Virus record (IMG/VR): IMGVR_UViG_3300048438_000153
Coordinates: 62,001-126,000 of that record
Strand: one strand, 5' to 3'
DNA length: 64,000 bases
Shown: piece after piece, positions 1-64,000 of the stretch
Layout of the letters: every line of letters begins with the position of its first letter
How positions within the stretch are numbered: position 1 is the stretch's first letter
Notes under the pieces: generated by a model
The model's database searches: none
Seen by the model: the letters and a program-made list of their open reading frames with translations, nothing else
Told to the model about the DNA's origin: nothing
Program-made: the position numbers and the translations under genes

Positions 1-2357
1 TAGAAAGTTCTTTCTGTGTCGCCTACATGACCCCCTGTTAAGAGTCTTCTCCCTTGAGGGTTGCTCATGAGAGCTTCTACAGAGGGCGTCTCTATACTCA
101 GTTTAGGGTCGAAGTTATAGGTCTTAGGCTCAATGAAAGGCACTTGTCCTTCACTCAGAGTTTCCCCACCTCTGTTCCAATCTTGGTTGGCTGTCAGAGG
201 ACGGTTTGAGATCGCCTCTAAGCGCACCATTTCTCCATCAAGACCGTCTATGTATAAGACACCGCTATCGACTCTGTAATCAGCGATCTCGGAGCTGTCT
301 GACAAGAGCGTGAGGGTGATGATGTAGCTAGGGATGAAACCGAAGGCGTGGAGTGGTACTGAACCATTGATGACCTTTGCGTTCCCTCTCGCTAAGTCTG
401 ATATTCTTTCTTTCTCAATCCCTTGAAAGAGATCCGATTGATTGAGCTTCAGCGCGCCCAAAATCAAGTTCGCGTTGTTAAGCCCGTGAGTCCTCTTCAC
501 AGAGGTTTTGACGCTAAAAAGCTCTTTCGTGAGCGGTGTCTCAGGAGATGCCGGAAATAAGCCTAGAGCGGGTAGGCTCGAAGTGCCTAATACCCTTAGA
601 CTTTTCTCCTGATATAAGCCCCGGTTCGCGTCTGAATCAGGTGTCGTGACTCGCCTTCCGTTGTTGAGTACAAAAGAAGGGCTGTTGAGGTCTGTGTACG
701 AGAACACATCACCTTCTCCATAGGGAACTCTGAAAGAAAGAACTGTACCTTCGGCCTCAAGTGTTGAAAGGGTCAGTCTATTAGTGATCGCGTCGTAACT
801 CTCAATAACGAGCCCATCTATGCTCGTAAGGTCACTCGCGATGATAGGCATCCCCTTGAATGTCTTTCTCAGGGGGAGACTCAGCTCAACAGTGGTCTGT
901 GTGTCAGTAGGGTCATTCTGAACTGTGACTTGAGTTGATCTGTACCTTAAAGGTGCGCTCTTCCAAGAGTAGTCTCGGAAAGTAACCTCTGAAAAGCCGT
1001 CTGTGGTAGCGATGTTGTCTGAGATGACCTCAAGCGCCCTAACATAGAAAGTGTTTCTCGCGCGCACCTCGATGAAGAAAGCAGACCCATCTAACAGAAG
1101 AAGCTCTCCCTCCCCTAAGAAAGAGAGGAGGCTGTTCCCTAAGTCGTTCGTAAAGTACCCATTGGTAATCGAGCTTGTTCCTGACTGAGACAGACGTGGT
1201 GCTTCCCAAGAATAAACTCCATCTTCAGGTCTAATCTCCTCTATAGAGACAGCGCGCCTGACTTGATGCTTGACTCCAACTCCGATTGCTCCTGTGTAGC
1301 CCACAGCTCTCGTTAGAAGACCTCCCGATTCCTCCACAAGACTCTTAAAGACTCGGATGCTTTTCCCTACTCCATACCCATAGACCACGCTCTCATAAGT
1401 ACCAGCTCTTGCTTTCCTCATGTTCTGTTGGAAAGAAGAGGCGTAAGTGAGACACAAGGGGCTCAAATCTCCCCACTCGACAAGACCATCTTCTGAAGAA
1501 ACCTCGTCATACTCGGGGGTAGCCTCAGTCGGATTATTTCTCAGGAAAGTAACCGTCTTGAACGAGGGGTGCGTGATGCTCTCACCTAGTAGAGAACTCA
1601 CCTCTCCTATCTTGACGTGGGCGGGCTTAGTGACGTTTAAGAGTTTTCTGATGTTCGCTTGGAGCTCAAGCACTTGCTGAGGTAGTCCGAAGTCTATTTC
1701 GTGTGTGTGCTCCGCGCCCTCTGAGTTAGTGTAGGGTTGAACCTCTCCGTTGATGACATCATGTTGGTGGAGATCATCTCCCCAAGAGTAGCCGATAGGA
1801 GAAAGGGTTGACCCGAGCCCCTGATCAGGAGCGAATACGAAGTGTCTATGCCCATCAGCCACCTTTGTGTAACTTAAGATAGACGTAAGGACGCTTATCA
1901 GGTGATTGTCAACCTGAGTGATCTCGACCCTAGAGCCACCCGAAGAGGTTGAGAGCAAGTCGAGGATCGCGCTCTCTTTCGACCCCTCAATCAACGCCAC
2001 TACAGTCGCTAAGATTATTTCTTTCAGGGTGAGATCATCGCTCGCGGTCGGTTCTTGATCTTCCTCGAAGATGAGAGAGGTGAGCTTAGTTGTCAGGAAC
2101 TCCACTCTTAAGTCCGAGTAATCAAGGTCATCACTCAAGTCAGCGATGTCTAAGACCATGTTGGCGAATATCTCAGAAACGCCGTCATAGATGATCTTAT
2201 GGTTCGCGCCGTACTGTGTAGACTTGTAGTTCGACGCAGTACCTGAAGCAATCGAGGTGCTGATTTTCTGAGTGAGGGTTTTGACGAGCTTTCTTGTAGG
2301 TGTGGATTGCTCTCCTAGAGGGTCTTTCACACTACGGTTGTCGTAATAGACTTTCAT
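1..2357 (-). CDS. baseplate wedge protein (P2 gpI/gp7-like N-terminus), partial; runs off the left edge
   Basis: Not in the ORF track, apparently because it has no stop in the window. Its ATG at 2357 overlaps the upstream stop (TGATG). Manual translation gives MKVYYDNRSVKDPLGEQ... and includes LLNVTKPAHVKI, a KPAH motif typical of gpI-like wedge proteins. It lies directly after the J-like gene. Confidence 0.7.
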   Translation of the reverse strand, partial: MKVYYDNRSVKDPLGEQSTPTRKLVKTLTQKISTSIASGTASNYKSTQYGANHKIIYDGVSEIFANMVLDIADLSDDLDYSDLRVEFLTTKLTSLIFEEDQEPTASDDLTLKEIILATVVALIEGSKESAILDLLSTSSGGSRVEITQVDNHLISVLTSILSYTKVADGHRHFVFAPDQGLGSTLSPIGYSWGDDLHQHDVINGEVQPYTNSEGAEHTHEIDFGLPQQVLELQANIRKLLNVTKPAHVKIGEVSSLLGESITHPSFKTVTFLRNNPTEATPEYDEVSSEDGLVEWGDLSPLCLTYASSFQQNMRKARAGTYESVVYGYGVGKSIRVFKSLVEESGGLLTRAVGYTGAIGVGVKHQVRRAVSIEEIRPEDGVYSWEAPRLSQSGTSSITNGYFTNDLGNSLLSFLGEGELLLLDGSAFFIEVRARNTFYVRALEVISDNIATTDGFSEVTFRDYSWKSAPLRYRSTQVTVQNDPTDTQTTVELSLPLRKTFKGMPIIASDLTSIDGLVIESYDAITNRLTLSTLEAEGTVLSFRVPYGEGDVFSYTDLNSPSFVLNNGRRVTTPDSDANRGLYQEKSLRVLGTSSLPALGLFPASPETPLTKELFSVKTSVKRTHGLNNANLILGALKLNQSDLFQGIEKERISDLARGNAKVINGSVPLHAFGFIPSYIITLTLLSDSSEIADYRVDSGVLYIDGLDGEMVRLEAISNRPLTANQDWNRGGETLSEGQVPFIEPKTYNFDPKLSIETPSVEALMSNPQGRRLLTGGHVGDTERTF

Positions 2358-5300
2358 CAGGACTCCTCCTCAAAAGTGAAGCTCAGCTCCCCCACAGAGA
2401 AAGAAGAAAACTCGTTCAGGCGAGCTTCAGAAATAACCTCAATCTTATCCGCGACTGTGTAATCGACGTAGAAAACATAGCTGTAAGGGTCATCTCCTAC
2501 CTCTAAGCCTACGGCAATCTTGCTCGCGCTATCTTCAAGACCGACTATCCCTGAGTCTCCTAAGATTGTTGCGGTGTTCGACTTCCAATTTGCCGAGTTA
2601 TTTCTTTCAATGTCACTCAATACAGAGAGCTCAGTCTCTACTCCTGTAGATAGGCTTTTCTTAAAGACCCGAGCGTTCAAACCACCTGAGTCTATGGGCG
2701 TGTTCAACAGCCTTGTGTCTATGACCCACACGCGAGAAAGACCGTTAGAAAGAGAGCCGTTCTCTCGGTACTCGCTTAAAGCAACCTTAACCTTTTCCCT
2801 GATGATCGAAGTACCCTCTGCAAAAGAGAGCTTAACAAGGGGAAGGCTCACATGGCTCACTCCCTCTGTTGAGTTGATCTCTCTGATTATTTCTGAAGGT
2901 CTAATCACGCCTCCGATGTTCGTAGAGACAATGAAGCTCGACAAGTTGTACTGTAGGAGCGAGTTCACATCCGAAGATGAGAATCCCCTTTCAAGAACAA
3001 TCGAAGCGTTGATGTTCAGAGGTGCTTCTCTAATTTCTTTCACGAGAACATCCGCGCCTAAGTTTTTCTGAGTATCTAACAAGTCCTGTGCGTTCTTGAC
3101 TACTAGGTTTGTCGAGTACGTCACGACAATGTTCTCAAGATAGTTGTAGGAAATGAGAATCGTCTCTCCATCTGTGATCCTAGATCCCTCTGTTCTCTTG
3201 ATTGAGAGTTGACCCACGCCGTCGCTCAAGATCGAGTAGTCAGGGTCAACTGTGTAAGGACTGTCGTAAGTCACGTTAGAAAGATTCTTAACTACGATAG
3301 AAAGAGGATCAGCGCCAAGCTTCAATAGCCTCTCCTCATAGAATCCAGTGATGACATGGTTCTCATCAGAAACGGTTCTGATCTTGTCCTCTGACGTGTT
3401 AGAAAGAACAACACTCGCTGTGTCTCTTGAAGACCTCCCCAAGAAGAGAGGGTCATTGTTATTCTTGACTGAATAATTGGCGATCTCCGCGCCATCCTCA
3501 TCGACCACAGAAAGAACCTCTCTGACAGGCTGTCTAGAAAGAACTAGCTCTGAAGAGAAGTCGCTCCTCCAATCCCCTGTGAAGATGTCCCCTAAGTTGT
3601 AAGAGGGCTGACTGATAGAGGAGTCGAGTCGGATTGTCCGATAGTCCTCCACAACGTACCCTGTAAGGTCGAAGTAAGTCTTTGTAGTGGCGTTGTATAG
3701 TCCAAATCTTACTGAGGAGAAAGTACGGTCAATCAGCTCAAAGATAGGAGTCTCTACAGTAGCGTCTAAAGACCTAAAACGATAAGCCCCGATGCCACCT
3801 ATGGGAATGAACCGAGAGCCAAATATAGACTGATATGAGGGGGCAAATACGTCTGTCACGTTGGCTAAAGATTCCCCCTTAACCCACACGTCTACTTTGC
3901 CCCCTCTCCCATCATCTCTTTTCATGTATTCGCTACTCGCGTCTACCACAAAAGAGTCTAAGACTCCCGCCACAGACCTACTCAGCCTCTCATACCCTCC
4001 CTTAGTCCCTCCGTCTACAGAGTCGAGAGAGCTGAGAGCCCTGATCGCTAGCTCAATGTTATTCTCAACATCGTCTCCTCCAAAGGTTGGGGAGGGGTTC
4101 ATCACAGAAAGACCTAGAGGCGCGCCTCGATTGATCATCCCTGTAGTGAGGTTGCCTCTAACACCGCCAATTTCAGCGACGATAGGCACTCTTATTGAGT
4201 ACCTCTTTGTCACAGGGTTGTAGAAACGCGATGCGTCCTCTAGTGGAATAGACGCTGACGTGGTGGTTATGAAGTTCTGACCGCCTCCTGTCACTCTCGT
4301 ACTACTAGGGATCGAGAAAGAGAAAGTAGGGGGCGTAGTGGTGAAAAACTCGACCACTCCACTCGCCTGAGAAGAAAGTCGTCTCTGAACGCCGAAGTTA
4401 GAGGCGAGCTTCTCAAAGGCGCTGTCGATTAAGATCTGCACTTGATCAGGAGACTCTAGAAAGAGTGATGACTGAAGCGCAGACTTGTACTGACTGTCCT
4501 CCACAGCAATAGATGTTCCCTCGTTAAGTGGGTCGTCAATCTGAAGAAGCCCTAGAAAGCTTGAGCTCCTGTATGAGAAATCGAGCAAGAACCTTGCTCT
4601 TTCCATTTCTGACGCGATTGGGTCAATGATCACATCCCTCACTACAGATCCCGCCACAACCGACACATCAGGTTGCGCCAAGTAAATAGTCTGAACCATG
4701 TCAGCAACGAGCTGATCTCTCGTCACCACAGGGATCGAAGAGTTTGAGCTTGAGATTTGAACGGGCTTGCCAGCCACCTCAGAAGAATAAGAGGACTCCA
4801 CCTCTACACCGTTAACGACTTTTGTTGCGCTCACGATGTAATAAAGAGGCTCAGAAGAAGGGAGACTAGTGAAAAGCCCTACCTGAACTGTCTTTGGAGT
4901 TGAGAACTCTGTGGCGGAGCGGTTGTGCAAGAAAGAAATACTAGTTTTAAGGTACACGTTATTGATTGCGCTAGACACCCTCAGCCTATTCGCGTACTCA
5001 GGGATTTCTTTCTCCCCTAAAGAGGTGGTAGAGAGCGCGGTATCCCCATCTTTTTGGTTGACTAGAATCTCGGCGAATAAAGGGTCAGCAGACTCAAGAA
5101 CGACATCAGTCTGAAGCTGTCCGATCTCTTCAACTACCTCTGTCCGTGAGCCATACTTAACAGGGTCAAGAGGCTCAAAGTTAACTTGCTGATAACCCTC
5201 CGCACCACCCCCTGAGATGGTACTCGCATACAGCGCGTAGTAAGACACCTCTGAGTCAGTGTGGGAGAAAGAAATCTCAACTGCATTACTCCTCCTCTTT

Positions 5301-5647
5301 ACTACGAGCCCTGTAGGTGGTTCAGGCAAGCCGACCGCCTCATCTGAGAGAATCACATTAACTACAAAACCATCTCGGTTTGAGTCTTCTTTCAGAGTAA
5401 AGGTATTGACCCCTGAAGAGAGGTCAAAGCCTTCGGGAAAGACAGAAGGGTTAGGGAACGTGAAAGCGCCGTCTACATCAAGCAAGACATCACCACTAGC
5501 GGAGGTGAATGTCTCTCCCTTGTATTGAACGTCTACGCTCGACGTACCTGAAGAGAAGCCCCTAAGAAATAGACTCTCTTTCGCGGTAGAGAAAGTAGAA
5601 GGAAGAGGCGCTCTCTTGCCTTCGGGTGTAACTATATATTCAATCAT
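2357..5647 (-). CDS. baseplate J-like wedge protein (1096 aa) with N-terminal FN3/Ig-like extension
   Basis: Motifs GSVVRDVIIDP, ASGVVEF, GGVRGNL, NPSPTFGGDDVENN.ELAIR, GGKVDVWV and INSTEGVSHV match the baseplate J layout. PEPPTGLVV resembles an FN3 start. Confidence 0.85.
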   Translation of the reverse strand: MIEYIVTPEGKRAPLPSTFSTAKESLFLRGFSSGTSSVDVQYKGETFTSASGDVLLDVDGAFTFPNPSVFPEGFDLSSGVNTFTLKEDSNRDGFVVNVILSDEAVGLPEPPTGLVVKRRSNAVEISFSHTDSEVSYYALYASTISGGGAEGYQQVNFEPLDPVKYGSRTEVVEEIGQLQTDVVLESADPLFAEILVNQKDGDTALSTTSLGEKEIPEYANRLRVSSAINNVYLKTSISFLHNRSATEFSTPKTVQVGLFTSLPSSEPLYYIVSATKVVNGVEVESSYSSEVAGKPVQISSSNSSIPVVTRDQLVADMVQTIYLAQPDVSVVAGSVVRDVIIDPIASEMERARFLLDFSYRSSSFLGLLQIDDPLNEGTSIAVEDSQYKSALQSSLFLESPDQVQILIDSAFEKLASNFGVQRRLSSQASGVVEFFTTTPPTFSFSIPSSTRVTGGGQNFITTTSASIPLEDASRFYNPVTKRYSIRVPIVAEIGGVRGNLTTGMINRGAPLGLSVMNPSPTFGGDDVENNIELAIRALSSLDSVDGGTKGGYERLSRSVAGVLDSFVVDASSEYMKRDDGRGGKVDVWVKGESLANVTDVFAPSYQSIFGSRFIPIGGIGAYRFRSLDATVETPIFELIDRTFSSVRFGLYNATTKTYFDLTGYVVEDYRTIRLDSSISQPSYNLGDIFTGDWRSDFSSELVLSRQPVREVLSVVDEDGAEIANYSVKNNNDPLFLGRSSRDTASVVLSNTSEDKIRTVSDENHVITGFYEERLLKLGADPLSIVVKNLSNVTYDSPYTVDPDYSILSDGVGQLSIKRTEGSRITDGETILISYNYLENIVVTYSTNLVVKNAQDLLDTQKNLGADVLVKEIREAPLNINASIVLERGFSSSDVNSLLQYNLSSFIVSTNIGGVIRPSEIIREINSTEGVSHVSLPLVKLSFAEGTSIIREKVKVALSEYRENGSLSNGLSRVWVIDTRLLNTPIDSGGLNARVFKKSLSTGVETELSVLSDIERNNSANWKSNTATILGDSGIVGLEDSASKIAVGLEVGDDPYSYVFYVDYTVADKIEVISEARLNEFSSFSVGELSFTFEEES

Positions 5648-6690
5648 GATAAATCTCCATCAAGAGGGATCGAGCCGGGTACTGCGAAGATGATGTTTAT
5701 ACTGACGGGCTGAGCAGAAAAGCTCTCGACAATCACTCTCACTAAGTAAGCTGTCTCATCATCCCCAATCGTAGACACCTCGACGCCCAAGACTTTCTTA
5801 ATTCTTTCCTCATAACTCATGGTCTGTACTCTCGCCTGTTGCGTCTGTACGTCGATGAGGTTATCGAGCGCGTCTCTCACAGAGGACTTGAGGGCTTGAA
5901 CCACGCCCGCGCTCACTTTCTGACCAATCAAGCTAGGGGCAGTAGAACCATAGAAAGTTTGATAGGGGTTCGACCCTCTCGTTGTGAGCAGAGCTTTGGC
6001 GACTCTTTGATAGAGAAGATCATATCCCTCGATTACCTTGAGCCCACCATAATCGTCAAATCTGAAGTCATTCTCTACACCCGTACCCGAGCACCGCCTA
6101 CAGTAACTCTTTTCTGCTGTGTATGAGACATCAAGAACACCCTCAGAGTAATACGGCTTAGAAAGAAGAATCTTGTAGCCCACGAAGTTCCTCTGCTTGA
6201 CGATTTTCCATGAGGGGAAGACCTCTTTCCCTTTGGCTCTGTAGGAGTTCGCACTGAAGCCTAGTTTCTTAACTACTGACCCACTGATCTTGAACCCGTC
6301 AGAAAGAAGCGAGTCTGTGATCTTTACGGAGGTCTTGTGAGCCTCTGCTGAAAGAGGGTATGGGAGAGCCTCATTCAGCACCCTGACCATCTCTGCTTGA
6401 GAAATAATCTTAGAGGGTAACTTGATCTCTTTTCTAGAGATACCTGACCCTTCTATGACGAGCACGTCTTCCCCTGATTTTACGCGATAGGGAGATGCGC
6501 TTGGAAAGACTGTTTCAGAGCTCTTTCTTAGCCCTTCAGGTGGGATGCTTACGCCGTCTCTTCGGAGGTCGAGCAAGCCCTGTCCCGAAATAGGAGAGAG
6601 GGTCACGATCTCTCGACCGCCTAAGATGGTAACGTCCTCGAACCTGATGTAATGAGGACACGCATGGGCTATCTGAGCGTCTTTGCTCAT
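5644..6690 (-). CDS. baseplate wedge/sheath initiator (gp25/gpW-like C-terminal domain)
   Basis: The C-terminal LYQRVAKALLTTRGSNPYQTFYGS...LIG matches the gp25/GPW pattern. It is preceded by a CxxCxGxG motif and lies directly upstream of J-like. Confidence 0.7.
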   Translation of the reverse strand: MSKDAQIAHACPHYIRFEDVTILGGREIVTLSPISGQGLLDLRRDGVSIPPEGLRKSSETVFPSASPYRVKSGEDVLVIEGSGISRKEIKLPSKIISQAEMVRVLNEALPYPLSAEAHKTSVKITDSLLSDGFKISGSVVKKLGFSANSYRAKGKEVFPSWKIVKQRNFVGYKILLSKPYYSEGVLDVSYTAEKSYCRRCSGTGVENDFRFDDYGGLKVIEGYDLLYQRVAKALLTTRGSNPYQTFYGSTAPSLIGQKVSAGVVQALKSSVRDALDNLIDVQTQQARVQTMSYEERIKKVLGVEVSTIGDDETAYLVRVIVESFSAQPVSINIIFAVPGSIPLDGDLS

Positions 6691-6740
6691 ATCTCACACT
6701 CTCTTTCTGAATAATGACTCACGAAAGAGAGTGTGAGATA
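6690..6740 (-). promoter_or_regulatory. perfect 18-bp inverted repeat covering the RBS and start of the gp25-like gene
   Basis: tatctcacactctctttc (6690-6707) is the reverse complement of gaaagagagtgtgagata (6723-6740). Confidence 0.8.
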
Positions 6741-6754
6741 AAGCATTTATTCTC

Positions 6755-9700
6755 TTAGATATCCTCTACTTCTTTTTCAAAGTCAGCGCGAACCATTGCT
6801 TCGATCTGCTCTTCGCTCATCTTATATATCTCAGCCAAGCTCTCAACCGTGTTAGGGTTAATACCCACTTCAACAATCTCACTATCGCCAACCACATCGG
6901 AGGCGAGGAACATAAGAAGGTTCAGGTCTGCGAGCAGACCCTTGAAGTTATTCAGAGTGTTTTTGTAAAGGGAGAAGGTAATCGAGTTAGTGCCTCCGAG
7001 AAGACCTTGCCATTGTTTACCATCTTCAATCTTCTCTACAAGCGTATCGAGATTTCCTGAAAGATAGTTCATACCCTTGCCTAGAGCTTGAGTAAGGACT
7101 AAAGAAGATTCTTCTTCATTTAAAATAGCCAGACCTTGAGGTGTAGAGTCATACCCCTTTCGGAAATCTTTGTATTCATCGTCAGATTTGATTTCAGGAT
7201 GCACCGCTCCGACAAGGTTTCTGAAGAAACTCTGAAGGTGTACTGAAAAGCCGACATCTGAGAACACATTGGGCTTAGGATAAGAATAAGCTCTACCCTC
7301 TGTATCTACTAGAACAACGCTGTTAGTGTCAGGGTAAGGGGTCTTTAAGAAAGCAAAAAGAAGCCCTCTCTCAAGCTCGTCCTGACTCACAGAAGGGAAA
7401 GACGTAGGGTCTTTCTGAATCAAGTCGGTGATCTTATCAACTTGAGCTTCTCTCGTGTTCTCATACACAGGCAAGAAAGTACGGCTCTCGAAAGGGTACT
7501 TGTTTCTGAGGGCGTTAATCTTACGAATAGCGTTCGCCCTGTTCGCAACTGAAAGATCCTTAACATTAGTTAGGATGTTGGAGTTCTCTCCAAAGAACTC
7601 ACCCACGCCAGTTGCTTCAAGATTAACGACAGCAGAGATACCCGCTTGAACAACCTTGTTGTATGATTCTAAAATGGCTTCTTCTTGCTCTTCAACTGCG
7701 GGCGCATAACGGTAGTTCTTAGAAACACCGCGATCTTGTCGGGCTAGTCTGAGAGCATCTCGAACGTCCTCTTGATACTTCTTTCTAGCCTGACCGCGCT
7801 TTCTTTGAATCTCATGAGTACCTGACTCAATGTCGTCGAGCTCTTCCCTCGCCTCTGCGGTATCTTGACCCTCAAGAGACTCTATACGAGTCTCAAGCTC
7901 TTTTGAGATGCTCTCAAGGTTCGCCTCATGCTCCTCTTTCAACTCTTTCTTAACGCGATCTTCAAAAGTCACGATATTAGAGTGAATGTAAGCGGTACGA
8001 AGCTCCGTGACTTTCTTGAGAAGTTCTTCGCCCTCAACAATCTCAGTAAGCTTACTCTGTGCTTCGGTGGCTTTCTGAACATAGCCATTAGCCATATTCC
8101 TTGAGAAAGAGTCGAAAGCTCTGATCGCGTCAAGATTACCACTGAGGAAATCCCTGATCTCCTTCGACCCTATAGAGATCTCTTCCTCAATCTGCTTTTC
8201 AGACTTAGACATAGCTTCGTCAAAGAAGCTGTTAGAAACCCTCAACTCTTTTGACGCCCCTGTCATGATCGACTTGGCGTTGCGGTTGGTGAGCTTCTTG
8301 CCTTTCTTGTTATCACCCGGAGTCACTTTACCCTTAGCATCAACAGTCACCTCAAAGCCCTTCTTCTTACACACCTTGTCAAAGGTTTCGGCGGAACCTG
8401 AATGCTTGATGATCTCATTTCTGATTGAAGTAAGAATCTTTGAAGTTGTCGGATCAGAGCTCTTTTCTGCGAAAGAAAGAGTTTTCTGCGCGACAAACGT
8501 GTCCCAACCGAGAGATTTAAGAACCTGACGGCTCGTTCGGTCGGCAACTGCTTCGTGTGGGAAGTAGTGAGACCCGATCCTTCTAGCGGGGTCGCCCACG
8601 TTCTCTTTAATTGAGTCTCTGAGAAGTGAGCTGACTGTGCTTCCGAGAGACTCCTTGTAGGTTTCACTGAGGATTTCTTTCTGAGCATCAACCTCAACCA
8701 CAATCTTAGTGAGTAATTTCTTGGCTTCTTTGCCCGCTTGCTTGTCTCCCTCGTCGAACAAGTCGAGGATACTATACGCTTCCTCAATCAACTCCTGATC
8801 TGTTGAACTCACTTGCCCAAGAGTCTCAAAGGCGTAATCGACATCTTCCTGTTTTTTCTTGCCTTTAGAAGTAAGGGTAGAGATCGCTTGCTGAACTCTC
8901 ACAAGATCCCTCAGCTCACTTGTAGACTGATCTACTGCTTGCTTAGCCTCTGTGGTGAGGTTTCTCTGAATGGCGTTTGCAACGCTCAAGTCTCTCGCAC
9001 TTAAGCCTTTCAAACCTGATCCTGTCGCCATACCCGCAATAGCTGTGACAGCATCCACACTCTTAGACCCCTGAACAGGAGTGTAGTCTGAGACACTATA
9101 GCGAGAAAGCGGGTGTCCTGAACTTTCCCCTACAGGTAGGAGAGTCAGCTCACTTCTGCGCTGATTGATCTTATCAATATAAGAGAGCTGACTCTCTATA
9201 TGATCCCTTAGCCCTCCCATATCGCTATCTTCATCAATATCGCCTGAAAAGTCGTACTTGTCAGCGACCTCTTTGATGGCATCTTTAAAGGCTTTGACTA
9301 AACGCTTAGAAGACACATAAAAAGACGCATCTCTTAAGCTGTAAATCTCTGTAGGAGCTGTGTTTAAAACTAGGTACAACTCACCCACAACAGACTCAAT
9401 ATTTTCGAGCTTATCGTAATCACCGTCAATATCATCTTCTACAGGGGCGTTAATCTGAGCACTACGACTCTTGATCAAGCTACGAGACTCTCTCTTAAGG
9501 GTGGCTTCATCATAACCACCGTCAAGGAAAACGAGCTCTCTTGGCTCAAGCTGACCGCGCCTGAAGAGCTTGTCATAGACGATTCCCCTGAGCTTCTTCT
9601 GATTACTCTCTGAGTCAGAAATGAGAGAGAGATTATCAAGTAAGAAACGCAGATCCTCTTTAGTGACCCTATCCGTAGTCACAAGGTCAAGAATAGCGTG

Positions 9701-10750
9701 TGCATAGTCCGACTTCTCTTCCTCAGAAGGACTGCCTTTCTTATAGGTAGCCCTCGCATCCGAAAGAGACTCACGCGCCTCACCTGTGTCTGACTGCGTT
9801 CTTTCTTTATTGACGACATCCACGAGATCAGAGTAAGCCTGACTCACGTTCTCAAGAACAACGTCGAAAGCTTCCTGATTACCGAAGCTCGCAGACTTGT
9901 CTTCTTTAACCGCTCGGTCAATGATGTCGAGCATCGTGTGGTTAACGCGAGAGACTTGGCTAAAAATGAATCGTGACCTGTTTTTCCATGAGAACACGCC
10001 TTTACCAATCTTAGGGTCGTTCTCACCGAGTGCTTCGATCTTCTTCTTTCGGAGAGTAGCTGACCTAAAGAGCTTATAGAAGAGAGTCCCACTCTTTGGG
10101 CCTTTCTTAAGAGATGACCGAGAAAGAAAATCCTCTTCTGAACCAACGTCCTCTGACCGCCCGATTAGCGCCTCTAGAATCTTCTCGACGACGTACTCTC
10201 CGAGAGGGTAACCACCGATGTACTGAGCTTGCTCGTAAAGCATACCGCCCTTACCGACTCTCTGTTTAACGATGCTCGCGACAACCCACTCAATGCTGTA
10301 AGTGACCTCAATCGACCGATCAATAATCTTTCTTAAAAGCTGATCTTTCTGAGCGTCTGCCACACCTGTACCTTGAAAAACCACCTCAGCGAATGAAACA
10401 CCCTCGGGAGTCTTGAGCTTCTTGAGTGCTCGGACAAGTTGAGAGGGCTCAGAAAGAGTCCTGAACCTTCTGAATGCCTGTTGAGAAGGGAAATCCTCAA
10501 CATCAAGACCAAGAGCGTAAATGAGCGCGGTGTTGTGAATCATGAAGCGGAAAGAACCGAGTAACTCGCGCACCGCGAGTCTGTCCTCGCGAGTTACGGC
10601 AATCTTAGAGAAAGAAGAGGCGATCTTCTTTCTGAGTGCCACACCAACTTTAGCATTGATTGATGCCGTCTTGATGTCTGAAGCGGGTCGAGTGCCAATC
10701 TCCTCTAAGGAAAGTATTGAAGGCACGATCTCGTGTGCAGAAAGAAGCAT
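6755..10750 (-). CDS. large hypothetical helical/coiled-coil protein (~1330 aa), probable internal virion protein
   Basis: Long ORF. I placed the start at Met 10750 (GGAGA RBS) rather than 10771. It carries an N-terminal IKTAS...KKIASSF motif. No family recognised. Confidence 0.6.
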   Translation of the reverse strand: MLLSAHEIVPSILSLEEIGTRPASDIKTASINAKVGVALRKKIASSFSKIAVTREDRLAVRELLGSFRFMIHNTALIYALGLDVEDFPSQQAFRRFRTLSEPSQLVRALKKLKTPEGVSFAEVVFQGTGVADAQKDQLLRKIIDRSIEVTYSIEWVVASIVKQRVGKGGMLYEQAQYIGGYPLGEYVVEKILEALIGRSEDVGSEEDFLSRSSLKKGPKSGTLFYKLFRSATLRKKKIEALGENDPKIGKGVFSWKNRSRFIFSQVSRVNHTMLDIIDRAVKEDKSASFGNQEAFDVVLENVSQAYSDLVDVVNKERTQSDTGEARESLSDARATYKKGSPSEEEKSDYAHAILDLVTTDRVTKEDLRFLLDNLSLISDSESNQKKLRGIVYDKLFRRGQLEPRELVFLDGGYDEATLKRESRSLIKSRSAQINAPVEDDIDGDYDKLENIESVVGELYLVLNTAPTEIYSLRDASFYVSSKRLVKAFKDAIKEVADKYDFSGDIDEDSDMGGLRDHIESQLSYIDKINQRRSELTLLPVGESSGHPLSRYSVSDYTPVQGSKSVDAVTAIAGMATGSGLKGLSARDLSVANAIQRNLTTEAKQAVDQSTSELRDLVRVQQAISTLTSKGKKKQEDVDYAFETLGQVSSTDQELIEEAYSILDLFDEGDKQAGKEAKKLLTKIVVEVDAQKEILSETYKESLGSTVSSLLRDSIKENVGDPARRIGSHYFPHEAVADRTSRQVLKSLGWDTFVAQKTLSFAEKSSDPTTSKILTSIRNEIIKHSGSAETFDKVCKKKGFEVTVDAKGKVTPGDNKKGKKLTNRNAKSIMTGASKELRVSNSFFDEAMSKSEKQIEEEISIGSKEIRDFLSGNLDAIRAFDSFSRNMANGYVQKATEAQSKLTEIVEGEELLKKVTELRTAYIHSNIVTFEDRVKKELKEEHEANLESISKELETRIESLEGQDTAEAREELDDIESGTHEIQRKRGQARKKYQEDVRDALRLARQDRGVSKNYRYAPAVEEQEEAILESYNKVVQAGISAVVNLEATGVGEFFGENSNILTNVKDLSVANRANAIRKINALRNKYPFESRTFLPVYENTREAQVDKITDLIQKDPTSFPSVSQDELERGLLFAFLKTPYPDTNSVVLVDTEGRAYSYPKPNVFSDVGFSVHLQSFFRNLVGAVHPEIKSDDEYKDFRKGYDSTPQGLAILNEEESSLVLTQALGKGMNYLSGNLDTLVEKIEDGKQWQGLLGGTNSITFSLYKNTLNNFKGLLADLNLLMFLASDVVGDSEIVEVGINPNTVESLAEIYKMSEEQIEAMVRADFEKEVEDI

Positions 10751-10797
10751 AGTCATCTCCATTAAGGTCATATTTTATATCCTACCCACGTATCAAG

Positions 10798-10809
10798 ATA
10801 AATAATCTA
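10798..10809 (-). promoter_or_regulatory. putative late-promoter element TAGATTATTTAT (representative of a family, consensus about TWNWTNNTYTAT)
   Basis: Similar 12-mers occur 38-57 nt upstream of about 14 starts; see findings. Confidence 0.6.
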
Positions 10810-10919
10810 TTATGGCTTGATCTGTGTCGGATAGTGTAGTACAAGATGGGTGGCTTTGGAGCTGAGGCAATCTCATCACCGCTCCGCTAACATCCCTCCC
10901 TTATGAGGCGTACATATAC

Positions 10920-11885
10920 ATGACAAACACAGTAATGACGACAGTTTGTCGTTCATTCGGCGCTACTTTCTCTGAGCTTGAGAAAGAACTAATGCCCGAA
11001 GTGAGCGAATCTTTTGAGGCTACTTTCATCCAAATTGAGAAAGAACTAATGCCCGAAGTGAGTGGGTCTTTTGAGGCTACTTTTTCTGAGCTTGAGAAAG
11101 AGCTAATACCCAAGTCACCGAAGACCTCTCTTAAGCTCTTGAATACGAGTAGGAGAGAGAGAAAGAGAACCTCTCGTAGAGAAGAGTCAGTAAGCTCTCC
11201 CAACGAGACTGCAAAATACCTCTACGATGTGAAGCACAATCGCTTCATAGAATGGCAAGAAAGAATCGCTAAATACGCGCTACGCAAGCGCCTCGCTTAC
11301 AATGAGCACGACGCAGACGACCTAGCGTCTAGCTTCATGGTGTGGCTCGTTAAGAAAGACAAGTTTCAGGGGCGAACATCTGACCCTATCATGTACCATT
11401 GGGTACGGGGTCAGATGTTCGTTCAGTGGGTGTCTCGACTACGAGAGAAGCAAGGTAAAGATGGTCTCTCTAGACACCGCGATAAGAAAAACCGCACCCA
11501 ACAAGAGAAGAAGGTCGGGGAGTTTAAGATTACATCTCCAAACTACGCATCCACCGCGATCAGCTCGACCGACGAAAGTGGGCGCGTATCGAGTGAAGAT
11601 TGGTACTACGATTCGGATACAGACCCGACCTCTGAGGAGCTTGAGAAGAAAGATATAGACTCTCACATCTGCGAGGCTTTCGCGTCTGTAGCGAACGAGG
11701 AGGCTGACGTAGAGACTCTCTACAATGTGATGCAAGAGATGATGGACAAGAGCTATCGCTCAGACCTAGAATGGGCTGATGCTTGGTCTGTCTCAAAGCA
11801 GAAGGTCAAGTACCTCAAGTCCATCGTCAGGGACAGCCTACGGTCGAACCGCGCTCTCAGAGAGATCGTGTCTCTCAGCATCTAA
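10920..11885 (+). CDS. phage sigma-70/ECF-like sigma factor with N-terminal tandem repeats
   Basis: Region-2-like HDADDLASSFMVWL resembles the DAEDL motif. C-terminal region-4.2-like HTH: DLEWADAWSVSKQKVKYLKSIVRDSLR. Confidence 0.6.
   Translation: MTNTVMTTVCRSFGATFSELEKELMPEVSESFEATFIQIEKELMPEVSGSFEATFSELEKELIPKSPKTSLKLLNTSRRERKRTSRREESVSSPNETAKYLYDVKHNRFIEWQERIAKYALRKRLAYNEHDADDLASSFMVWLVKKDKFQGRTSDPIMYHWVRGQMFVQWVSRLREKQGKDGLSRHRDKKNRTQQEKKVGEFKITSPNYASTAISSTDESGRVSSEDWYYDSDTDPTSEELEKKDIDSHICEAFASVANEEADVETLYNVMQEMMDKSYRSDLEWADAWSVSKQKVKYLKSIVRDSLRSNRALREIVSLSI
10956..11114 (+). repeat. about 3 x 57-bp coding tandem repeat (19 aa: F(E/G)ATF..(L/I)EKEL(M/I)PEVS.S)
   Basis: Units start at 10956, 11013 and 11070. 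Units 1 and 2 share gagaaagaactaatgcccgaagtgag. Confidence 0.9.
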
Positions 11886-12454
11886 GACTTGTTGATCACG
11901 ACCACATCATCTTTAGATGGGTATCTCCTTGCAAGCGAGCGCCACACACGCAGAGCGTGATCTGAAGTGGGGTTCGAGTTACAGTAGTTGGGAATGAACA
12001 AGAAAGGGACTCTCTTAGTGCGTCTCTCAAAGACGTAGTGGGCGAGTCTTAAGTAGCCCTCAAGACCACACTTACGCCCCCTGAAGCCCTCTTCTAAGTA
12101 GGAGTTAATCACTTCCACGACGTATACCTTACCATCAGGATTGAGGAGAGCTGAATGGTCAGAGACAAGCTCAGCCATTTCCTCATAGCAGACGTACTCA
12201 TCTAGCTCATCCATATGGACTAGAGAAACCGTAGCCTCAAAATCGCCTATTAACTTGTCTTCAGAGTATGCCTGTATGACACTCGTCAACGAGTCGGAGT
12301 CTATGTCCCAACCGCTCTCTCTGTGGAAAGAGACTTGAGACTTAGCGACGAGACGGCGCTCTCTCGACATCCTCTCAGGCGTAAGTGAGTAATCTTCAGG
12401 TAGAGTGCCTTTTGCCATCATGTGTCGGCTCGCGACTCGGATCGACATACTCAC
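11882..12454 (-). CDS. GNAT-like fold protein with RVASRH leader
   Basis: FRGRKCG resembles an acetyl-CoA loop. C-terminal TSDHALRVWRSLARRYPS. Paralogue of 15121-15630. Confidence 0.5.
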   Translation of the reverse strand: MSMSIRVASRHMMAKGTLPEDYSLTPERMSRERRLVAKSQVSFHRESGWDIDSDSLTSVIQAYSEDKLIGDFEATVSLVHMDELDEYVCYEEMAELVSDHSALLNPDGKVYVVEVINSYLEEGFRGRKCGLEGYLRLAHYVFERRTKRVPFLFIPNYCNSNPTSDHALRVWRSLARRYPSKDDVVVINKS

Positions 12455-12819
12455 CGCTTGCCTCCGTCGTAGGCAACTGCGTGACCCTCTTGGATCATGA
12501 GGTCATTAAGGGATTGACCTAGCTCAGTCATGTCCTCTTCATAGAGCCACAGGACACCGAGCCACCTCCCGAACTTACCCTTCTTAACAGTGTGGACGAT
12601 GACAGTCTTTCCCTCGATCAATTCCTTAAGAAAGTTTTTTGCCGAGTAGCCTCTTTCTTTCTCTTCGAGGTCTGTTGTTCTGATCTCAGGGGTGTTGATC
12701 CCAACAAGCCTGACTTTGACGCGCGCGAAGTGCTTCATGCCCTGATCAATCATCAAGGTCACAGTGTCTCCGTCATAGACAGAAATGACCTCTGCTTTGT
12801 AGTGATATAAGCTCTTCAT
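12451..12819 (-). CDS. thermonuclease (SNase-like)
   Basis: Motifs VYDGDT, VRLVGINTPE, GKFGRWLG and LNDLMIQEGHA. Start moved to MKSLYHY at 12819. Confidence 0.9.
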   Translation of the reverse strand: MKSLYHYKAEVISVYDGDTVTLMIDQGMKHFARVKVRLVGINTPEIRTTDLEEKERGYSAKNFLKELIEGKTVIVHTVKKGKFGRWLGVLWLYEEDMTELGQSLNDLMIQEGHAVAYDGGKR

Positions 12820-12820
12820 T

Positions 12821-13573
12821 TTATTTCCTTTCGGTATTGTTTCTTGAGTCAAACACACTCGCCATAGCAGAACCTAATATGCCTGTTAGGACGAGTAGCA
12901 CTCGCTCAATCATAGCGAGTGAGTCTTTAGCTTCGTTATTACCTGTAATCCAAGAAGTTATAATGAGGACGCCTAGCATTGTTATCAAGCCTACTGTGCC
13001 AGTGAATATTTGTCTTAAGAGTGTGATCTGACCTGTTATCTTCTTTTCCTGTAGCAAGGACTCTTCCGCTTTCATCTTTGCTTCATCAGACTCTTTTTTT
13101 AATTTCTCAAGCTCTTCAATAACCTTATGGTTCTCCTCGATACTCGACTGTAGTTGCTTCTCTCTTTCGACTTCCGAACTACGATCAACAAATAAAGCTA
13201 CAAAGTATCGTTCTTCAGAGTTCTTGATGTCTGCAACATTTGCAGACAATGAAACCAAAGAGCCGTCTTTTCGGACTGCCTCTAGCTTTCTCCAACTACC
13301 CATAATCCCACTACTACGCACAGACCTACCCGAATCTGAACCTTCCTTATAGGAGTTCACATAAGACCTGTGGTTTGAAGAGATACTTTCGGGCATTAAC
13401 TTGCGTACATCTAAGCCCACCATTTCTAAATGTTGATAGCCGAATAAGTGTGAAGCGGGTGTGTTCGCAAATCTTATTTCAAGATCACCTGATTTATCTT
13501 TAGGGTAATCACAGACTACAATAGCGATTTGTAGTCTGTTCCCCATCATTTCAAGAGTCTCTATAACCTTCAT
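12821..13573 (-). CDS. PAS domain (FixL-like) + coiled coil + two C-terminal TM helices
   Basis: IRFANTPASHLFGYQHLEMVGLDVRKLMPE...NHRSYV...RKDGS is a PAS signature. Two hydrophobic segments lie at the C-terminus. Confidence 0.8.
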   Translation of the reverse strand: MKVIETLEMMGNRLQIAIVVCDYPKDKSGDLEIRFANTPASHLFGYQHLEMVGLDVRKLMPESISSNHRSYVNSYKEGSDSGRSVRSSGIMGSWRKLEAVRKDGSLVSLSANVADIKNSEERYFVALFVDRSSEVEREKQLQSSIEENHKVIEELEKLKKESDEAKMKAEESLLQEKKITGQITLLRQIFTGTVGLITMLGVLIITSWITGNNEAKDSLAMIERVLLVLTGILGSAMASVFDSRNNTERK

Positions 13574-13585
13574 TTCTTACATCCC

Positions 13586-14845
13586 TTAACTAGCGATGAT
13601 GTAAGAGATGTAATAGTCTTGAGCTTGGACTGCATTATTGGTGATGTCCAATACCACAGCAAACTGATTATTAGGTGCGTCTATCTCAGCAACAAGAGGA
13701 AGAGTCGTAATCAAAGTCGTGGCAAGCTGTAGAGCATTATCAAGCTGTAGAGAAACCACGATAGATGAAGTGGCGGTTAAGACTCCGACTACTGGTGGTG
13801 TGATCGTTAGGGTAGTTCCTTGAGCACCGTTAGCTAAGTTGAGAGTCTCTCGACCTTGATAGTTGCGAGTACCTACAACGCCATCTGCGTCTACGGAAAG
13901 AACACCCTCTGCTAGATGTGGGATGATTAGATTACCTCCATCTGCACCATTCGCCCCATTAGGTATCTCAAGAGTAATGTCTCCACTCTGATTCCCGACA
14001 CTATCACCTTGACCTGTGGTTAAATAAAAGTCTCCACCATCACTGTCATTTTCGCTGTCCCCACATTGGATCTCTACTCGACCACCACTCTCTTGATGAC
14101 CTGTACCAAGACGAATGTTGAAGTCTCCACCCTCCCCACCAAACAGACCTCCATTACCTGTGTTGAAATGTACACTCCCCCCTTTCGATCCTTCCTCATC
14201 TTGAGGGTTTGAGTCATACCCCTTACCTGTATAAACTCTGAACTCTCCGCCACTGCCAACATCTGAGTCCACATCACCTATGAGCTTGTACCCCTCTGAG
14301 GTGTAGAAGTACATATCGGCATCATCAGCATCGGGTTCACCCGGTGCAAATTCTTGATTTGTAGGTGCGTGAGAAACAACCCGCAAGGCAGAAGTAGAGT
14401 CATCATAAAAGATGTCAACAAACCCATTATTGATACCACTCTTCCCTTTCAATCTTAACCCTTGGTCATTAGCGTCACCTACCTCATCCTGTCCATCATG
14501 TGGGTCACGATTAAAGAGTTCAGTGCCTTCGACTAAATCTAAAGCCCCCCCTAGCTCACCCTCGTAGGTTACTGCCACATAGCCATTAGCGAGGTAGTAA
14601 GCGATTGACCCACTCTCGATAGATTGTTCCACTCTATCTGTGAGAGCCATAGAGACTGTATTATTTCCACCTGTAGTGAAAGTCAAACTTGAGGGAGGTG
14701 CGAGTGATCTTGTGTACTGACTCTGATCGAGATTATCAGCAAGGTCGTTGAAGTAAAGAGTGTACCCTTCACCTGTAAGTTCGGTGTTTGTACGAGGGTC
14801 GATAGGCCCTCTACCTGTATGTGTTAGTGTGATCTTCCTAGACAT
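13586..14845 (-). CDS. glycine-rich beta-repeat structural protein (fibre/decoration-like)
   Basis: Repeated GG.(F/V).h.TG.G units and acidic composition; preceded by the late-type motif. Confidence 0.5.
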   Translation of the reverse strand: MSRKITLTHTGRGPIDPRTNTELTGEGYTLYFNDLADNLDQSQYTRSLAPPSSLTFTTGGNNTVSMALTDRVEQSIESGSIAYYLANGYVAVTYEGELGGALDLVEGTELFNRDPHDGQDEVGDANDQGLRLKGKSGINNGFVDIFYDDSTSALRVVSHAPTNQEFAPGEPDADDADMYFYTSEGYKLIGDVDSDVGSGGEFRVYTGKGYDSNPQDEEGSKGGSVHFNTGNGGLFGGEGGDFNIRLGTGHQESGGRVEIQCGDSENDSDGGDFYLTTGQGDSVGNQSGDITLEIPNGANGADGGNLIIPHLAEGVLSVDADGVVGTRNYQGRETLNLANGAQGTTLTITPPVVGVLTATSSIVVSLQLDNALQLATTLITTLPLVAEIDAPNNQFAVVLDITNNAVQAQDYYISYIIAS

Positions 14846-15120
14846 CAGTTAAGTCCTATCTTGGGCATGGGATTTCTATAGAAGCTATTGCATAAACGAT
14901 CCATCAATCTTAGACGTTTTATGCCTCCTTGTAAGGTGTTAAGACACTAATAGATAGGAGGCACAAATGGGAGCTAGGGTCATAACTCTAGCAAAGTGCT
15001 CCGCGCCCTGATCAATGCTGATCGCCTCTGCTATTCTCACGAGTATCTTGGAGATGAGTCAAGGATTCTAAAAGAACAAGAAGACAAACTTAAGACTCGT
15101 GCTCTTTCTCCTCTTCTTGA

Positions 15121-15630
15121 TTAGGGGGCTTCAAGTACTGCGATACAATCGCCCGATGAAGGATACCTTCTTGCTAAGGATGTCCAGACCCGCCTTGCCT
15201 CGTTTGAGGTCACGCCATCCATGCAATAGTGGGGTACAAAGAGGAATGGCTTGCGCCCATTGTCTTTCCAACCCTCTCCCATACACTTCAGATATAGGCT
15301 CTTGCCTATTCCTTGATTTTGATATTCTGAGTTAAGTTCGCTTTCGTTCATGATAAGCACTGTCACCTCACCTCCCCTACCACGAAGAGAGGGAAACTCT
15401 TGGAGTAGGATTCTCACATCACGAATGCAAGGTGAGTTTGTCAGATCATTAGAACTAGTGAGGTCAAAGGTTGCTAGACTGGCATTGATGAGCCCCACTA
15501 CCTTTGACCTCTCACCCGTAGTTCTTTTATAAAGAACTATGTAGAAGTGGTCTCCATCTGTTTCTCTGACATAAACAAGAGAAGAAGACGCTGACAGGTA
15601 CATAGAGGCTACTCTCTCGCAAGGCTTCAC
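15121..15630 (-). CDS. GNAT-like fold protein with RVASMYL leader
   Basis: EYQNQGIGKSLY matches the Q/RxxGxG motif A. Also TSNEARRVWTSLARRYPS. Confidence 0.6.
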   Translation of the reverse strand: MKPCERVASMYLSASSSLVYVRETDGDHFYIVLYKRTTGERSKVVGLINASLATFDLTSSNDLTNSPCIRDVRILLQEFPSLRGRGGEVTVLIMNESELNSEYQNQGIGKSLYLKCMGEGWKDNGRKPFLFVPHYCMDGVTSNEARRVWTSLARRYPSSGDCIAVLEAP

Positions 15631-15641
15631 TTTTTATGTCC

Positions 15642-17252
15642 TTACCTTCTGAGGCCGAGCTCAGAGAACACCTCAAAGATGAAATCTTGCGCCTCTTTAG
15701 GTTCGCCCACCCTCTTAGGAACACCATCCACGACGACTCTTATATTCTTATAGTTAGACCCTGGTCCATCTTGGTTGACGAAGAAGCCCTTTACCTCGAC
15801 CGTAACGCCCTTAGCGGAGAGCCTGATGATGTGGAAAGTGTTTGTCCTGTCAACGTGGTGTACTACGTCTAGCTGACCTTTTCTGAACATCCACCTCAGT
15901 TGGTCTACAAACCTCTTCATCTCAAAGTTAGACATCGGTGTGCTGAGAAGCCCAAAGAAGCGCGCTGTCCTAATTTGATCGCGAGTAACCTCTTGACCGA
16001 GAGGGTCGATCACCTGATGACCATCATCTAAGAGAATATCAAGACACTCCTTCAAAACCCTGTTAATCTTCCTCTGATTTGAAAGCTCTGAAGAAGCCCC
16101 CGCGCTGATGTCAGAAAGAACAAGCTCTGCTTCTATGGTATTAGGAGAGCCATACATAGTGTCTGCTGAAAAGTACACTCTGTTGAAGCCTCTGAAAGAT
16201 CCTCTTAAGGGTTTGAATCCACGACTAGGGCTGAGAGTGTAAGAGACGCCTTCCGAGTCAGTGATGGTAAATCCATTTTTGTAGAAGGCTTCCGCGTTCC
16301 TGACATATTCAGGGTCATCACTCTGCGCTTTATCTCTCAAGTTCAACCTAACCCAAGTTTGGAGAGCTAAAGTGAATGGCTTGAGAGATCTTCTCAAGTT
16401 CCCTCCCTTGATGTCCCCAATCTCTCGTTCTTTCCCGTTCAGATTGACAGAAATAGAAAGGGTTTTAACCTGCCCTCTAGCTCGGGGCAACCAATCTCCC
16501 ATACTTGGGACAACTACAGTGTAAGGACCTCCGAAAGAAGCTCTTCTTTGGTTAGATGGGGTGTTAACTATGAAGTTAAGATCCTCTAACTTATTAATAC
16601 ACTTCTTAACCTTGATCTCCCCTCTAGTTAAGCGCCCCGCAGAACCTTTTCCTGACGTATTAACAAGACTAGGGACTTTTAAAGTTATTGATTGAGCAGG
16701 TAGTTTATAGCCTTCGTATGATACCACCCCGCCTCCCACCACAGGTAGTCTGAACTCCATTCTTTCTTCTCTTTCACTTCGGTAAAAAATACCATCATTT
16801 TTTGCTCGCGAACCCTCTAGAAAGTGCCTCGCTCTCTCCTTGTATTCGCTCTTATCACCTGAGTTCCAAAGTTCGGCGAGGCCGTCAAGGTAATTCTGAA
16901 TAGCTTTTATAAGCTCTTCTTTTGGAACACAGCGTGAATCCATTCGGGCTTGAGAGTGCGACGTCAACTCAAGAGTAATCTCTACCGTATCCCCCTCATA
17001 GGGATGGTTGTCTAATCTATGGAAATAGCGGTGGGTCAAATTCTGATTGGCGTATACAAGGTTTTCGTACTTTCTTTGAAGATCATAGTTTCTTGAGTGA
17101 ACAACAAACATACCGTCTATTTCAGACTCTGTAATCTCAGGTCCGTAGACTGTTCTGATCCTTTCCCTGATTAAATCAGGCCCGTCACACCTTGTTCTGT
17201 CTCCAAGATTATTAAAAAGTAGGGGCGGTTTTATAGGTCTTCGAGATGTCAT
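15642..17252 (-). CDS. hypothetical multidomain protein with a DUF4258/RelE-like motif
   Basis: LTSHSQARMDSRCVPKEELIKAI resembles HAxxRMxxRxI. Internal RRAS and IRTA motifs. Confidence 0.5.
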   Translation of the reverse strand: MTSRRPIKPPLLFNNLGDRTRCDGPDLIRERIRTVYGPEITESEIDGMFVVHSRNYDLQRKYENLVYANQNLTHRYFHRLDNHPYEGDTVEITLELTSHSQARMDSRCVPKEELIKAIQNYLDGLAELWNSGDKSEYKERARHFLEGSRAKNDGIFYRSEREERMEFRLPVVGGGVVSYEGYKLPAQSITLKVPSLVNTSGKGSAGRLTRGEIKVKKCINKLEDLNFIVNTPSNQRRASFGGPYTVVVPSMGDWLPRARGQVKTLSISVNLNGKEREIGDIKGGNLRRSLKPFTLALQTWVRLNLRDKAQSDDPEYVRNAEAFYKNGFTITDSEGVSYTLSPSRGFKPLRGSFRGFNRVYFSADTMYGSPNTIEAELVLSDISAGASSELSNQRKINRVLKECLDILLDDGHQVIDPLGQEVTRDQIRTARFFGLLSTPMSNFEMKRFVDQLRWMFRKGQLDVVHHVDRTNTFHIIRLSAKGVTVEVKGFFVNQDGPGSNYKNIRVVVDGVPKRVGEPKEAQDFIFEVFSELGLRR

Positions 17253-17314
17253 CCTCTGAACTCCTTATATGGTAGTCTTTACAGTGCAGTCGAACACATA
17301 AAAGGAGTACAGAT

Positions 17315-17716
17315 ATGGGCGCAGGAGTCTTATTACAGAAAGATGGGAGGGTTCTCCTCCTCAAGAGAAATAGAAGAAACGACCAATGGGGAGGATATTG
17401 GAACTGTCCTGGCGGAAGCTCAGAGATGGGAGAGTCTCGCTATCAGACCGCTCTCAGAGAAATGAATGAAGAGATAGGAGAGACGCCCCCTTTTAGGGTC
17501 TATGACCACATAGACACAAGAGGCTACACGCTCTTTCTAGCTGACGTGGACTACTTTTTCGCACCCACGCTCAACGAAGAACACTCTGAATGGAGGTGGT
17601 TCGAGAAATCAAGTGTTCTCTCTCTGCCTCTACACCCTAAAGATAGGAAGCCGATCAACCACCTGTTCAGGAAAGAAATAAAGCCCCCTCAGCCCATCGC
17701 GCCACCTAAGACTTAG
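17315..17716 (+). CDS. Nudix hydrolase
   Basis: Nudix box GGSSEMGESRYQTALREMNEEIG; also LNEEHSEWRWF. Confidence 0.92.
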   Translation: MGAGVLLQKDGRVLLLKRNRRNDQWGGYWNCPGGSSEMGESRYQTALREMNEEIGETPPFRVYDHIDTRGYTLFLADVDYFFAPTLNEEHSEWRWFEKSSVLSLPLHPKDRKPINHLFRKEIKPPQPIAPPKT

Positions 17717-20010
17717 TAGGCGTAAGAGGCATTCTTTCCGAACACGTTATCATCTAGAACCTCTTCGATCTCACCGTAGTTCTCCTCATACCAATCGAGG
17801 TGACCTGGCTCATCGACCACATCGTCTTTCGCGCCCTTGAAGTACGCGATAATGATAGGTGTGATGATCTCAAGAAGAGGGATAGAAGCAGTCGCCCAAA
17901 GCGCCTCAATGCCTGTCAGCTTAACTAAGACATAAGGCAAGAGGTAGTGCTCAAGAACCTCCACAAACGCCACCGCGATTGCCATGAGAACAACCTTGAA
18001 TACGCGCATAGGCCACTTGATATACCACTGTTTATCTGCATCTGCATCCCAACCGTATTTCTTAATGATCTCAAAGGCGTGTTTGATGATCTCGATGGGG
18101 TTGATCGTATGCCATGCTTTCTTGAGGGCTCTCTCAATAACTTTCTTACTGTGCTCCTGAGCAGCCTCCTCAACCAACTTCTTCTTAACTGATGGAGGTA
18201 CAGGGAGTTGGTTAGTGTCTCCCCACACATAACCCTCAATAAACTCAGGGCTCTTATCGCTAGGAGGATCGAGCTCATCTACATAGCCTCCGCGAGACAT
18301 GGCGCGCTCTTGGTTACGGAGCTTTGCACCCTGTTCAAACTCTTCAAAGTCTGCGTCAACCTCTGCCTCAAGCATCTTCTCCGCGACTTCAGGGGCAATC
18401 GCCTCAATCACGTCATCCATGAGGTCATCTACAGGCATCGTGAAAAGGTCGAGATGTCTGCGGAACTTGTCGATAGGGTTCACGACATACTTAAGAAGCA
18501 TCGCCTTAAGTGAGTCTTTCGCGCCCGCCTGATAGTACATAGCAGCGGTTCTGATCTGACCCTCGTAAGAGTTCTGACTCGCTCTTCTCTGCATAACCTG
18601 ACGGACAACCTGTCTCTTCAAATGTCTTTGATCCATTTCTAGCTCTCTTTCTGAATGGGGGATCGTTTTCTTATATGGCTTCATTAACGACTTATCGAGA
18701 ACCCTACTTGCTGAAGAGGTCTTTGAGCTTTTCTTACTTAAGCTAAGGGCATCTACTAGCTCTTGGTCTATTTCTTTCTCTCCGCTTAAGTAAGACCTCA
18801 TCTCATTACCTATCCCCACAGGGTCTTTCTCTAACTCTTCTAAAATCATGTCTTGAACGTCATAGAAGTGTTTCATCCGCGCCAACATTACGAAAGTAGG
18901 TAACTTATCTTCTGAACCGAGCTTCAGGGAGTTAAAGAAACTCTGAAACTTCTTCATCGGAGTATACGCCTCTGAGTGACCCTCATAACCTAACTGTTTT
19001 AGACCCTTATCTATCGAGGGTCTTGCGTTTTCTTGAAAGTCAGAATAAAGCCCACATATCTTTTCTCTCGCGTCTTTTGGAGAAAGAGATTTGTCTTCTA
19101 AGACAGACTGTAGCTTTTTACTGTACTCAGCCTCCACCCCTTCGGGAGTTTGATAGCCTGAGTATATATCTGAAGCTAGGCTGTCGAAGTTAGAGGCACT
19201 TTCTCTCCTTTTGCTTGAGAGCTGATGTAGTGCTTTCTTGTAGAAAACCATCCCCGCCCCAAAAGCAACTGCGGTAGACCCCACTGTAGCAACCACACCT
19301 GTAGCACCTAAAGCAGTTAAGATATTGGTGGTCGCTAACCCCGCAACCGCATTAACAGAAGCAACCCCCCCTTGAGCTCCAGCGCCCCAACCTAACAGGG
19401 GGAGAACCGTAGTCATAGTCCAATTAAGAGAGCAATTTCTAACCATCTGCCTGACTTCAGGATTCTCATCTTTTTTCTTTGACTTCAAGACCTTAAGAGA
19501 CAGAATATCTCCGAGCATCTTCGGAGTTCTTCTTAGAAACTCGTCGCCGATAGATGCGTCCCAAAACTGCTTCAACGCACCCCTCTGAAAACCATCAGTC
19601 TTAAAGCTACGACTAACCTCACTCGCTAAAGCTTTTAAGGACTCTTCAGAAGTCTCTTGGAGAGTCAGGTTGAGCTTGTTATCAGAAAAGACGTCTTCAG
19701 GTAGCCCGAGATTAGGCTTAGATAAGTTCTCAACAACCTGCTTGGAGATGTCTTTCTGAACCGCTTCGTTGAAGCCCTCAAATAACTTGAGAGCGAAATC
19801 ATATCTAGCTTTGTTTAGAGGATCAGCTCTTTCTTTCTCTGAAAGGTAAGACCATCCCTTCACTGTGGTGTACTGAACAATGTTTCCTGTAGGCTTGAAA
19901 CAGTCCTCCCAATCTTTAAACTTTTTGTCGATAAGGTCAAAGACTGTCTCGCTCTCTGATTTTTTAAGTGCTTTCAGGTATCTTGAAGCGACTCTTCTTG
20001 ATGCGCTCAT
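17713..20010 (-). CDS. hypothetical 765-aa protein with two hydrophobic (TM-like) regions and an RVASRYL leader
   Basis: A Gly/Ala-rich hydrophobic stretch at about aa 200-255 and a C-terminal hydrophobic cluster. Several RxA motifs. Confidence 0.6.
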   Translation of the reverse strand: MSASRRVASRYLKALKKSESETVFDLIDKKFKDWEDCFKPTGNIVQYTTVKGWSYLSEKERADPLNKARYDFALKLFEGFNEAVQKDISKQVVENLSKPNLGLPEDVFSDNKLNLTLQETSEESLKALASEVSRSFKTDGFQRGALKQFWDASIGDEFLRRTPKMLGDILSLKVLKSKKKDENPEVRQMVRNCSLNWTMTTVLPLLGWGAGAQGGVASVNAVAGLATTNILTALGATGVVATVGSTAVAFGAGMVFYKKALHQLSSKRRESASNFDSLASDIYSGYQTPEGVEAEYSKKLQSVLEDKSLSPKDAREKICGLYSDFQENARPSIDKGLKQLGYEGHSEAYTPMKKFQSFFNSLKLGSEDKLPTFVMLARMKHFYDVQDMILEELEKDPVGIGNEMRSYLSGEKEIDQELVDALSLSKKSSKTSSASRVLDKSLMKPYKKTIPHSERELEMDQRHLKRQVVRQVMQRRASQNSYEGQIRTAAMYYQAGAKDSLKAMLLKYVVNPIDKFRRHLDLFTMPVDDLMDDVIEAIAPEVAEKMLEAEVDADFEEFEQGAKLRNQERAMSRGGYVDELDPPSDKSPEFIEGYVWGDTNQLPVPPSVKKKLVEEAAQEHSKKVIERALKKAWHTINPIEIIKHAFEIIKKYGWDADADKQWYIKWPMRVFKVVLMAIAVAFVEVLEHYLLPYVLVKLTGIEALWATASIPLLEIITPIIIAYFKGAKDDVVDEPGHLDWYEENYGEIEEVLDDNVFGKNASYAY

Positions 20011-20080
20011 CTAACACCCCCCCCCTAAAGAAATGTCTTTTCTGATATAGTTAAAAACAGTTAAGTATAAAGGATCTAAC

Positions 20081-20401
20081 ATGAACGAATGGGTCGTATA
20101 TGTCATTCAGAGTCAGCAACCTCGAAAGACAGCAAGTGGAAAGCCTACTGAGGGATTCTTCTACGTTGGGTGTACTACAGATGTTAGCCGTAGACTGAGA
20201 CAACACAACGGAGAAATAAGAGGTGGGGGTAAATATACATCAAAGCATAGACCTTGGAAGCTCATGTGTACCTATGGCACATACGCTAACAGATCTGAAG
20301 CTATGAAAGCAGAGTTAGCTCTTAAGAAGAAGCGAGGTAAGGCTAGGTTATACTGGACAGAGGAACAGTCTAAATGGTGCAGAGGCAAGAACCTCATTTA
20401 A
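20081..20401 (+). CDS. GIY-YIG nuclease, SLX1-like
   Basis: VVYVI...FYVGCTTDVSRRLRQHNGEIRGGGKYTSKHRPW...AMKAE. Confidence 0.88.
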   Translation: MNEWVVYVIQSQQPRKTASGKPTEGFFYVGCTTDVSRRLRQHNGEIRGGGKYTSKHRPWKLMCTYGTYANRSEAMKAELALKKKRGKARLYWTEEQSKWCRGKNLI

Positions 20402-21233
20402 GCTCTCTCACTTTGCCTTTCTTAAAAGAGGGCTCTATATCCCGTGTTTCGTATCGACCCTCTTCATTCCAACTTAGCTCTGTATAAAAGTATCTACCAT
20501 CAGCCTCAAAAGTAAGCTCTAAACCATCGGGATCTCTGTACAGGTCGAGATCTACCTTCTCAAATTTAGTCTGTATAGGTAAGCCATGTAGAGAAAGATA
20601 GTCTTTTAAAGCGGTTTCCAACTCTTCTGAGGTGACGTAAATATCATCTTCTCTATCTAACTCTCTCTGCATAAGAATGAGCATAGAGAAGAAACCAATA
20701 CCTCCCCCCGCTCTCTTCTCAAGAGACCCTGAATTCTTAGAGAGTAGCGCCTTGAGCTTCTCGTAGATCTCGTTGTTATTCTTACGATAGATCTCTCCTG
20801 AATCTGTGTGGAGAGAAAAGCGAGTGTCGCCATGTTGGAAACTATATATATTCCCAATGCCTCCCATACGTCTCCCACCACCTAAACTTGGGGATCTTCC
20901 CGTAGACCTTGCTCTCTGCATTAAGAACAGCGAAGGGTTCGCGCTTTTGTAATATCCGTCGTAGACCCTCTCTAAGTCTTGTATACACTTCCCTACGAAA
21001 TGGAAATGAACTCCATGAAATCTTACGTCCATCGTTATCTTCTTCTTGTCAGATAAGTCGATAGAAACATCAGAAACACCTCTTGTCGCTTTGACGTGGC
21101 TCTCTAGAAGTTTTTGCTCGCTCTCAAGAGTTACCTCTTCTCGACCCTTAAAAAGACCGAAGATCGCCTGCTTTTCGAGGCTTGCTACTCTCATCTCAAG
21201 GTAGTTGACTATTTCTGAAGCTGTTCTTCTCAT
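20394..21233 (-). CDS. hypothetical protein with MRRTASEI leader
   Basis: Leader MRRTASEIVNYLEMRVASLEKQA. The first domain is similar to that of 36865-37959. Confidence 0.7.
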   Translation of the reverse strand: MRRTASEIVNYLEMRVASLEKQAIFGLFKGREEVTLESEQKLLESHVKATRGVSDVSIDLSDKKKITMDVRFHGVHFHFVGKCIQDLERVYDGYYKSANPSLFLMQRARSTGRSPSLGGGRRMGGIGNIYSFQHGDTRFSLHTDSGEIYRKNNNEIYEKLKALLSKNSGSLEKRAGGGIGFFSMLILMQRELDREDDIYVTSEELETALKDYLSLHGLPIQTKFEKVDLDLYRDPDGLELTFEADGRYFYTELSWNEEGRYETRDIEPSFKKGKVRELK

Positions 21234-21288
21234 GTTCTTTCTCCGTTCAAGGGGCCGTCAATAAAGAAAGATGACTATAAAAGATTAA

Positions 21289-21555
21289 TCACTTAATCTC
21301 ATACATCTCAGGGAGAAACTCATCAAGTATTAACCGATGAGAGAAACCATCCCCTCGAACAATAAGTAAAGAGCTTGATAGGTAGTCCACACTATACTCA
21401 GGGTACATATTCTTGAGCATCCTATAAGCATCGTAAGGATAACCTAGAAAGAACAAAGATTTACCGTCAAGAGAGACTCGATCCTTATCGTGTCTACTCA
21501 TCTGAATAAAGATGTCCATCTTTGAGGGGTTTCTCTTCATAGAAAACCTCCCCAA
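21289..21555 (-). CDS. hypothetical protein
   Basis: ORF packed tightly between co-oriented genes. Confidence 0.5.
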   Translation of the reverse strand: MGRFSMKRNPSKMDIFIQMSRHDKDRVSLDGKSLFFLGYPYDAYRMLKNMYPEYSVDYLSSSLLIVRGDGFSHRLILDEFLPEMYEIK

Positions 21556-21556
21556 C

Positions 21557-21955
21557 CTAGCGATCCTGATCTTTCTCTGAAGAGTCTAACCCACCAAGAG
21601 GGTAACTCATCCAAGAATACCTCTTTCTCGTGTCTAGGTAGTTGATGAACTTGTCACATTCCCAAGCCTCTTGCTCAAACCTGATGGCAAGGTAAGAGTC
21701 GCGGGTGAAACCCTTCTTTCTGACGATCGCGCTCCACAGATAGTCGAACAAGTAAATCAGTAGGAAGCCAACTACGAAAGTCTCAAGATACTGCTGAAAG
21801 TGAATCGTCTCATGCCTCTTGGTTTCCTCACTGAGCGTGCCCCTAGAAAACACGAAACAGAAGAGAGTGATCGCGCTGATTTCAATAGGGGCAAACTTTG
21901 ATAGCCATACGGGAATCTTAGAATTCTCGAAGAAAAACGGTTTTAAGCACTTCAT
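21557..21955 (-). CDS. HExxH zincin-like protein
   Basis: RHETIHFQQ...IRFEQEA. Confidence 0.65.
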   Translation of the reverse strand: MKCLKPFFFENSKIPVWLSKFAPIEISAITLFCFVFSRGTLSEETKRHETIHFQQYLETFVVGFLLIYLFDYLWSAIVRKKGFTRDSYLAIRFEQEAWECDKFINYLDTRKRYSWMSYPLGGLDSSEKDQDR

Positions 21956-22029
21956 AAAGTCACTTTCCTTTCTCTGATAGGTTTTCTATCTATCCCCATA
22001 AGAAAATAACCGACTAAGGGGCAGAGATC

Positions 22030-22518
22030 ATGAGCACACGAAGTAGAGAGTTTAGAGACACACACGCGACGATGGCTAAGCTATGTCAAGTCGCCATCCG
22101 AGAAGTCGTGAAAATTCTGAGTAAGACCCAAGACCCTCTCGTCAGAACCATCGCGATGAGAAAGTTTAAGAACGGCTACAGGCTTCCTAGAGATACCCGA
22201 AGAATCTCTTTAGAGTTTATTACTCTTGGGAGGATATACGCGGAGAAAGAACGGACTTATGGAGGAAGCCGAGTGCCTTTCAGCCGGGATAAGGTTCAAC
22301 TCACTCTTGGTCAGTCAGTGGAGGTCAACACTCTTCTCAGAAACGCGATTCTGTGGGTCTACAGGTTTTGGTCACCGACAGCAATGGCGAAGCTACTCTT
22401 AAGAGGCGGTGGCTTAGAGTTCGTGGATCTCCACATCAGAGAATACGCGCTCCTCAGAAACATCGGATTGATCCACCGCATGAGGTACAGAGAGCTGTTG
22501 AGGCTATTCTTCACCTGA
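22030..22518 (+). CDS. hypothetical basic protein
   Basis: ORF with an RBS and the late-type motif TAGGTTTTCTAT at 21978-21989. Confidence 0.6.
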   Translation: MSTRSREFRDTHATMAKLCQVAIREVVKILSKTQDPLVRTIAMRKFKNGYRLPRDTRRISLEFITLGRIYAEKERTYGGSRVPFSRDKVQLTLGQSVEVNTLLRNAILWVYRFWSPTAMAKLLLRGGGLEFVDLHIREYALLRNIGLIHRMRYRELLRLFFT

Positions 22519-22582
22519 ACACCATCTTTTTTCTGATATATAATGCGCGTAACCACAACCACGCGCAGAGAAAGGACAGACG

Positions 22583-24175
22583 ATGGAAAGTGAAAAGCTA
22601 CTCTCCACCATCGAGAAACTAAGAAAGATCAGGACGAAAGAAGATCTCAAAGCACCCCCCTCAACGATTCTCAAGACTACCCTTGATAACGGCGCTCCAC
22701 TCACTTTGAGGCAGTATCAGATACAGGGGATTCTCCATCTCCTCGCCATGCCCCGATTCGTTCTCGGTGATGATACAGGTCTAGGCAAGACCTTGCAGAC
22801 GATATCAGCTCTTTCTTACTTGTGGGAGAAGAAGCCCGAAATCCCCGCCCTCATCTGCACCACCAAGAGTGCCGTGGGGCAGTGGGAATCAGAGTTTGCT
22901 CGATTCACTAATGGTGTGAAGATATTCAAGTGTCTCGGCACAAAGAAAAAGAGAGCTAAGATTCACGAGGAGTTTCAGAGCTACTCAGACGGACCGAAAG
23001 CTCTTGTGATGGGCTACCGTACCGCTGTCATGGACTTCCAACACCTACAGCACATGAACGGTCATGTGATGATCTTTGATGAGGCTACCGCTTTTAAGAA
23101 TGACTCATCTCAAGTCCATCAGGTATGTAAGCACCTAGCGGGATCTGCGGAGCGCGTTTGGAGTCTTTCTGCGACTATCATCAAGAACAGGCTCATGGAG
23201 GCGTGGGCGATCTATAAGGTCACTGTCCCTCACCTCTTCACGACTAAGACTCACTTTATGAGAGAATACTGCATCACCCGCGATCAGACCCTCCCTGGCG
23301 GTAGGCGACGCATTAAGATCGTCGTAGGCCACAGAAAGAGAGACATCGAGGCTTTTCGAGAGGTCATCGACCCCTATTTCATTGGGCGTCCCAAGCACGA
23401 AGTGGCTCAGGAGCTACCCCCTCTCACGACTAAGACAATCCCATGCCCCCTCTCGAAAGCTCAGAAAGCGAAATATGAGGAGGCGCTACAGGGACTCTTA
23501 GAGGTCATCGACCCCGAAACAGGTGAGGTGATAGAAAGAGAAGTGACGAAGCTCACAGCAGTCACCATCTGTCAGCAAATAGTCAATCACCCCTCTCTCG
23601 TTAACTGTGATGGAGACAGTGGGAAGCTCGACACTCTGATCGACCTCCTAGAGAATGAGTTGGACGGCGAGAAAGTAATCGTGTTCTCGCGCTTCAGGTC
23701 GATGGTTGATATTCTTGAAGCTGAGCTAGAGGGCAGAAAGATCAAGACCTGTCGAATCACAGGGGCGGAGAACGGCGATCAGCGCGTGGCGAGTCAGAAA
23801 GCATTTCAAGACCCTGAGAATGAGACGAGAGTGTGTCTCATCACAATGGCCGCCGCTGAGGGTGTCAACTTACAGCTTGCAAAGGCTGTTGTGTTCTACG
23901 ACACCCCTTGGAGCGCGGGTGACTACCTTCAGATTATTGGTCGCATGATCCGTATCGGGTCTATCCACGATAGGGTCTTTTCCTACCACATCTGCGCCCC
24001 CAAGACGATTGATGATCGCGTGATGAAAACACTAGGGGTCAAGATGAACCTCATCGAGTCTGTGCTCGGAAAGAGACTTAAGTCTGAGACAGATGGAGAG
24101 TCCGTTGTAGAGATGGGACAATCGGAGGTAGCCGACCTCTTTGATGGTCTTTTGGAGGACGCTAGAAGCCTGTAG
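22583..24175 (+). CDS. SNF2-family SF2 helicase/ATPase
   Basis: Motifs LGDDTGLGKT (I), IFDEA (II), SAT (III), EGVNLQ and QIIGRMIRIG (VI). Confidence 0.93.
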   Translation: MESEKLLSTIEKLRKIRTKEDLKAPPSTILKTTLDNGAPLTLRQYQIQGILHLLAMPRFVLGDDTGLGKTLQTISALSYLWEKKPEIPALICTTKSAVGQWESEFARFTNGVKIFKCLGTKKKRAKIHEEFQSYSDGPKALVMGYRTAVMDFQHLQHMNGHVMIFDEATAFKNDSSQVHQVCKHLAGSAERVWSLSATIIKNRLMEAWAIYKVTVPHLFTTKTHFMREYCITRDQTLPGGRRRIKIVVGHRKRDIEAFREVIDPYFIGRPKHEVAQELPPLTTKTIPCPLSKAQKAKYEEALQGLLEVIDPETGEVIEREVTKLTAVTICQQIVNHPSLVNCDGDSGKLDTLIDLLENELDGEKVIVFSRFRSMVDILEAELEGRKIKTCRITGAENGDQRVASQKAFQDPENETRVCLITMAAAEGVNLQLAKAVVFYDTPWSAGDYLQIIGRMIRIGSIHDRVFSYHICAPKTIDDRVMKTLGVKMNLIESVLGKRLKSETDGESVVEMGQSEVADLFDGLLEDARSL

Positions 24176-24247
24176 AAAAACTGCTCTGACCTCCGCTTAT
24201 TCTGATATGGGTAAGACATACTTACCACAGAGATGAAAGGAGAGGTC

Positions 24248-24985
24248 ATGGCGGTCTGCAAGAAGTGTCACGGACACGGTTATGTCCAAGTGGACGAGGG
24301 GCATTATGGGATGCCTCAAGCCGTCCCTTGTTCATGCGTGCTTAAGAGAGCCCTGAGCGTCCAAGCGAGAAAGGCTTGGGGAGGGCTCGAAATCGTACCT
24401 GTTAAGAGAAGCAGTTTACTCAAAGGAAAGATTCGCGAGAACATCGTAGTCACGGCGAACAAGGCTGATCTGATGATCCACCTCAGATCAGCTCTCGCAC
24501 ACCACGCCCGACCTGAAGAGTTCGTAAAAGTAGTTTCTGACGCAACTCTTATTTCTGCTTGGCTCTCAAACCTCGCGCGCTCTGACAAGGATGTGATCGA
24601 CCCCGACTACATCCGTGAGCTGAGAGTGGCGAGCTTAGAAGACTTGGCTGAGTCACCTACTCTCCTCATCATTCGACTTGGCGTTAAGACAGCTAGAAAT
24701 AGCGCGATGCCTGAAGTACTCGCTGAGACGATTGAGCTGAGACAACACTTAGGTAAGCCAACTTGGGTTGTGGAAGAAACAGATAAGCCCTTAGAAGAAG
24801 GTCATATTTCATGGTCTAGGGCTGTGGATGACGCGCTTGATGGTTGGGAGCAAGTACCTCTCATGGGTACAGCTAAAGCAACAAAGCCTATTCAGAGAAA
24901 GGGTGGAGGACTTACTGTTCAGGACGTAAGCTCCAACACCGCTCAAGGACTCCCTCAAGCCCGACATAAGACGATGAAACTATGA
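24248..24985 (+). CDS. DnaC/IstB-like helicase-loader homologue (Zn finger + degenerate ATPase)
   Basis: CKKCHGHG...PCSC Zn finger, LLIIRLG at the Walker-B-like position, IELRQHLGKPTWV. Directly upstream of DnaB. No canonical Walker A seen. Confidence 0.55.
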   Translation: MAVCKKCHGHGYVQVDEGHYGMPQAVPCSCVLKRALSVQARKAWGGLEIVPVKRSSLLKGKIRENIVVTANKADLMIHLRSALAHHARPEEFVKVVSDATLISAWLSNLARSDKDVIDPDYIRELRVASLEDLAESPTLLIIRLGVKTARNSAMPEVLAETIELRQHLGKPTWVVEETDKPLEEGHISWSRAVDDALDGWEQVPLMGTAKATKPIQRKGGGLTVQDVSSNTAQGLPQARHKTMKL

Positions 24986-26493
24986 AGATTCTTAGAAGCA
25001 TATTACCTGACCCCCGCATTGGCGACGACGCTAAAGCGATGCTCCAAAACTACTCTGCGCTCAGGGAGTCTATCTTAAGGTTCGATCTCCCAACTGACGT
25101 GACGATCTATGAGTACATCAAAGACTTCGTTTCTCAGCACTCTCACCTACCTGTGCAGAACACCGCCATTCAGTTTTTCGACTCAAATAATCAATACGAT
25201 GAAGCTGACCGAATCCGTTCCCTCGCCTCTGTCGATCCCGCTTATCGTGGAGACTTCATCTTCTTAATTGAGAAGCAAGTAGAGGACGCGAGGGTTATTT
25301 CCCTGAGTGAGACAATGGCTCAGGTGAAAGAAATCACTCGAAATGGGATCGAGATCAAAGAGGGAAAGAAAAAGCGTATTCTTAAGGGAGCGCGTGACGC
25401 GGGGAAGTACATATTTCAGCAACTACATGGAGTGATGACACCTACGTTCGGATCGCGCATTGGAGGCGAGGCGCTCGGTGATGGAGATGAGTTTTGGGAG
25501 GAGTATCAGAAAGTAAAGGACACTAAAGTAGAAGTCTTACCAAAAACAGGACTTGAAGTAATCGACAACGCTCTCGGAGGCTTTAAGAGGAAAGAACTTT
25601 ACATCATCGCGGGCTTCACAGGACACATGAAGTCTAGGTCAGCACTTAATTGGGTCTACAATCAGAGCGTCTATGGAGGCACGAGCACGATCTATTTCTC
25701 TCTTGAAATGCACTACTCCCAATGTCGTAGGATGATCTATTGCTTTCACAGTATGCACCCTAAGTTCCGCGCTAAGAGAATGGCTCTCGACATCCAAAAG
25801 CACGCTAACCCTGATGTGGGACTCGACCCTATCAAGATGCGTGAAGCGAAGCTCAGTCAAGATGAAGAGGCTTTTCTGAAAGAGGTCGTTCAAGACCTGA
25901 AAGAGAACATGGAGAATGGCACTTACGGCTCGATCTTCTTTGAGGTCGCTGATCCTGACAGCCTCGATTTCACTGTCGAGGACATGAGGACTAAGGCAGA
26001 AGCCATCTCTCAGAAACACCCCATCAAATTGGTCGTAGTAGACCACGCTCTCTTAATGTCGAGTAGGCGGTGGGTCAACTCTACTACAGAGCGACTCAAT
26101 GAGGTGATACGCGACCTCAAGAAAACCGCTATGGGCTTTAATCGTGGTCAGGGTGTCCCTATCCTGTGCCTCTTTCAGATTAACCGCGAGGGCTTCAAAG
26201 CGGCTGAAAAGAACAACGGCACTTACAACCTCACTCACCTTTCCTACGCTAACGAAGCTGAACGCTCTGCTGACGTGGTAATCGCGGGTTGGTTCGGTGA
26301 TGATATGCGTGAGAAGAGCATGATTAAGTATCAGTGTCTGAAGTCTCGCGACCAAGCTCCTTTCGAGGCTTTCGAGGCTCAGGTGTCTTGGCCTGTTGGT
26401 CGTATTCTGAACACACCTCTAAACTTTAATATGGGGTCGTCTTCCAAGTCAGGCGGTAAAGCTAAAGCAGACCCTTTAGATGACGTCGTGTAA
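24982..26493 (+). CDS. dnaB: DnaB-like replicative helicase
   Basis: TGLEVIDNALGGF, IIAGFTGHMKS (Walker A), FSLEM, VVVDH, QINREG, ERSAD, KSR. Confidence 0.9.
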   Translation: MKILRSILPDPRIGDDAKAMLQNYSALRESILRFDLPTDVTIYEYIKDFVSQHSHLPVQNTAIQFFDSNNQYDEADRIRSLASVDPAYRGDFIFLIEKQVEDARVISLSETMAQVKEITRNGIEIKEGKKKRILKGARDAGKYIFQQLHGVMTPTFGSRIGGEALGDGDEFWEEYQKVKDTKVEVLPKTGLEVIDNALGGFKRKELYIIAGFTGHMKSRSALNWVYNQSVYGGTSTIYFSLEMHYSQCRRMIYCFHSMHPKFRAKRMALDIQKHANPDVGLDPIKMREAKLSQDEEAFLKEVVQDLKENMENGTYGSIFFEVADPDSLDFTVEDMRTKAEAISQKHPIKLVVVDHALLMSSRRWVNSTTERLNEVIRDLKKTAMGFNRGQGVPILCLFQINREGFKAAEKNNGTYNLTHLSYANEAERSADVVIAGWFGDDMREKSMIKYQCLKSRDQAPFEAFEAQVSWPVGRILNTPLNFNMGSSSKSGGKAKADPLDDVV

Positions 26494-26503
26494 TGGAAAG
26501 AAA

Positions 26504-26857
26504 ATGGACTCTGATCAGATCTACAAAAAAATCTTAGAATTGCAAAGAAAGAGCAAGTTGGAAAGAAAAGGAGACTGCCTTTACTTTGTGCAGGCGAGAG
26601 GAACAGGTCGCATTAAGATCGGCCGGTCAAAAAACCCTAAAAGACGACTACAGTCTTTACAGACAGGGAACGCGAAAGAGCTCAGACTCATCGCCTCTCT
26701 CGAAGGGTTAGGGTGGCGAGAAAGAAATATCCACGAGAGACTCAGAGAATGGAGAGTTTCAGGGGAGTGGTTCGACTACGATTGTGTAGGAAACATCCCC
26801 GATGAAATCTATGATCTTATCCCCTATGGGGGGCTAGATGATTGGTGGATTGAATGA
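26504..26857 (+). CDS. T5orf172/MUG113-type GIY-YIG domain protein
   Basis: LYFVQ...IKIGRSKNPKRRLQSLQTGN...E..IH...RVSGEWF. Confidence 0.85.
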   Translation: MDSDQIYKKILELQRKSKLERKGDCLYFVQARGTGRIKIGRSKNPKRRLQSLQTGNAKELRLIASLEGLGWRERNIHERLREWRVSGEWFDYDCVGNIPDEIYDLIPYGGLDDWWIE

Positions 26858-27012
26858 ACCCTGAAGAGTGTATGCTCGTCGCTTCTTTCTTAACAATCAT
26901 CGCGACACAACCCAAACGCCCCACTGAGTATGACCCACTCAAGAAAGTGGGTGTGTTCTGTCTTTATGCGCTTATTTTGTTCTACCTCAATCAAATACTA
27001 TATGGAGTGTAA
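26854..27012 (+). CDS. small membrane protein (52 aa, below the track cutoff)
   Basis: MNPEECMLVASFLTIIATQPKRPTEYDPLKKVGVFCLYALILFYLNQILYGV*, with ATGA overlap with the upstream stop. Confidence 0.5.
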   Translation: MNPEECMLVASFLTIIATQPKRPTEYDPLKKVGVFCLYALILFYLNQILYGV

Positions 27013-27042
27013 GTCTTACTTTAACACACACTCAAAAAAGAG

Positions 27043-27393
27043 GTGAACATGACATTTGAAGAGCTGAGAAAGACCACAAGGACTCCCATTGACTGTATCT
27101 GTGGCGGTAATGGAGTTATACTCTCGACAAAGAAGCCTTGTGCAGAACACTTCCTCTACTCAACAGACGAGGAGTTCAGACTTGAATCTCTTCGTCTTGT
27201 ATACGCTAACTTCCGCGCCTACGTCGTGGCTCAGGCTAAGGCACTTAAGGATACCGCCCCACACCTCCCTAAGAACTCAAAGCAAGTCGATGAGGTGGTC
27301 AAGGCGATCTTCAACCCAACCACGCCTGAAGAGTGGGTCACAGCGATCCGTAACTACATCCTCTCTGCCCTCTTCTATTTCATCTGCGATTAA
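27043..27393 (+). CDS. hypothetical protein (CxC...CxxH)
   Basis: ORF within the replication operon. Confidence 0.6.
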   Translation: MNMTFEELRKTTRTPIDCICGGNGVILSTKKPCAEHFLYSTDEEFRLESLRLVYANFRAYVVAQAKALKDTAPHLPKNSKQVDEVVKAIFNPTTPEEWVTAIRNYILSALFYFICD

Positions 27394-27405
27394 GGATAGA
27401 GAACA

Positions 27406-27951
27406 GTGAGCAAGCGAGCCGAGCGCATCAAGGAAGAAATCTCAATCTTAAAGGTTCTTTCCGACTACGGCTACGATGTCTATGAGGGAGGGGGAGAACA
27501 GCAGTTCCGCTGTGATCTTCATGGAGACGGATCAGATAATGCTCCGAGCGCGAGAGCCTACCCTGAGTCTAACTCTTTCTTCTGCTTCGCCTGTGGTAGA
27601 CCTAGAGACAGCATCGCTCTCGTCATGGAGAAAGAGGGCGCGGAGTTCTCAAAAGCCTGTTCTCTAATAGAAAAAAAATACGGCCTTTCTGAATGGGTCT
27701 ACAAGAAGAAAGAAGACCCATTCGAGCGAGCTGAGAGAGAGGCTGAAGCGCCCTTAGACAATCGCGCTGAGATGGAGAGGAGAGTTGGGTCTAAACTCTT
27801 TTTTCTCACTAGAGAACGAACCCTCGATTTAAGTACCATGCTAAGACTTTGGGAAGGGTATGATTTGATCTGTTCGCTAGATCATCAATCACCCGATCAT
27901 TGGAGGAAACTCCTCCGACAAATACCCCAAAGGCAAGACGATGAGTGCTGA
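27406..27951 (+). CDS. CHC2 zinc-finger protein (primase N-terminal domain, no TOPRIM)
   Basis: FRCDLHGDGSDNAPS...FFCFACG...DSIALVMEKEGAEF. Confidence 0.85.
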   Translation: MSKRAERIKEEISILKVLSDYGYDVYEGGGEQQFRCDLHGDGSDNAPSARAYPESNSFFCFACGRPRDSIALVMEKEGAEFSKACSLIEKKYGLSEWVYKKKEDPFERAEREAEAPLDNRAEMERRVGSKLFFLTRERTLDLSTMLRLWEGYDLICSLDHQSPDHWRKLLRQIPQRQDDEC

Positions 27952-28261
27952 CGAAAATGACCTAGACATAGCCGAAATCTTTTACGCATCCTTAACCCTA
28001 GTTGCAGAGCAAGCGCAGTCCCCTTCTGATCTCCTTAAAGTGTGGATCAGCTTAGGGAAACGCATCGGGATAGATGAGATCATACCCCACCTCAAAGTCG
28101 TTCTTTATGAGAGCGAAGAGGGGGACAGAAATATCGTGGGGATCGTGGGCGCTCCCTCTGAAGATGTAGTAACTCATATTAGCTCAGAAAGAGTCTTTAA
28201 CGAGATGCTCTGTCAAGCCTCAGTGAGAGCACTAGAGGAAATGAAAGAGACGTATCACTAA
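27941..28261 (+). CDS. hypothetical protein
   Basis: Overlapping operon ORF. Confidence 0.6.
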   Translation: MSADENDLDIAEIFYASLTLVAEQAQSPSDLLKVWISLGKRIGIDEIIPHLKVVLYESEEGDRNIVGIVGAPSEDVVTHISSERVFNEMLCQASVRALEEMKETYH

Positions 28262-28698
28262 TGATCTACAGGCGAGACGGACTCATCTTCACGAAGTTCA
28301 CAGACCCTCATTGGGCGAATCCTAAAGTAGCTCGGATTATGCCCACCCATGAAGGGGGTTCTTGGGGATCTTTCTTAGAGCTGAAAGACACCGAGTGGGC
28401 TCGATTCATTGATGAGGTGTCTCCCGAGTCAATAGAGAGAGCACTACAGGGCGACTCTACGCCCCTAATGAAAGAGGGTCTGCGCGACCCTAGAGGATGC
28501 CTGAAGAGATCCCCTCTTGAGAGAGAGTGCGCCGACGCGAAAGGGTGTACCTCATTTAAGAAATCAGTGTGTTCGTCTGCCTCGAAAAAGACACCTGAGT
28601 GCTTCGCTATTTCTAGGGAGTTACCCCCCTCAGTTCGAGTCCTTCTTTCTGCGTGGAAAGAAGGCTATTATGTAGTCAGAGAAAGGATCAAGACATGA
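28261..28698 (+). CDS. hypothetical Cys-containing protein
   Basis: Operon ORF with coupled stop/start and 5 Cys. Confidence 0.6.
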   Translation: MIYRRDGLIFTKFTDPHWANPKVARIMPTHEGGSWGSFLELKDTEWARFIDEVSPESIERALQGDSTPLMKEGLRDPRGCLKRSPLERECADAKGCTSFKKSVCSSASKKTPECFAISRELPPSVRVLLSAWKEGYYVVRERIKT

Positions 28699-29336
28699 GA
28701 GCTTTAAGCCCGTCTAATCGTAGGGTCTACCCTAACCAACCACAAAACAGCTCAGGCAAGTTGAGCAATAACTCTGAGTACTACGGAGACTTGACGGTCG
28801 CAGATAACAACATCTACCTCTACCAAGACATCACTCCGAAAGCGATGATGGAGCTTGGTATTGCGATCAAGAGCCTGAACAATCAGATTATCTCTCTCAT
28901 CAGTGAGCTAGAGATGTCGAGCGCGCCCACTATCCACCTCCACATCAACTCAGGTGGAGGGTGCGCTTTCAGTGGTCTCGCAGGAGCGAGCCATATCCTT
29001 AACTCTCAAATTCCTGTATCCACCTACGTCGAGGGAAGAGCGGCTTCAGCCGCTACTATTCTTTCTAGCGTGGGCGCGCACAGGTACATCACCGAACACA
29101 GCTTCATGCTAATCCATCAAGTCTCGACAGGTGTGTGGGGGACTTACGAAAACTTGAATGACGAGAAAGAAAGCATGGACTCTCTCATGGAGATGCTTGA
29201 ATCTATTTACCTCAAGCACACCAAGATGAAGAAGAAACAGCTCAAGCAACTCTTAAAGAGGGATCTTTGGATGAACCCTGAGAAATGCTTGGAGCTCGGG
29301 CTTGTTGACGAGATCATCAAGTACGAGCGCACTTGA
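28695..29336 (+). CDS. clpP: ClpP-family serine protease
   Basis: LHINSGGG, AASAAT (catalytic Ser), MLIHQ (His), RDLWM...ELGLVDEI. Start at the ATGA overlap, 28695. Confidence 0.9.
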   Translation: MRALSPSNRRVYPNQPQNSSGKLSNNSEYYGDLTVADNNIYLYQDITPKAMMELGIAIKSLNNQIISLISELEMSSAPTIHLHINSGGGCAFSGLAGASHILNSQIPVSTYVEGRAASAATILSSVGAHRYITEHSFMLIHQVSTGVWGTYENLNDEKESMDSLMEMLESIYLKHTKMKKKQLKQLLKRDLWMNPEKCLELGLVDEIIKYERT

Positions 29337-29385
29337 GTTTTCTTTCTACATCCTTATCTATGTCAACAGCTATGGGAGAAAGAAC

Positions 29386-29736
29386 ATGAAAAGAACAGCA
29401 TCCGAAATTCTCAGTGACCTCGACAGGCGACTCGCACGTTTAGAAAGGACAGCATCAAGAGGTATAAGTGACGGCACTACAGAAGAGCTTCTTGACCGCA
29501 TCAACGACGAATACACCGAGTGGGTTGGGTGGCAATACCCGACGACTCTTAACCAAAGAAAAGACGGCGTTACCCTCGTTTCAGTCGAGGACTACTACGC
29601 AGTAATATGGGTCGGCTTCGGTGAGGGCGAAGACGAGATCATTGACATCACAAAGAATATGAGCAGAGCGAAGAGAATCTATCAGTCATTGAAGTTTGAC
29701 CCTATTCGCTACCCCCACTATCGCTTTAACACCTGA
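29386..29736 (+). CDS. hypothetical protein with MKRTASEI leader
   Basis: RBS ggagaaagaacATG; leader MKRTASEILSDLDRRLARLERTAS. Confidence 0.7.
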   Translation: MKRTASEILSDLDRRLARLERTASRGISDGTTEELLDRINDEYTEWVGWQYPTTLNQRKDGVTLVSVEDYYAVIWVGFGEGEDEIIDITKNMSRAKRIYQSLKFDPIRYPHYRFNT

Positions 29737-29740
29737 ATCA

Positions 29741-30757
29741 TTAGCTCTGAGCATCAATCGCGTGACTAAGAATCGTCCCGTGATATAAGATATCTTTCAG
29801 GGTTTCCACGTCACTGACCTGTTTCGAGGTCACTCTGATGTGTGCCTCTTGATATGACCTCCCTGACACACTAGGGAAATCATATCGAAAGAACAGGATG
29901 TTCCCATCTTCCCCGATGAGAGTGAACCGTTCTTCAGACGCCTTCATAAACAGTGGCGAGTATTTTCTGATGAAAGTATTGATCTCCCGATCAAGAGCCC
30001 TCTCGTCTTTCACGGAAACGACCTTCTCAGAATACTGTCTTTTAGAAGGTGGCTTGAGAGGGTTCTTGTCTAAGAAAGACATCTCTAAGGTGTAAAAATC
30101 AGAGCTAGAGATCAAGTACATATTCGCGACTCTAATCGCGCTCGCTCTCTTCGTAGAGCCTATATGCTCTATCACAGACCTGTTGTTGTCGATAAGAACA
30201 ACATCCCCACTCTCTACAGCTTCATAGAGAGCTCCATCGACACGAGGATGGATAGACAAAATATCCTCTCCTAACATCGGAACACCGTCTAAAGAAAACA
30301 GAGTTCTCATAAGAACACTCGCGCTATCTACAATGGCTTCGGCGATATCTTCCACATAAGGCTTCAGACTGTATTGAAGATCAACGGTCGTAAAGCTGTA
30401 ACCTCTTGGATTGAGCGCGTCTACTTTGTTATGTGGCTGTCCCATAACTTTCTTAAAGATCGTCTTGAACTCCCCTACCTCCATCACAGTAAGAACAGGT
30501 TTGATACCCCCCTTTTTCATCTTTACCGCGCCCATTGTCTCGTCAAGAGAAAGGATCATATGCCACACTCCTCTTTCGCATTTAATGACCCAAGTGTCGT
30601 CTACAACAACCTGACCATTTTTGCGGTAGGGGATCTTTTTCTTAGCACTCCATGTACTTTTAGGGACGTGAGTCACAGACCAATCAAGAGAGGGGGTCTT
30701 TCTATTCAAAACGCCCACTACAGGATCAGCCCATTTCTCGTCTGCATACTCCATCAC
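29741..30757 (-). CDS. two-domain hypothetical protein with an internal KRAS-RVANMYL junction
   Basis: The C-terminal domain is paralogous to 30754-31188. Confidence 0.65.
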   Translation of the reverse strand: MMEYADEKWADPVVGVLNRKTPSLDWSVTHVPKSTWSAKKKIPYRKNGQVVVDDTWVIKCERGVWHMILSLDETMGAVKMKKGGIKPVLTVMEVGEFKTIFKKVMGQPHNKVDALNPRGYSFTTVDLQYSLKPYVEDIAEAIVDSASVLMRTLFSLDGVPMLGEDILSIHPRVDGALYEAVESGDVVLIDNNRSVIEHIGSTKRASAIRVANMYLISSSDFYTLEMSFLDKNPLKPPSKRQYSEKVVSVKDERALDREINTFIRKYSPLFMKASEERFTLIGEDGNILFFRYDFPSVSGRSYQEAHIRVTSKQVSDVETLKDILYHGTILSHAIDAQS

Positions 30758-31188
30758 CGAACTTCTCTCAAGGCATGACTAAAAACAGTGCCATATTGCA
30801 AAATCTGAAGAAGATCCTCGTCGCTAAAGTCCTCTGAATCTATACCTATCAAAACGTACCTACCCTCACCGTTAAACTCACTGAGAGTGTACTTAAAGTT
30901 GGCTTGGTAAGAATCTCTAGTACGAAAAACTTCAAGGTAGGAGATGCGCTTTTCGTCAACCTCATTGAGATCCCACTCCACATCTTTCACATATTCTCTT
31001 AATGCCTTCTCGAATTCATCTTCGTTTCTTATATCAGTAATGGATGATCCGAGTGACCTTGGTTTATTTGCCCAAGGCTTATTTCGATAGTCTGTCCTAT
31101 CTTCATAGGTGAGTTGCATCTTAAAAGGGGCTCGTCCAGCAACCTTCATCCTTACGATGCGTTCTATCATTTCTTCCCTAGCCATCAC
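30754..31188 (-). CDS. hypothetical protein, paralogue of the C-terminal domain of 29741-30757
   Basis: LLQILQYGTVFSHAL versus LKDILYHGTILSHAI. Confidence 0.65.
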   Translation of the reverse strand: MMAREEMIERIVRMKVAGRAPFKMQLTYEDRTDYRNKPWANKPRSLGSSITDIRNEDEFEKALREYVKDVEWDLNEVDEKRISYLEVFRTRDSYQANFKYTLSEFNGEGRYVLIGIDSEDFSDEDLLQILQYGTVFSHALREVR

Positions 31189-31235
31189 ATCTCCTGTCTG
31201 TGTTAATATAGTAAGATACAGGGGATATAGACGAC

Positions 31236-31811
31236 TTATTTAATCTTCTTCTTAGACCGCCACTCTTCCCTCATCTTGGCTTCGATGAGGGGTAGATTCT
31301 GCTCGGCGCGGTGGAGGTCGTGAGCTTTCTTTCTCGCGTTTTGATCAAGTTTCATGTTCCCTAGCACTGTAATCTCACCCGTAGTCTTATCTTGAAGCCT
31401 AGAGGTGAGTCCTGTGGTTTGGGGCATGAGTTGCTTGATCAGGTTAGGGTCGATATTCTTGATGGCGATATCCCACACAAGGTCGATCTCAAGACCCTGC
31501 ATCACCATGAGAGGGTTGCCTCCATACTCGGTGTTCATCTTCTGACGAAAAAGACTGATTCCTGAGCGGGTCTTAAGCTCAAGGTCAAAGAAGTGAACAG
31601 CCATAGGAAAGTTGGGGCGGTCAAAGAACATCTTGAAAGCCACATGGAGATTCTTATCTCCGAAAGAAACGACAGGGTTGTCTACATGACCCCAATCATG
31701 AATCAGAACGTGGATCTCTTTACTCTCAACGAGTCTCGAAATGAACTCCTGTTCTATTTCTGACATAGGCACATAGAGCGCCTTACCTTTACCTCCGAAG
31801 ATGTTGCTCAT
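31236..31811 (-). CDS. hypothetical protein
   Basis: Clean ORF with a GAGGAGAG RBS. Confidence 0.65.
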   Translation of the reverse strand: MSNIFGGKGKALYVPMSEIEQEFISRLVESKEIHVLIHDWGHVDNPVVSFGDKNLHVAFKMFFDRPNFPMAVHFFDLELKTRSGISLFRQKMNTEYGGNPLMVMQGLEIDLVWDIAIKNIDPNLIKQLMPQTTGLTSRLQDKTTGEITVLGNMKLDQNARKKAHDLHRAEQNLPLIEAKMREEWRSKKKIK

Positions 31812-31834
31812 ACTCTCCTCCTCTTCTCTGTAGT

Positions 31835-33346
31835 TTAGTTAATACTACCAAGAGAAGAGTCCATCATATCCATCAGTTCGAGCAAGTTTTCACCTGATGT
31901 TCTTTCTCCGAGAGAGTCATCTAGTTGACTCATAAGAGAAAGAAGATTCTCACCCGCTGTGCGCCCTAGTGGGTAGCTCGGAGTCCCTATTGTGTTAGCG
32001 ACCTCAATGAACTTATCCACGTCGAAGCTGATCGTGTCGAAGCCTTGCAAGATCGCTTTCTCGATGTTTCTTTCTACATACCCCTGTGAGATGAAGTTTA
32101 AGACAATCATCGGACTCACATAGTAGTCAATCGTGTTTTGGCGTTCCATATGACTCAGACCTTGAGAAGCCCTCTCAAGAGCGTCATTAAAGAACTCTGA
32201 GACCTCATCAGCTACGAGTTTCTTAAGATCCGCTGTGCCTCTCTGCACGAGCGCCTTAATCGCTGTGTGGAGATCCTCTTGCTCCTCCTCAAAGTGATCA
32301 TAAAACTTGCGAGTGGCTTTCAGCATACGGAAGTCTCTTGGCTCAAGACCACAACTACCGACCTTCGATTTGACATATCTTCTTAAATAGTTGTAGTCGT
32401 ATTGAAAGCCACTTAAGCCTCTAAAGATGGGGAGCTGTGACTCAGGATCTCCACTACCTAAACCTACCTCTTCTGAGGCTTTCTCTATGTAGGGTGTAAG
32501 AGCCTCTATGATTTCTGTGTTAGAGAGCTCCGCTATGTTATCGACACCACTCTTACCGACGAACTTGATTTGAACAAAGTCCTCTCGAAACTCAGTGATG
32601 TGGGAGGGGCGAAGAGAAGAAGCGCCAAACGTAGAGATCTCTTCAACTACATTACCCCCACTGTCTTTTCTGACTGTCTTTCCGATTTTCTGAGATCCCG
32701 GCCTAATACCCGTCTCCATCATAATCGCAGTCAAGATCGCGCTAAGTCTGAGGTCTTCATGAGGGCTCTTCATATCAGTTAAGACTTCATCAACAAGATC
32801 GTTATAGTTGGATATCATATTAGCGAGGAGATCATGCTTATGGAGAAGATCTCTACCTTGGTTACCTACCCTATCACGCACCTGAGAAATATTACCCGCA
32901 TCGTCGAGTTTAAAAACGATGTTTCTCGGGAGATACTTTCGGATTGCCTGTGGGATTCTTTCTCTTACAGACGCCTGCTCGACGAAGAGGAGCTTATACT
33001 CGAACCCTTGATCTGCGTATCTCTTAACCCTTCCCTCCTCAATAGGAGTGACAGGCTCACCCTCAAAGAGAAGAGTCACTAGGAGGTTGAGCGCGCCGTT
33101 TCTGACGCGGTTAGATCCCTCAGCTTCTTCGAGAGTACCCATGTAAGTGTCTAGGTACTTCTCGACTTCAGAGAAAGCAGAAATGTACTTCTTGAATCTA
33201 GGCTTCTTATCGAAAGAAGCCACGTTTACTTTCTTATTGATTTTAGCGTGGAGCTTAATGAACTCCCTAACAGCCTTACGAGCGTGCTTGATCTGATTCT
33301 TTGCGTCTCGGACGTTGAGCGCGTCAGCTTGTATTTGAAATCCCAT
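31835..33346 (-). CDS. DNA topoisomerase IB (poxvirus/bacterial type)
   Basis: Catalytic pentad context: TGIRPG (R), FVGKSG (K), PRDFRMLKAT (R), LSH (H), TIDYYV (Y). Also STFGASSL. Confidence 0.88.
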   Translation of the reverse strand: MGFQIQADALNVRDAKNQIKHARKAVREFIKLHAKINKKVNVASFDKKPRFKKYISAFSEVEKYLDTYMGTLEEAEGSNRVRNGALNLLVTLLFEGEPVTPIEEGRVKRYADQGFEYKLLFVEQASVRERIPQAIRKYLPRNIVFKLDDAGNISQVRDRVGNQGRDLLHKHDLLANMISNYNDLVDEVLTDMKSPHEDLRLSAILTAIMMETGIRPGSQKIGKTVRKDSGGNVVEEISTFGASSLRPSHITEFREDFVQIKFVGKSGVDNIAELSNTEIIEALTPYIEKASEEVGLGSGDPESQLPIFRGLSGFQYDYNYLRRYVKSKVGSCGLEPRDFRMLKATRKFYDHFEEEQEDLHTAIKALVQRGTADLKKLVADEVSEFFNDALERASQGLSHMERQNTIDYYVSPMIVLNFISQGYVERNIEKAILQGFDTISFDVDKFIEVANTIGTPSYPLGRTAGENLLSLMSQLDDSLGERTSGENLLELMDMMDSSLGSIN

Positions 33347-33362
33347 TTCTTTCTCCTATCTT

Positions 33363-33689
33363 TTAAAGAGTGCCGTCGAACTTCTCGTCATCAGTAATTG
33401 CACCTAGAGGCTCTGATGGAGAAATGGGTTTCTTAGGGGGAGGTGTGGGCGCTTCCTTGTCGATAGCAGAGACAGCGATGTGTGTGTACTTGTCGAGTGC
33501 AGCCTGACCCAAAATGTAGCCTATCTGAATGAACCCACTAGTCACGATCATAGAAACGAGCACCATGAAAGCATAGTGCTCGATCTTAGTCTGATACTCC
33601 CAAATCACATAGAACATGAGAATCTTCCACCCGAGATCGGCGATGAGGTAGGCGAGGAACTTCTTACTCTTTAAAGGCAACTTGTCCAT
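33363..33689 (-). CDS. small two-TM membrane protein, holin-like candidate
   Basis: KSKKFLAYLIA start followed by two hydrophobic helices and a charged/Pro-rich tail. Confidence 0.45.
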   Translation of the reverse strand: MDKLPLKSKKFLAYLIADLGWKILMFYVIWEYQTKIEHYAFMVLVSMIVTSGFIQIGYILGQAALDKYTHIAVSAIDKEAPTPPPKKPISPSEPLGAITDDEKFDGTL

Positions 33690-33749
33690 GATAGTGGTTC
33701 TCTTTCTTATCGAGGTATTCTAGCTCTCTTTGAGGATAAAGAAAGTATC

Positions 33750-34124
33750 TCAGCGCGCGAGGGGCTTGATGTTGACTGTCAAACCACTCTTCGCCCCCGA
33801 TGGCTTCGCTTTCCCCCTAAGCTGACCTAGCATGGGGTCATTTATTCTGAGGTTGTTCATTCCTGTCTGAAAGTCATCCTCCTCCTGTTGCTGATACTTG
33901 TTCGTTTTCAGCACAGAGGGGTGTTCCTCAATCAGCGTCTCAAGCCTGTACTGCTCTTCAGGGAGGAGCGTTGGGAGGAGCTGAAAGAAATCCTTTCTCG
34001 CTGACGGGTATATCTTAAGGAACTCCAAGATGACCTCATCATCAAGTACAGGTGGGTTCTGTGGGTTCGTGTTGCTTCCCTTGAGGGACACTCCACCCTG
34101 AGCGTTGATCCAAAAGTTGCCCAT
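33750..34124 (-). CDS. hypothetical protein
   Basis: ORF with an AAGGAG RBS. Confidence 0.6.
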   Translation of the reverse strand: MGNFWINAQGGVSLKGSNTNPQNPPVLDDEVILEFLKIYPSARKDFFQLLPTLLPEEQYRLETLIEEHPSVLKTNKYQQQEEDDFQTGMNNLRINDPMLGQLRGKAKPSGAKSGLTVNIKPLAR

Positions 34125-34127
34125 GAT

Positions 34128-34186
34128 CTCTCCTTATTCTGATATGTATCTCCACCTATCACCCTCCCATAAAAGAATAAGGAGAG
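34128..34186. promoter_or_regulatory. 13-bp inverted repeat formed by the RBSs of two divergent genes
   Basis: ctctccttattct (34128-34140) and agaataaggagag (34174-34186). Confidence 0.65.
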
Positions 34187-34189
34187 CGA

Positions 34190-36868
34190 ATGTTTGACGA
34201 CTTTCTCGCAGACATAAGACGACCTGTCATAGAGTCCTACGAATGGATGAAAGAATGTGACCTAATCTTAGGCACGAAAGAGAACATAACTCAAGCCATT
34301 GACGAGTGCATGGCGGTTGAAGTCTACGGTTGCGACATCGAGACTACAGGACTTGACAACCGCGTCTTTGAAGGGCGCACGATGGACTCTATCGTGGGTA
34401 TCGGGATCGCGCCATCTCACGACAAGGCTTATTACTTTCCTATCGGACACAAGTCAGGCTCAGAGTATAACATTCCTTGGTCAATCATCGGACGAGAGTT
34501 TGGGCGTCTGTTCGACCCTTCCACGAAAGCCCGACCTGTCTTCCACAACATCTCTTTCGACGCGCCTTTCTTAGAGTACAACGGCTTCTTCTCGCTCGGG
34601 AAAGATCGGTGGGATGACCACAAGAAATGGGAAGACTCTCTCATCATCAAGTACCTCCTCAACCCACGTCAAAAAGGAGGGCGTGGGCTTAAGGCTCTGT
34701 CAGACAAGCTCTGTGACATGAAGATGATTGAGCTCAATGAGCTATTCCCCCCTGAAGAGGAACAGCGAGACTACTCGACCATTGACCCTTCATGGCAACC
34801 TTGTGTACTCTACGCGGCGGCTGATCCTCTCTGTACTCTCAGAATATGGGATATCATGAGAAAGGAATACGAAGATGCGCCTGAGCACTCTGACTCGATG
34901 TATAACCTCGAAAAGATGTGCTGTATCGCCACCTCATGGATGCACCGATGCCGAGTGTATATTGACCCTGAGAAAGCGATGGAGTCAGCGATTGAAGGTC
35001 AGCGCCTATGGTGGGAGAGTCTACTAGAGGTATATAAGGGCGCGTCTAAGATTCTAGAGAGAGACATCACACCCTCTTTCGTCAAGATCATGCGCGATGG
35101 ATCAAGAGGTCTGATCGAGCCCTTCGACCCCCGAGCCATCTCTGAGGGAGGGAGCGCCAACTACAAAGTGATCGTACAGGAAGCTCGAAGATACGCGCAA
35201 AACACCGCACCTGATCCAACTCAAAAGATCAGTAAGAGTGTGGCTCTGCTCGGTAAGTCTGCTGGTACTGAGAAAGTGGAGTTTCCCTATACGTATGACG
35301 TTCTCTCTCCTCAACAGCTAGGTTTGCTCTTGAGAGAGTTGGGAGTAGATGGTCTGCTCGCCTCTGAGAAGTCAGGCCAAGTAGTCACTAAGGGAGAAGT
35401 TCTCGATGAGGTCATCGAGAAAAACTCTGAGAAACTCCCTTTCATGAAGAAAGTGAAGAACCTCCGTGTTCTCGTCAAGGCGCTCAGCCAATACCTCATC
35501 CCTTTCATAGAGGACATTGGATCTGACGGTACGCTGAAGCCGAAGTTCGATCAGTTCAGTGCTGACACAGGGCGTTTTTCGTGTAAGACTAACAGTAAGC
35601 CCCATATCGTGAGAGACGGCGGTTGTCGCGTACCTTTTCAGGGCATCCCCGCCTATGGAAAAGACAAAGACAAGAAGCCCGCGATCATTTCTTACATGAG
35701 AGATTGTATAGTCGCGCGCGAAGAAGGGTGGTGGCTGACCGCGATTGACTACGCAGGTGTAGAGCTAAGACTCGTAACTAACCTCTCGAAAGAGCCCCTG
35801 TGGATTAAAGCTTTCTTCGAGTGTTCAGACTGTGGGCAACAGTACCCTAGAGAGATGGGGGAAGATGAGATTCCCACACCGACTCCAACCTATTGTGTGT
35901 GTGGGTCGGATCGCATAGGTGATCTGCACACTGTAACTGCGGTTGCTTTCTACGGCGAGGGCGCTAAGGGAAAACCTGATTGGAAAGACAAGCGAGGGAA
36001 CGGAAAGGGATGTAACTTCGCCCTTTCTTACGGAGGCACAGGGAAAGCTGTTCAGCGCACTATCAAGTGCTCTGCTAAGGAAGGGGACGAAAAGTATAAG
36101 ACTTTCACGAGCACTTACAAGACACTCGCCTCTTGGTGGGGGAAACAGAACAAGTTCGCCCATAAACATGGCTATGTTAAGACGGCTTTCGGACGAGTTC
36201 AGCCCCTCCCTGATATCCACGACGAGGATTACAGAAAGTCCTCGAAAGAGGAGAGAAAGGCGGTGAATGGACCTGTTCAGGGAACGAGCGCGGATATCAC
36301 GAAGCTCGCGATGAGTCTCATCTACAGAGAGGTTAAGAAACGAGGGTGGTTCGATAAGCTCAAGATGATCCTTACAGTCCACGACGAGATTGTCTTTGAG
36401 ATCCATGAAGACGTGATCGGAGAGGCTATCCCTGTACTGACTCAGATTATGGCGAGAAACAAAGCAATCGCCAATCAGGGATGGGAAGTCCCTCTCCTTG
36501 TAGACGTAGAGATCGGAAAGACGTGGGGAGTGCCATACGACCTCAAAGACTTAAGGCGAGGGTACAAGGAAAAGCTCGTACCTGACGGCGTTGATGAAAA
36601 GGGGGAGAAGAAGTACAGAGAGGAGCGCGTTCCTGTGCCTGAATCACTCGCTAAGATTTTCTATGTGGGGAGTGAGGCTGATGAGCCTTCTTCAAGCTCG
36701 CCTGAGAAAGAAGAAGGCTCAGGTTCTTCATCCGAAAGCCCCTCTAAGACTTATGTGCTTAAAGAGCTTTCTCAGGACTCCGCGTTCGATTTGGGTATGT
36801 GGCTCTCCCATAATACGGACGGTGTTGTAACGTATGAGGGGAGAGACATCACGGCGCTGTTTTCTTAG
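34190..36868 (+). CDS. polA: DNA polymerase family A with 3'-5' exonuclease
   Basis: ExoI CDIETTGL, ExoII FHNISFD, ExoIII YAAAD; DTGRFSC; motif A IDYAGVELR, motif B RGNGKGCNFALSYG, NGPVQGTSADI, motif C VHDEIV. Confidence 0.95.
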   Translation: MFDDFLADIRRPVIESYEWMKECDLILGTKENITQAIDECMAVEVYGCDIETTGLDNRVFEGRTMDSIVGIGIAPSHDKAYYFPIGHKSGSEYNIPWSIIGREFGRLFDPSTKARPVFHNISFDAPFLEYNGFFSLGKDRWDDHKKWEDSLIIKYLLNPRQKGGRGLKALSDKLCDMKMIELNELFPPEEEQRDYSTIDPSWQPCVLYAAADPLCTLRIWDIMRKEYEDAPEHSDSMYNLEKMCCIATSWMHRCRVYIDPEKAMESAIEGQRLWWESLLEVYKGASKILERDITPSFVKIMRDGSRGLIEPFDPRAISEGGSANYKVIVQEARRYAQNTAPDPTQKISKSVALLGKSAGTEKVEFPYTYDVLSPQQLGLLLRELGVDGLLASEKSGQVVTKGEVLDEVIEKNSEKLPFMKKVKNLRVLVKALSQYLIPFIEDIGSDGTLKPKFDQFSADTGRFSCKTNSKPHIVRDGGCRVPFQGIPAYGKDKDKKPAIISYMRDCIVAREEGWWLTAIDYAGVELRLVTNLSKEPLWIKAFFECSDCGQQYPREMGEDEIPTPTPTYCVCGSDRIGDLHTVTAVAFYGEGAKGKPDWKDKRGNGKGCNFALSYGGTGKAVQRTIKCSAKEGDEKYKTFTSTYKTLASWWGKQNKFAHKHGYVKTAFGRVQPLPDIHDEDYRKSSKEERKAVNGPVQGTSADITKLAMSLIYREVKKRGWFDKLKMILTVHDEIVFEIHEDVIGEAIPVLTQIMARNKAIANQGWEVPLLVDVEIGKTWGVPYDLKDLRRGYKEKLVPDGVDEKGEKKYREERVPVPESLAKIFYVGSEADEPSSSSPEKEEGSGSSSESPSKTYVLKELSQDSAFDLGMWLSHNTDGVVTYEGRDITALFS

Positions 36869-37959
36869 ATGCTCCAACCTATAGGGACGTATTTATCTTC
36901 AAGCCTCACGCCGTTGTAGGAGTACTGTTTCTTCTGAGGACCTATATACCTATCTCTTGTAAACTCTCTGTCAGAGTCTTCTATATACTCCTTAAGTTTA
37001 CGTCTCTCATGATCAGTCATCTTTCTTTTCTTCGGCTTATTGTCAACGTAGATGAGCTTCTTTTTGAGGACTTGCCTTAAGAAAGAGTAAGCGAGGTCAC
37101 TGTGGAGTGTGTTCCTTGCCTTCCTACCGTATGTCTCCTCTATAATGTCCGTCACCTCGTCAGCGTCAACAGCGAGGTGGGCGCTATCCGCCCAATCGTA
37201 AAGGTCTGAAGCGCCTTTTAAGAATGTCTTAATTTCAGACGAGTCAGAAAGACTAGCGAGCTTGAAATACACTTCGACCCCTCTGTACTGAAAGCAAATC
37301 GTATGGCTCTTTTCTTTTAAGAAAGAAAAGCCATGCCTCTTGAGGAGTTCATTTGATCTAAGGGTGTCTTGATACTCGGGCTTACTTTGATACATAGACT
37401 CAGAGTTCCATCTCTGATAGTATTCAGGAAACTCAGGGTACGCGCTCATCTTGTCGAGCCGAGCGATTCTCCCTCTAGAGCTATTCCTTTCTCCCCCTTC
37501 TAAATCGAGTAACTCCGTGAGCCCAATAACAGTAGAAAGAACAGAATAAAGCCCCTTTGTGGTGGAGATCACGACTGATTTCTCAAGTCCTCTTCTGTCA
37601 ATCTCATACCTAGTGATGGGGATCTGCCCCGACCTCAAGCCTGTGGGTCTAATTTTCGAGTCATAAACTCCGAATCTCTCTGTTTCGTCGTGAGTAACCT
37701 TTCCGTTAAAAACGAAAATCTCCCCCCGAAAGATAAGATTGATTCTGAGACCCCCTTTTTTTGAGATAGAGACATCGACTCGATCAACGTCGTCAAGGTT
37801 CGCTTTTATCGCGCCCTCAATCGACTCTTCTTCTTCTCTAGTGTAGCTTTTAAAGAGGTTAAGAAACCCTGACTCTGTTTCTGAAGCAAAGTGATCACCC
37901 TCAAGTCGGGCGACCCTGATCTCTAGGTCGGAAAGGATTTCTGAAGCTGTTCTTCTCAT
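36865..37959 (-). CDS. hypothetical protein with MRRTASEI leader
   Basis: Leader MRRTASEILSDLEIRVARLE, plus an internal RIARLDK. Confidence 0.7.
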   Translation of the reverse strand: MRRTASEILSDLEIRVARLEGDHFASETESGFLNLFKSYTREEEESIEGAIKANLDDVDRVDVSISKKGGLRINLIFRGEIFVFNGKVTHDETERFGVYDSKIRPTGLRSGQIPITRYEIDRRGLEKSVVISTTKGLYSVLSTVIGLTELLDLEGGERNSSRGRIARLDKMSAYPEFPEYYQRWNSESMYQSKPEYQDTLRSNELLKRHGFSFLKEKSHTICFQYRGVEVYFKLASLSDSSEIKTFLKGASDLYDWADSAHLAVDADEVTDIIEETYGRKARNTLHSDLAYSFLRQVLKKKLIYVDNKPKKRKMTDHERRKLKEYIEDSDREFTRDRYIGPQKKQYSYNGVRLEDKYVPIGWSI

Positions 37960-38027
37960 GGTCTGAGCTCCCTTTCTTTGATATGGTTAAGCACACATTA
38001 AAGCCAAGATAAAGAGGATACAGAAAC

Positions 38028-38606
38028 ATGAAGAAAGACCTGTTAGGAGATTGTAACGACCAAAAGATATCTGAGGTCGAGTTCACTTCCATTTTTTGCA
38101 AGAGATGTAAGAATAAAACCTGTGATCGAGCGGGTTGGGCATCTTCTTCTTGGGAAGAAAGAATGTCTACTCAAGCTGTCCGATTTCTCAAACACCCTAA
38201 TATCGTCTCTCAGTCTGAATCCTCTAGGTGGGATGGGTTAGTCAACCTAGAGTCGCTAGAGGTGACAGGATCAATCGAAGTGTGGGGAGTGCCTCAGAAA
38301 GCCCCTCCTGTAGCCTTTGAAGAAGTGAAACCTCAGCCTATCTTTGAGTCTGATTCTACTCCTCCTCTAGTACAGATAGAGACGCCTAAGTCTGAAGAGA
38401 AAGAAGAGTCAGATACCCAACAAAAAGCTGTAGAGAAAGAGCCACTTGAACCTCCTCCCCAACAGGTGAGAAGAGTAGTAAACACACCGCCTCAACAGAT
38501 CATGGTGAGCGGTATAGATAATACACCTAAGAGGAAGTCTTTCGATGAGTGGGCTGTCCCGACTAACAAGCTCAACATCGGCGGTACGTTTAAGATGGGA
38601 GGCTAA
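38028..38606 (+). CDS. hypothetical protein (N-terminal Cys cluster, Pro/Glu-rich linker)
   Basis: C..FCKRCKNKTC motif. Confidence 0.6.
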   Translation: MKKDLLGDCNDQKISEVEFTSIFCKRCKNKTCDRAGWASSSWEERMSTQAVRFLKHPNIVSQSESSRWDGLVNLESLEVTGSIEVWGVPQKAPPVAFEEVKPQPIFESDSTPPLVQIETPKSEEKEESDTQQKAVEKEPLEPPPQQVRRVVNTPPQQIMVSGIDNTPKRKSFDEWAVPTNKLNIGGTFKMGG

Positions 38607-38608
38607 AT

Positions 38609-38839
38609 ATGAGCGAAGAAATGGTCATAGCAAGTTTAGTTAGGAGCGGTGAGATTGTGGTCTGTGGGTACAATTACAAACAGAAACTCAGGATCGACCC
38701 TGAGTGCTACAGGCTCATCGTGACTAAGCCAAATCAAATTAAAGACGAGAGCAAGAAGATCCACTTCATTGGGAGTCTTTCAGATGAAGAAAGAAGAATT
38801 TGGAGATCTTACATGGAGGCGCGTAAGTCCTCTAGGTAA
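38609..38839 (+). CDS. hypothetical protein
   Basis: GGAGG RBS; operon position. Confidence 0.55.
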   Translation: MSEEMVIASLVRSGEIVVCGYNYKQKLRIDPECYRLIVTKPNQIKDESKKIHFIGSLSDEERRIWRSYMEARKSSR

Positions 38840-39161
38840 GATCCCCCGCAAGCATATTAGAAAGTTCCTCAACAAAGACCCTGAAACCATTGATATTATT
38901 AAGAAATGGCTCGACAAGAATGGGCTGATCATTCTCTTTACTCAAAGAAAAGCAAAGGGGTGGGAAAAAGTTTGGGCCACAGATGGGGGCAATATCTATA
39001 TGAATGATGAGGATCACAACCCTACTTCAGAAGAACTCGACATAAGGATCAGGAAAGTATCTGTGAAAGAGCAAGAGCCATTGCGCGAGGATCTGCTAGG
39101 GAAAGACGTGTCTTTGAGAGACAAACTAGAATACTTAAAAGAGATGGAAAGACCCCTGTAA
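38784..39161 (+). CDS. hypothetical protein
   Basis: Its stop overlaps the next start (TAATG). Exact start uncertain. Confidence 0.5.
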   Translation: MKKEEFGDLTWRRVSPLGKIPRKHIRKFLNKDPETIDIIKKWLDKNGLIILFTQRKAKGWEKVWATDGGNIYMNDEDHNPTSEELDIRIRKVSVKEQEPLREDLLGKDVSLRDKLEYLKEMERPL

Positions 39162-40354
39162 TGTTTTTTGAATATGATAAAGAAAAACCAAAGCTCCTAG
39201 ATGAGACAACAATAAATGGCCCGTCAGGAAACCTTTATATCCCCAAAGGGCTTTGGCAAGACATGATCAAATCTTATGAGAAAGAAGATGTCTTGAACCG
39301 CCTCCGAGACTTAATCAACAAGGGAGTGATTTCTTTCCCTTATCAACACTACAGTAAAGAGGAGGTGCTTGACGAGTTTCAGCGACTCAGGAACTCAGTA
39401 GCTTCTTTCTCTGAAAGCGAGTGGGAGTGCAACCGATTGGTGACTGAAGCCCCTCTCTCATTTAGGAGAGGTAGCTACTACACTCCCAAGTCAGCTCGGG
39501 TTGGGAGTAAGGTGTCTGATTTGTTCACACAGAGAATAAGAATGGAGGTTGGACATCAGAGGTTTCTTTCTCCTATAAGAGCGTGGGAGAGTGAAAGAAA
39601 GTCCTTTCTCAACTATCTCTTCAACCCTGATATGTTTGAAGGAGACATCAACGAAAGATGTCTCAGAGTTTCGCTGAGTATGAGGTCATACATTGCGAGT
39701 CAGTTCAAACCTGAGTCAGCTAAGGTCATTTATGATACCTTTCAAGCCAAGAGAGTCCTAGACTTCAGCGCGGGATGGGGAGATAGACTCGTCGGGTTCC
39801 TCGCAAGTAATGCTGAGAGTTATATAGGGATTGACCCTAACTCTAAACTCCACGAACCCTATCAGAAGATTGTCGATTTCTGTGACGTAGGGAAAGAAAC
39901 AAGGTTCATCTGCGCTCCCGCAGAGGAAGCAGATTTAACGGGTGTTGAGGTGGACTTTATATTCACCTCTCCTCCCTATTTCACTCTCGAAAGGTACAGT
40001 CAGGAAGACACTCAGAGTTGGAAGCGATACCCTAAAATCAACGCTTGGCTAGATGGATTTCTATTTCCTACTTTATCTAAGTGTTGGAATTGCCTTGAAG
40101 AAGGGGGGAGAGTACTCGTCAATATCGCCGACGCTTATACGAATGGAGAGCGAGAGGAAATATGTCAGCCGATGTTAAGACATATGGAATCTCTTGGGGC
40201 TACTTACGAGGGAGTCATAGGTTACGAAATGGGAGCGAGACCAGGTAAAAACATGGATAATATCGGCAAGACTTTCTGTGAGCCGATATGGGTTTGGAGC
40301 AAAGGGGAAGCTCCCGAACCTAAGTGGAAATCAGATACGTTTTTGGGAGTCTAA
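39161..40354 (+). CDS. DNA amino-methyltransferase (N4-C/N6-A type), paralogue 1
   Basis: Motif I VLDFSAGWGDR, IGIDPN, motif IV FTSPPYF. Confidence 0.85.
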   Translation: MFFEYDKEKPKLLDETTINGPSGNLYIPKGLWQDMIKSYEKEDVLNRLRDLINKGVISFPYQHYSKEEVLDEFQRLRNSVASFSESEWECNRLVTEAPLSFRRGSYYTPKSARVGSKVSDLFTQRIRMEVGHQRFLSPIRAWESERKSFLNYLFNPDMFEGDINERCLRVSLSMRSYIASQFKPESAKVIYDTFQAKRVLDFSAGWGDRLVGFLASNAESYIGIDPNSKLHEPYQKIVDFCDVGKETRFICAPAEEADLTGVEVDFIFTSPPYFTLERYSQEDTQSWKRYPKINAWLDGFLFPTLSKCWNCLEEGGRVLVNIADAYTNGEREEICQPMLRHMESLGATYEGVIGYEMGARPGKNMDNIGKTFCEPIWVWSKGEAPEPKWKSDTFLGV

Positions 40355-40355
40355 T

Positions 40356-41066
40356 ATGTGGGGTTATTATGGGTCAAAAGCAAAGATTGTTAGTCAATAC
40401 CCGAAGCCGACCAAAGATAAGATTATAGAGCCATTTGCAGGAACTGCTCAATATGCTCTTAAATACTTTGATAGAGACATAGAACTCTATGATAAATATG
40501 AGCTGATCGTAAATCTTTGGAAGTGGTTACAGAAATGTAGCCCAAAAGACATCACATCACTACCTCACTTAAAGGCAGGCGAGAGCGTAGATGATTACGA
40601 ATGGGATTGTGATGAAGCAAAACACTTAATAGGCTTCATCATTTCAGGCGGTGCTACTCAGCCAAAAAAATCAGTGACTAAGTGGAAAGCGGTGATCAGG
40701 CCGAACACTCAAAACTACAAGAAAACTCTCATTTCTTCTAACCTATACAAGATCAGGCATTGGAACATCGAGTGTAAGTCTTATGAAGAAATAGATAACC
40801 AAGAAGCTACTTGGTTCATTGACCCTCCTTATGAAGAGGGGGGGGTATATTACAGACACAGCTCAAAAAACATAGATTTCAGCCACCTTTCAGAATGGTG
40901 TCAGGAACGTGAGGGAGAAGTGATTGTCTGTGAGAAACAAGGTGCGTCTTGGCTTCCCTTTGAACCGCTTACAGAAGTGAAAGGCTTGAAGGCACAGAGC
41001 TTCCAAGAAGCAGTCTGGTTGAAGAACATGAGTTTACCTAAGCAATTAGACTTGTTTGGACTTTAA
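40356..41066 (+). CDS. Dam/D12-like N6-adenine methyltransferase (short form)
   Basis: YYGSK, IEPFAGTA, FIDPPY. True start MWGYY at 40356. Ends KQLDLFGL. Confidence 0.85.
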   Translation: MWGYYGSKAKIVSQYPKPTKDKIIEPFAGTAQYALKYFDRDIELYDKYELIVNLWKWLQKCSPKDITSLPHLKAGESVDDYEWDCDEAKHLIGFIISGGATQPKKSVTKWKAVIRPNTQNYKKTLISSNLYKIRHWNIECKSYEEIDNQEATWFIDPPYEEGGVYYRHSSKNIDFSHLSEWCQEREGEVIVCEKQGASWLPFEPLTEVKGLKAQSFQEAVWLKNMSLPKQLDLFGL

Positions 41067-41069
41067 GAA

Positions 41070-41246
41070 ATGAAGAACCAAATATTTAACGAGGTCTGCT
41101 TAGAAACCATGTCTCGAATGAGCGATAGCTCAATAGACAAAAACATGAATAACATCGGCAAGACCTTCTGTGAGCCGATATGGGTTTGGAGTAAGGGCGA
41201 AGCCCCTGAGCCCAAGTGGAACCAAGACACTTATTTCGGAGTATGA
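41070..41246 (+). pseudogene. 58-aa chimeric relic: beta-class MTase-like N-terminus fused to an SPPY-paralogue C-terminus
   Basis: MKNQIFNEVCLETMSRMSDSSID|KNMNNIGKTFCEPIWVWSKGEAPEPKWNQDTYFGV*. The second half nearly duplicates the end of 39161-40354. Confidence 0.75.
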
Positions 41247-41249
41247 AGC

Positions 41250-42401
41250 ATGAGTCTTACTAGAAAGAGCTTTCTCAACTCTAAAGGTGAGATATACCTC
41301 ACACAGAAAGAGATTAGAACCCTTGCGAAAGAACATGACATAGAAGAGATTATAGAGGTACTCGGTAAGATCGTAGACGAGTTGCCTTTCCCACTCACTG
41401 AGTACACAGATCAAGAGGTCATAACCGATTTTAATAGGTTAAAAAACACACACCTTGAAGTTATACGGGGCGGTTGGGTGAGCCACAGGATAGATGAGGC
41501 GATCTCTCCTTTATACAGAGGGGAGTCAATAAGATTCCCTAAGACAAGAAACATAGGGGGCAAAGTCTCTAATCAATACACAGAGGCGTTAAGGTTATCT
41601 ACGCCTCATGCGAGATACAAAAGCCACAAAGATCTTTGGTATGCTAAGAGAAAGTATTGGTTAAAGTATTTCTTCAACATCAAGATGCACACAGGAAATC
41701 TCGAACAGGGTAAGCTGAGGCAAGGTTTGTCAGGTCAATATTACTGCTCTCAGTTTAAACCTCTCATCGCTAAGTCAATGTACGATACTTTCCAAGCTAA
41801 GAGAGTCTTAGACTTCAGCGCGGGATGGGGAGACAGACTCGTGGGCTTCCTCGCGAGCGGAGCTGAGAGTTATGTCGGGATAGACCCTAACTCTAAGCTA
41901 CATGAACCCTATCAGAAGATCGCTGATTCTATTTCTGATAGGGTAGCTTCGACTTTCGTCAGCCCTGCGGAAGATTTTGATTATAACTCTGTTGAGTACG
42001 ACTTTGTGTTTACTAGCCCTCCCTATTTCGACCTAGAGAGATACAGCAACGAAGGCACTCAAAGTTGGAAAAGGTACTCAGAATTTGAAGAGTGGGTTCA
42101 AAACTTCCTGTTTAAAACGCTAACCGCCTGTTGGAGAAACCTCTCAGACAACGGTCGGATGATAATTAACATATCTGACATATATTCAAAGGGAGCAAAG
42201 AGAGAGATCTGTAGCCCCATGTTAAGACATATGGAGTCTCTAGGCGCTACCTATGAAGGTGTTATAGGGTATGAGATGGCCCATAAGACTAGCAAATCGG
42301 TTAAGCGACACGATCTGCCTTTCTGCGAGCCTATGTTCGTGTGGTCAAAAGGAAACCCACCTGAGCCTCAGTGGAACTCCCAACTCTTTTTTGAGATCTA
42401 A
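41250..42401 (+). CDS. DNA amino-methyltransferase, paralogue 2
   Basis: VLDFSAGWGDR and FTSPPYF. Confidence 0.85.
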   Translation: MSLTRKSFLNSKGEIYLTQKEIRTLAKEHDIEEIIEVLGKIVDELPFPLTEYTDQEVITDFNRLKNTHLEVIRGGWVSHRIDEAISPLYRGESIRFPKTRNIGGKVSNQYTEALRLSTPHARYKSHKDLWYAKRKYWLKYFFNIKMHTGNLEQGKLRQGLSGQYYCSQFKPLIAKSMYDTFQAKRVLDFSAGWGDRLVGFLASGAESYVGIDPNSKLHEPYQKIADSISDRVASTFVSPAEDFDYNSVEYDFVFTSPPYFDLERYSNEGTQSWKRYSEFEEWVQNFLFKTLTACWRNLSDNGRMIINISDIYSKGAKREICSPMLRHMESLGATYEGVIGYEMAHKTSKSVKRHDLPFCEPMFVWSKGNPPEPQWNSQLFFEI

Positions 42402-42537
42402 GACTCCTGACCCTGAGCCTAAGTGGACACAAGACAACTTCTTCGGAGTTTAAGAAATGCAGAACCAAATCTTCAATGAGGAGTACTTCAAGATGTCGAA
42501 AGTAAGACTAGAAAACACTCAGGAGTATCTTTTCTAA
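42402..42537 (+). pseudogene. two relics: an orphan MTase tail (PDPEPKWTQDNFFGV*) and an internally deleted MTase mini-ORF at 42457-42537
   Basis: The mini-ORF MQNQIFNEEYFKMSKVRLENTQEYLF* joins an N-terminus like that at 41070 to a beta-MTase-type C-terminal EEY..S..RL helix. Confidence 0.65.
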
Positions 42538-43238
42538 TGCACCACATACAAGAAAGAAACTGCGCTGAAGCGTGGATTAAAGCCACTCAAGACATCCTCT
42601 CTAAAGGAGAGAATATGGGTGGCCTATACGAGATCCTCAATATGGGGATAGAAATCACTTCCTCTGAGGTATGTCCTGTCTTTGACAGCCATTTCAGAGA
42701 CGTCTTCGGAGACGAGAGAATAGACTATGCTAAGTCTGTCACTTTCATCGAGCCTAAGCCCAACCCTCTCTTTCCCGATTTAAGAGAATACGAGCAGAAC
42801 AAGACGGGGAAATGGACAAATAGCTATTGGGGTCGGATGTTCTCTTGGAACGGCGGATTCAACCAAGTCGAACAGACGATTAAGAGACTGAAAGAGAACA
42901 AGCAAGCCAAGACCATCGTAATCGGAGTCTACGACCCTCAGACTGACGGAAAGAAAGTCATGGGAGGGATGCCCTGTCTGCTCACCATAGACCTCAAGCC
43001 TAGAGGCGGTAAACTTAACCTCACAGCTAACTTTAGGAGTCAGGCTGTCTCCAAGTCAGGGTATGCGGATTACATGGCTCTCGTAGAGTTCTGTGACTTC
43101 CTCTGCAAAGAGAGCGGGTGTCTCGACTTTGGGTTAGTGACTTCTTTCGCTCACTCATGTCATGTGAGGACTCAAAACGGAGAACTTAAGAAATCCAAGG
43201 AGCTGATGAGGAGATATCATGAAGAAATGGGTAGCTGA
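42537..43238 (+). CDS. thymidylate-synthase-fold pyrimidine-modifying enzyme (dCMP hydroxymethylase-like)
   Basis: YWGR, NQVEQTIKRL, MPC (catalytic Cys), FRSQAVSKSGYAD, HSCH. Confidence 0.8.
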   Translation: MHHIQERNCAEAWIKATQDILSKGENMGGLYEILNMGIEITSSEVCPVFDSHFRDVFGDERIDYAKSVTFIEPKPNPLFPDLREYEQNKTGKWTNSYWGRMFSWNGGFNQVEQTIKRLKENKQAKTIVIGVYDPQTDGKKVMGGMPCLLTIDLKPRGGKLNLTANFRSQAVSKSGYADYMALVEFCDFLCKESGCLDFGLVTSFAHSCHVRTQNGELKKSKELMRRYHEEMGS

Positions 43239-44130
43239 TTTTAAGAGTATTCTTTACTCCACTATAGAGGCTCTCCCCCCTGAAGTGAGTCTTTCTTTCT
43301 CGGGTGGCGTTGACTCCTCTATGCTTTTATTCGCTATGATTGATTTAGGCAGACCCCCTACAGAGCTCATCACATTCAAGATTGTAGGGGAATACTCTAA
43401 GGACTTAGATTTCGCTAGAAAGACCGCCCATCATTACGGCATCCCTTTGAGGGTTGCTCAGATCCCAAGTAACCCTCAAAAGAAAGACCTCGAAAGAGAG
43501 ATTAAAGAGATTCTTAGAGAAACGAGAGTTTCTCGGAGCATAGACACTCAGGTGTCCTATGCCTACTCCTACATGACCTCAATCACCTCAACTGACCATC
43601 TTGTTCTCGGGTTCTACGAGGACTTGTACTGCCTCAACAATAAGAAAAACTCTGTCATGTATAGCAATATGCTAAAGGGAAATCTCTCTGAGAAAGAGTT
43701 CGTTTCTTGGATCAATCAAGAAAGAGTCGAAATATATCAAGGCAAGGTTGCAGGGCGCAAAGCTCAGATTGACCACAACTATGTCGTGATCTCTAACTAC
43801 ATTGAGTCTAAGGGTATTCAGACTATCTGTCCCCTCAGAAATCAGGAGATGTTGGATCATTGTCTTAAGAAAGGGTTTGAAGATCTGACGTTCGATCTGA
43901 ATGGAAAGAGAAGGTCTAAGTGGTTCATCAAAGACATGATCTTTAAGAAGTATTTCGACCAACACAAAACCAACATATCTAACTTTCATACATCGGGAAA
44001 AGAAGGTGGGCTGAAAGGTCTGCATCAGAGGGTGCTTCTAACAGGATCACCATACAAAGACACAAGAGCAATTTACAATCAAATACTTAAAGACATTGAG
44101 TTTGAAGAGAGCGCGCATTTCCTATGCTAA
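43219..44130 (+). CDS. asparagine-synthetase-like PP-loop ATP pyrophosphatase/amidoligase (no glutaminase domain)
   Basis: SLSFSGGVDSS, DLDFARKTAHHYGI, CPLRN, SKWFIK. Confidence 0.8.
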   Translation: MKKWVADFKSILYSTIEALPPEVSLSFSGGVDSSMLLFAMIDLGRPPTELITFKIVGEYSKDLDFARKTAHHYGIPLRVAQIPSNPQKKDLEREIKEILRETRVSRSIDTQVSYAYSYMTSITSTDHLVLGFYEDLYCLNNKKNSVMYSNMLKGNLSEKEFVSWINQERVEIYQGKVAGRKAQIDHNYVVISNYIESKGIQTICPLRNQEMLDHCLKKGFEDLTFDLNGKRRSKWFIKDMIFKKYFDQHKTNISNFHTSGKEGGLKGLHQRVLLTGSPYKDTRAIYNQILKDIEFEESAHFLC

Positions 44131-44957
44131 ACCTACACACACCTGTCGAAACTTACCGCATAGAAAGCACTGAGGTAGACGTTAAGAGAGATGACCTTCA
44201 TAATGGAGATCTCGACCTCCCTCCTTGGGCAAAGCTAGAGGGGGTGCGCCAACTACTCCTCTCAGACTGCTTCGATAAAAGAAAGCCCATCGTACACCTA
44301 ACTATCAGAGGTTCATACACAGGGTGGGCTCTTTCTTATTTCGGGAGAGAATACGGGTACGACATCAAGATCGCCTATCCGAAAACCAAGTCTTACCCTC
44401 AAGAAATGCTCGATAAGATCACTCAATATGGAGGGGAACTTGTGCCTCTCCGACATAATATGGTGGCGGTTCTCTCAGCTCAGGTTAAGAAGATGGCTAA
44501 AGAGCGCGGGTGGCAAATGAGCCCCGACGCTTTCAACCACCCTGTCTATGTAAAGTCTTGGAAAGAAAGATCTGCTTCTTTCTTTCAAGAGAACGACTAT
44601 CAGACCCTCGTCATTCAAGGGGGGAGTGGAGTTACGAGTGTTGGACTCATTCAGAGTTTTCTCGGTGTAGATTACATTGCGGGTCAGATGTTTGAGCCCA
44701 CATACGAGGGAAAGAAAGTAATCATCATCTCCACCTCAAGTGTAAAGACCGTGAAGTCTGCGCTCGTATCAAATATGGGGAGTGTGCCTTCGTGTGTAGA
44801 AATCTACAAATCTGAACATGACTTCTATGACGAGATTCCTACTCATGCGACACCGTTCCCCTGTAACCGTCTGTGGGACAAGAAAGCGTGGGTTTGGATG
44901 ACTCAGAATGTGGGTGAGTTGAAGGATAGAACTCTCTTTTGGAACTTGGGGGCATAA
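44124..44957 (+). CDS. PLP-dependent fold-type II enzyme (D-cysteine desulfhydrase/ACC deaminase-like)
   Basis: TPVE...VKRDDL...WAK (PLP Lys), GGSGVT phosphate loop, WDKKAW, LFWNLG. Confidence 0.8.
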   Translation: MLNLHTPVETYRIESTEVDVKRDDLHNGDLDLPPWAKLEGVRQLLLSDCFDKRKPIVHLTIRGSYTGWALSYFGREYGYDIKIAYPKTKSYPQEMLDKITQYGGELVPLRHNMVAVLSAQVKKMAKERGWQMSPDAFNHPVYVKSWKERSASFFQENDYQTLVIQGGSGVTSVGLIQSFLGVDYIAGQMFEPTYEGKKVIIISTSSVKTVKSALVSNMGSVPSCVEIYKSEHDFYDEIPTHATPFPCNRLWDKKAWVWMTQNVGELKDRTLFWNLGA

Positions 44958-44960
44958 GCT

Positions 44961-46184
44961 GTGTTTTTTGAGTACGAGAAAGAACTGCCTAAAACAGATC
45001 TCTCTGACTATAGTCTCCTCAAGAATGGGCAAATCTCTATACCTTCCTATGTATGGCGCGAGATTAAAAACAGCTTCGATAAGAAAGAGGTGATCGAGCA
45101 CATCTCTCAACTTATACAAGATCACAACCTCCCCTACCCGAGTAGGACATACACAAAAGCTGTACTCGACAGGGACTTCAGAAAGCTCAAGAGCGAGTCA
45201 TGTGGTGTGAAAGAGGGATCTTGGGAGTGCTTGAGGACGATCCCTAATGTCACTCTTAAATACCTTAATCGTCAGTGCTACATACAGGCTAGTCAACATG
45301 GTCTAAAAGTCTCGGATCAGCAGACGCATCTCTCTCGCATGAAATGCGCTCACTTCGAGCACAAGAGTCCGTACAGAGAATGGACTCGGCAAGGGTGCAA
45401 GTCGAAGGTCAGATACGTTCTAAGAGTGTTGTGGAGTCTATCAGAAGGAGACGCCCTTAAGAACGGTGTGTGCGAGAAGCAACTGAGAGACTGCTTGAGG
45501 TTGGGCAACTACATGGCGAGTCAGTTCAAGCCCTCATGCGCTAAGACCCTGTATGATTTCTTTCAGGCTAAGAGAGTCTTAGACCTAAGCTCAGGGTGGG
45601 GTGACAGGCTCGTAGGTTTTCTTGCGAGTGGGGCTGAGAGCTATGTCGGGATAGACCCTAACTCTGAACTCCACGAACCCTATCAGAAGATCGCTGACTT
45701 CTGTGACACAGGGAAGGAAACACGATTCATCTGTGATCCCGCAGAGGACGCAGACTTAACGGGTGTTGAGGTGGACTTCGTATTTACGAGCCCCCCTTAC
45801 TTTGACGTTGAAAAGTACAGTGAAGAAGACACTCAGAGTTGGAAACGATATAAGTCGAAAGACCTATGGCTGAATAACTTCTTTCTCCCATCGCTCACTA
45901 AGGCTTGGGAGGCTCTTTCTGAGGGAGGGAGGATAGCCATCAACATCGCAGACAAGGGTCACTCAAGAGAAGATGTGGGCGAGGACATCTGTAGCCCCAT
46001 GTTAAGACATATGGAGTCTCTAGGCGCTACCTATGAGGGGATTATCGGGTATAGGATGAACAAGAGGCCGGGTGACAGAATGGGCGCGGTTGGAGGCGCG
46101 GTTTTCTGTGAGCCGATATGGGTTTGGAGTAAGGGTGAAGCCCCTGATCCCAAGTGGACTCAAGACACCTATTTCGGAGTTTAA
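44961..46184 (+). CDS. DNA amino-methyltransferase, paralogue 3
   Basis: VLDLSSGWGDR and FTSPPYF; GTG start. Confidence 0.85.
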   Translation: MFFEYEKELPKTDLSDYSLLKNGQISIPSYVWREIKNSFDKKEVIEHISQLIQDHNLPYPSRTYTKAVLDRDFRKLKSESCGVKEGSWECLRTIPNVTLKYLNRQCYIQASQHGLKVSDQQTHLSRMKCAHFEHKSPYREWTRQGCKSKVRYVLRVLWSLSEGDALKNGVCEKQLRDCLRLGNYMASQFKPSCAKTLYDFFQAKRVLDLSSGWGDRLVGFLASGAESYVGIDPNSELHEPYQKIADFCDTGKETRFICDPAEDADLTGVEVDFVFTSPPYFDVEKYSEEDTQSWKRYKSKDLWLNNFFLPSLTKAWEALSEGGRIAINIADKGHSREDVGEDICSPMLRHMESLGATYEGIIGYRMNKRPGDRMGAVGGAVFCEPIWVWSKGEAPDPKWTQDTYFGV

Positions 46185-46185
46185 G

Positions 46186-47364
46186 ATGTTTTTCGATTAC
46201 GAAAAAGAGATCACATCTCTCGATGAGATCAAGTATATTAAGAACGGTTATTTCCACATCCTCCCTAGTGAGTGGGAGATGCTTAGAAAGTCTTTTACCA
46301 AGGAAGAAATAAAAGACCATATCGCGCCCATCCTGAGTTCATTACCGTACCCCTATTTCGAGTATTCAGAGAAAGAGCTGAGGAGAGATTTCTCTAAGCT
46401 GAAATCACTCTCGAATAAACTCAAGCAAGGGGAATGGGTAGCTACAAGACAAGCAGCAGAAAGAGACACACTCTTTCTCGGTCAGAGTATCTATATGGAC
46501 TGCTACTACACAGGGAAAGGAATATCTGATCAGTACACTCAAGAGGCGCGCTTTAAATGCTCTTATAGAGCTGTCGGTAACTCCCCTTACGACGAGTGGG
46601 TCAGTGCGGACAAGAAGAACTCTTTCTTAAGATGTTTCTTCGGCATCTCAGAGAGGGACATCTACGAAAGAGGAGGAGTCAACAAGCAGACACTCAGGCG
46701 CGCTCTAAAGATGCACACATACACAGCGAGTCAGTTCAAGGCTGAAGCCTCTAAAACCCTGTATGATTTCTTTCAGGCTAAGAGAGTCTTAGACTTCAGT
46801 GCAGGATGGGGTGACAGGCTCGTGGGTTTCCTCGCTAGCGGAGCAGATAGTTATGTCGGGATAGACCCTAACTCTAAGCTACATGAACCCTATCAGAAGA
46901 TCGTCGATTTCTGTAACACAGGGAAGGAAACACGATTCATCTGTGCTCCCGCAGAGGACGCAGACTTAACAGGTGTTGAGGTGGACTTCGTGTTTACAAG
47001 TCCTCCCTATTTTGACATAGAGAGATACAGTGACGAAGACACTCAGAGTTGGAAACGATACCCTGAAATAGACTCTTGGGTCGAGGGCTTCTTCCTCCCC
47101 ACTCTAAGCAAGTGTTGGAGTGTTCTTTCTGAGGGCGGGAGAATACTTGTCAACATCGCCGATAAGAAGGGCAACGACATCTGTAGCCCCATGTTAAGAC
47201 ATATGGAGTCTCTAGGCGCTACCTATGAGGGTGTTATAGGCTACCGTATGTCAGAAAGAGGAGGGCAAAAGACCACCGTACCGAGCTGTGAGCCGATATG
47301 GGTTTGGTCTAAAGGCGACGCGCCCGAACCTAAGTGGACTCAAGACACCTATTTCGGAGTTTAA
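46186..47364 (+). CDS. DNA amino-methyltransferase, paralogue 4
   Basis: True start MFFDYEKE at 46186; VLDFSAGWGDR and FTSPPYF. Confidence 0.85.
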   Translation: MFFDYEKEITSLDEIKYIKNGYFHILPSEWEMLRKSFTKEEIKDHIAPILSSLPYPYFEYSEKELRRDFSKLKSLSNKLKQGEWVATRQAAERDTLFLGQSIYMDCYYTGKGISDQYTQEARFKCSYRAVGNSPYDEWVSADKKNSFLRCFFGISERDIYERGGVNKQTLRRALKMHTYTASQFKAEASKTLYDFFQAKRVLDFSAGWGDRLVGFLASGADSYVGIDPNSKLHEPYQKIVDFCNTGKETRFICAPAEDADLTGVEVDFVFTSPPYFDIERYSDEDTQSWKRYPEIDSWVEGFFLPTLSKCWSVLSEGGRILVNIADKKGNDICSPMLRHMESLGATYEGVIGYRMSERGGQKTTVPSCEPIWVWSKGDAPEPKWTQDTYFGV

Positions 47365-47367
47365 AGC

Positions 47368-47562
47368 TCAGTCCTCTTTATAAGCCTCAAGAATCTCACC
47401 CCGAAGCGCCTTGAGCTGATCCATAGCTACCTTGAGTTGCTTACGGACGCGAGTTCCTGCTGAGCGGTTCTTCTTAGTGTCGATCTTCTGTGCGTCAGAG
47501 ACGACTTCTTCAGCAGTAAGAATAGTAGTGATTTCCTGTAGGCGATTAGAGATGTTACTCAT
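47368..47562 (-). CDS. Hc1/histone-H1-like small nucleoid-associated protein
   Basis: KKNRSAGTRVRKQL...LKALRGEI resembles the KGNKAAGTRARK family. Start MSNIS at 47562. Confidence 0.7.
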   Translation of the reverse strand: MSNISNRLQEITTILTAEEVVSDAQKIDTKKNRSAGTRVRKQLKVAMDQLKALRGEILEAYKED

Positions 47563-47682
47563 ATCTTTTCTCCGATATAGGTGTTGGTGTGTGGGAATGA
47601 GTCGGAACTGACTCATGAACATTTATACCGATCAGTTTTACTTTTATACCTAGTTAAGAGAAAAGTAGAAAGAGGGACACTC

Positions 47683-48354
47683 ATGAGAACAATCACAGCA
47701 AGAGTCGCCACAAAGTTCTTAAAGAAAGCAGCGGAAAGTCTTGAGATACACATCTATGACTTCGATGGAACTCTGTTCCGTAGTCCTGAAGCTCCTGAGT
47801 GGTGGAGTAAAAGAAGATATGGTCAGTGGCACTCCAACCAATCTTCATTGGGTCAGCCCTTTGTGCCTAACAACCCTTCTTCAGACTATTGGATTAACGG
47901 CGTAGTAGAGGAAGCAAAGAAGTCCATAGCAGACTTGAATACTTGGGCAGTCATGTGTACAGGACGCATCGACACAGGAGCTCTCAGATACAGAGTGGCT
48001 GAGTTACTGAGGCAAGAGGGTCTTGATTTCGATCAGAACTTTCTTAACGACACAGGTAGGCTGACAAGACCCTACAAGAAAGTGACTCTAATCGAACTCC
48101 TGAAGCAGTTCCCACAGGTCAAGAAAGTCGTTGTGTGGGAGGACACTCAGAAAAACCTCGACGCGCTCGAAAGCATCTGCGACAGGATCGGGATCGAGTT
48201 TGAAGGGAAGCTCATTTCTGAGAGGCTTCTCTCTTCAAACCACATCTCAGAGGATGAATACATAGACTTTCTTAGAGGAGAGCTCTCCGCTAAAGAGTTC
48301 ACTCAGATCTATAAGGCTCTACAGAAGAGTAGAAAGAGAAAGCAAGAATTATGA
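47683..48354 (+). CDS. HAD-superfamily phosphatase (Swiss-Army-Knife RNA-repair type) with RVATKFL leader
   Basis: IYDFDGTLFRSP, MCTGR, YKK, WED. Confidence 0.8.
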   Translation: MRTITARVATKFLKKAAESLEIHIYDFDGTLFRSPEAPEWWSKRRYGQWHSNQSSLGQPFVPNNPSSDYWINGVVEEAKKSIADLNTWAVMCTGRIDTGALRYRVAELLRQEGLDFDQNFLNDTGRLTRPYKKVTLIELLKQFPQVKKVVVWEDTQKNLDALESICDRIGIEFEGKLISERLLSSNHISEDEYIDFLRGELSAKEFTQIYKALQKSRKRKQEL

Positions 48355-48671
48355 GAAAGACAGCCTCTTCAAAGAGAGTCGCAAAGATGTACTTCTTAGC
48401 GAGCACAAACTTGCCTCTCTTAGAGGAAGCCTTACCAAACACCTTCTCAGAAATCGAGCCCTTTAACCGAGTCTCTTGTAGTCACGACATTATGGAGAGC
48501 CTCAAGGCTGAGAAAGAGTTCAACCAAGAGACTCTCTTAAGGGTCTTGTCTGAGTACACTCAAGTAGATACCAACCTTGTCATGGCTGATGTCTCTCACT
48601 TATTCTCAGACGTGGGAGTAGCTCAGAAAGAAAAGCTCTTATCAGCTCTCACCACAGATAGAGAGCTGTAG
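48351..48671 (+). CDS. hypothetical protein with MRKTAS-RVAKMYF leader
   Basis: Leader motif; ATGA overlap. Confidence 0.6.
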   Translation: MRKTASSKRVAKMYFLASTNLPLLEEALPNTFSEIEPFNRVSCSHDIMESLKAEKEFNQETLLRVLSEYTQVDTNLVMADVSHLFSDVGVAQKEKLLSALTTDREL

Positions 48672-49451
48672 AGTGAGGTAGGTAGAAAGAGAGTTAAGCT
48701 CTTTCACTACCTTGAAGGGGTCGAACTTAAGACGACGATTATCACCTTTAAGTCTAGAAAGAGGCTTTCGGAGTTTTTTCTGAACCTCTTGAGCCATTGA
48801 CTCTTCAAGCTTTGACGTAAGCGCGAAGGCTGACTCAAGATCCTCGATCAAGTCTTGACCAACTTGACCTTGCTCTGCGTCAAGAACAGCCTCTTCAAGT
48901 GCTCTCTTAAGCTTCATAAGAACAGGCTTGCAAGAGATGACTGATTGGTTCGCCCACGAGCCTGCGTGAGACTCTAGACCCACAGGATACTGACCGAGAG
49001 GGAGCTTCCTGTTGTTTGGAGCGCGGTGGTAGTCTCCAAAGGCAGAAATATAACCCTTCTTAACCTTACTTAGCTCAAGGCGTTGAAGCTCGTACTTTGC
49101 ACCCGCGAGGTTCTTGAAGGTATCGCGTCTCTCTTGGAAACGAGGCCCAAGACGACCATACCTCTTGATGAGTGTGTAGCCCCCGACATTCTGAGGGTTC
49201 TGAACGATCAGCATCTCGTAATACTTAGACTGATTCTTCTCGCTATCAATCTTGTAAAGCATGGAGGCTTCCCCCTCCCTTGCTTTCTGACGTGTAAGAC
49301 CCTCAGATTTGAGGTAGGGCTTACCCGCAGCAGTCTTATTGATTTGTTGAGAGGCGCGCTTCGCCATAGCCTGACGAACATAAGCTCTTTTCTCTAGATA
49401 CTCGATGCGGTCTTCAAGGGCTGTCAGATTTTCTGAAGATAACCTATACAT
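48642..49451 (-). CDS. WGR-domain protein
   Basis: KIDSEKNQSKYYEM...LIKRYGRLG...A..EL..L..SKVKKGY. Confidence 0.75.
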   Translation of the reverse strand: MYRLSSENLTALEDRIEYLEKRAYVRQAMAKRASQQINKTAAGKPYLKSEGLTRQKAREGEASMLYKIDSEKNQSKYYEMLIVQNPQNVGGYTLIKRYGRLGPRFQERRDTFKNLAGAKYELQRLELSKVKKGYISAFGDYHRAPNNRKLPLGQYPVGLESHAGSWANQSVISCKPVLMKLKRALEEAVLDAEQGQVGQDLIEDLESAFALTSKLEESMAQEVQKKLRKPLSRLKGDNRRLKFDPFKVVKELNSLSTYLTLQLSICGES

Positions 49452-49508
49452 AGTGTCCTCCTCTTTGGTAAGGAAAATAGATAAACCAAGGAGGAGATAA
49501 AAAACCTA

Positions 49509-49841
49509 TTAAGAGCTGTAGCTGTAAGAGACTACCGCGAACTCTTTCTTGCCGATGATTTCTTTCGGAGAGAGATCGGTTCTCTTAATAGCCCACTCTA
49601 CATAGTAAGTACGTGGGATAAACTCTGTGCTTAGAGTCTCTCCCACATAGTAGACGCCTTCAGACTCTCTGACAGGAGAGCGATCTCCTAGACCGACGCG
49701 ATAGACTCCTCTTGTTTGAGTCTCACCGTAGAAAGTATACGTGATCTCGTAAGGGTCAAAAGGAAACCCGTTCTCGTCTGCTATAGATACTCTTAAGTCA
49801 TTCGGACCGAGTAGTTGGAGTTGTTTGAACAAAACAGCCAT
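49509..49841 (-). CDS. hypothetical beta-rich (Ig-like) structural protein
   Basis: DPYEITY...GVYY...YYVEW pattern. Confidence 0.5.
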   Translation of the reverse strand: MAVLFKQLQLLGPNDLRVSIADENGFPFDPYEITYTFYGETQTRGVYRVGLGDRSPVRESEGVYYVGETLSTEFIPRTYYVEWAIKRTDLSPKEIIGKKEFAVVSYSYSS

Positions 49842-50044
49842 CAGGTAGCACCCGCATATAAACCGAGAAAGAGATCTTCAAGCAGTGAGTGATCGAACAC
49901 ATCGTATATCACGTCTACAGTTTGAGAGTCAGGAAATAGCCAAACGGATCTCCCTACGTTAACCTCAATTAAGGATACCTGAAGAGTGCTACCCTTTAGG
50001 CATCTCCTGAAGAGAGCAACAGGGTTTGAAAAATCAATCAGCAT
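49841..50044 (-). CDS. hypothetical protein
   Basis: Coupled TGATG overlap. Confidence 0.45.
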   Translation of the reverse strand: MLIDFSNPVALFRRCLKGSTLQVSLIEVNVGRSVWLFPDSQTVDVIYDVFDHSLLEDLFLGLYAGAT

Positions 50045-50055
50045 AAGGTGTTCCT

Positions 50056-50394
50056 TCAGAAAGTAGCCAAGAGCTTCTGAGCGGTGACAGGCTTTTCAAC
50101 TTGTATAACTAGGTCGCGGATCAGCTCAGACCCATCAGCCACAAGTTCAGACTTGCATTCTACAAATACAGTATAACCCGCAAGCCCTTCGGGGATTTGA
50201 TACTGAGCTATGAAACGATAAGCCTGATCAGTAGCTCCCATAGGGAGGTCTGCGTCCGTCAAGGCTGTCCTCACAGCGCCTACAAAGTAAAACACTTGAT
50301 AGACGACATTCTGAACGGTCAGCGGTTTACCTAGCTCATCAAGCCAAGACACTTGTAGTGGGTGCGTATCGCCTTCTCTAGCTCTAGTAGTCAT
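50056..50394 (-). CDS. hypothetical beta-rich structural protein
   Basis: REGDTHPLQV start; late operon context. Confidence 0.5.
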   Translation of the reverse strand: MTTRAREGDTHPLQVSWLDELGKPLTVQNVVYQVFYFVGAVRTALTDADLPMGATDQAYRFIAQYQIPEGLAGYTVFVECKSELVADGSELIRDLVIQVEKPVTAQKLLATF

Positions 50395-50396
50395 GA

Positions 50397-51095
50397 TCAG
50401 TCCTCGTGAGTGTGGTAGCCCTCTCCGAAGAGAAAGTAACGGTGGAGGTCAGAGAGCAGAGCGTGGGCGTGTGAAATCTTATCCTCAACCCAATCTTCTA
50501 GCTCCTCACCCTCATGTACTTGACCTTCAAGGGTGCGGAGAAAGTCATCCATCTCTCGGATATTCTGAAGGCTCATGTAAGAGCCTCTGTGATGCCCCCC
50601 TCCTTGCTTCACAAATCGGGAATCGAGATCTCTTTCTAGCTCGTCTTCTTCCTCAATCATATCTACGAGCTGATCCGCGAGGTCATCAATCAAGCCCTCC
50701 TCTTCAGCGATCTCATAGAGATCATAATCTGACGCGGTGCGCTTGTAGAACTCACCCTCAGAAATGAAGCCGTCATCGTCGTCATCGAGAAGATCAAAGC
50801 CCTCTTCCCACTCGCGCTCAGAAATCAAACCGTCGCCATCAATGTCGAGGTCGTCGAAGTGAGGGTTATCCCACTCTTCTTCTGAAATAAAACCAGAGTT
50901 ATCTGTGTCGATCTGATCGAAAGCGTACTCCCACTCTTCGGGAGAAAGGCGTCCGTCATCGTCTTCGTCCATGTCTCGGAAAGAAGATGATGAAGTCTTA
51001 GTCTCACCGTAGTCGTGCCTCATGCGTAGAGGCTGTGTAAGAAAGGGGCTTCTCTCGCGAGAGAAATCAGGTGAGAATTTATGTTTGTAGCTCAT
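50397..51095 (-). CDS. four-EF-hand (calmodulin-like) protein with an extra C-terminal domain
   Basis: Loops DEDDDGRLSPEE, DTDNSGFISEEE, DIDGDGLISERE and DDDDDGFISEGE. Confidence 0.85.
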   Translation of the reverse strand: MSYKHKFSPDFSRERSPFLTQPLRMRHDYGETKTSSSSFRDMDEDDDGRLSPEEWEYAFDQIDTDNSGFISEEEWDNPHFDDLDIDGDGLISEREWEEGFDLLDDDDDGFISEGEFYKRTASDYDLYEIAEEEGLIDDLADQLVDMIEEEDELERDLDSRFVKQGGGHHRGSYMSLQNIREMDDFLRTLEGQVHEGEELEDWVEDKISHAHALLSDLHRYFLFGEGYHTHED

Positions 51096-51112
51096 AGCTT
51101 TAGTTGTCTTTC

Positions 51113-51880
51113 TTAGTGGTTGTTGATGTAGGCAGATGCAACGCGCTCAATCATTGCATACCTCTCTCCGCTTGGGCTCTTCTTATGTTTGGGCTTACGC
51201 GATCTACCCTTTGCCACATCTTTACTTCTGTTGTGGTGCTTACCCTTACCTGATGACCCCACGCCCCCATCAAACATACCCTGAGTGCTCGGGTCGCGGA
51301 ACTTAGGTATGGTGTTAGGGTCTTTTTTCTTTTTCTTCTTAGAAGCCGTCTTAAGACTCGCCATCACCTGACGTCCGTCTTCGGTGATCTCACGATCAAG
51401 CATGACCGCAGGCCGACGAACAAGGTAGTTAGGCCATTTCTCAAACCACTTAGAATAAAACTCGTCTTCCCCTACCTCTCTAACAGTCTTATCCGGGTTC
51501 GGGATGTTCGGGTCAGCGACGTGAACGATGTAGTTACCGCGCTCTCCTGTGACATCAAAGATCAGGCTCGCGTGACTCCAATCACGACCCTCGGGATTCC
51601 ACGCAATTAAGACAGGCTTTCCCTGATCAGTCCATGCTTTCACCTGAGAAAGAGTAGCAGGTGTGGTGAGCGTAGCCCGACACCCAAAGTACTGAGCGCA
51701 AGCTAAGACTTCTTCCCATCGAGCACCCTTCATAGGTTGCGCGCCGATGACCTTGTTTACCTGATCTTCGTTGCAGTCAACACCGAGCGCGTTGAGAGCC
51801 ATACACGTCGAGGTAGAGACACAGCTAAACTGAGATCTCTGTCTGATGGGCTTTACGTTAGCCTTCGCTGTTCTTCTCAT
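51113..51880 (-). CDS. C39-like cysteine peptidase with MRRTA leader
   Basis: RQRSQFSC (Q..C), WSHASL (H), VADPN (D). Start placed at 51880 from the RBS and the TAGATCGTCTAT motif at 51918-51929. Confidence 0.8.
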   Translation of the reverse strand: MRRTAKANVKPIRQRSQFSCVSTSTCMALNALGVDCNEDQVNKVIGAQPMKGARWEEVLACAQYFGCRATLTTPATLSQVKAWTDQGKPVLIAWNPEGRDWSHASLIFDVTGERGNYIVHVADPNIPNPDKTVREVGEDEFYSKWFEKWPNYLVRRPAVMLDREITEDGRQVMASLKTASKKKKKKDPNTIPKFRDPSTQGMFDGGVGSSGKGKHHNRSKDVAKGRSRKPKHKKSPSGERYAMIERVASAYINNH

Positions 51881-51954
51881 GGGAAGCACCTTTCTTAGTC
51901 TTTCCTCTAACCCTCTTATAGACGATCTACCAAGGGACGACATTCTCCGCATAT

Positions 51955-51987
51955 TGTGCGGAGAATAGACCTCTTAATCTCCGCACA
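51955..51987. promoter_or_regulatory. 10-bp inverted repeat in a divergent intergenic region
   Basis: tgtgcggaga ... tctccgcaca. Confidence 0.5.
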
Positions 51988-52047
51988 CTCGAAAAGCATC
52001 TTGCCTCTCCCTAAATACGATATGTACCCCTCACAAGGAGGTAAGTC

Positions 52048-52395
52048 ATGATCGCAGTCTTACATGACAAAGACATACTCAGCGTGAGAACAGACAAGCT
52101 GTATGGGGGCGTTATCATCTGCCCTATGAGAAAGAAGAACGCAGAGCAGTTCAGGATATTTATCTTAAACGGAAAGAGATCCTACGCGCTCTCATTTGAT
52201 CAGAGTAGAGGGGAAGTCCTGAAGCACCAATCCGCAAAGACATCTGAAGCCCTTCTCTTAAGGGATCTCATCAAGTCCCTCAATCAAGAAGAATACGTCT
52301 CGATGCACCCCCCTGTTATGTGGGAGTGGGGAGAGAAAGAGCTCGATTATCGAATACTCAAAATGACCCCACACGATTACTTAAACTCATGGTGA
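52048..52395 (+). CDS. hypothetical protein
   Basis: Strong AAGGAGGT RBS. Confidence 0.65.
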   Translation: MIAVLHDKDILSVRTDKLYGGVIICPMRKKNAEQFRIFILNGKRSYALSFDQSRGEVLKHQSAKTSEALLLRDLIKSLNQEEYVSMHPPVMWEWGEKELDYRILKMTPHDYLNSW

Positions 52396-52405
52396 AAGAA
52401 AGAAC

Positions 52406-53182
52406 ATGAACGAGCAGAAAGCTGGATGTGAAGCCATCGTGGAAGCGATGAAGGAAGACGCTAAGAAAAAAGGCTCTAGGGCAAAAAATATCGACCATTG
52501 GAAGTCCTTTGCCTGCCAAGCCATCGGAATCTCCAAGATGGGGTCAGCGCGGTGGCTGATGGTCATCAACTACGGCGTGAGAGAAGGCTATTTTAAGATT
52601 GTAAACGTCAAGGAAAAAGAAACCCTCTCCTTAGACACAGAGACACCCCCCCAAGTCTCTCTCATCGAAGAAGATCCCGAAGTCGAGACTCCTGAGCCTC
52701 CCGAAACGCCAAAGCGCGACAAGAGAGGATTCATGCCCTCTGACTACATCAAGGGTACAGGGATGCTTAAAGCAGAAACACCTAGAGCCAAGTCAATTCG
52801 AGAGAACGCGCACCGCTCAGACCTCATCCCTCAAAAGGGAGATCTCCTATGGGCGATCCGACCCGATAACTCCGTCTTCCATTCTGAAGTAGAAGAGGTC
52901 AGCATCGGAGTCCACGTCACGCCCCTCAATAAGAAAGATGGGCATTGGAGCTACGTCTCCTCTAATGACGTGTATGAAGATCAGAAAGAAGCTAAGAAAG
53001 AAGCGGATCGCAGAAGGTCAGAGAAAGAGAAAAGGTCAGCTAAGACTTATTGGTCTGCCGAGCTCGTGAATCGCGACGAATACGCTCTCTTCAAAGAATA
53101 CCTTGATAACAGAGAAGCCTTCTTCGCCTACTTGAAAAAGTTCTCCGAGGACACTGAGCTTGAGGGCAATCTCTTAAGCTAA
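52406..53182 (+). CDS. hypothetical protein
   Basis: Long ORF co-oriented with the preceding gene. Confidence 0.65.
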   Translation: MNEQKAGCEAIVEAMKEDAKKKGSRAKNIDHWKSFACQAIGISKMGSARWLMVINYGVREGYFKIVNVKEKETLSLDTETPPQVSLIEEDPEVETPEPPETPKRDKRGFMPSDYIKGTGMLKAETPRAKSIRENAHRSDLIPQKGDLLWAIRPDNSVFHSEVEEVSIGVHVTPLNKKDGHWSYVSSNDVYEDQKEAKKEADRRRSEKEKRSAKTYWSAELVNRDEYALFKEYLDNREAFFAYLKKFSEDTELEGNLLS

Positions 53183-55528
53183 TATCTGACCTCTAGGGAT
53201 GAGCCCGAGTGCTTGATACGTCTTACCCACCAAAGGGTGGAGATCAGAGGCGCAGAGGATAGCGCCTGATACCCCCGTTGCGGTAGACCCCGCATTTAAG
53301 ACTACAGAAGGTGCTTCTAAAGACACTTTACCCACTGACCTAATGCCTACCCCTAGTGAACCTGTAATCGCCACGTTACCTACCGCAGACTGAACACTCG
53401 CGTCTCCCAAGATCGCCTTGACCGTCACGCTCTCAGGAGAGGTGTCAACTGAGTTGCCCGCAGACCTCAGAGTAACACTCCCCACAGTAGATGACTGACT
53501 AATGCTTCCTAAGTTAACGCTCGTTGATCTGTCCCCTACTGTGAGGCTCGTCTGTTCCACATCTCCAAAGGCGACTGTTTCTTTCCTGACAGTACCGCCC
53601 ACCGATCCTGTCGCGGGCGACGACCCAAACGTCTCCTCAAGACCCTGACTCTTAATTGGCAATCCGTCTGTAGGACCTCCGTAGACTACTCTCTTGTTAC
53701 CTGTCACTGTCTCAGTCATGTCCGACGTCTCTAAAGTGAGCGATTTACCGCTCGCCAATGAGAAAGAGTCCTGACTTGAGAATCTGAAAGACTTAACGTC
53801 TGTGAAATCCACGATAGGAGCTGAGAGCTTAACCACACTAGAAGACTGTATTGAGATGCCTCGGCGCGCCTCAATGTTAACGCCCATCTGAGCTTCTTTC
53901 GCATCTTGGTTAGACGCGCCCTCATTAGGTGTTATGTAGCCCCCCGCAGAGATATTGACCGCGCCCTTTGGAGAAGTGACGTTGACACCTAGTGAGTTAC
54001 CGCTGTCTGACCCACCCACTAGGTTAATCTGAGCAGATTTCACCCTTAAATCGCCATCGAGAGTCACCTCTCCCCCACCGTTTACTTTCGCCTGTAGAGC
54101 TTCAGTAGAAAGACTAGAAATCTGCGCCTTCAAAGCTCCATTCTTAGTGAAAGAAACGAATGAGTCAGAGAGCTCTTCACTCAGAGGGTTCACCTTGATA
54201 AGTGTCGCGCACTGACTCCCGACCTCTCCCGTAACAGAGGGGACGAGAACTCCCTGACCGCTCGCGAAAGAAACACCGAGAGGGATGCCGTAGCTCTGAC
54301 GACCTACCCCAAAAGGATCATTACCTACAACACTCCCTAAGACAAACTCTACAAGAGGCAGACCACTCGCTAGGCGCTCAGCGTCGAAGCCGTCTGTTTG
54401 CTCCGTCACAGGGAGCGTGCCGTTAGACGTGTGAGATACCTCTACCCTATACTCTGAAAGAGCAGAGGATATCGGTTTCCCTGACTTGGCTTTCCTGTCT
54501 CTCCCTCTCTCGTCCATGCGGAGAATCGACTTGCCCCCATAGATTAGTTTACCTGAGTTAGCTCCCGTGACCTGACCTGACTCGTTAATAAGATTGGCTT
54601 CAAAGAAGAAAGAGAAAGGATTGAGATGGGGGTCAAGAGTGCCTCCCTCCTTCTCGAACTCTGTCTTGCCCTCTGAGTCCTTAAGAAAGATCTTATTTGG
54701 AAGGAACTTTCCGAGTGGGTCTGTGCTCGGCTCTGAAGGGTTCAACGTCGGGCTCGATTGAGGAGATCCGATTGAATCCTCCCCGAGATAAACCTGCATA
54801 CCCCCATCCCAATTGAAGCCGTCAGAAATCATCTCTTGAGGGATATGCTGTGCGTCTCTCTGAACCATCCCCGAATAGACTCGCGCTCCCGCCATCGAGT
54901 GGAACTGCTGAAGCGACCTCATCACAATCGCTTGGTCTTGATCTCTTAGTCTGATCTCGTTGGCTCTCCTGTTCGTGAGCAAAACACTCTCGTCAAGAAA
55001 GAGATCCGCACCCTGAGCTGACGAGGCGAGGATGTTCCCCTGATCCATGTGGCGCATCTTAAATCTTATTCTCTGCGCCACCTGAGAAACAGCCTGTCTG
55101 TCTTTCAGGTTGTTAAGAACCTGTTCCTCTGTAGTGAAGTCCTGAACAGGAAGCCAATCATGGCCGTAGAAAGGAGTTCTAGGCATCCAAGTCAGAATAA
55201 TAGGCTGTTTCCTACCTGCCTTATCCCCACTGTTGGCGACCCAACCTACCATACAGTAGTCGCCGACCTGTGGGATCGCCCCTAAGAAATGCCTAGACCC
55301 CGCTGAGGCCGCTGAAATCTCAACGCCCGTATACTTGGGTCTTTGATGCTCTCCGTGAACCACCTCAATGTTACACCTGAGCTCAGGGTGATAGACATCC
55401 GTGACTCGCGCCAAGCACAGAGAAAGAGCTGACCACCCATAACTAGGGTTGCTTTGCTTAAGCGCACTATTTCTGAGCCTCTCACTATCTCCCGCAGGGA
55501 AGTGAGTCATCTTACTGTACTTATCCAT
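53174..55528 (-). CDS. baseplate central spike (gp5/VgrG/gpV-like)
   Basis: N-terminal OB-fold-like LARVTDV...GAIPQVGDYCMVGW; C-terminal Ser/Gly/Val-rich beta-helix repeats; downstream of the hub. Confidence 0.7.
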   Translation of the reverse strand: MDKYSKMTHFPAGDSERLRNSALKQSNPSYGWSALSLCLARVTDVYHPELRCNIEVVHGEHQRPKYTGVEISAASAGSRHFLGAIPQVGDYCMVGWVANSGDKAGRKQPIILTWMPRTPFYGHDWLPVQDFTTEEQVLNNLKDRQAVSQVAQRIRFKMRHMDQGNILASSAQGADLFLDESVLLTNRRANEIRLRDQDQAIVMRSLQQFHSMAGARVYSGMVQRDAQHIPQEMISDGFNWDGGMQVYLGEDSIGSPQSSPTLNPSEPSTDPLGKFLPNKIFLKDSEGKTEFEKEGGTLDPHLNPFSFFFEANLINESGQVTGANSGKLIYGGKSILRMDERGRDRKAKSGKPISSALSEYRVEVSHTSNGTLPVTEQTDGFDAERLASGLPLVEFVLGSVVGNDPFGVGRQSYGIPLGVSFASGQGVLVPSVTGEVGSQCATLIKVNPLSEELSDSFVSFTKNGALKAQISSLSTEALQAKVNGGGEVTLDGDLRVKSAQINLVGGSDSGNSLGVNVTSPKGAVNISAGGYITPNEGASNQDAKEAQMGVNIEARRGISIQSSSVVKLSAPIVDFTDVKSFRFSSQDSFSLASGKSLTLETSDMTETVTGNKRVVYGGPTDGLPIKSQGLEETFGSSPATGSVGGTVRKETVAFGDVEQTSLTVGDRSTSVNLGSISQSSTVGSVTLRSAGNSVDTSPESVTVKAILGDASVQSAVGNVAITGSLGVGIRSVGKVSLEAPSVVLNAGSTATGVSGAILCASDLHPLVGKTYQALGLIPRGQILA

Positions 55529-58500
55529 CAGCTACCCCCTTTTAATTTTTCCTGTCGGACAACCCAATCAAGAGCCTTTTCTTCAATCTCTTTCTTATAC
55601 TGATTGACGATGTAGTTATCGTCTAGGTCATTAGAGGCCACAGTGAGGAAGTTACCCTCATCAGCTAAGAAAATCTCAATGTCACTTGTGTCTCCTCGAC
55701 ACTCACATGACGCACCACCCCGCGACTGTGGCCTTATGTCAGAAATACGTCTCGGCGTGTTCGCAATCACCAGATCATTCTTCTGATCCATGAAACCGTT
55801 AGCTAGAGCTGATTTCAGACTCTCAGCCTTGTTCTCTCCCTGTAAAACATTTCCTGTGAGGCGCTGATACGCATCAGCGACCTTACCCTCTCCACCGCTC
55901 GCCTCAATTCTCTTAACGACCGTCGAGGCGAGGTCTTGAAAGATCTTCTTTCTGTCCTTACCCTGTACTTTGTTGTGAAGTGCTCTGAGAAACTGATCAA
56001 CCTCTTCTTCTACGAGAAGTCTCGTCACATCGCTTCTTAAGAGACGGTCAAAACCCCCTCCCTGATCTATGTCCAGACCTCTCCCGTACTGATACGCTCC
56101 AAATAGCTCATAACCCTTCTCGTCAGAAACAGGGAAGATAGGGCTCTTCCAAGTATCTTCATAGTAAGTGATAGGCTTTTTAACATAGGATATGTTGCCC
56201 TTGGAACTCACGCGCACTCTTAGCTTGAGGTACACATCGTTCAATAGCTTTCTAACCTCGTTGGGGTTCATCACCTCATTCTTTCCGAAGGCGACACCAC
56301 CCCAATCATTCTTAAGGTTATTTACGAGTAGAAGCGCGGTGTTCTCCGCAACCTCATACTCAAGTAATGCGTCGATGATCTCACCATCTCCCACAACAAC
56401 CCTCTCTTTTTTAACTACCTTTGTCACCCTCTTGAAATCACCTGATTTCTTAGCCTTACCCTTGTAGAAAGAAGCCGAAGCTTTCTTCCCTGTGAGGTTC
56501 TTTCCTTTAAGTACTTTTCTGAAGTGAACTACGAGCTGTGAGAGAATGAGCCCATACAAAGTCGCGCCGTTTATCTTGCCATTGATTTTTGTGATACGTC
56601 TCGTGCCTTTTCTCTTGATCCCATGCTCTTGGAAAGAAAGGAACAGAATATCTTTAGTCGGCACTGTAACTGCCTGATTGTCTGAATACCTCGTCCTCGT
56701 GTAAAGACCCCTCACCACAGCACCCTCTCCAAAGCGCACTCGGTTTCCACCTCCAACTTCAGTCTCTTTGAGCACCATGTTTGTCTCTGTAGAATCTATT
56801 CTTTCTTCTTCAAGATAAGCCTGTTCGTCCTCAGTCTGTCTGAACACTCTTGGACCTTGATCTTCAGGGTTTGGTGACGAAGACGAATAGTACCTGTAAT
56901 AGCCGGGTTGGTTCGGGTTGAAGCTAGCCTTTTTGTTAGAAAGAAGAGTAAGAATAGAAGCCGTACTCCCTGGCTTTTGGATCGACCCATCCGTCTGCGC
57001 TTTGTTCTCCACCGCCTCAATCAAGTCTACAATCGTAGCAAGACCCACTGTCGAAGCCCTTGTATCAGTCTTAGCTTGATCCCCCCTTAGCTTCTCTCTC
57101 GCTTCAAGGTATGCTTTCTCAATCTTCTCGTTCACTTGACGAGCATCCTTACGCCCCCTCTTCCTCACCTTAGAAGCACTTCTACGAGCATTATTAAGCT
57201 CCCCTAAAGCCCCTGAAAGACTGACCTCTCCGGGAAGTAGCCCTGTGTATGTCCTACTATATGCCTTTCTTGTCACCTTCCCTGTGGCTTTGTCTTTCAG
57301 CTCTTTCTTAGAAACTGTGTGCTTTGTGAATTTAAGTTTCAGCTCTCTTCCATCACTTGTTGTAAGCACCCAAGGACCTTTGTAAAGAGTGACATCATCT
57401 ACCTCTCTCGTCTCCCCCGACCCTATAGTTTTAGAGTCGTTTGAAGCGAGCTTAAGTACGCCGAGCCTCAGCCCATACTTAATCAGCATATTCCGATACA
57501 TCTTGCGCGTATTAGAACCTAGACCTGAAGTCGCGCCCTTCAGCATATCAAGCCCGAAAGCAATCGCTGAGGGGTCAGGATGTTCAGGGTCAAGTGCCAT
57601 CACCACATTAGGGAAACCGACTGTCTTGTAAAAGCCCTCGTCGTCCTTTGCGATCAAACTCTTAGGTGGGAAGAGAGGGTTCGCGAGATTGATCGAGTCT
57701 ATGCCGTCTTTAGCGGGATCTCCAGGGGGTAGGAACTTCTTTCTGCGCGCAGTAAGGGTTAAGCCTGTCGTACAGTCTCCGCCGAAAGAGAAAGAATGAG
57801 AAACAGAGGTCACATAATAAAAACAGTCTATATGCTCAACATAGACAGGGTATCCAGGTTTAAGCTCAGGGCGCATAGGGATACTTAAAGAACACCCATT
57901 CACGTTGGTGTTCGATTTCTCTAGCTCCACCACAGAGGCAAAGAAAGCACTCCGCGCTGTGTTGAAGAAAGTAGTGTCCATTTCTAAGGGCTTCCAACCA
58001 TACTTAGCCACGAGCCTGTAGTCCACATAAGTACCCTTCACTCCCCACGTTCCCTCCATAGGTAAGCCCGCTGTATTTCTGAACATACCGCCTTTCGTGA
58101 TCGCATAGGTGTACTCAGGCTCTTGATGCTCGAAAGAAATGTCGAGGATGTCTTCTCTCTTAATACGGTAGACTCGGCTTGAACTCGTGTCCATGTTGTA
58201 GAAAGGAGGCTTGAAAACCAAGTCTCCGTCCACGTCCTGATAAAACTCGTAACCCACTTTCTCAGCCACTGTGTCTGCGATGGATTGTTTAGTCTCAAAC
58301 TGACTAGAGAAAAGCTCGACATTTCCGAGCGCGCCTATATCGGTGATGAAAGCCTTGAGCTCTGTAGAGAGCATCCCCAAACCGCCTCTGCCTGTGTCGT
58401 CAAGCTCCACCGCGAAGAGAAGGTCTGCTGCTCTTAAGAGTCTAGCGTTCTCATCACTCTCGAAAAGGCCGAGTGCCTGAGCCACCCCGAGCTCCCCACC

Positions 58501-59457
58501 CTTCGTTACTTTCCCATTGTAATGGATGTTGTGCTGACCCTTGATGATCTTTCTTAAGTCAGACCCCTTTCTCTTTCCCCTAGAGGGATCGCCTAGAAAA
58601 GCCGTCTGTAAGCTAGAGAACATACTCCCTGAAGCCCCATACATTCTTAGACCATAAAGCCCCTGTGAGAAACGGTTCTCCCAATAGCGGAGTGTCTGAG
58701 AAAAGAGACTCCTACCTCCCGCGTTCTTGCTCTTTTGATTGCTCGATTTACTGAACACCCACTCAGCATCCCCTGCGGAACCCCCTGAGTCTCTGTAGAG
58801 GTCATAGATAATCTGATGAGGAGTCATGTTCGTGTAGACGTGTCCGTCGAGCCTCATCGAACCTCTAGACTCAGCAGGCGTAGAAGCGAGGTAGGCCGCG
58901 TTGGTGTTGATCTTTTGATTCTGCCAAAAGTGAAGCAACCCACTACAGCTAAGACTTGCAGAATAAAAGCCCCCACTGAAGTTGTAAGAAACACTCGTCA
59001 CTACACCGTGAAAGACAGGGTAGTAAGGGCGCATCCCCACCTTAGAAAGATCATATTCTTCACTACTTGCTCCGTTGACATAGGTGTCGCCTTTAGGACT
59101 CAAGCCCTCTACCTCAAAGAAGCCCCTGTAGTAGACGTTGATTTCCACTCCTGTAGAGAAAAGAAACTCACCATCCTTAAATATCGAGTCTCCGTAGTGA
59201 GAAGGGATCGACATCTCGATGCTCGAAGAAGAGTCGCCTGACGAGACGCCCGCGTTCACAGAAACAGATGTGATGAAAGCCTGAAAGTCGATCTTATTCC
59301 TACACTCTAGACAGCCCGCGATTGTTGTGTCTCCGTTCAAGAGCACGATGCAGTCGGGAGTCCAAGAAATGATCTTCCTATGCTTGTTGAGAATATCTTG
59401 TGACCAATTGCCCGCTGAGGGCCTACCCTCTAAGATGTTGTTCGCCATATTGTCCAT
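55528..59457 (-). CDS. baseplate hub protein (gp27/gpD-like, 1309 aa)
   Basis: VFHGVVTSVS, YEFYQDVDGDLVFKPPFYN, MRPELKPGYPV, YVTSVSHSFSFGG. Confidence 0.75.
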   Translation of the reverse strand: MDNMANNILEGRPSAGNWSQDILNKHRKIISWTPDCIVLLNGDTTIAGCLECRNKIDFQAFITSVSVNAGVSSGDSSSSIEMSIPSHYGDSIFKDGEFLFSTGVEINVYYRGFFEVEGLSPKGDTYVNGASSEEYDLSKVGMRPYYPVFHGVVTSVSYNFSGGFYSASLSCSGLLHFWQNQKINTNAAYLASTPAESRGSMRLDGHVYTNMTPHQIIYDLYRDSGGSAGDAEWVFSKSSNQKSKNAGGRSLFSQTLRYWENRFSQGLYGLRMYGASGSMFSSLQTAFLGDPSRGKRKGSDLRKIIKGQHNIHYNGKVTKGGELGVAQALGLFESDENARLLRAADLLFAVELDDTGRGGLGMLSTELKAFITDIGALGNVELFSSQFETKQSIADTVAEKVGYEFYQDVDGDLVFKPPFYNMDTSSSRVYRIKREDILDISFEHQEPEYTYAITKGGMFRNTAGLPMEGTWGVKGTYVDYRLVAKYGWKPLEMDTTFFNTARSAFFASVVELEKSNTNVNGCSLSIPMRPELKPGYPVYVEHIDCFYYVTSVSHSFSFGGDCTTGLTLTARRKKFLPPGDPAKDGIDSINLANPLFPPKSLIAKDDEGFYKTVGFPNVVMALDPEHPDPSAIAFGLDMLKGATSGLGSNTRKMYRNMLIKYGLRLGVLKLASNDSKTIGSGETREVDDVTLYKGPWVLTTSDGRELKLKFTKHTVSKKELKDKATGKVTRKAYSRTYTGLLPGEVSLSGALGELNNARRSASKVRKRGRKDARQVNEKIEKAYLEAREKLRGDQAKTDTRASTVGLATIVDLIEAVENKAQTDGSIQKPGSTASILTLLSNKKASFNPNQPGYYRYYSSSSPNPEDQGPRVFRQTEDEQAYLEEERIDSTETNMVLKETEVGGGNRVRFGEGAVVRGLYTRTRYSDNQAVTVPTKDILFLSFQEHGIKRKGTRRITKINGKINGATLYGLILSQLVVHFRKVLKGKNLTGKKASASFYKGKAKKSGDFKRVTKVVKKERVVVGDGEIIDALLEYEVAENTALLLVNNLKNDWGGVAFGKNEVMNPNEVRKLLNDVYLKLRVRVSSKGNISYVKKPITYYEDTWKSPIFPVSDEKGYELFGAYQYGRGLDIDQGGGFDRLLRSDVTRLLVEEEVDQFLRALHNKVQGKDRKKIFQDLASTVVKRIEASGGEGKVADAYQRLTGNVLQGENKAESLKSALANGFMDQKNDLVIANTPRRISDIRPQSRGGASCECRGDTSDIEIFLADEGNFLTVASNDLDDNYIVNQYKKEIEEKALDWVVRQEKLKGGS

Positions 59458-59464
59458 CCCATTT

Positions 59465-60421
59465 TTAATTGGAAGAGTTGAGGTTTCTTAATCTTTCAAC
59501 CACCTGTGTCTCGAATGGGTCATTGAACTTGTGGTTGTAAACTACGAAAGAAAGGTCGAAAGAGATACCACCGTTTTGCCTCGTTTCTTCGAGAGTATAG
59601 CTCATACTCTCAATACGCCCCTCCCATGTCTGTCCGTCATAGTGGATCGCTTGCCTACCTATTGCGTGGTAAGCCCTTGAGCGCCCTATTCGATCTGCAA
59701 TGGCTGTGTTATTTCTGTAGAGAGAAAAGATCGCCATGAGGTGTCGGAAAGAGGCGCTGTCTTTGCGTGCTGTATGCGTTAAGCCGTTGGGACCAGTTTC
59801 TGAGGTGTTACCCGCCACGAACGCGCCAATAGAGCATGAAATACTGATCGTAGGAAGCTCTTCTCCCCACCTCTGAAAGACGAACCCATATCTCGTCTGA
59901 TCTTGGTAACTCTGAATAGAGTTGTAGGACACTTCAAAGCTCGAAGGGTTGATCATAAACACAATGGGTGGGAGTGTATCTAACGCCCTGTGCTGAATGG
60001 CAAAGTCAATCAGACCCTCTCTGTCTGTGAACGCGGGCGCGACTGCCCCTATCGTCTCACTGAGTCTAGACCTCGCCTGTACGCTAGAGCTAGGGTTGAT
60101 AGGAGGTCCAGCTAGGGAGGAGAGGCGAGGGGAGAAAGAGTTACTCCCACCTAAGTCTTGCCTACTTCTCGGCAAGAAAGAAGCTCTCGGATTGAGGGGG
60201 CTAGAGAAAGGAGTGGAACTAGAAAAACTTCTTACGAGGTATCCGCTCTTCGTGGGCGGAGGGACTGCCTCTAGAATGAAAGGGGAATACTGCCTAAGAT
60301 TTTGGTTAGAGAAATCAATCGGGTAGTGACTCTCGCTATCTTCAGGAAAGAGAATCAAGTCTTCTCCCATAGGTAGGTCTACATAAGGGACGGTGCTTGT
60401 CGTGCCTCTCATCTGAACCAC
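59465..60421 (-). CDS. tail tube initiator/gpU-like protein
   Basis: FMINPSSFEV...TRYGFVFQRWGEELPTISISC...G.IESMSY. Paralogous layout to 60409-61059. Confidence 0.55.
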   Translation of the reverse strand: MVQMRGTTSTVPYVDLPMGEDLILFPEDSESHYPIDFSNQNLRQYSPFILEAVPPPTKSGYLVRSFSSSTPFSSPLNPRASFLPRSRQDLGGSNSFSPRLSSLAGPPINPSSSVQARSRLSETIGAVAPAFTDREGLIDFAIQHRALDTLPPIVFMINPSSFEVSYNSIQSYQDQTRYGFVFQRWGEELPTISISCSIGAFVAGNTSETGPNGLTHTARKDSASFRHLMAIFSLYRNNTAIADRIGRSRAYHAIGRQAIHYDGQTWEGRIESMSYTLEETRQNGGISFDLSFVVYNHKFNDPFETQVVERLRNLNSSN

Positions 60422-61059
60422 CCTCCCTGAGTCCTCACGCCGTGTACTTCTCTTTCTACCTGAAAGACGGTGTTGAGCTTGAAAGTGAAGGGTGAGTCAG
60501 CCGTCTCAGAAACGGAGAAACTCTGAAACCATCCGTACCACTGACCACCGTCAAAATTCATCTGTATACGCCCCTGTAGAGCGATGTAGCCTCTTGAGTC
60601 ATAGATCGAGCCGTTGTTGTGAAAGAGCGCGAGCATATCTAGGTATTTGTCGTAGGCGAGCGTCTCTCTTCGATTGCCCCCTAGATCAATGCCATAGGTG
60701 CGATTCTGAGTCGGTGTGTTCGGTCTATTCGCTTGAAGAGAGGTGACTGCCCCTGTGGTATTAGAAAGACCCGAGTAGAGCCGTATAAAGCCACCTGTGC
60801 TCATATCAAGAGTAATGGTATAGGGCTCATCTCCCCAATAGTATTCGACCCAACCTCCGATGGTCGGAGTTCGACTTACTTTCTTCTGATAAGAGAAAGC
60901 GAGTTGAGTGGGGTTGACGTGACATACGAGCTTAATCCCATCGGGGAGCATGGAGTCTCTTCCGTTGGGGTGTATGATGTCGAAGTAGACAGGTCGCTTA
61001 TTGAGCGCGGGGTTAGACTCATCTAAATGAGAATTGAAATAGGGTTTAATAACAGACAT
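60409..61059 (-). CDS. tail tube initiator/gpU-like protein
   Basis: HVNPTQL...RTPTIGGWVEYYWGDE...YGWFQSFSVSETADSPF. Follows the tape measure gene. Confidence 0.6.
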   Translation of the reverse strand: MSVIKPYFNSHLDESNPALNKRPVYFDIIHPNGRDSMLPDGIKLVCHVNPTQLAFSYQKKVSRTPTIGGWVEYYWGDEPYTITLDMSTGGFIRLYSGLSNTTGAVTSLQANRPNTPTQNRTYGIDLGGNRRETLAYDKYLDMLALFHNNGSIYDSRGYIALQGRIQMNFDGGQWYGWFQSFSVSETADSPFTFKLNTVFQVEREVHGVRTQGGWFR

Positions 61060-61073
61060 GAATCACCTCTTTC

Positions 61074-64000
61074 TTAGCCCATCAACATACCCTGAGACTG
61101 ATTAGCTCTCTTAAGGGTTTCTAGCATCGCAGAAGGGTTGTTTCCGTTGATGTTATAGTTGTTGATGATAGTAGCTCCACCCATTCCTCCTCCCCCCGCG
61201 TTGGGGGCATTAGGATTGTAGAAAGCAACCGAATCATCGCTTCGACCTTCCATTAAGTATCCGTTATGGAACAGCATGGGCTTTGTCATCCCTGTAGCGG
61301 AGACGGCATCTTCGGCGTAGTATCTCTTAAATTGCTGTCTGAGATCGGTCAATCTCTCAAGATCCATGCTCTCTTGAGAAGTCAAATCACCCTCTTTCCC
61401 ATAAATTTTAGTTATCTCGCTGTCGAGTTTATTAATGTATGATTTACGACCACTTTCTGTAGAAAAGTCCCCCCCTGGACCCAGCTCTCCCGTAACTTGC
61501 CTTTTTAACTGATCGCGATCATGCTTAAGAAGAGCGTCAAGTTGAGCTTCTGAATACATATCTTTAAGCTTTTTACTCTTAAGCTTTATGTCAAGATCGA
61601 CTTGGGCTCTCTGTTCATTGGCACGTTTAGCTTCAGCCGGGGTCATATTGCCATTCTCTACGAGCTTTTGGATGTCCTCTGCTGAGAGCATTTCCTTTCT
61701 ATAATCTTTCAGATTACCAAGTTCCTCTTGCTCTGCAAGGAATCTACTAGAGACACCTTCAACTCTCCCACTTGAGAGCTTTATGTCTCCTGTACTGCTA
61801 TAGTTTCTGCGGGAGAAAAAGCTATCTGCATGAGTGGCTTGTACGTTACCGTCATAGTAGTTCTGAGAGAACTTCGCGCCCTCGTCTGAAGCTCCAAAGC
61901 TAACGCCTCTAGTGGTTTTGATATCCTCCATAACCAGCTCACCCAGACTCCCCCTTTGTTCTGCTATTCTCTGAATATCTCCTCCTGAAGCTTTCATGCC
62001 ATAAGACTTTATCAGCTTTTCGAGGAACTCCTGATGATCACTATCTCCCGCTTTACCTCCCTTTAGGACTGCCAAGAAGTCTGCGTTAGAAACACCCTTA
62101 CGCTTGAGCTGTTGCCTTAAGAACTCACCACCACCTTCATGCTTTTGAAGTAGACCTGCGAGCTCTTGATCAGCGCCCTCGTCAGTTAATCTATGAATAG
62201 CTTCGCCCCTTGCGCTCCCTGTGTCTATATTCGACGCATATACCTTAGCTTCCTCTTTCTTTATTTTAAGCTCAAGCTCTCTTCTCTTAAACCCGTCCTC
62301 GGCCAATTTCCTCTTTTTCTCCTCTTCCTTGATAGCCTTTTCCTTAATTTCAGGGTTTTTCATTTTATCTATCTCAAGTCTTCTCTTAGATGCCCTTTCT
62401 CTTTCCTTTTTTCTTTCTTGAAATAGCGTTTTCCTCCCAACCCGAACCTCCTGTCTAGTCTTTTGAGCCTTCTCAAGATTTCCCTGACGGCCTGTATCAA
62501 ATCTTAAAAACCAAGAAGCAAGCGACAGTATCGGGTCTAAGATGCTTTGCAATAACGACCCTAAGTGGTTGTTGATAACATCTGCGGAGGTCATTGTCGC
62601 ATTAACAACTTCTTGAAGGAGATCCATTTGAGTGAGAGAGTCGAGTTTCTGAGCGTCGAGATCTGCGCCCTGTGCGTGAACATAGTCTTGGATGTTGTCT
62701 ATGACGCGCCCTTGCTTATCGACGATTTTTCCATTTTGAACACTAACCTTATCAGAAAGACCAGCCTCTTCAATGGCTTTCTTCATATTCGCTTCGTCAA
62801 AACCACCTATACCGTCACTTGCGTTGTCTCTAATCTCCTCCAACACTCTGAAGTCATCCCTCATAGCCATATCGAGCAACCTCATCTGCTCTAGCTCATC
62901 GAGGCTCTTTCCAGTCATCTGAGATATCTTCTCCATCTCAATCGCAGTAACATCTCTGAAGCCCTTACCCCCCGTGACATTGTAGAGTTGCTTAAACTGA
63001 GCTGAGAGCGCACCCGACATATCAAGATCACCGAGCGCGAGGGCTTGATTACTCAGACCACCCTTACCTGCTCTAGATAATCTTACTGACTGCATAAGTT
63101 TTCTAGCAGCACCCTCACCTTCTGCACCACCCTTTCTGCGAAGCTCCCCCATTTTTTTTTCTAAGTCAGCGTCGCTCATCTTAGAGAAATCAGTGGCTCG
63201 ATCTATGCCGATTTCTGCCATGATTTTCTTAGTTCTCTTGCTCCTAAAAAGAGCAAAAAAGTCTTTCTTAGTCTGATCTGCTGTCCTCTTGAAAGCTCCC
63301 TTCATGCCTCCCGTCAAGATAATCCTCTTAAACCTTTCTTGGATGCCCTCGCCTTTGAAACCGCCCGCCAAGCCCTTGGTGAAAGCTTGGGCCGCTTCAG
63401 GCCCTAAGACCTTAGAGAGATTGACGAAAAGATTAGCGGCTTCACCTATTCTTATGTTCATCGACCCGATGCCCTGAGACAAGTCCTGAACAACACTGAA
63501 GAAATCCTTTGTGTTAAGAGTGGACTGCTTAGAGAGGTCACGGATGCGCCCGAACTCCTGAGACATCCTCTCCATATAAACTCCGCTTTTGACCGAGATA
63601 CCAAGCTCTTTCCGAAACTCGCTTGAAAATGCAACGAGAGTGCCGAAATCGACACCCAAAGACTTAGCTGAGGCTTGGAAAGTAATTGTAAGGTCTTTAA
63701 TGGTTTCGAGGCTCTTTTTAAGACTCATCCCATCATCTTGAAGAGAGCCGAAGTTAATACCTACCTCATTGAAAGTATAAGCGAGTTGCCTAGCTTCTTC
63801 TAGGGTGACTCCAAGGGCGTTCGCGAAGCCTGCATCAGAAAGACCTTTTCTTATCGTATGGACTGTATCACTAACATTGGTCATCCCATCTGCGAGAAGA
63901 TCCGTCGCACCATAAGAGTCAATGAGCTCTTTGTGTATGCCTTTCATGTTCTCTTCGAGAGCCTGTAAGCCCTTAAAGATCGCAAAAGCCCCCGCTAGCG
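61074..64000 (-). CDS. tape measure protein, partial; the frame stays open past the right edge
   Basis: Long helical Ala/Gly/Lys-rich ORF with a C-terminal GGGMGGATIINNYNING. It heads the tail module, and there is no stop between 63947 and 64000. Confidence 0.8.
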   Translation of the reverse strand, partial: LAGAFAIFKGLQALEENMKGIHKELIDSYGATDLLADGMTNVSDTVHTIRKGLSDAGFANALGVTLEEARQLAYTFNEVGINFGSLQDDGMSLKKSLETIKDLTITFQASAKSLGVDFGTLVAFSSEFRKELGISVKSGVYMERMSQEFGRIRDLSKQSTLNTKDFFSVVQDLSQGIGSMNIRIGEAANLFVNLSKVLGPEAAQAFTKGLAGGFKGEGIQERFKRIILTGGMKGAFKRTADQTKKDFFALFRSKRTKKIMAEIGIDRATDFSKMSDADLEKKMGELRRKGGAEGEGAARKLMQSVRLSRAGKGGLSNQALALGDLDMSGALSAQFKQLYNVTGGKGFRDVTAIEMEKISQMTGKSLDELEQMRLLDMAMRDDFRVLEEIRDNASDGIGGFDEANMKKAIEEAGLSDKVSVQNGKIVDKQGRVIDNIQDYVHAQGADLDAQKLDSLTQMDLLQEVVNATMTSADVINNHLGSLLQSILDPILSLASWFLRFDTGRQGNLEKAQKTRQEVRVGRKTLFQERKKERERASKRRLEIDKMKNPEIKEKAIKEEEKKRKLAEDGFKRRELELKIKKEEAKVYASNIDTGSARGEAIHRLTDEGADQELAGLLQKHEGGGEFLRQQLKRKGVSNADFLAVLKGGKAGDSDHQEFLEKLIKSYGMKASGGDIQRIAEQRGSLGELVMEDIKTTRGVSFGASDEGAKFSQNYYDGNVQATHADSFFSRRNYSSTGDIKLSSGRVEGVSSRFLAEQEELGNLKDYRKEMLSAEDIQKLVENGNMTPAEAKRANEQRAQVDLDIKLKSKKLKDMYSEAQLDALLKHDRDQLKRQVTGELGPGGDFSTESGRKSYINKLDSEITKIYGKEGDLTSQESMDLERLTDLRQQFKRYYAEDAVSATGMTKPMLFHNGYLMEGRSDDSVAFYNPNAPNAGGGGMGGATIINNYNINGNNPSAMLETLKRANQSQGMLMG

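What the first reader, a model, noticed from the sequence alone, without database searches (positions are those of the whole stretch)
17253..52047. Second motif (YGATAT) before DNA-metabolism genes, set face-to-face with the late motif
TGATAT occurs at 20043, 22534, 24203, 34140 and 37979, CGATAT at 52018, and variants at 17265 and 26998. These lie about 25-46 nt upstream of plus-strand Nudix, SLX1-like, SNF2, loader/DnaB, PolA and modification-operon starts. In four divergent gaps of about 60-70 bp (17252/17315, 20010/20081, 34124/34190, 37959/38028) the plus-strand motif lies next to the minus gene's RBS, and the minus-strand late motif lies next to the plus gene's RBS. The two 5' leaders would therefore overlap in antisense. 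Inference: a built-in early/late mutual-interference switch repeated across the genome.
Basis: partly seen in the sequence, partly recalled or inferred. Interest (0 to 1): 0.6.

Follow-up and report, generated by a model that had tools for sequence, protein, structure and literature searches.

The report
Interleaved promoter pairs in marine jumbo phage
An uncultured 275-kb seawater phage puts a short promoter-like signal (TCTGATAT) in front of its DNA-replication genes and squeezes it head-on against a second, near-identical signal for neighbouring genes inside about 65 bases, which looks more like a conserved space-saving layout than a proven early/late switch.

Summary
Every coordinate is right, and I found a fifth divergent gap (21956-22029). 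The bare 6-mer is unspecific: 55 of its 61 window copies fall outside the claimed upstream positions. The real motif is longer, a pyrimidine tract followed by CTGATAT and a purine. TCTGATAT occurs 18 times in the 275-kb genome, 10 of them correctly oriented 15-75 nt before a start codon (0.5 expected). It precedes DNA-metabolism genes genome-wide. Relatives with 55% PolA identity carry a cognate motif (TCATATAA) at the same position.

The face-to-face layout is also real. Seven or eight gaps of 60-83 nt in this genome show it, and so do many in a 376-kb relative. Orthologues keep their promoter class and the compact module.

- The two cores lie 13-23 nt apart, so with a -10-like geometry the leaders overlap by about -2 to +8 nt.
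- The layout follows a general packing rule. Each promoter sits about 45-55 nt from its own ATG and abuts the neighbour's stop codon or RBS.
- In the relative, same-class pairs are packed as often as mixed pairs.
- At PolA, the relatives are back-to-back.

Two polymerases cannot occupy one module at once, but a regulatory switch is unproven. No RNA data exist.

The parts
17264..17272 (+). M-type motif, weak variant (CTTATATGG), before the Nudix gene. It differs by one base from both the M and the L consensus.
17296..17303 (-). L-type motif (TTTTATGT) for the 536-aa gene 15642-17252. It abuts the Nudix RBS.
17255..17313 (.). Inverted repeat with 17-nt arms, 88% complementary. The arms are the two promoters plus the opposite RBS.
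20041..20050 (+). M motif TCTGATATAG before the GIY-YIG gene (20081-20401)
20065..20072 (-). L motif (CTTTATAC) for the 765-aa gene 17713-20010. Its complement overlaps the GIY-YIG RBS.
21973..21982 (+). M motif variant TCTGATAGGT before the 162-aa gene 22030-22518.
21996..22003 (-). L-like motif (TCTTATGG) for the 132-aa protease-like gene 21557-21955
22532..22541 (+). M motif TCTGATATAT before SNF2 (22583-24175), in a tandem context. It is the only site with a full TGAACA-17-TATAAT match.
24201..24210 (+). M motif TCTGATATGG before the 245-aa gene and DnaB operon (24248-26493), followed by a small hairpin
26996..27005 (+). Weak variant (ACTATATGGA) before the 27049 gene and the primase-like 27406-27951
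34138..34147 (+). M motif TCTGATATGT before PolA (34190-36868)
34167..34174 (-). L motif (TTTTATGG) for the 124-aa gene 33750-34124
34128..34186 (.). Inverted repeat with 19-nt arms, 89% complementary. The M and L arms differ only at GA versus TT.
37977..37986 (+). M motif TTTGATATGG before the 192-aa gene that heads the DNA-modification operon (38028-47364)
38007..38014 (-). L motif (CTTTATCT) for the 364-aa gene 36865-37959
52016..52025 (+). M variant TACGATATGT before genes 52048-53182. This gap is long (95-167 nt, depending on the minus gene's start), so the pair is not interleaved.

Best explanation
YGATAT is the core of a promoter class, here called M, with consensus pyrimidine tract + CTGATAT + purine. 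M drives the replication, recombination and nucleotide-metabolism genes of an uncultured marine jumbo phage (275 kb). A second, far commoner class, L (TA-N5/6-yTTTAT), drives most other genes, including baseplate and tail-fibre genes. The two cores differ by only one or two bases (TGATAT against TTTAT). M has the form TG-n-TAT of an extended -10 element. In relatives it reads TCATATAA, often extending to a canonical TATAAT (as at PolA).

Inferred: both classes are read by the host's multisubunit RNA polymerase. M is read with little or no help and L through a phage factor. The phage encodes a sigma-70 region-4-like protein, a NusG/KOW-like neighbour and multi-HTH proteins, and no recognisable polymerase of its own.

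The face-to-face layout is a general packing rule of this phage clade. Every promoter sits about 45-55 nt from its own start codon and butts against whatever lies upstream. In tandem pairs that is the neighbour's stop codon. In divergent pairs it is the neighbour's RBS and ATG, whose complement (CTCCTT) supplies the pyrimidine tract. Two promoters therefore share one 60-75-bp stretch and cannot both hold a polymerase at once.

Shown: the motifs, their enrichment, their gene classes, the geometry and the conservation. Inferred: promoter function, the polymerase used, the timing and any interference.
For: Motif enrichment and orientation.

Gene class:
- In the window: Nudix, GIY-YIG, SNF2, DnaB and PolA.
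- Elsewhere in the genome: DprA-like, RecD/Dda-like helicase, UvsX-like, exonuclease, SbcC-like and dCMP deaminase.

L motif: EM recovers about 70 sites, with TA at a fixed offset from TTTAT. It lies before baseplate genes and the 1832-aa tail-fibre gene.

Packing rule:
- The L 8-mer starts 1-7 nt after the upstream stop codon in 15 of 36 tandem sites. In compact divergent gaps the motif starts 7-31 nt from the opposite ATG.
- Divergent gap sizes are bimodal: 12 at 49-87 nt, none at 88-119, 13 at 120 or more.

Conservation:
- Relatives carry a CTCATATAAT-type motif about 45 nt before PolA.
- G3 has 25 divergent gaps of 46-98 nt, most of them with the same end-to-end layout.
- Orthologues of GIY-YIG (M), and of the 765-, 364- and 124-aa genes (L), keep their class and a compact module, with different partners.
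- In the four-genome alignment of the GIY-YIG module, only the two cores and the RBS are conserved.

No phage polymerase was found: PF00562, PF00940, PF00623 and the DFDGD motif are all absent. Sigma region-4-like, NusG/KOW-like and HTH proteins are present.
Against: - No transcript data of any kind exist. Only DNA runs from seawater hold the phage.
- The T at -7, a hallmark of sigma-70 -10 elements, is not conserved in M sites.
- Full -35/-10 promoters are not enriched: 13 found against 20.6 in shuffles.
- The contig is 88% complete, and a 4204-aa ORF has no family or PDB match, so a cryptic phage polymerase is not excluded.
- In this genome every clearly typed compact gap but one is an M/L pair. 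That would also fit a switch.
- GIY-YIG is 83% identical between genomes whose PolA is 56% identical. Its conserved module may partly reflect recent transfer.
Confidence: 0.6

Rival explanations
1. One reading: each 60-75-bp module is a purpose-built early/late toggle. The M and L polymerase complexes, or their antisense leaders, shut each other off, so switching class at one module turns a replication gene off and a neighbouring late gene on.
For: - The two cores lie 13-23 nt apart, so the footprints must overlap.
- In this genome the typed compact gaps are M/L: 60, 62, 65, 68, 70 and 74 nt.
- Two modules are 17-19-nt inverted repeats whose arms differ only at the class-defining bases.
- The layout recurs and is conserved in relatives.
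- Face-to-face promoters do interfere in P2/186-type phages (PMC7498355).
Against: - In G3, compact gaps hold L/L pairs as often as L/M pairs.
- Relatives have 102-189 nt at PolA, and the two promoters read there point apart.
- The same tight packing holds for tandem promoters against stop codons.
- Leader overlap is only about -2 to +8 nt under a -10-like geometry.
- Inner spacing varies over a full helical turn.
- Strand and class are confounded in this genome: M is mostly on +, L mostly on -. Any divergent junction therefore tends to be M/L.
Confidence: 0.2
2. The motifs are start-site-spanning promoters of a phage-encoded, non-canonical RNA polymerase, like the phiKZ late promoters T(-3)ATG(+1). 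Transcripts would then start inside TATG and the leaders would overlap by 15-27 nt.
For: - Many M sites and some L sites read TATG.
- The small hairpin after the motif at 24203 would then sit at the very 5' end of the RNA.
- A 4204-aa ORF remains unexplained.
- The phiKZ precedent is described in PMC7598289.
Against: - No beta or beta' family hit and no DFDGD motif in any called protein.
- The base after TAT varies: G, A, C or T.
- NusG-like and sigma region-4-like genes point to use of the host polymerase.
Confidence: 0.1
3. YGATAT is not a polymerase-recognition element. It is instead the binding site of a phage regulator (an activator or repressor box, like the T4 MotA box) or an RNA-level signal in the leader.
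For: - The motif lies at a fixed distance from start codons and lacks a conserved T at -7.
- The phage encodes several multi-HTH proteins.
Against: - No second conserved element lies 10-20 nt downstream that could serve as the real -10 in tandem contexts.
- The cognate motif in relatives often reads as a canonical TATAAT, as at PolA.
- M and L differ by one or two bases, as expected for variants of one recognition element.
Confidence: 0.1

Closest known systems
Temporal promoter classes of lytic phages that reprogram host RNA polymerase (T4 early, middle and late; phiEco32/7-11 phage sigma)
   Same: - Short class-specific motifs near -10.
- A fixed position upstream of functionally coherent gene sets.
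- Phage-encoded sigma-like or HTH factors.
- No -35 needed for the later classes (own knowledge; PMC8948821 for 7-11).
   Different: - The sequences differ from the T4 MotA box and from TATAAATA.
- The factors are not identified.
- The two classes here differ by only one or two bases.
- Timing is untested.
[quoted passage not shown]
   Same: Two promoters point at each other, and the pair is used as a switch with transcriptional interference (PMC7498355, citing Callen et al. 2004).
   Different: - There is one pair per genome, 40-60 bp apart, in temperate phages, with long transcript overlap and dedicated repressors.
- Here there are seven or more pairs in a lytic-type jumbo phage, with cores 13-23 nt apart, probably little transcript overlap and no operator sites identified.
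phi29 early A2b/A2c and late A3 divergent promoter region
   Same: Early and late promoters of opposite direction share one intergenic region and are switched together (PMC3100819).
   Different: - In phi29 the promoters lie apart in a larger region rather than interleaved (own knowledge).
- They are switched by proteins p4 and p6 bending the DNA.
- It is a single locus.
Bidirectional bacterial promoters arising from -10 symmetry (Warman et al., bioRxiv 10.1101/2020.01.31.928960; PMC12825309)
   Same: Two oppositely oriented promoters share the same short DNA, and one polymerase binding event excludes the other.
   Different: There the two -10 elements coincide on opposite strands, and the transcripts diverge from starts about 18 bp apart (the distance is own knowledge). 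Here the cores are separate, each lies downstream of the other's start region, and each overlaps the neighbour's RBS.
phiKZ late promoters T(-3)ATG(+1)
   Same: A TATG core is present in many sites (PMC7598289).
   Different: No phiKZ-type polymerase genes were found. The base after TAT is not fixed. An upstream pyrimidine tract and the TG/TT discriminator are conserved here.

Membership tests
Phage class-specific promoter motif | Orientation-specific enrichment at a fixed distance upstream of start codons | tested here: met
   TCTGATAT lies before 10 genes against 0.5 expected. The 5' end of the 8-mer lies 32-63 nt from the ATG, and 18 sites fall in oriented windows against 3.1 expected.
Phage class-specific promoter motif | Association with a functional gene class | tested here: met
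   M lies before Nudix, GIY-YIG, SNF2, DnaB, PolA, DprA-like, RecD/Dda-like, UvsX-like, exonuclease, SbcC-like and dCMP deaminase genes. L is less clean: baseplate and tail-fibre genes, but also the RNR small subunit.
Phage class-specific promoter motif | Conservation of motif and position in related genomes | tested here: met
   A cognate motif, TCATATAA(T), lies about 45 nt before PolA and GIY-YIG in relatives.
Phage class-specific promoter motif | Transcripts start at the motif and follow a class-specific time course | not testable with these tools
   No RNA run holds the phage. Read laying gave DNA contigs only.
Sigma-70 extended -10 promoter (TGnTATAAT) | TG one base upstream of the hexamer | tested here: met
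   Most M sites read TGATAT. The variants at 17265, 26998 and 52018 lack the TG.
Sigma-70 extended -10 promoter (TGnTATAAT) | Hexamer with conserved A at -11 and T at -7 | tested here: not met
   TAT is conserved, but the sixth base is T, A, G or C across sites. Full -35/-10 matches are not enriched: 13 against 20.6.
Face-to-face interfering promoter pair (P2/186 type) | Two promoters oriented towards each other | tested here: met
   In eight gaps each motif lies at the end far from its own gene.
Face-to-face interfering promoter pair (P2/186 type) | Start sites 40-60 bp apart, giving overlapping transcripts | tested here: not met
   The inner distance between cores is 13-23 nt in seven of the eight gaps and 47 nt in the 83-nt gap. 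Start sites themselves were not mapped.
Face-to-face interfering promoter pair (P2/186 type) | Measured interference between the two promoters | not testable with these tools
   This needs reporter or transcript data.
Symmetric bidirectional promoter (Warman type) | The -10 elements coincide on opposite strands | tested here: not met
   The cores are separate, 13-23 nt apart in this genome and 15-18 nt in the orthologous GIY-YIG modules.
phiKZ-type late promoter | Phage-encoded multisubunit RNA polymerase | tested here: not met
   PF00562 and PF00623 give no match, and no called protein has DFDGD. Caveats: the contig is 88% complete, and very divergent subunits could be missed.

The most novel reading that the evidence does not exclude
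The roughly 65-bp modules are self-contained temporal toggles. Two near-identical promoters on opposite strands differ only at one or two class-defining bases, and each is built on the complement of the other's ribosome-binding site. They compete for one polymerase-sized stretch of DNA. The change of specificity factor during infection would then flip many gene pairs at once without any repressor. The design recurs at least seven times in this genome and is kept across a clade of marine jumbo phages.
Probability: 0.15. Interest if true: 0.65.

Novelty: new variant of a known kind. Interest (0 to 1): 0.4.

Why it matters
- It gives a usable promoter grammar for an uncultured clade of marine jumbo phages: three motif classes, with two of them one or two bases apart. 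This helps annotation and host or strategy inference.
- It shows a systematic layout in which a promoter and the neighbour's ribosome-binding site are written on opposite strands of the same bases.
- If the modules also act as competitive toggles, they would be a repressor-free way to couple switching off replication genes with switching on late genes.
- They would also be compact parts for synthetic biology.

Tried and rejected
- **Close relatives.** A megablast of 22 kb against GenBank phages found nothing. The nearest record by PolA is an uncultured 485-kb phage at 44% identity.
- **Motif discovery.** EM seeded with TCTGATAT drifted to the ribosome-binding site (AGAAAGGAG) and was discarded. 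I used k-mer statistics and curated patterns instead.
- **An apparent GGTATAA motif.** It turned out to be partly the complement of L sites and partly the long contig-end motif.
- **Polymerase search.** PF00562, PF00940, PF00623, PF04542 and the DFDGD motif were all negative. The PF00940 control also found nothing, so that result is uninformative.
- **The 4204-aa ORF.** No Pfam, PHROG or PDB match.
- **The sigma-like 189-aa protein.** No PDB sequence match.
- **RNA evidence.** Only DNA runs from seawater hold the phage. Laying four runs gave contigs only, with one variant (21992 A>C) in the spacer between the cores of one module. That is too little for population footprinting.
- **Sigma-70 consensus scan.** Not enriched.
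- **Terminator scan.** Twice the shuffle count, but only weak hits, mostly inside genes and none at the convergent junctions.
- **Rejected idea: compact gaps are reserved for mixed-class pairs.** This is true in this genome but not in relative G3.


Full report
**Context**

The window is bases 62001-126000 of a 275,102-bp IMG/VR virus record that CheckV rates 88% complete. The DNA occurs only in seawater and marine metagenomes, and no RNA run holds it. There is no close GenBank relative. By PolA, the nearest GenBank record is an uncultured 485-kb phage at 44% identity. IMG/VR holds relatives with 54-60% PolA identity. I fetched two of them whole: G3 (375,691 bp, rated 100% complete) and G2 (290,179 bp, 93%). 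Gene calls are my own crude caller: 266 genes, 94% coding.

**Check of the observation**

All eight coordinates are correct. The gene labels hold for Nudix, GIY-YIG, SNF2, DnaB and PolA. The 'loader' has no family hit.

The 'modification operon' (38784-47364) holds:
- four paralogous N6/N4 methylases;
- a Dam-like methylase;
- a thymidylate-synthase-like protein;
- an asparagine-synthase-like protein;
- a PLP-dependent enzyme.

The 6-mer alone is only mildly over-represented, at 61 copies against 41 +/- 6 in shuffles. Fifty-five of those copies lie outside the claimed upstream positions. The true motif is longer: a pyrimidine tract, then CTGATAT, then a purine. Genome-wide, TCTGATAT occurs 18 times. 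Ten of these lie in the right orientation 15-75 nt before a start codon, against 0.5 expected. A curated pattern gives 18 sites against 3.1 expected, before 17 genes, 13 of them on the + strand.

Outside the window the same motif precedes DprA-like, RecD/Dda-like helicase, UvsX-like, exonuclease, SbcC-like and dCMP-deaminase genes. The link with DNA metabolism is therefore genome-wide.

**The other motifs**

EM on all upstream regions recovers the 'late' motif, L, as TA-N5/6-yTTTAT. It has about 70 sites. By pattern it precedes 53 genes, 45 of them on the minus strand, with 57 sites against 12.6 expected. L precedes baseplate-wedge and baseplate-hub genes and a tail-fibre gene. It also precedes the ribonucleotide-reductase small subunit, so 'late' is a loose label.

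A third motif is about 45 nt long, with core GGTATTGGTGAGGTAACAGG. It has 10 copies before small genes at 5.8-8.7 kb, 24.2 kb and 266.8-274.2 kb, that is, at both contig ends. This may be the real early class, so M could be early or middle. I cannot tell which.

**Geometry**

Five gaps in the window have the + motif at the left end and the minus L motif at the right end: 17253-17314, 20011-20080, 21956-22029, 34125-34189 and 37960-38027. Each motif starts 8-32 nt from the opposite ATG, and so on or next to the opposite RBS. Its 3' end lies 30-54 nt from its own ATG. Three more such gaps lie elsewhere in the genome.

Two modules are inverted repeats with 17-19-nt arms. In them the M and L promoters differ at only two bases, and the RBS AAGGAG read backwards supplies the pyrimidine tract CTCCTT.

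The inner distance between the two 8-mers is 13-23 nt in seven of the eight gaps, and 47 nt in the eighth. If the motifs work like -10 elements, the two start sites lie almost opposite each other and the leaders overlap by about -2 to +8 nt. An overlap of 15-27 nt requires the start to lie inside TATG, as at phiKZ late promoters (PMC7598289). What certainly overlaps is the DNA that a polymerase would cover.

**Who reads the motifs**

No phage polymerase was found:
- PF00562 and PF00623 gave no match.
- No called protein carries DFDGD.
- PF00940 also gave no match, but its control failed, so that result is uninformative.

The phage does encode a 189-aa sigma-70 region-4-like protein. It belongs to a viral family of such proteins. 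Next to it lies a weak NusG/KOW-like protein, and two multi-HTH proteins lie elsewhere in the genome. This fits use of the host polymerase. The caveats are the 12% of the genome that may be missing and a 4204-aa ORF with no match anywhere.

M has the TG-n-TAT form of an extended -10 element. In relatives it reads TCATATAA, often extending to a canonical TATAAT, as at PolA. However, the T at -7 is not conserved, and full -35/-10 promoters are not enriched.

**Comparative evidence**

Relatives carry the cognate motif about 45 nt before PolA. There the gap is 102-189 nt. In the relatives where I could read an L-type motif for the minus gene (L025, L015), the two promoters point apart.

Elsewhere in G3, 25 of 56 divergent gaps measure 46-98 nt. 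Most of them have a promoter-like motif at each far end, on the opposite RBS. Orthologues keep their class and a compact module even with other partners:
- GIY-YIG (M) in a 57-nt gap;
- the 765-aa orthologue (L) in a 79-nt gap;
- the 364-aa orthologue (L) in a 72-nt gap;
- the 124-aa orthologue (L) in a 59-nt gap;
- Nudix in 64-nt (G3) and 88-nt (G2) gaps.

An alignment of the GIY-YIG module from four genomes conserves only two blocks. One is the M core. The other is the RBS together with the complement of the L core. The spacer between them is free and 14-18 nt long. One caveat applies: GIY-YIG is 83% identical where PolA is 56%, so the cassette may be mobile.

**Switch or packing**

Divergent gaps in this genome are bimodal: 12 at 49-87 nt, none at 88-119 and 13 at 120 or more. 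The lower mode equals the length of one promoter plus one leader.

Tandem promoters are packed just as tightly. In 15 of 36 tandem L sites the 8-mer starts 1-7 nt after the upstream stop codon. Convergent genes overlap by 4 nt in 10 of 27 pairs.

In this genome the typed compact gaps are M/L pairs (60-74 nt), but strand and class are confounded. In G3, compact gaps hold L/L pairs (5 of 9) as often as L/M pairs (5 of 7).

I therefore read the layout as a conserved packing rule. Its physical consequence is mutually exclusive occupancy. A regulatory use of that exclusion is possible but unproven.

**Comparison with known systems**

- Face-to-face promoters with interference are known in P2/186-type phages, 40-60 bp apart (PMC7498355).
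- An early/late divergent switch is known in phi29 (PMC3100819).
- Symmetric bidirectional promoters, in which one binding event excludes the other, are known in bacteria (bioRxiv 10.1101/2020.01.31.928960; PMC12825309).

This case differs in three ways. It recurs many times in a lytic-type jumbo phage. The cores are 13-23 nt apart. Each promoter is written on the neighbour's RBS.

**Verdict**

This is a new variant of a known kind, of moderate interest.

Noticed in passing
Outside the window: genome 5.8-8.7 kb, 24.2 kb and 266.8-274.2 kb (loci L011, L012, L013): A conserved element of about 45 nt (core GGTATTGGTGAGGTAACAGG, then ATTGGGTAACTAAGAGTAATCAC) has 10 copies, 9 on the minus strand, 49-98 nt before small ORFs at both contig ends. 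It contains GGTA-type units about 11 nt apart and has no sigma-70-like hexamers. It may be the true early promoter or operator class.
   Followed up: partly
window 38784-47364: A probable DNA-modification cluster: four paralogous N6/N4 methylases (39161, 41250, 44961, 46186), a Dam-like methylase, and thymidylate-synthase-like, asparagine-synthase-like and PLP-dependent enzymes. This suggests hypermodified bases, which would bear on how the T-rich promoters are read. The paralogues carry TCTGATAGGG on the minus strand inside coding sequence, which gives false motif hits.
   Followed up: partly
whole genome, e.g. window 17713-17716: Convergent genes overlap by exactly 4 nt (shared stop codons) in 10 of 27 pairs here and in many pairs in G3. 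That leaves no room for terminators, so single + strand genes such as Nudix and GIY-YIG sit antisense inside runs of minus-strand genes. Read-through antisense transcription at 3' ends may matter more than any 5' overlap.
   Followed up: partly
window 20018-20026: A run of nine C (nine G on the minus strand) forms the Shine-Dalgarno region of the 765-aa gene 17713-20010. A homopolymer tract at an RBS is a possible slippage site.
   Followed up: no
window 20081-20401, against G3 275870-276181 and G2 229810-230016: The GIY-YIG protein is 83% and 78% identical to its counterparts in relatives whose PolA is 54-56% identical. It may be a mobile homing-endonuclease cassette carrying its own promoter module.
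   Followed up: partly
Outside the window: genome 41034-53648 (L009), minus strand: A 4204-aa ORF has no Pfam, PHROG or PDB sequence match. It is a candidate for a virion or injected giant protein, and a hidden polymerase is not excluded.
   Followed up: partly
Outside the window: genome about 239.6-240.7 kb (L033:1201-2299, minus strand): Two adjacent genes encode a 189-aa sigma-70 region-4-like protein (a viral family) and a 178-aa protein with weak NusG NGN and KOW matches. Multi-HTH proteins lie at L034:1171-1653 and L036:1450-2253. These are candidate class-specificity factors.
   Followed up: partly
window 22544-22567 and 24209-24225: Small hairpins lie directly downstream of the M motif in the two tandem contexts (SNF2 and DnaB operon leaders). 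They may be 5'-terminal stabilising stem-loops, and if so they constrain where transcription starts.
   Followed up: no
window 28695-29336: A ClpP-like or head-maturation-protease gene lies at the end of the + strand replication run (SNF2, DnaB, primase-like). This shows that the strand runs are not purely one functional class.
   Followed up: no

What the first reader, a model, noticed from the sequence alone, without database searches (positions are those of the whole stretch)
20394..37959. Leader behaves as a mobile DNA cassette (RBS + first codons) fused to different cargo
The genes starting at 21233 and 37959 begin with the same 23 nt, atgagaagaacagcttcagaaat. Those at 21233 and 29386 share the RBS ggagaaagaacATG despite opposite strands and unrelated cargo. 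51880 starts atgagaagaacagcg. The 21233 and 37959 products also share a first domain but differ in the second. This points to recombination at leader sequences shuffling cargo domains.
Basis: seen in the sequence. Interest (0 to 1): 0.6.

Follow-up and report, generated by a model that had tools for sequence, protein, structure and literature searches.

The report
Shared N-terminal leader on phage proteins
A conserved 20-24-residue N-terminal tag heads at least 11 unrelated small proteins of this uncultivated 275-kb marine phage (over 1,000 protein clusters in public data); it most likely sends them into the phage head, and the identical 23 bases are better explained by selection than by recombination.

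Summary
The 23-nt string is exact at 21233(-) and 37959(-), and GGAGAAAGAACATG is exact at 21233(-) and 29386(+). The two larger products share about 100 N-terminal residues.

The window lies in a 275-kb marine phage whose head genes resemble those of phage G. Eleven of its genes start at Met1 with M-R-R-T-A-S-E-[IV]-[IL]-x-x-L-E-x-R-[VI]-A-R-L-E-[RK]-Q-[AS]-S. A profile of this leader finds 1,071 protein clusters (50% identity), almost always at residue 1, with mostly unrelated cargo that has no known domains.

The "mobile DNA cassette" reading is only partly supported. Beyond nucleotide 23, synonymous sites are scrambled and the 5'UTRs differ. Codons 2-7 are fixed as A-ending codons (AGA AGA ACA GCW TCA GAA) across distant phages, which points to selection near the start codon. 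Whole leader genes are accessory insertions in variable slots. Multi-domain members keep the leader's second half at their domain junctions.

Best explanation (confidence about 0.5, inferred): a head-targeting propeptide like the T4 capsid targeting sequence, trimmed by the prohead protease at [RK]-x-A|S. That motif is strongly enriched in the scaffold-like protein, in the protease and in neighbouring proteins. No proteomic or binding evidence exists.

The parts
20394..21233 (-). Leader gene 1 (P0001, 279 aa): leader, a first domain shared with P0002, then a different second domain
   Evidence: leader profile E=4.6e-14 at Met1
21174..21233 (-). Leader-coding segment, codons 1-20 (MRRTASEIVNYLEMRVASLE); the first 23 nt are identical to the 37959 gene
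21234..21244 (-). Shine-Dalgarno sequence plus A-rich spacer, GGAGAAAGAAC
21276..21281 (-). Promoter-like core TTTATA, 48 nt upstream of the ATG (motif class yTTTAT[A/C])
20700..20729 (-). Internal half-leader motif GSLEKRAGGG (residues 169-178) at the junction of domains 1 and 2; compare the leader end ASLEKQA
29386..29736 (+). Leader gene 2 (P0003, 116 aa); the leader is 29386-29445 (MKRTASEILSDLDRRLARLE, followed by RTAS); a relative, P0014, has the same cargo with the leader duplicated in tandem
29375..29385 (+). Shine-Dalgarno sequence plus spacer, GGAGAAAGAAC, identical to that of the 21233 gene
36865..37959 (-). Leader gene 3 (P0002, 364 aa), inserted on the opposite strand between PolA (34190-36868) and gene 38028-38606; absent from this slot in 12 relatives
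37900..37959 (-). Leader-coding segment, codons 1-20 (MRRTASEILSDLEIRVARLE)
37441..37473 (-). Internal half-leader motif GRIARLDKMSA (residues 163-173), where homology to P0007 begins
38008..38013 (-). Promoter-like core TTTATC, 54 nt upstream of the ATG
48642..49451 (-). Probable diverged member (269 aa), N-terminus MYRLSSENLTALEDRIEYLEKRA (13 of 23 residues match the consensus, by my own count); promoter-like TTTATC at 49496-49501
   Evidence: (weak, E=2.1)
51113..51952 (-). Peptidase_C39_2-like ORF. Its own N-terminus (MRRMSS...IRGLEERLRKV) may be a degenerate leader. Not counted as a member.

Best explanation
The shared sequence is first of all a protein feature. It is a 20-24-residue N-terminal leader, M-R-R-T-A-S-E-[IV]-[IL]-x-x-L-E-x-R-[VI]-A-R-L-E-[RK]-Q-[AS]-S, that heads a very large set of small, soluble and mostly unrelated accessory proteins of uncultivated marine huge phages with a phage-G-type head.

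**Most likely function (inferred).** It is a head-targeting propeptide, working like the capsid targeting sequence of the phage T4 internal proteins. The N-terminal half, which is found only at protein starts, would address the protein to the assembling prohead core. The amphipathic C-terminal half, ending in small residues ([RK]-x-[AS]|[SAG]), would be the processing site of the prohead protease. The cargo would then be freed inside the capsid and leave it with the DNA. Multi-domain members would be polyproteins cut at internal copies of the C-terminal half.

**The 23 identical bases.** They follow from invariant residues plus selection near the start codon for A-ending codons. They do not indicate recent recombination.

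**Mobility.** The mobile units are whole genes, each with its own promoter-like motif, strong ribosome-binding site, leader and cargo. They sit in variable slots between conserved core genes.

**Shown here:** the family and its strictly N-terminal position; the codon pattern; the internal half-motifs; the motif enrichment in head proteins; the variable synteny.

**Inferred:** packaging, cleavage and ejection.
For: **1. A phage with a head-maturation protease**
- The genome encodes a large terminase, a portal and a protease-like protein (phrog_18299, E=1.6e-15).
- The protease-like protein matches phage G gp19 (E=8e-13) and the Tunturi_5 'head maturation protease' (E=3e-33).
- The major capsid protein matches phage G gp27, PDB 6wkk (E=7e-63).

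**2. The leader is an N-terminal protein signal**
- All 11 members in this genome carry it at Met1.
- In the best 150 public clusters, 139 leaders start at residue 1.
- Ser6 switches between TCA and AGT codons, so the residue itself is selected.

**3. The cargo is diverse, soluble and unknown**
- 48 clusters among 62 proteins.
- Only 2 of 51 have a Pfam domain: pentapeptide repeats and WGR.
- 2 of 136 have a membrane-like segment.

**4. The leader is bipartite**
- Only the second half, R[VIT]ARLE[KR][QS][AS]S, recurs inside proteins: 16 motif matches beyond residue 35 against 0.025 expected.
- About a dozen of these are true internal copies, mostly at domain junctions. They include both two-domain window genes.
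- In T4 the N-terminal part of the CTS targets and the C-terminal part is processed (PMC9026906).

**5. [RK]xAS is concentrated in head-assembly proteins**
- Scaffold-like protein: 9 observed against 0.67 expected. Its homologues carry 3-10 each.
- Protease itself: 5 against 0.39.
- Neighbours 197986-200586 (10), 205439-206293 (5) and 208078-208620 (4).
- None of 2,000 composition-preserving shuffles reached any of these counts.
- An invariant A-S lies about 22 residues from the scaffold C-terminus. An invariant Ala follows the protease domain, at KSA|S.
- The cultured relative Tunturi_5 shows the same placement.

**6. Shared promoter-like motif**
- yTTTAT[A/C] lies 40-60 nt upstream of 10 of the 13 leader-type genes examined.
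- The same motif precedes the operon of the 1133-aa protein, protease and scaffold-like protein, and the gene (183889-184497) just upstream of the major capsid gene.

**7. The leader varies with the phage lineage**
- The conserved DGHHR cargo carries this leader in close relatives and other N-terminal peptides in distant ones.
- Phage G001 (protease 50% identical) uses MISQKLASLEARIAKLE instead. This fits a tag that co-evolves with the head machinery.
Against: - There are no proteomic, transcript or structural data. No RNA run holds this phage.
- The one complex prediction (leader against capsid protein, protease and scaffold N-domain) gave no answer.
- Profile comparison of leader and scaffold found nothing.
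- The protease model was too poor to use (pLDDT 45.6), so its family rests on sequence matches alone.
- [RK]xAS is enriched proteome-wide as well (130 vs 55). It also fits a basophilic kinase motif (R-x-x-S).
- About half of the leaders lack A-S right after the helix.
- The C-terminal half resembles a generic coiled-coil heptad and could simply mediate oligomerisation.
- The timing of the promoter-like motif is unknown.
- Several leader genes lie among replication genes.
Confidence: 0.5

Rival explanations
1. The leader is a short coiled-coil docking or oligomerisation helix unrelated to the capsid. It would tether diverse domains to one another or to a common cytoplasmic hub. The internal copies would be zipper linkers rather than cleavage sites.
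For: - Hydrophobic residues fall at positions 9, 12, 16 and 19, an a/d heptad pattern (logo).
- RVARLE occurs in designed coiled-coil peptides.
- The complex test gave no support for a capsid partner.
Against: - It does not explain the invariant, strictly N-terminal MRRTAS.
- It does not explain why only the second half recurs internally.
- It does not explain the concentration of [RK]xAS in the scaffold-like protein and the protease.
- It does not explain why the leader changes with the phage lineage on one conserved cargo.
Confidence: 0.2
2. One reading: the leader DNA (ribosome-binding site plus first codons) is a recombination cassette, and homologous exchange at it shuffles cargo between genes.
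For: - 23-nt exact identity.
- Modest within-genome homogenisation of codons 4-6 (p=0.002).
- The tandem pair 141638/142304 shares its 5'UTR and about 85 nt of coding sequence.
- Phage G001 has near-identical 5'UTR plus 30 nt on at least 6 genes.
- Domain swaps exist between relatives.
- T4-type phages shuffle genes at conserved regulatory cassettes (PMC2839356, PMC4122927).
Against: - Identity in this genome is only 23 nt. Synonymous sites after that are saturated and the 5'UTRs are unrelated.
- The same 23-mer occurs in distant phages whose leaders differ downstream, so it is maintained by selection.
- AGA AGA is fixed while Arg15 and Arg18 vary freely.
- Contigs from other samples showed no recombinant joints.
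Confidence: 0.1
3. The primary constraint is on the mRNA. The conserved 5' coding sequence AUG AGA AGA ACA GC would be a translational control element. It could be read efficiently only with the phage's own tRNA-Arg(UCU), or be bound by a translational regulator, giving coordinated expression. The peptide would be secondary.
For: - AGA fills 106 of 107 Arg codons at positions 2-3, against 38% of Arg codons genome-wide.
- GAA is used at codon 7 in 51 of 54 leaders, although GAG is preferred genome-wide.
- The phage's only tRNAs are Arg(CCU) and Arg(UCU). They lie between leader genes.
Against: - Ser6 switches between TCA and AGT, and Ala5 uses all four codons, so the residues are selected.
- Residues 8-24 are conserved with free synonymous variation.
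- The half-leader recurs inside proteins, far from any start codon.
- This probably adds to the protein function rather than replacing it.
Confidence: 0.1
4. An ordinary paralogous family. The N-terminal helix would be conserved by common descent as part of each fold, with no shared targeting or processing role.
For: P0001 and P0002 share about 100 residues, not only the leader. Some cargo groups are true orthologues.
Against: - Conservation stops sharply at residue ~24.
- The 62 collected leader proteins fall into 48 cargo clusters with no detectable similarity, and a profile search finds the leader on 1,071 public clusters.
- The leader is attached to recognisable foreign domains (pentapeptide repeats, WGR).
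- It is exchanged for other leaders on the DGHHR cargo.
Confidence: 0.1

Closest known systems
Capsid targeting sequence (CTS) of the phage T4 internal proteins IPI/IPII/IPIII (PMC9026906)
   Same: - A short N-terminal propeptide shared by otherwise unrelated small proteins.
- Bipartite logic: the N-terminal part targets and the C-terminal part is processed.
- The proteins are non-conserved accessory genes, thought to serve host takeover or anti-restriction.
- A prohead protease is encoded.
   Different: - No sequence similarity to the T4 CTS; the T4 protease cuts after Glu.
- The leader here is twice as long, helical and coiled-coil-like.
- The proposed site is [RK]-x-A|S.
- 11-17 genes per genome and over 1,000 cargo clusters, against a handful in T4.
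- Internal copies occur in multi-domain proteins.
- Packaging and cleavage are not shown here.
PeSS/PeSL mobile regulatory cassettes of T4-type phages (Arbiol 2010, PMC2839356; Comeau 2014, PMC4122927)
   Same: Small accessory genes in hyperplastic regions between core genes. Short conserved regulatory sequences lie at gene starts, and recombination at them is proposed to shuffle genes.
   Different: In this genome the conserved DNA is only 23 nt of coding sequence plus a ~6-8-nt promoter-like core. The 5'UTRs differ and no promoter-plus-stem-loop module is shared. The conservation is explained at the protein and translation level.
Herpesvirus assemblin release and maturation sites (x-A|S) and the homologous phage prohead proteases (from general knowledge; homology noted in PMC9026906)
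   Same: Candidate sites with Ala-Ser lie about 22 residues from the scaffold C-terminus and just after the protease domain. Herpesvirus scaffold and protease precursors are cut at matching places.
   Different: This is inferred only from motif statistics and conservation. The protease fold could not be modelled, and no cleavage data exist.
Proteolytically processed head, inner-body and ejection proteins of giant phages phiKZ and SPN3US (PMC5694885, PMC7411985, PMC10052503; review PMC13282480)
   Same: Huge phages package many proteins that are trimmed by the prohead protease and injected with the DNA.
   Different: No single leader shared across a large, diverse set of cargo proteins turned up for those phages in the passages I checked. 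Their cleavage motif ends in Glu (from my own knowledge). The head lineage is different.
Encapsulin cargo-loading peptides
   Same: A short peptide tag loads diverse cargo into an HK97-fold shell.
   Different: Those tags are usually C-terminal, are not cleaved, and have a different motif. The host system is a bacterial compartment, not a virion.

Membership tests
T4-type capsid targeting sequence / internal proteins | Short N-terminal peptide shared by otherwise unrelated small proteins of one phage | tested here: met
   11 genes, all at Met1, with cargo unrelated by BLASTP
T4-type capsid targeting sequence / internal proteins | Sequence similarity to the T4 CTS and a cleavage site ending in Glu ([LI]-x-E) | tested here: not met
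   The leader logo has no resemblance to the T4 CTS as described in PMC9026906. E20 is invariant, but the [LI]-x-E spacing does not fit.
T4-type capsid targeting sequence / internal proteins | Peptide removed by the prohead protease | tested here: inconclusive
   Indirect only: internal half-motifs at domain junctions and [RK]xAS enrichment in the scaffold-like protein and the protease
T4-type capsid targeting sequence / internal proteins | Proteins present in the virion and ejected with the DNA | not testable with these tools
   The phage is uncultivated. No proteome is available and no RNA run holds it.
T4-type capsid targeting sequence / internal proteins | Peptide binds a prohead core component | tested here: inconclusive
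   Complex prediction gave no answer
PeSS/PeSL mobile regulatory cassettes | Extended conserved DNA module (promoter plus stem-loop) flanking variable genes, with identity beyond coding constraint | tested here: not met
   Only 23 nt are identical. The 5'UTRs are unrelated, and nt 24-60 match at 22/37. Codons 9-20 are saturated at synonymous sites.
PeSS/PeSL mobile regulatory cassettes | Presence or absence and replacement of the flanked genes between close relatives | tested here: met
   The 37959 gene is absent from its slot in 12 relatives. The slot of the 21233 gene is empty or filled by other genes.
Sec/Tat signal peptides or RiPP leaders | Hydrophobic core, twin-arginine plus hydrophobic region, or a short modified core peptide | tested here: not met
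   The leader is an amphipathic, charged helix with no hydrophobic stretch (logo). Cargo is 60-340 aa.
Assemblin-like prohead protease substrates (x-A|S) | Ala-Ser sites near the scaffold C-terminus and after the protease domain | tested here: met
   Invariant A659-S660 in 27 scaffold homologues. Invariant A289 after the protease domain. Same placement in Tunturi_5.
Assemblin-like prohead protease substrates (x-A|S) | Demonstrated cleavage at these sites; assemblin fold of the protease | tested here: inconclusive
   The protease model was poor (pLDDT 45.6), so no fold search was justified. No cleavage data exist.

The most novel reading that the evidence does not exclude
The leader is a general address tag. 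Through it, a clade of abundant marine huge phages would load a repertoire of over 1,000 different, mostly unknown effector proteins into their capsids, some as polyproteins cut at internal half-leaders, and inject them with the DNA. This would be a phage counterpart of the effector translocation signals of bacterial secretion systems, with lineage-specific tag variants that co-evolve with the scaffold and protease.
Probability: 0.35. Interest if true: 0.8.

Novelty: new variant of a known kind. Interest (0 to 1): 0.62.

Why it matters
If the leader is a packaging and processing tag, one short motif identifies the injected-protein repertoire of a widespread group of uncultivated marine huge phages. 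The window's own phage was found in seawater or marine runs from 17 studies.

- It would flag over 1,000 families of unknown proteins as candidate host-takeover or anti-defence effectors.
- It would define a candidate cleavage specificity for the phage-G-type prohead protease.
- It would offer a portable tag for loading foreign proteins into very large capsids.

Even if packaging is wrong, the finding stands as a clear case of a conserved N-terminal module joined to hundreds of unrelated cargoes. It also shows start-proximal codon selection mimicking a DNA repeat.

Tried and rejected
- **Complex prediction.** Complex prediction of the leader (36 aa, with alignment) against capsid protein, protease and scaffold residues 55-165 gave no answer (score 0.00). 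It is not evidence either way.
- **Leader as scaffold mimic.** I noticed resemblances between RTAS...ELSKLW in the scaffold tail, AMERKAS in its N-domain, and the leader. Profile-profile comparison found nothing, so I dropped the idea as unsupported.
- **Protease structure.** The AlphaFold model had pLDDT 45.6, so I ran no fold search.
- **Cargo annotation.** The ESM Atlas look-up of P0002 gave no usable hit. Pfam and PHROGs scans of the cargo gave almost nothing.
- **Cultured phages.** Megablast of the region against GenBank phages found no match. tblastn of the leader gave only chance-level hits (E=5).
- **Sequencing runs.** No RNA run holds the phage. Contigs of four DNA runs showed no joint that removes or replaces the 37959 gene; the one 'loose end' at the leader is the paralogue 141638 aligning to the 50-nt leader.
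- **bS21 huge phages.** I considered that G000 might belong to this freshwater clade and rejected it: no S21 gene and a different GC content.
- **Bipartite promoter pattern.** TA[AG]T-N-TTTAT is not clearly above random expectation (26 sites against 12-19). Only the core motif's concentration in intergenic DNA and its position upstream of genes are used.
- **Literature.** Searching for the peptide strings found no prior description.
Full report
**1. Observation**

The 23-mer ATGAGAAGAACAGCTTCAGAAAT is exact at 21211-21233(-) and 37937-37959(-). It has three mismatches at 29386-29408(+). Shuffles gave no match at all. GGAGAAAGAACATG is exact at 21231-21244(-) and 29375-29388(+).

These leaders are the longest direct and inverted repeats in 20000-38500: 64 nt at 77% identity and 72 nt at 75%. 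The products begin as follows:
- 21233: MRRTASEIVNYLEMRVASLE
- 29386: MKRTASEILSDLDRRLARLE
- 37959: MRRTASEILSDLEIRVARLE

P0001 and P0002 share about 100 N-terminal residues (38% identity, E=6e-9) and then differ. The '51880' start is Met25 of a Peptidase_C39_2-like ORF (51113-51952). It shares only MRRTA.

**2. Context**

The window is bases 62001-126000 of a single 275,102-bp IMG/VR virus record, 88% complete by CheckV.

Genes identified in the window and genome:

| Gene | Position | Evidence |
|---|---|---|
| SNF2 helicase, DnaB, type IB-like topoisomerase, PolA | in the window | |
| Large terminase | genome 193473-196607 | |
| Portal | 191567-193240 | |
| Head-maturation protease-like protein | 186675-188093 | |
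| Acidic, repeat-rich scaffold-like protein | 184640-186685 | |
| Major capsid protein, 292 aa | 182994-183872 | matches phage G gp27, PDB 6wkk, E=7e-63 |

The protease matches phage G gp19 and the 'head maturation protease' of the cultured 309-kb Tunturiibacter phage Tunturi_5. Near-identical DNA occurs in seawater or marine metagenome runs from 17 studies; no RNA run holds it.

**3. Extent of the family**

A local profile of the leader finds 11 clear members in the genome, every one at Met1. Their genome starts are 25198-, 25553-, 27259+, 83233-, 91386+, 99959-, 133097-, 136309-, 141638-, 142304- and 215940-. There are also weak members at 31946+ and 111451- (window 49451).

The cargo parts are unrelated by BLASTP. 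A degenerate DNA pattern found the leader in 55 stretches of IMG/VR contigs of up to 375 kb. Two near-complete relatives have about 17 matches each.

A profile search of 1.84 billion cluster representatives gave 1,071 clusters at E<=0.001. Among the best 150, 139 leaders start at residue 1 and the median length is 139 aa. No cultured phage in GenBank carries the leader, and no paper mentions it.

Cargo is soluble and almost wholly unannotated. Only 2 of 51 have a Pfam domain: pentapeptide repeats and WGR.

**4. Is the DNA identity more than the protein explains?**

Yes for nt 1-23, no beyond that. The 21233 and 37959 genes match at 23/23 and then at 22/37.

I examined 54 leaders; most came from a pattern that allowed any Arg codon, but 11 loci from the exact-23-mer scan are in the set, which inflates TCA, GCT, ACA and GAA somewhat. 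They show the following codon choices:

| Position | Codon use in leaders | Comparison |
|---|---|---|
| Arg2, Arg3 | AGA in 106 of 107 Arg codons | AGA is 38% of Arg codons genome-wide |
| Arg15, Arg18 (same leaders) | AGA, AGG and CGN used freely | no fixed choice |
| Thr4 | ACA in 42 of 54 | |
| Glu7 | GAA in 51 of 54 | genome prefers GAG (67%) |
| Ala5 | GCA or GCT in 48 of 54 (all four codons occur) | |
| Ser6 | TCA (28) or AGT (20) | |

So the residues are selected, because Ser switches codon family. On top of that, codons 2-7 favour A-ending codons, as expected for a translation-initiation region. The 5'UTRs share only a GGAG ribosome-binding site and an A-rich spacer, except in the tandem pair 141638/142304.

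Within-genome codon choice at codons 4-6 is mildly homogenised (0.66 vs 0.49, p=0.002). Codons 8-20 are not.

**5. Mobility and shuffling**

In 12 relatives (PolA 54-61% identical), PolA is not followed by a leader gene. In most of them the homologue of window gene 38028-38606 follows directly; in two, other genes intervene. The 37959 leader gene is therefore an insertion on the opposite strand in this phage.

The slot that holds the 21233 gene is empty or holds other genes in relatives. Leader genes turn up at other positions around the SNF2 helicase core.

Examples of shuffled domains:
- P0007 is a leader, a different first domain, and P0002's second domain.
- P0008 is P0001's first domain with another C-terminal part.
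- L062 is L028 plus an inserted domain.
- P0014 is the 29386 cargo with the leader duplicated in tandem.

The junctions carry the second half of the leader, R[VIT]ARLE[KR][QS][AS]S. There are 16 motif matches beyond residue 35 in the 150 proteins, against 0.025 expected. About a dozen are true internal copies, and most lie at domain junctions. Both two-domain window genes have one: GSLEKRAGGG at 20700-20729 and GRIARLDKMSA at 37441-37473. The first half, MRRTASE...LE, is never internal.

**6. Towards a mechanism**

[RK]xAS occurs 143 times in the proteome against 55 expected. It is concentrated as follows:

| Protein | Observed | Mean of shuffles |
|---|---|---|
| 197986-200586 | 10 | 0.97 |
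| Scaffold-like protein | 9 | 0.67 |
| 205439-206293 | 5 | 0.30 |
| 208078-208620 | 4 | 0.15 |
| Protease | 5 | 0.39 |
| Capsid protein | 0 | 0.14 |
| Portal | 0 | 0.23 |

None of 2,000 composition-preserving shuffles reached the observed count for any of the five enriched proteins.

All 27 scaffold homologues carry 3-10 copies. They have an invariant A-S about 22 residues from the C-terminus. The protease has conserved RVA-SG at residue 25 and an invariant Ala in KSA-S just after its catalytic domain. Tunturi_5 repeats this placement.

This layout resembles the release and maturation sites (x-A|S) of herpesvirus assemblin, whose fold phage prohead proteases share (from general knowledge; homology noted in PMC9026906). 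The leader carries R-T-A-S at residues 3-6 and often R-Q/T-A-S at 21-24.

A promoter-like core, yTTTAT[A/C], is concentrated in intergenic DNA: 40 of 106 sites lie in the 6.7% of the genome that is non-coding. It sits 40-60 nt upstream of 10 of the 13 leader-type genes examined. It also precedes the operon of the 1133-aa protein, protease and scaffold-like protein, and the gene (183889-184497) just upstream of the major capsid gene.

The conserved DGHHR cargo (215107-215940) has at least 276 homologues. Close ones carry this leader, and distant ones carry other N-terminal peptides. Phage G001 (protease 50% identical) uses MISQKLASLEARIAKLE on at least 6 genes. The tag therefore varies with the head lineage.

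Together with the T4 precedent, where the N-terminal part of the CTS targets and the C-terminal part is processed (PMC9026906), I take a head-targeting, protease-trimmed propeptide as the best explanation, at confidence 0.5. Packaging, cleavage and ejection are inferred, not shown.

**7. Limits**

- The complex prediction gave no answer.
- The leader-scaffold profile comparison was blank.
- The protease model was unusable.
- [RK]xAS is enriched proteome-wide and could be a kinase motif.
- The C-terminal half of the leader is coiled-coil-like.
- The timing of the promoter-like motif is unknown.

Rivals and their weights are listed separately.

**8. Verdict**

The recombination-cassette reading is only partly supported. 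The feature is a new, very large variant of the known 'shared N-terminal targeting propeptide' theme, found in uncultivated marine phage-G-like phages.

Noticed in passing
G000 genome 25925-25997 and 26376-26448 (outside the window, in L002): The phage's only tRNA genes are tRNA-Arg(CCT) and tRNA-Arg(TCT). They lie between leader genes 25553(-) and 27259(+). Codons 2-3 of the leader are invariably AGA AGA, so leader-gene translation may be coupled to the phage tRNA.
   Followed up: partly
L158:504-4889 and L159:537-956 (IMGVR_UViG_3300046779_001841, 316 kb): A more distant relative has a different, shorter leader, MISQKLASLEARIAKLE, on at least 6 genes. Here about 25 nt of 5'UTR and the first 30 coding nt are nearly identical. 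This looks much more like a DNA cassette or recent duplication than in the window's genome.
   Followed up: partly
G000 genome 215107-215940 (L009:15107-15940) and proteins P0163-P0282: The DGHHR-motif cargo (possibly ParB-like, no Pfam hit) is conserved in at least 276 proteins. Distant homologues carry other recurrent N-terminal peptides (LTASDRxxLIRLASxLPxGSxERR; LRxxLIRLAHxNPxLRxxLLPLL), possibly alternative leader types.
   Followed up: partly
G000 genome 174527-176077 (L007:14527-16077): The N-terminus of this 516-aa protein holds two tandem copies of the LIR[LT]AYxNxExRxxxLP[LF] motif with an RTASE between them. The gene has the same promoter-like motif upstream.
   Followed up: no
window 31835-33346 (-): A 503-aa ORF with a weak match to the eukaryotic-type DNA topoisomerase I catalytic core (PF01028, E=2e-6). 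This is unusual for a phage.
   Followed up: no
window 51113-51952 (-): A Peptidase_C39_2-like protein with a Lys-rich C-terminal tail. Its N-terminus, MRRMSSLGRSSIRGLEERLRKVLP followed by MRRTAK, looks like a degenerate or duplicated leader.
   Followed up: partly
G000 genome 184640-186685 (L008:4640-6685): The scaffold-like protein is highly acidic, with Met/Ala/Glu/Asp repeats (MAED runs). It has a conserved N-domain (..AMERKA[SA]KC..) and a conserved C-terminal tail (..ELSKLWESAPDVSKFF). Its length varies from 413 to 765 aa among relatives.
   Followed up: partly
G000 genome 41034-53648, 9780-18434, 221308-238031: Very large ORFs of 4204, 2884, 1737, 1804 and 1832 aa with no family assignment. 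The last three carry the promoter-like motif.
   Followed up: no
L161 (Tunturiibacter phage Tunturi_5, PP885688, 268733-287443): This cultured 309-kb phage has the same order of protease, scaffold-like protein, small protein and capsid protein. [RK]xAS sits 18 aa from the scaffold-like protein's C-end, at the end of the protease, and five times in the annotated 'DNA ejection protein'. It is a tractable system for testing the proposed cleavage motif.
   Followed up: partly
L025:2470-4589 (ENA contig k141_603990): In a relative, three leader genes sit beside a Volactin-family protein (PF25216) and a GIY-YIG endonuclease gene on the opposite strand. A homing endonuclease next to leader genes could contribute to their mobility.
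   Followed up: no

What the first reader, a model, noticed from the sequence alone, without database searches (positions are those of the whole stretch)
29741..31188. Internal leader motif sits exactly at a domain-fusion boundary
In the 338-aa protein, KRASAIRVANMYL immediately precedes a domain paralogous to the neighbouring stand-alone 144-aa protein. That protein itself starts MIERIVRMKVAG, and the two share the ending L..IL.(H/Y)GT(I/V).SHA. This is in-window evidence that the motif demarcates modules, as expected for a polyprotein cleavage or targeting tag.
Basis: seen in the sequence. Interest (0 to 1): 0.6.

Follow-up and report, generated by a model that had tools for sequence, protein, structure and literature searches.

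The report
Portable peptide tag at a domain junction
In an uncultivated marine huge phage, a short peptide that sits at the ends of several unrelated proteins also lies inside one 337-residue protein, exactly where a swappable front domain joins a back domain duplicated in the neighbouring gene; the junction is real, but whether the protein is cut or sorted there is untested.

Summary
The window is part of a 275-kb marine huge-phage record. The 337-aa protein (29741-30754, -) has three parts: an N-domain (res 4-201), the motif K202-L214 (KRASAIRVANMYL), and a C-domain. The upstream 143-aa gene is a paralogue of motif plus C-domain (hhalign E 6.5e-13, 131 columns; a bridging relative gives BLASTP E 1e-13).

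The boundary at codon 201/202 is marked independently twice. A relative's DNA identity jumps there from about 0.55 to 0.93. Another relative carries a clean 594-nt deletion of residues 4-201. At the same syntenic locus, relatives carry N+motif+C, N+motif only, or motif+C.

The motif ([RK]VA.[RMA]Y[LF]) occurs 8 times in the genome, against 0.03 expected. Four copies are N-terminal, two C-terminal and two in linkers. The copies differ at synonymous sites, so selection acts on the protein.

The 143-aa protein's MIERIVRMKVAG is the positional homologue of the motif but does not score as a motif copy.

Nothing here shows cleavage or targeting. My best reading is a portable docking or targeting peptide at a module junction. 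No Pfam, PHROG or literature match was found.

The parts
29741..30754 (-). Gene for the 337-aa fusion protein (P0003): N-domain, motif and C-domain. The ATG is at 30754-30752 and the stop at 29743-29741.
   Evidence: ORF list and translation. Database clusters start at this ATG. Full-length relatives P0004, P0005 and P0012 exist. A contig from an independent run, X11, bridges 29943-30346 with no differences.
30152..30745 (-). N-terminal domain cassette (residues 4-201), which is variable and dispensable.
   Evidence: It is only about 0.5-0.6 nt-identical to L006, while the flanks are 0.9-1.0 identical. It is cleanly deleted in L027/L028. It occurs alone, with the motif as its C-terminal tail, in P0013, P0014, P0015 and P0019. 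It has no Pfam, PHROG or PDB sequence match.
30113..30151 (-). Motif K202-L214, KRASAIRVANMYL. The shared element extends to about E224 (window 30083). It is predicted as a helix at 203-214.
   Evidence: Motif HMM E 2.8e-5 within the genome. It is 48-58% identical over 19-23 aa to the N-termini of the unrelated 106-aa and 169-aa proteins. AF2 predicts helix 203-214, at low confidence. The breakpoint and the deletion endpoint both fall at its first codon.
29744..30097 (-). C-terminal globular alpha/beta domain (about residues 220-337), paralogous to the 143-aa protein.
   Evidence: hhalign E 6.5e-13. The predicted secondary-structure order is the same in both proteins. There is a weak fold lead to cyanophage Mic1 Gp72, 6l2w_B, at Z 6.6, rmsd 2.6 A, 86 aligned.
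30754..31185 (-). Gene for the 143-aa stand-alone paralogue (P0006) of the motif-helix plus C-domain module. Its stop (30756-30754) overlaps the ATG of the downstream gene.
   Evidence: Homology to the C-module.
31141..31179 (-). N-terminal helix of the 143-aa protein (residues 3-15, REEMIERIVRMKV). It is the positional homologue of the motif helix, but the consensus has decayed.
   Evidence: It aligns to the motif. AF2 predicts helix 3-15. It is not recognised by the motif HMMs. It is nearly invariant among the five family members.

Best explanation
The 337-aa protein is a natural two-module fusion. A fast-evolving, dispensable N-terminal domain (residues 4-201) is joined to a conserved alpha/beta domain of about 118 residues. 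The joint is a short basic helix, K202-L214 of the form KKAS..RVA.(R/M)YL, followed by a Ser-rich turn. The upstream gene is a tandem paralogue of helix plus C-domain in which the helix has drifted away from the consensus.

Shown: the helix is one copy of a phage-wide family of portable peptides. Eight copies of this type lie at N-termini, C-termini or inter-domain linkers of otherwise unrelated proteins. The copies are conserved at the protein level, not the DNA level.

Inferred: the peptide is an autonomous docking or targeting tag read by a common partner, for example to bring diverse proteins into one assembly such as the procapsid or another phage structure. Because the tag works on its own, and both flanking domains work with it alone, domain gain, loss and allele exchange in this gene are tolerated only when they resolve at its edge. 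That would explain why independent breakpoints coincide at codon 201/202. Cutting at the tag is neither needed for this reading nor shown.
For: Module homology. The predicted secondary-structure order is the same in both proteins (a-b-b-a-b-b-b-a), with helix 203-214 matching helix 3-15.

Boundary at codon 201/202:
- L006 nucleotide identity rises from about 0.55 to about 0.93 there, and synonymous changes fall from about 50% to about 10%.
- L027/L028 carry a 594-nt in-frame deletion of window 30745-30152.

All three architectures occur at the same locus (topo IB, 191-aa gene, the variable slot, then the convergently transcribed (ClpP)/145-aa/primase genes).

Motif family:
- 8 copies against 0.03 expected, at termini or linkers.
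- Codons differ between copies.
- Similarity to the 106-aa and 169-aa proteins is confined to 19-23 residues.
- A second, longer leader (MRRTASEIL.DLE.R[IV]ARLE) heads at least 11 further proteins. Its third codon positions vary (majority frequency 0.63, against 0.83 and 0.90 for the first two positions).

Precedent, from the literature rather than tested here: T4 uses 10-20-residue N-terminal capsid targeting sequences, and giant-phage paralogues share N-terminal propeptides (PMC5694885).
Against: No partner is known and there is no experimental or proteomic evidence. Motif-bearing proteins have no recognisable virion annotation. The 143-aa paralogue keeps a conserved helix without the consensus, so in the C-module the helix may be mainly structural. 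The structure models have low confidence (pLDDT 54 and 61). The link between the two leader types rests only on a shared R[VI]A core (hhalign P 0.027).
Confidence: 0.5

Rival explanations
1. Polyprotein-type processing. A phage protease cuts at or next to the motif, releasing the N-domain and the motif+C-domain as separate products. In proteins that carry the motif at an end, the protease removes it.
For: Each half exists as a stand-alone protein in relatives. An invariant Glu196 lies six residues before the motif, in the context [VI]-x-E-[LH]-[LIM]-G-[ST]-P-K-K-A. This recalls the Glu-specific (L/I)-x-E and A-x-E sites of T4 and giant-phage prohead proteases (PMC5694885). A ClpP-like S14 protease gene lies two genes away, and lies beside the gene in L027, L029 and L033.
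Against: No cleavage signature is common to all eight copies. Four of them begin at or within a few residues of Met1, so nothing conserved lies upstream of them. The ClpP-like gene is missing from the syntenic loci L003 and L031, which still carry motif proteins. No T4-type S77 protease was found, although the control for that search was blank. The conserved Glu may simply belong to the last strand of the N-domain.
Confidence: 0.15
2. The coincidence of breakpoints reflects DNA, not protein. The conserved motif-coding stretch acts as a patch of homology at which alleles and modules recombine, as in the 'linker' model of phage mosaicism, and the peptide has no tag function.
For: Two independent events end at the same codon. 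In the L006 comparison the first well-conserved DNA after the variable cassette begins at the motif.
Against: The eight motif copies use different codons at almost every position, so they offer little homology between different genes. Selection is visibly on the peptide. Breakpoints at domain borders are also expected from selection on folding alone.
Confidence: 0.15
3. The motif is a degron or adaptor-recognition tag that times the turnover of a set of phage proteins, through the phage ClpP-like protease acting with a host unfoldase.
For: The motif lies at termini. C-terminal copies have basic tails: RRVADRYLAR, KKVASRYLRERKDRRG and RVATKALRKRGLK. The genome holds a single ClpP-like gene. From general knowledge, not tested here, ClpX recognition signals are short N- or C-terminal peptides.
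Against: Internal copies would be inaccessible to an end-recognising unfoldase. I did not look for a phage unfoldase. The ClpP gene is not conserved at this locus.
Confidence: 0.08
4. The helix is only an ordinary structural element of the C-domain, inherited by duplication, and its likeness to other proteins' termini means nothing.
For: The whole-module alignment runs through the helix. The paralogue keeps a helix without the consensus.
Against: There are 8 copies against 0.03 expected. The motif is retained as the C-terminal tail of N-domain-only proteins that lack the C-domain. The fold match to Gp72 starts after the helix, at residue 220 in one model and residue 20 in the other.
Confidence: 0.07

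Closest known systems
Capsid targeting sequences (CTS) of T4 internal proteins, and the shared N-terminal propeptides of giant-phage head proteins (SPN3US gp53/gp54, phiKZ)
   Same: A short peptide of 10-20 residues is shared by several otherwise different proteins of one phage, and paralogues carry near-identical N-termini (PMC5694885). About twenty proteins per genome are tagged here, which is of the same order as the processed head proteins of giant phages.
   Different: Known CTSs are N-terminal only and end in a Glu cleavage site read by a T4-type prohead protease. Here copies are also C-terminal and internal, no common cleavage site is seen, no S77 protease was detected, and virion location is unknown.
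Encapsulin cargo-loading peptides and other short linear docking motifs (for example clamp-binding or SSB-tail-binding motifs)
   Same: The peptide is position-independent (N-terminal, C-terminal or between domains) and is attached to unrelated proteins. It is conserved as a peptide rather than as DNA.
   Different: There is no sequence similarity to any of these. No shell or hub partner has been identified. This comparison comes from general knowledge and was not tested here.
Viral polyprotein junctions
   Same: A conserved short sequence sits between two modules that can each exist as a separate protein.
   Different: There are only two modules and no dedicated protease has been shown. The same sequence also sits at the true termini of other proteins. 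The modules are also encoded separately by ordinary genes in relatives.
Cyanophage Mic1 Gp72 (PDB 6l2w), a protein of unknown function described as a novel fold
   Same: The C-domain model (220-337) aligns to the whole chain at Z 6.6, rmsd 2.6 A, 86 residues. The paralogue's model independently lists the same chain at Z 4.1.
   Different: Both Z values are below the level that separates real from common arrangements. The models have low confidence. There is no sequence-level link. The function of Gp72 is unknown, so the match would explain nothing.

Membership tests
T4-type capsid targeting sequence / prohead-protease propeptide | Located at the N-terminus of the precursor (10-20 residues) | tested here: not met
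   This copy lies at residues 202-214 of 337. Four other copies in the genome are N-terminal, two are C-terminal and one more is internal.
T4-type capsid targeting sequence / prohead-protease propeptide | Ends in a Glu cleavage site ((L/I)-x-E or A/S/G-x-E) shared by all substrates | tested here: inconclusive
   An invariant Glu196 lies upstream of this copy, and TLE224 lies downstream in some members but not in P0012-P0015. No Glu site is common to all eight copies.
T4-type capsid targeting sequence / prohead-protease propeptide | A cognate prohead protease is encoded by the phage | tested here: inconclusive
   No PF03420 (S77) match was found, but the control search found it nowhere, so the result carries no weight. 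One ClpP-like S14 gene sits among replication genes and is absent from two syntenic relatives. The record is estimated to be 88% complete.
T4-type capsid targeting sequence / prohead-protease propeptide | Tagged proteins are found inside the head, with the tag removed | not testable with these tools
   The phage is uncultivated and no virion proteome exists.
Viral polyprotein | Mature products are generated by proteolysis at the junction | not testable with these tools
   This needs mass spectrometry or western blots. Only DNA runs hold this sequence; none is on record as RNA.
Paralogous domain family (C-module of the 337-aa protein and the 143-aa protein) | Significant sequence similarity over the whole module | tested here: met
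   hhalign probability 97.9%, E 6.5e-13 over 131 columns. The bridging relative gives BLASTP E 1e-13.
Paralogous domain family (C-module of the 337-aa protein and the 143-aa protein) | Same fold | tested here: inconclusive
   The predicted order of helices and strands is identical. Both models have low confidence (pLDDT 54 and 61) and I did not superpose them.
Genome-wide motif family KKAS..RVA.(R/M)Y(L/F) | Match to the core [RK]VA.[RMA]Y[LF], with upstream K-K/R/T-A-S | tested here: met
   The 337-aa protein scores E 2.8e-5 with the motif HMM. Its relative P0004 carries the canonical RVASRYL. The 143-aa protein's N-terminus does not match.
Any curated protein family (Pfam, PHROGs, PDB sequences) | Profile match above threshold | tested here: not met
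   No family matches either protein. PDB profile searches give only E above 0.01. A profile search of 1.84 billion representatives found ten proteins at E up to 0.001: the query's own cluster, eight from the same marine phage clade, and one repeat-driven false positive.

The most novel reading that the evidence does not exclude
The RVA.RYL peptides, together with the MRRTASEIL..RVARLE leaders, form a previously undescribed protein-sorting code of a clade of marine huge phages. About twenty proteins would be addressed to one destination, such as the procapsid, an ejection-protein body or another phage compartment. The internal copy in the 337-aa protein would then be a junction at which a variable effector-like domain is delivered and possibly released from its carrier domain.
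Probability: 0.2. Interest if true: 0.7.

Novelty: new variant of a known kind. Interest (0 to 1): 0.5.

Why it matters
If the peptide is a sorting or docking tag, it offers a simple sequence handle for predicting which of the many unannotated proteins of these abundant marine huge phages travel together. Such proteins could be virion-internal or ejected proteins, for example. The natural series of variants at one locus (domain present, absent, swapped or fused) also shows how phage accessory proteins are assembled from modules at tag boundaries. If the peptide is only a linker, the result is still a clean, well-documented case of domain fusion, domain loss and tandem duplication in a protein family of unknown function.

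Tried and rejected
- **Heterodimer of the C-module and the 143-aa paralogue.** Complex prediction scored 0.00 and gave no verdict, so this is evidence neither way.
- **Fold assignment.** The 143-aa model matches nothing above Z 5; roadblock/longin-like and beta-lactamase rows sit at Z 4-4.9. For the 337-aa model the best match is Mic1 Gp72 at Z 6.6, and the N-domain rows at Z about 6 are heterogeneous: actin capping protein, Mediator, PsiB and anti-CRISPRs. None is reliable at these confidences.
- **ESM Atlas.** There was no usable feature hit.
- **P0018.** This 1154-aa hit from the representative search is a repeat protein whose many weak stretches add up. BLASTP gives E 0.05, so I rejected it as a false positive.
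- **L035.** The 133-aa gene right after the N-domain-only gene weakly resembles the C-module (hhalign E 1.6e-4). That long-read contig has many split genes, so I did not count it as a true gene fission.
- **Internal translation start before the motif.** The only in-frame candidate is GTG194. It has no proper Shine-Dalgarno spacing and is not conserved in L006, so I rejected it.
- **Intein-like excision of residues 4-201.** There is no C/S/T at +1 and no terminal His-Asn, so I rejected it.
- **DNA-level repeat.** The codons differ between copies, so I rejected it.
- **Cultured or annotated phages.** There is no DNA or protein match for this locus. IMG/VR holds only a near-identical contig.
- **Literature.** The string RVASRYL returned nothing.
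- **Metagenome contigs.** Laying four runs on the locus showed only identical fragments and no joints.
- **Major capsid protein.** Searches with PF05065 and PF07068 found nothing, so the head module was not located.

Full report
**Context.** The window is bases 62001-126000 of a single 275,102-bp virus record, estimated 88% complete. It is a tailed huge phage. Its genes include baseplate J/wedge proteins, a family A DNA polymerase, SNF2 and DnaB helicases, a DnaG-type zinc ribbon, a ClpP-like protease and a topoisomerase IB-like protein. The nearest deposited phage is an uncultured 485-kb phage whose polymerase is 44% identical. The same or closely related DNA occurs in seawater metagenomes from 17 studies.

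**The observation.** Both ORFs and all the quoted strings are present.
- The true starts are the ATGs one codon inside the GTGs, giving 337 aa (P0003) and 143 aa (P0006).
- The stop of the upstream gene overlaps the start of the downstream one.
- Pairwise BLASTP aligns only the last 45 residues (E 3e-4).
- Family profiles raise this to E 2.8e-6.
- A profile search of 1.84 billion representatives supplied the diverged full-length relative P0012. With it, the module alignment reaches probability 97.9% and E 6.5e-13 over 131 columns, with P0003 203-335 against P0006 4-141.
- The C-part of P0012 matches the 143-aa protein directly (E 1e-13, 28% identity over 145 aa). In that alignment AKKAMAIRVAKFAMKKSSSPF lies opposite AREEMIERIVRMKVA-GRAPF.
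- The AF2 models have low confidence (pLDDT 54 and 61). They give the same order of elements, a-b-b-a-b-b-b-a, with helix 203-214 matching helix 3-15.

So the duplicated unit is motif helix plus C-domain.

**The boundary.** Three kinds of natural variation mark codon 201/202, the first codon of the motif.
1. Against relative L006 the locus is 0.9-1.0 identical in DNA, except for two cassettes. One is the first two thirds of the 143-aa gene. The other is residues ~26-201 of the 337-aa gene, where identity is 0.5-0.6 and about half of the conserved residues carry synonymous changes. Identity returns to 0.9 or more at residue 202.
2. Contigs L027 and L028 align to window 30915-30746 and then 30151-28000. 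This is a clean 594-nt in-frame deletion of residues 4-201. It yields P0011, which reads MDY-L-KRASAVRVANMYL followed by the C-domain.
3. At the same syntenic position, other relatives encode the N-domain ending 17-22 residues after the start of the motif, with no C-domain at all. These are P0013 in L031/L032, P0014 in L033/L034, and the fragment P0019.

All the intact proteins keep the motif, whichever domain is lost. If breakpoints were uniform along 337 codons, two independent events falling within a codon or two of the same site would have a chance of the order of 1e-4. That figure is my rough inference, not a computed result. An independent metagenome contig bridges the junction without differences, so the fusion is not an assembly artefact.

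**The motif is a family.**
- The core [RK]VA.[RMA]Y[LF] occurs eight times in the genome's ORFs, against 0.03 expected.
- Four copies are at N-termini: the 765-aa protein (17713-20010), the 169-aa protein (15121-15630), the 106-aa protein (48351-48671) and a 173-aa protein outside the window.
- Two copies are at C-termini, in proteins of 253 and 1155 aa outside the window.
- Two are internal. One is in the 337-aa protein. The other is in a 553-aa protein, where it lies in a Lys/Ser/Gly-rich linker between a GNAT-like domain and a domain with an HExxH motif.
- Similarity to the 106-aa and 169-aa proteins is confined to 19-23 residues: the motif plus a Ser-rich turn. Identity there is 48-58%.
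- The copies use different codons at nearly every position, so the constraint is on the peptide.
- A second, longer leader, MRRTASEIL.DLE.R[IV]ARLE, starts at least eleven further proteins, three of them in the window. Its codons 8-20 vary synonymously. Its first 23 nt are nearly identical in eight of eleven copies.
- The two types share only the K/R-T-A-S start and an R[VI]A core. That link is not significant on its own (hhalign P 0.027).
- The N-terminus of the 143-aa protein does not score with either motif model. It is nevertheless nearly invariant within its own family.

**What it is likely to do.** Everything above concerns anatomy and evolution. Function is inferred.

The distribution is the signature of an autonomous short docking or targeting peptide: it lies at termini and linkers, it is attached to unrelated proteins, it is conserved at the protein level, and it is retained whichever neighbouring domain is lost. 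The closest documented analogues are the T4 capsid targeting sequences and the shared N-terminal propeptides of giant-phage head proteins (PMC5694885). This case fails the defining features of those systems wherever they could be tested. The copy is internal, no common Glu cleavage site exists, and no T4-type protease was detected, although that search had a blank control.

For the cleavage reading, two points stand in favour. An invariant Glu196 lies six residues upstream, in a [VI]-x-E context. A ClpP-like gene lies nearby in four of six loci. Against it, that gene is missing from two loci that keep the motif proteins, and four motif copies begin at or beside Met1.

I therefore rank the readings as follows:
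- portable docking or targeting tag at a module junction, about 0.5;
- cleavage junction, about 0.15;
- DNA-level recombination linker as the main role, about 0.15;
- degron, about 0.08;
- purely structural helix, about 0.07.

**The two domains.** Neither domain has a Pfam, PHROG or PDB sequence match. The whole family numbers about eight representatives in 1.84 billion, all from the same marine phage clade. The only structural lead for the C-domain is cyanophage Mic1 Gp72, itself of unknown function. It scores Z 6.6 for the 337-aa model and Z 4.1 for the paralogue. In both cases the match begins just after the motif helix. This is too weak to count as membership.

The N-domain cassette has the pattern usually seen in phage accessory or host-interaction genes: hypervariable, swappable and deletable. 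That is an inference from pattern only.

**Verdict.** The claim that the motif demarcates modules is confirmed by independent natural variants. The cleavage or targeting function remains a hypothesis. The peptide family and both domains are undescribed. The kind of thing they represent, a shared terminal peptide and module shuffling at its edge, has precedents.

Noticed in passing
window 20394-21233 (-), 29389-29736 (+), 36865-37959 (-); also G000:C1 24938-25586, 27205-27840, 132303-133106, 135917-136411, 140937-142358, 215110-216006: At least eleven otherwise unrelated proteins (87-364 aa) begin with the same 20-residue leader, MRRTASEIL.DLE.R[IV]ARLE. L8, L11, I15 and L18 fall in an a-d-a-d heptad pattern. 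The first 23 nt (ATGAGAAGAACAGCTTCAGAAAT) are nearly identical in 8 of 11 copies, while later codons vary synonymously. The leader also occurs in other IMG/VR marine phage contigs.
   Followed up: partly
window 31835-31960 (-), C-terminus of the 503-aa topoisomerase IB-like protein: The protein ends in two tandem acidic helical repeats, RTAGENLLSLMSQLDDSLG and RTSGENLLELMDMMDSSLG. These are conserved in relatives L003, L006, L029 and L031. They could be another tag, or a binding site for the basic motifs.
   Followed up: partly
window 28653-29336 (+): The ClpP-like S14 protease gene is the only one in the genome and sits among replication genes. It is a presence/absence polymorphism: present in the window, L027, L029 and L033, and absent from the otherwise syntenic L003 and L031.
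   Followed up: partly
G000:C1:169740-171398 (-), outside the window (locus L007): A 553-aa protein has a GNAT-like N-domain (best PHROG match is to a 3925-position giant-protein family), then an internal RVASRYL motif in a Lys/Ser/Gly-rich linker, then a C-terminal region with an HExxH motif. It is the second case of the motif lying between domains.
   Followed up: partly
window 39161-47364 (+): This is a run of several N6/N4 DNA methyltransferase-like genes with repeated segments. L003 and L006 DNA matches several places here at 73-84% identity.
   Followed up: no
window 21557-21955 (-): A 132-aa protein matches PHROG 15610, annotated 'protease' (E 2e-21). It lies directly upstream of a run of tag-bearing genes (20394-21233, 17713-20010, 15121-15630) that leads to the baseplate module. 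It has no Pfam match.
   Followed up: no
window 12821-13573 (-): A 250-aa protein between the baseplate genes and the tag-bearing genes has a weak PAS-domain match (E 9e-5, below the curated cut-off).
   Followed up: no
locus L031 2850-4340 (+) and 8257-9756 (-): A related phage carries two diverged topoisomerase IB-like genes flanking this locus, both with acidic C-terminal repeats.
   Followed up: no
locus L029 4311-4928 (-): A 205-aa protein in a relative starts MRSSANDRVKSLLKKVARLEKSAG. This leader is intermediate between the two types seen in the window's genome.
   Followed up: no
window 30901-31188 (-): The first two thirds of the 143-aa gene form a second locally divergent cassette against L006 (0.57-0.73 nt identity, within flanks of 0.9 or more). 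Its last 45 codons and the first codons of the next gene are conserved.
   Followed up: partly
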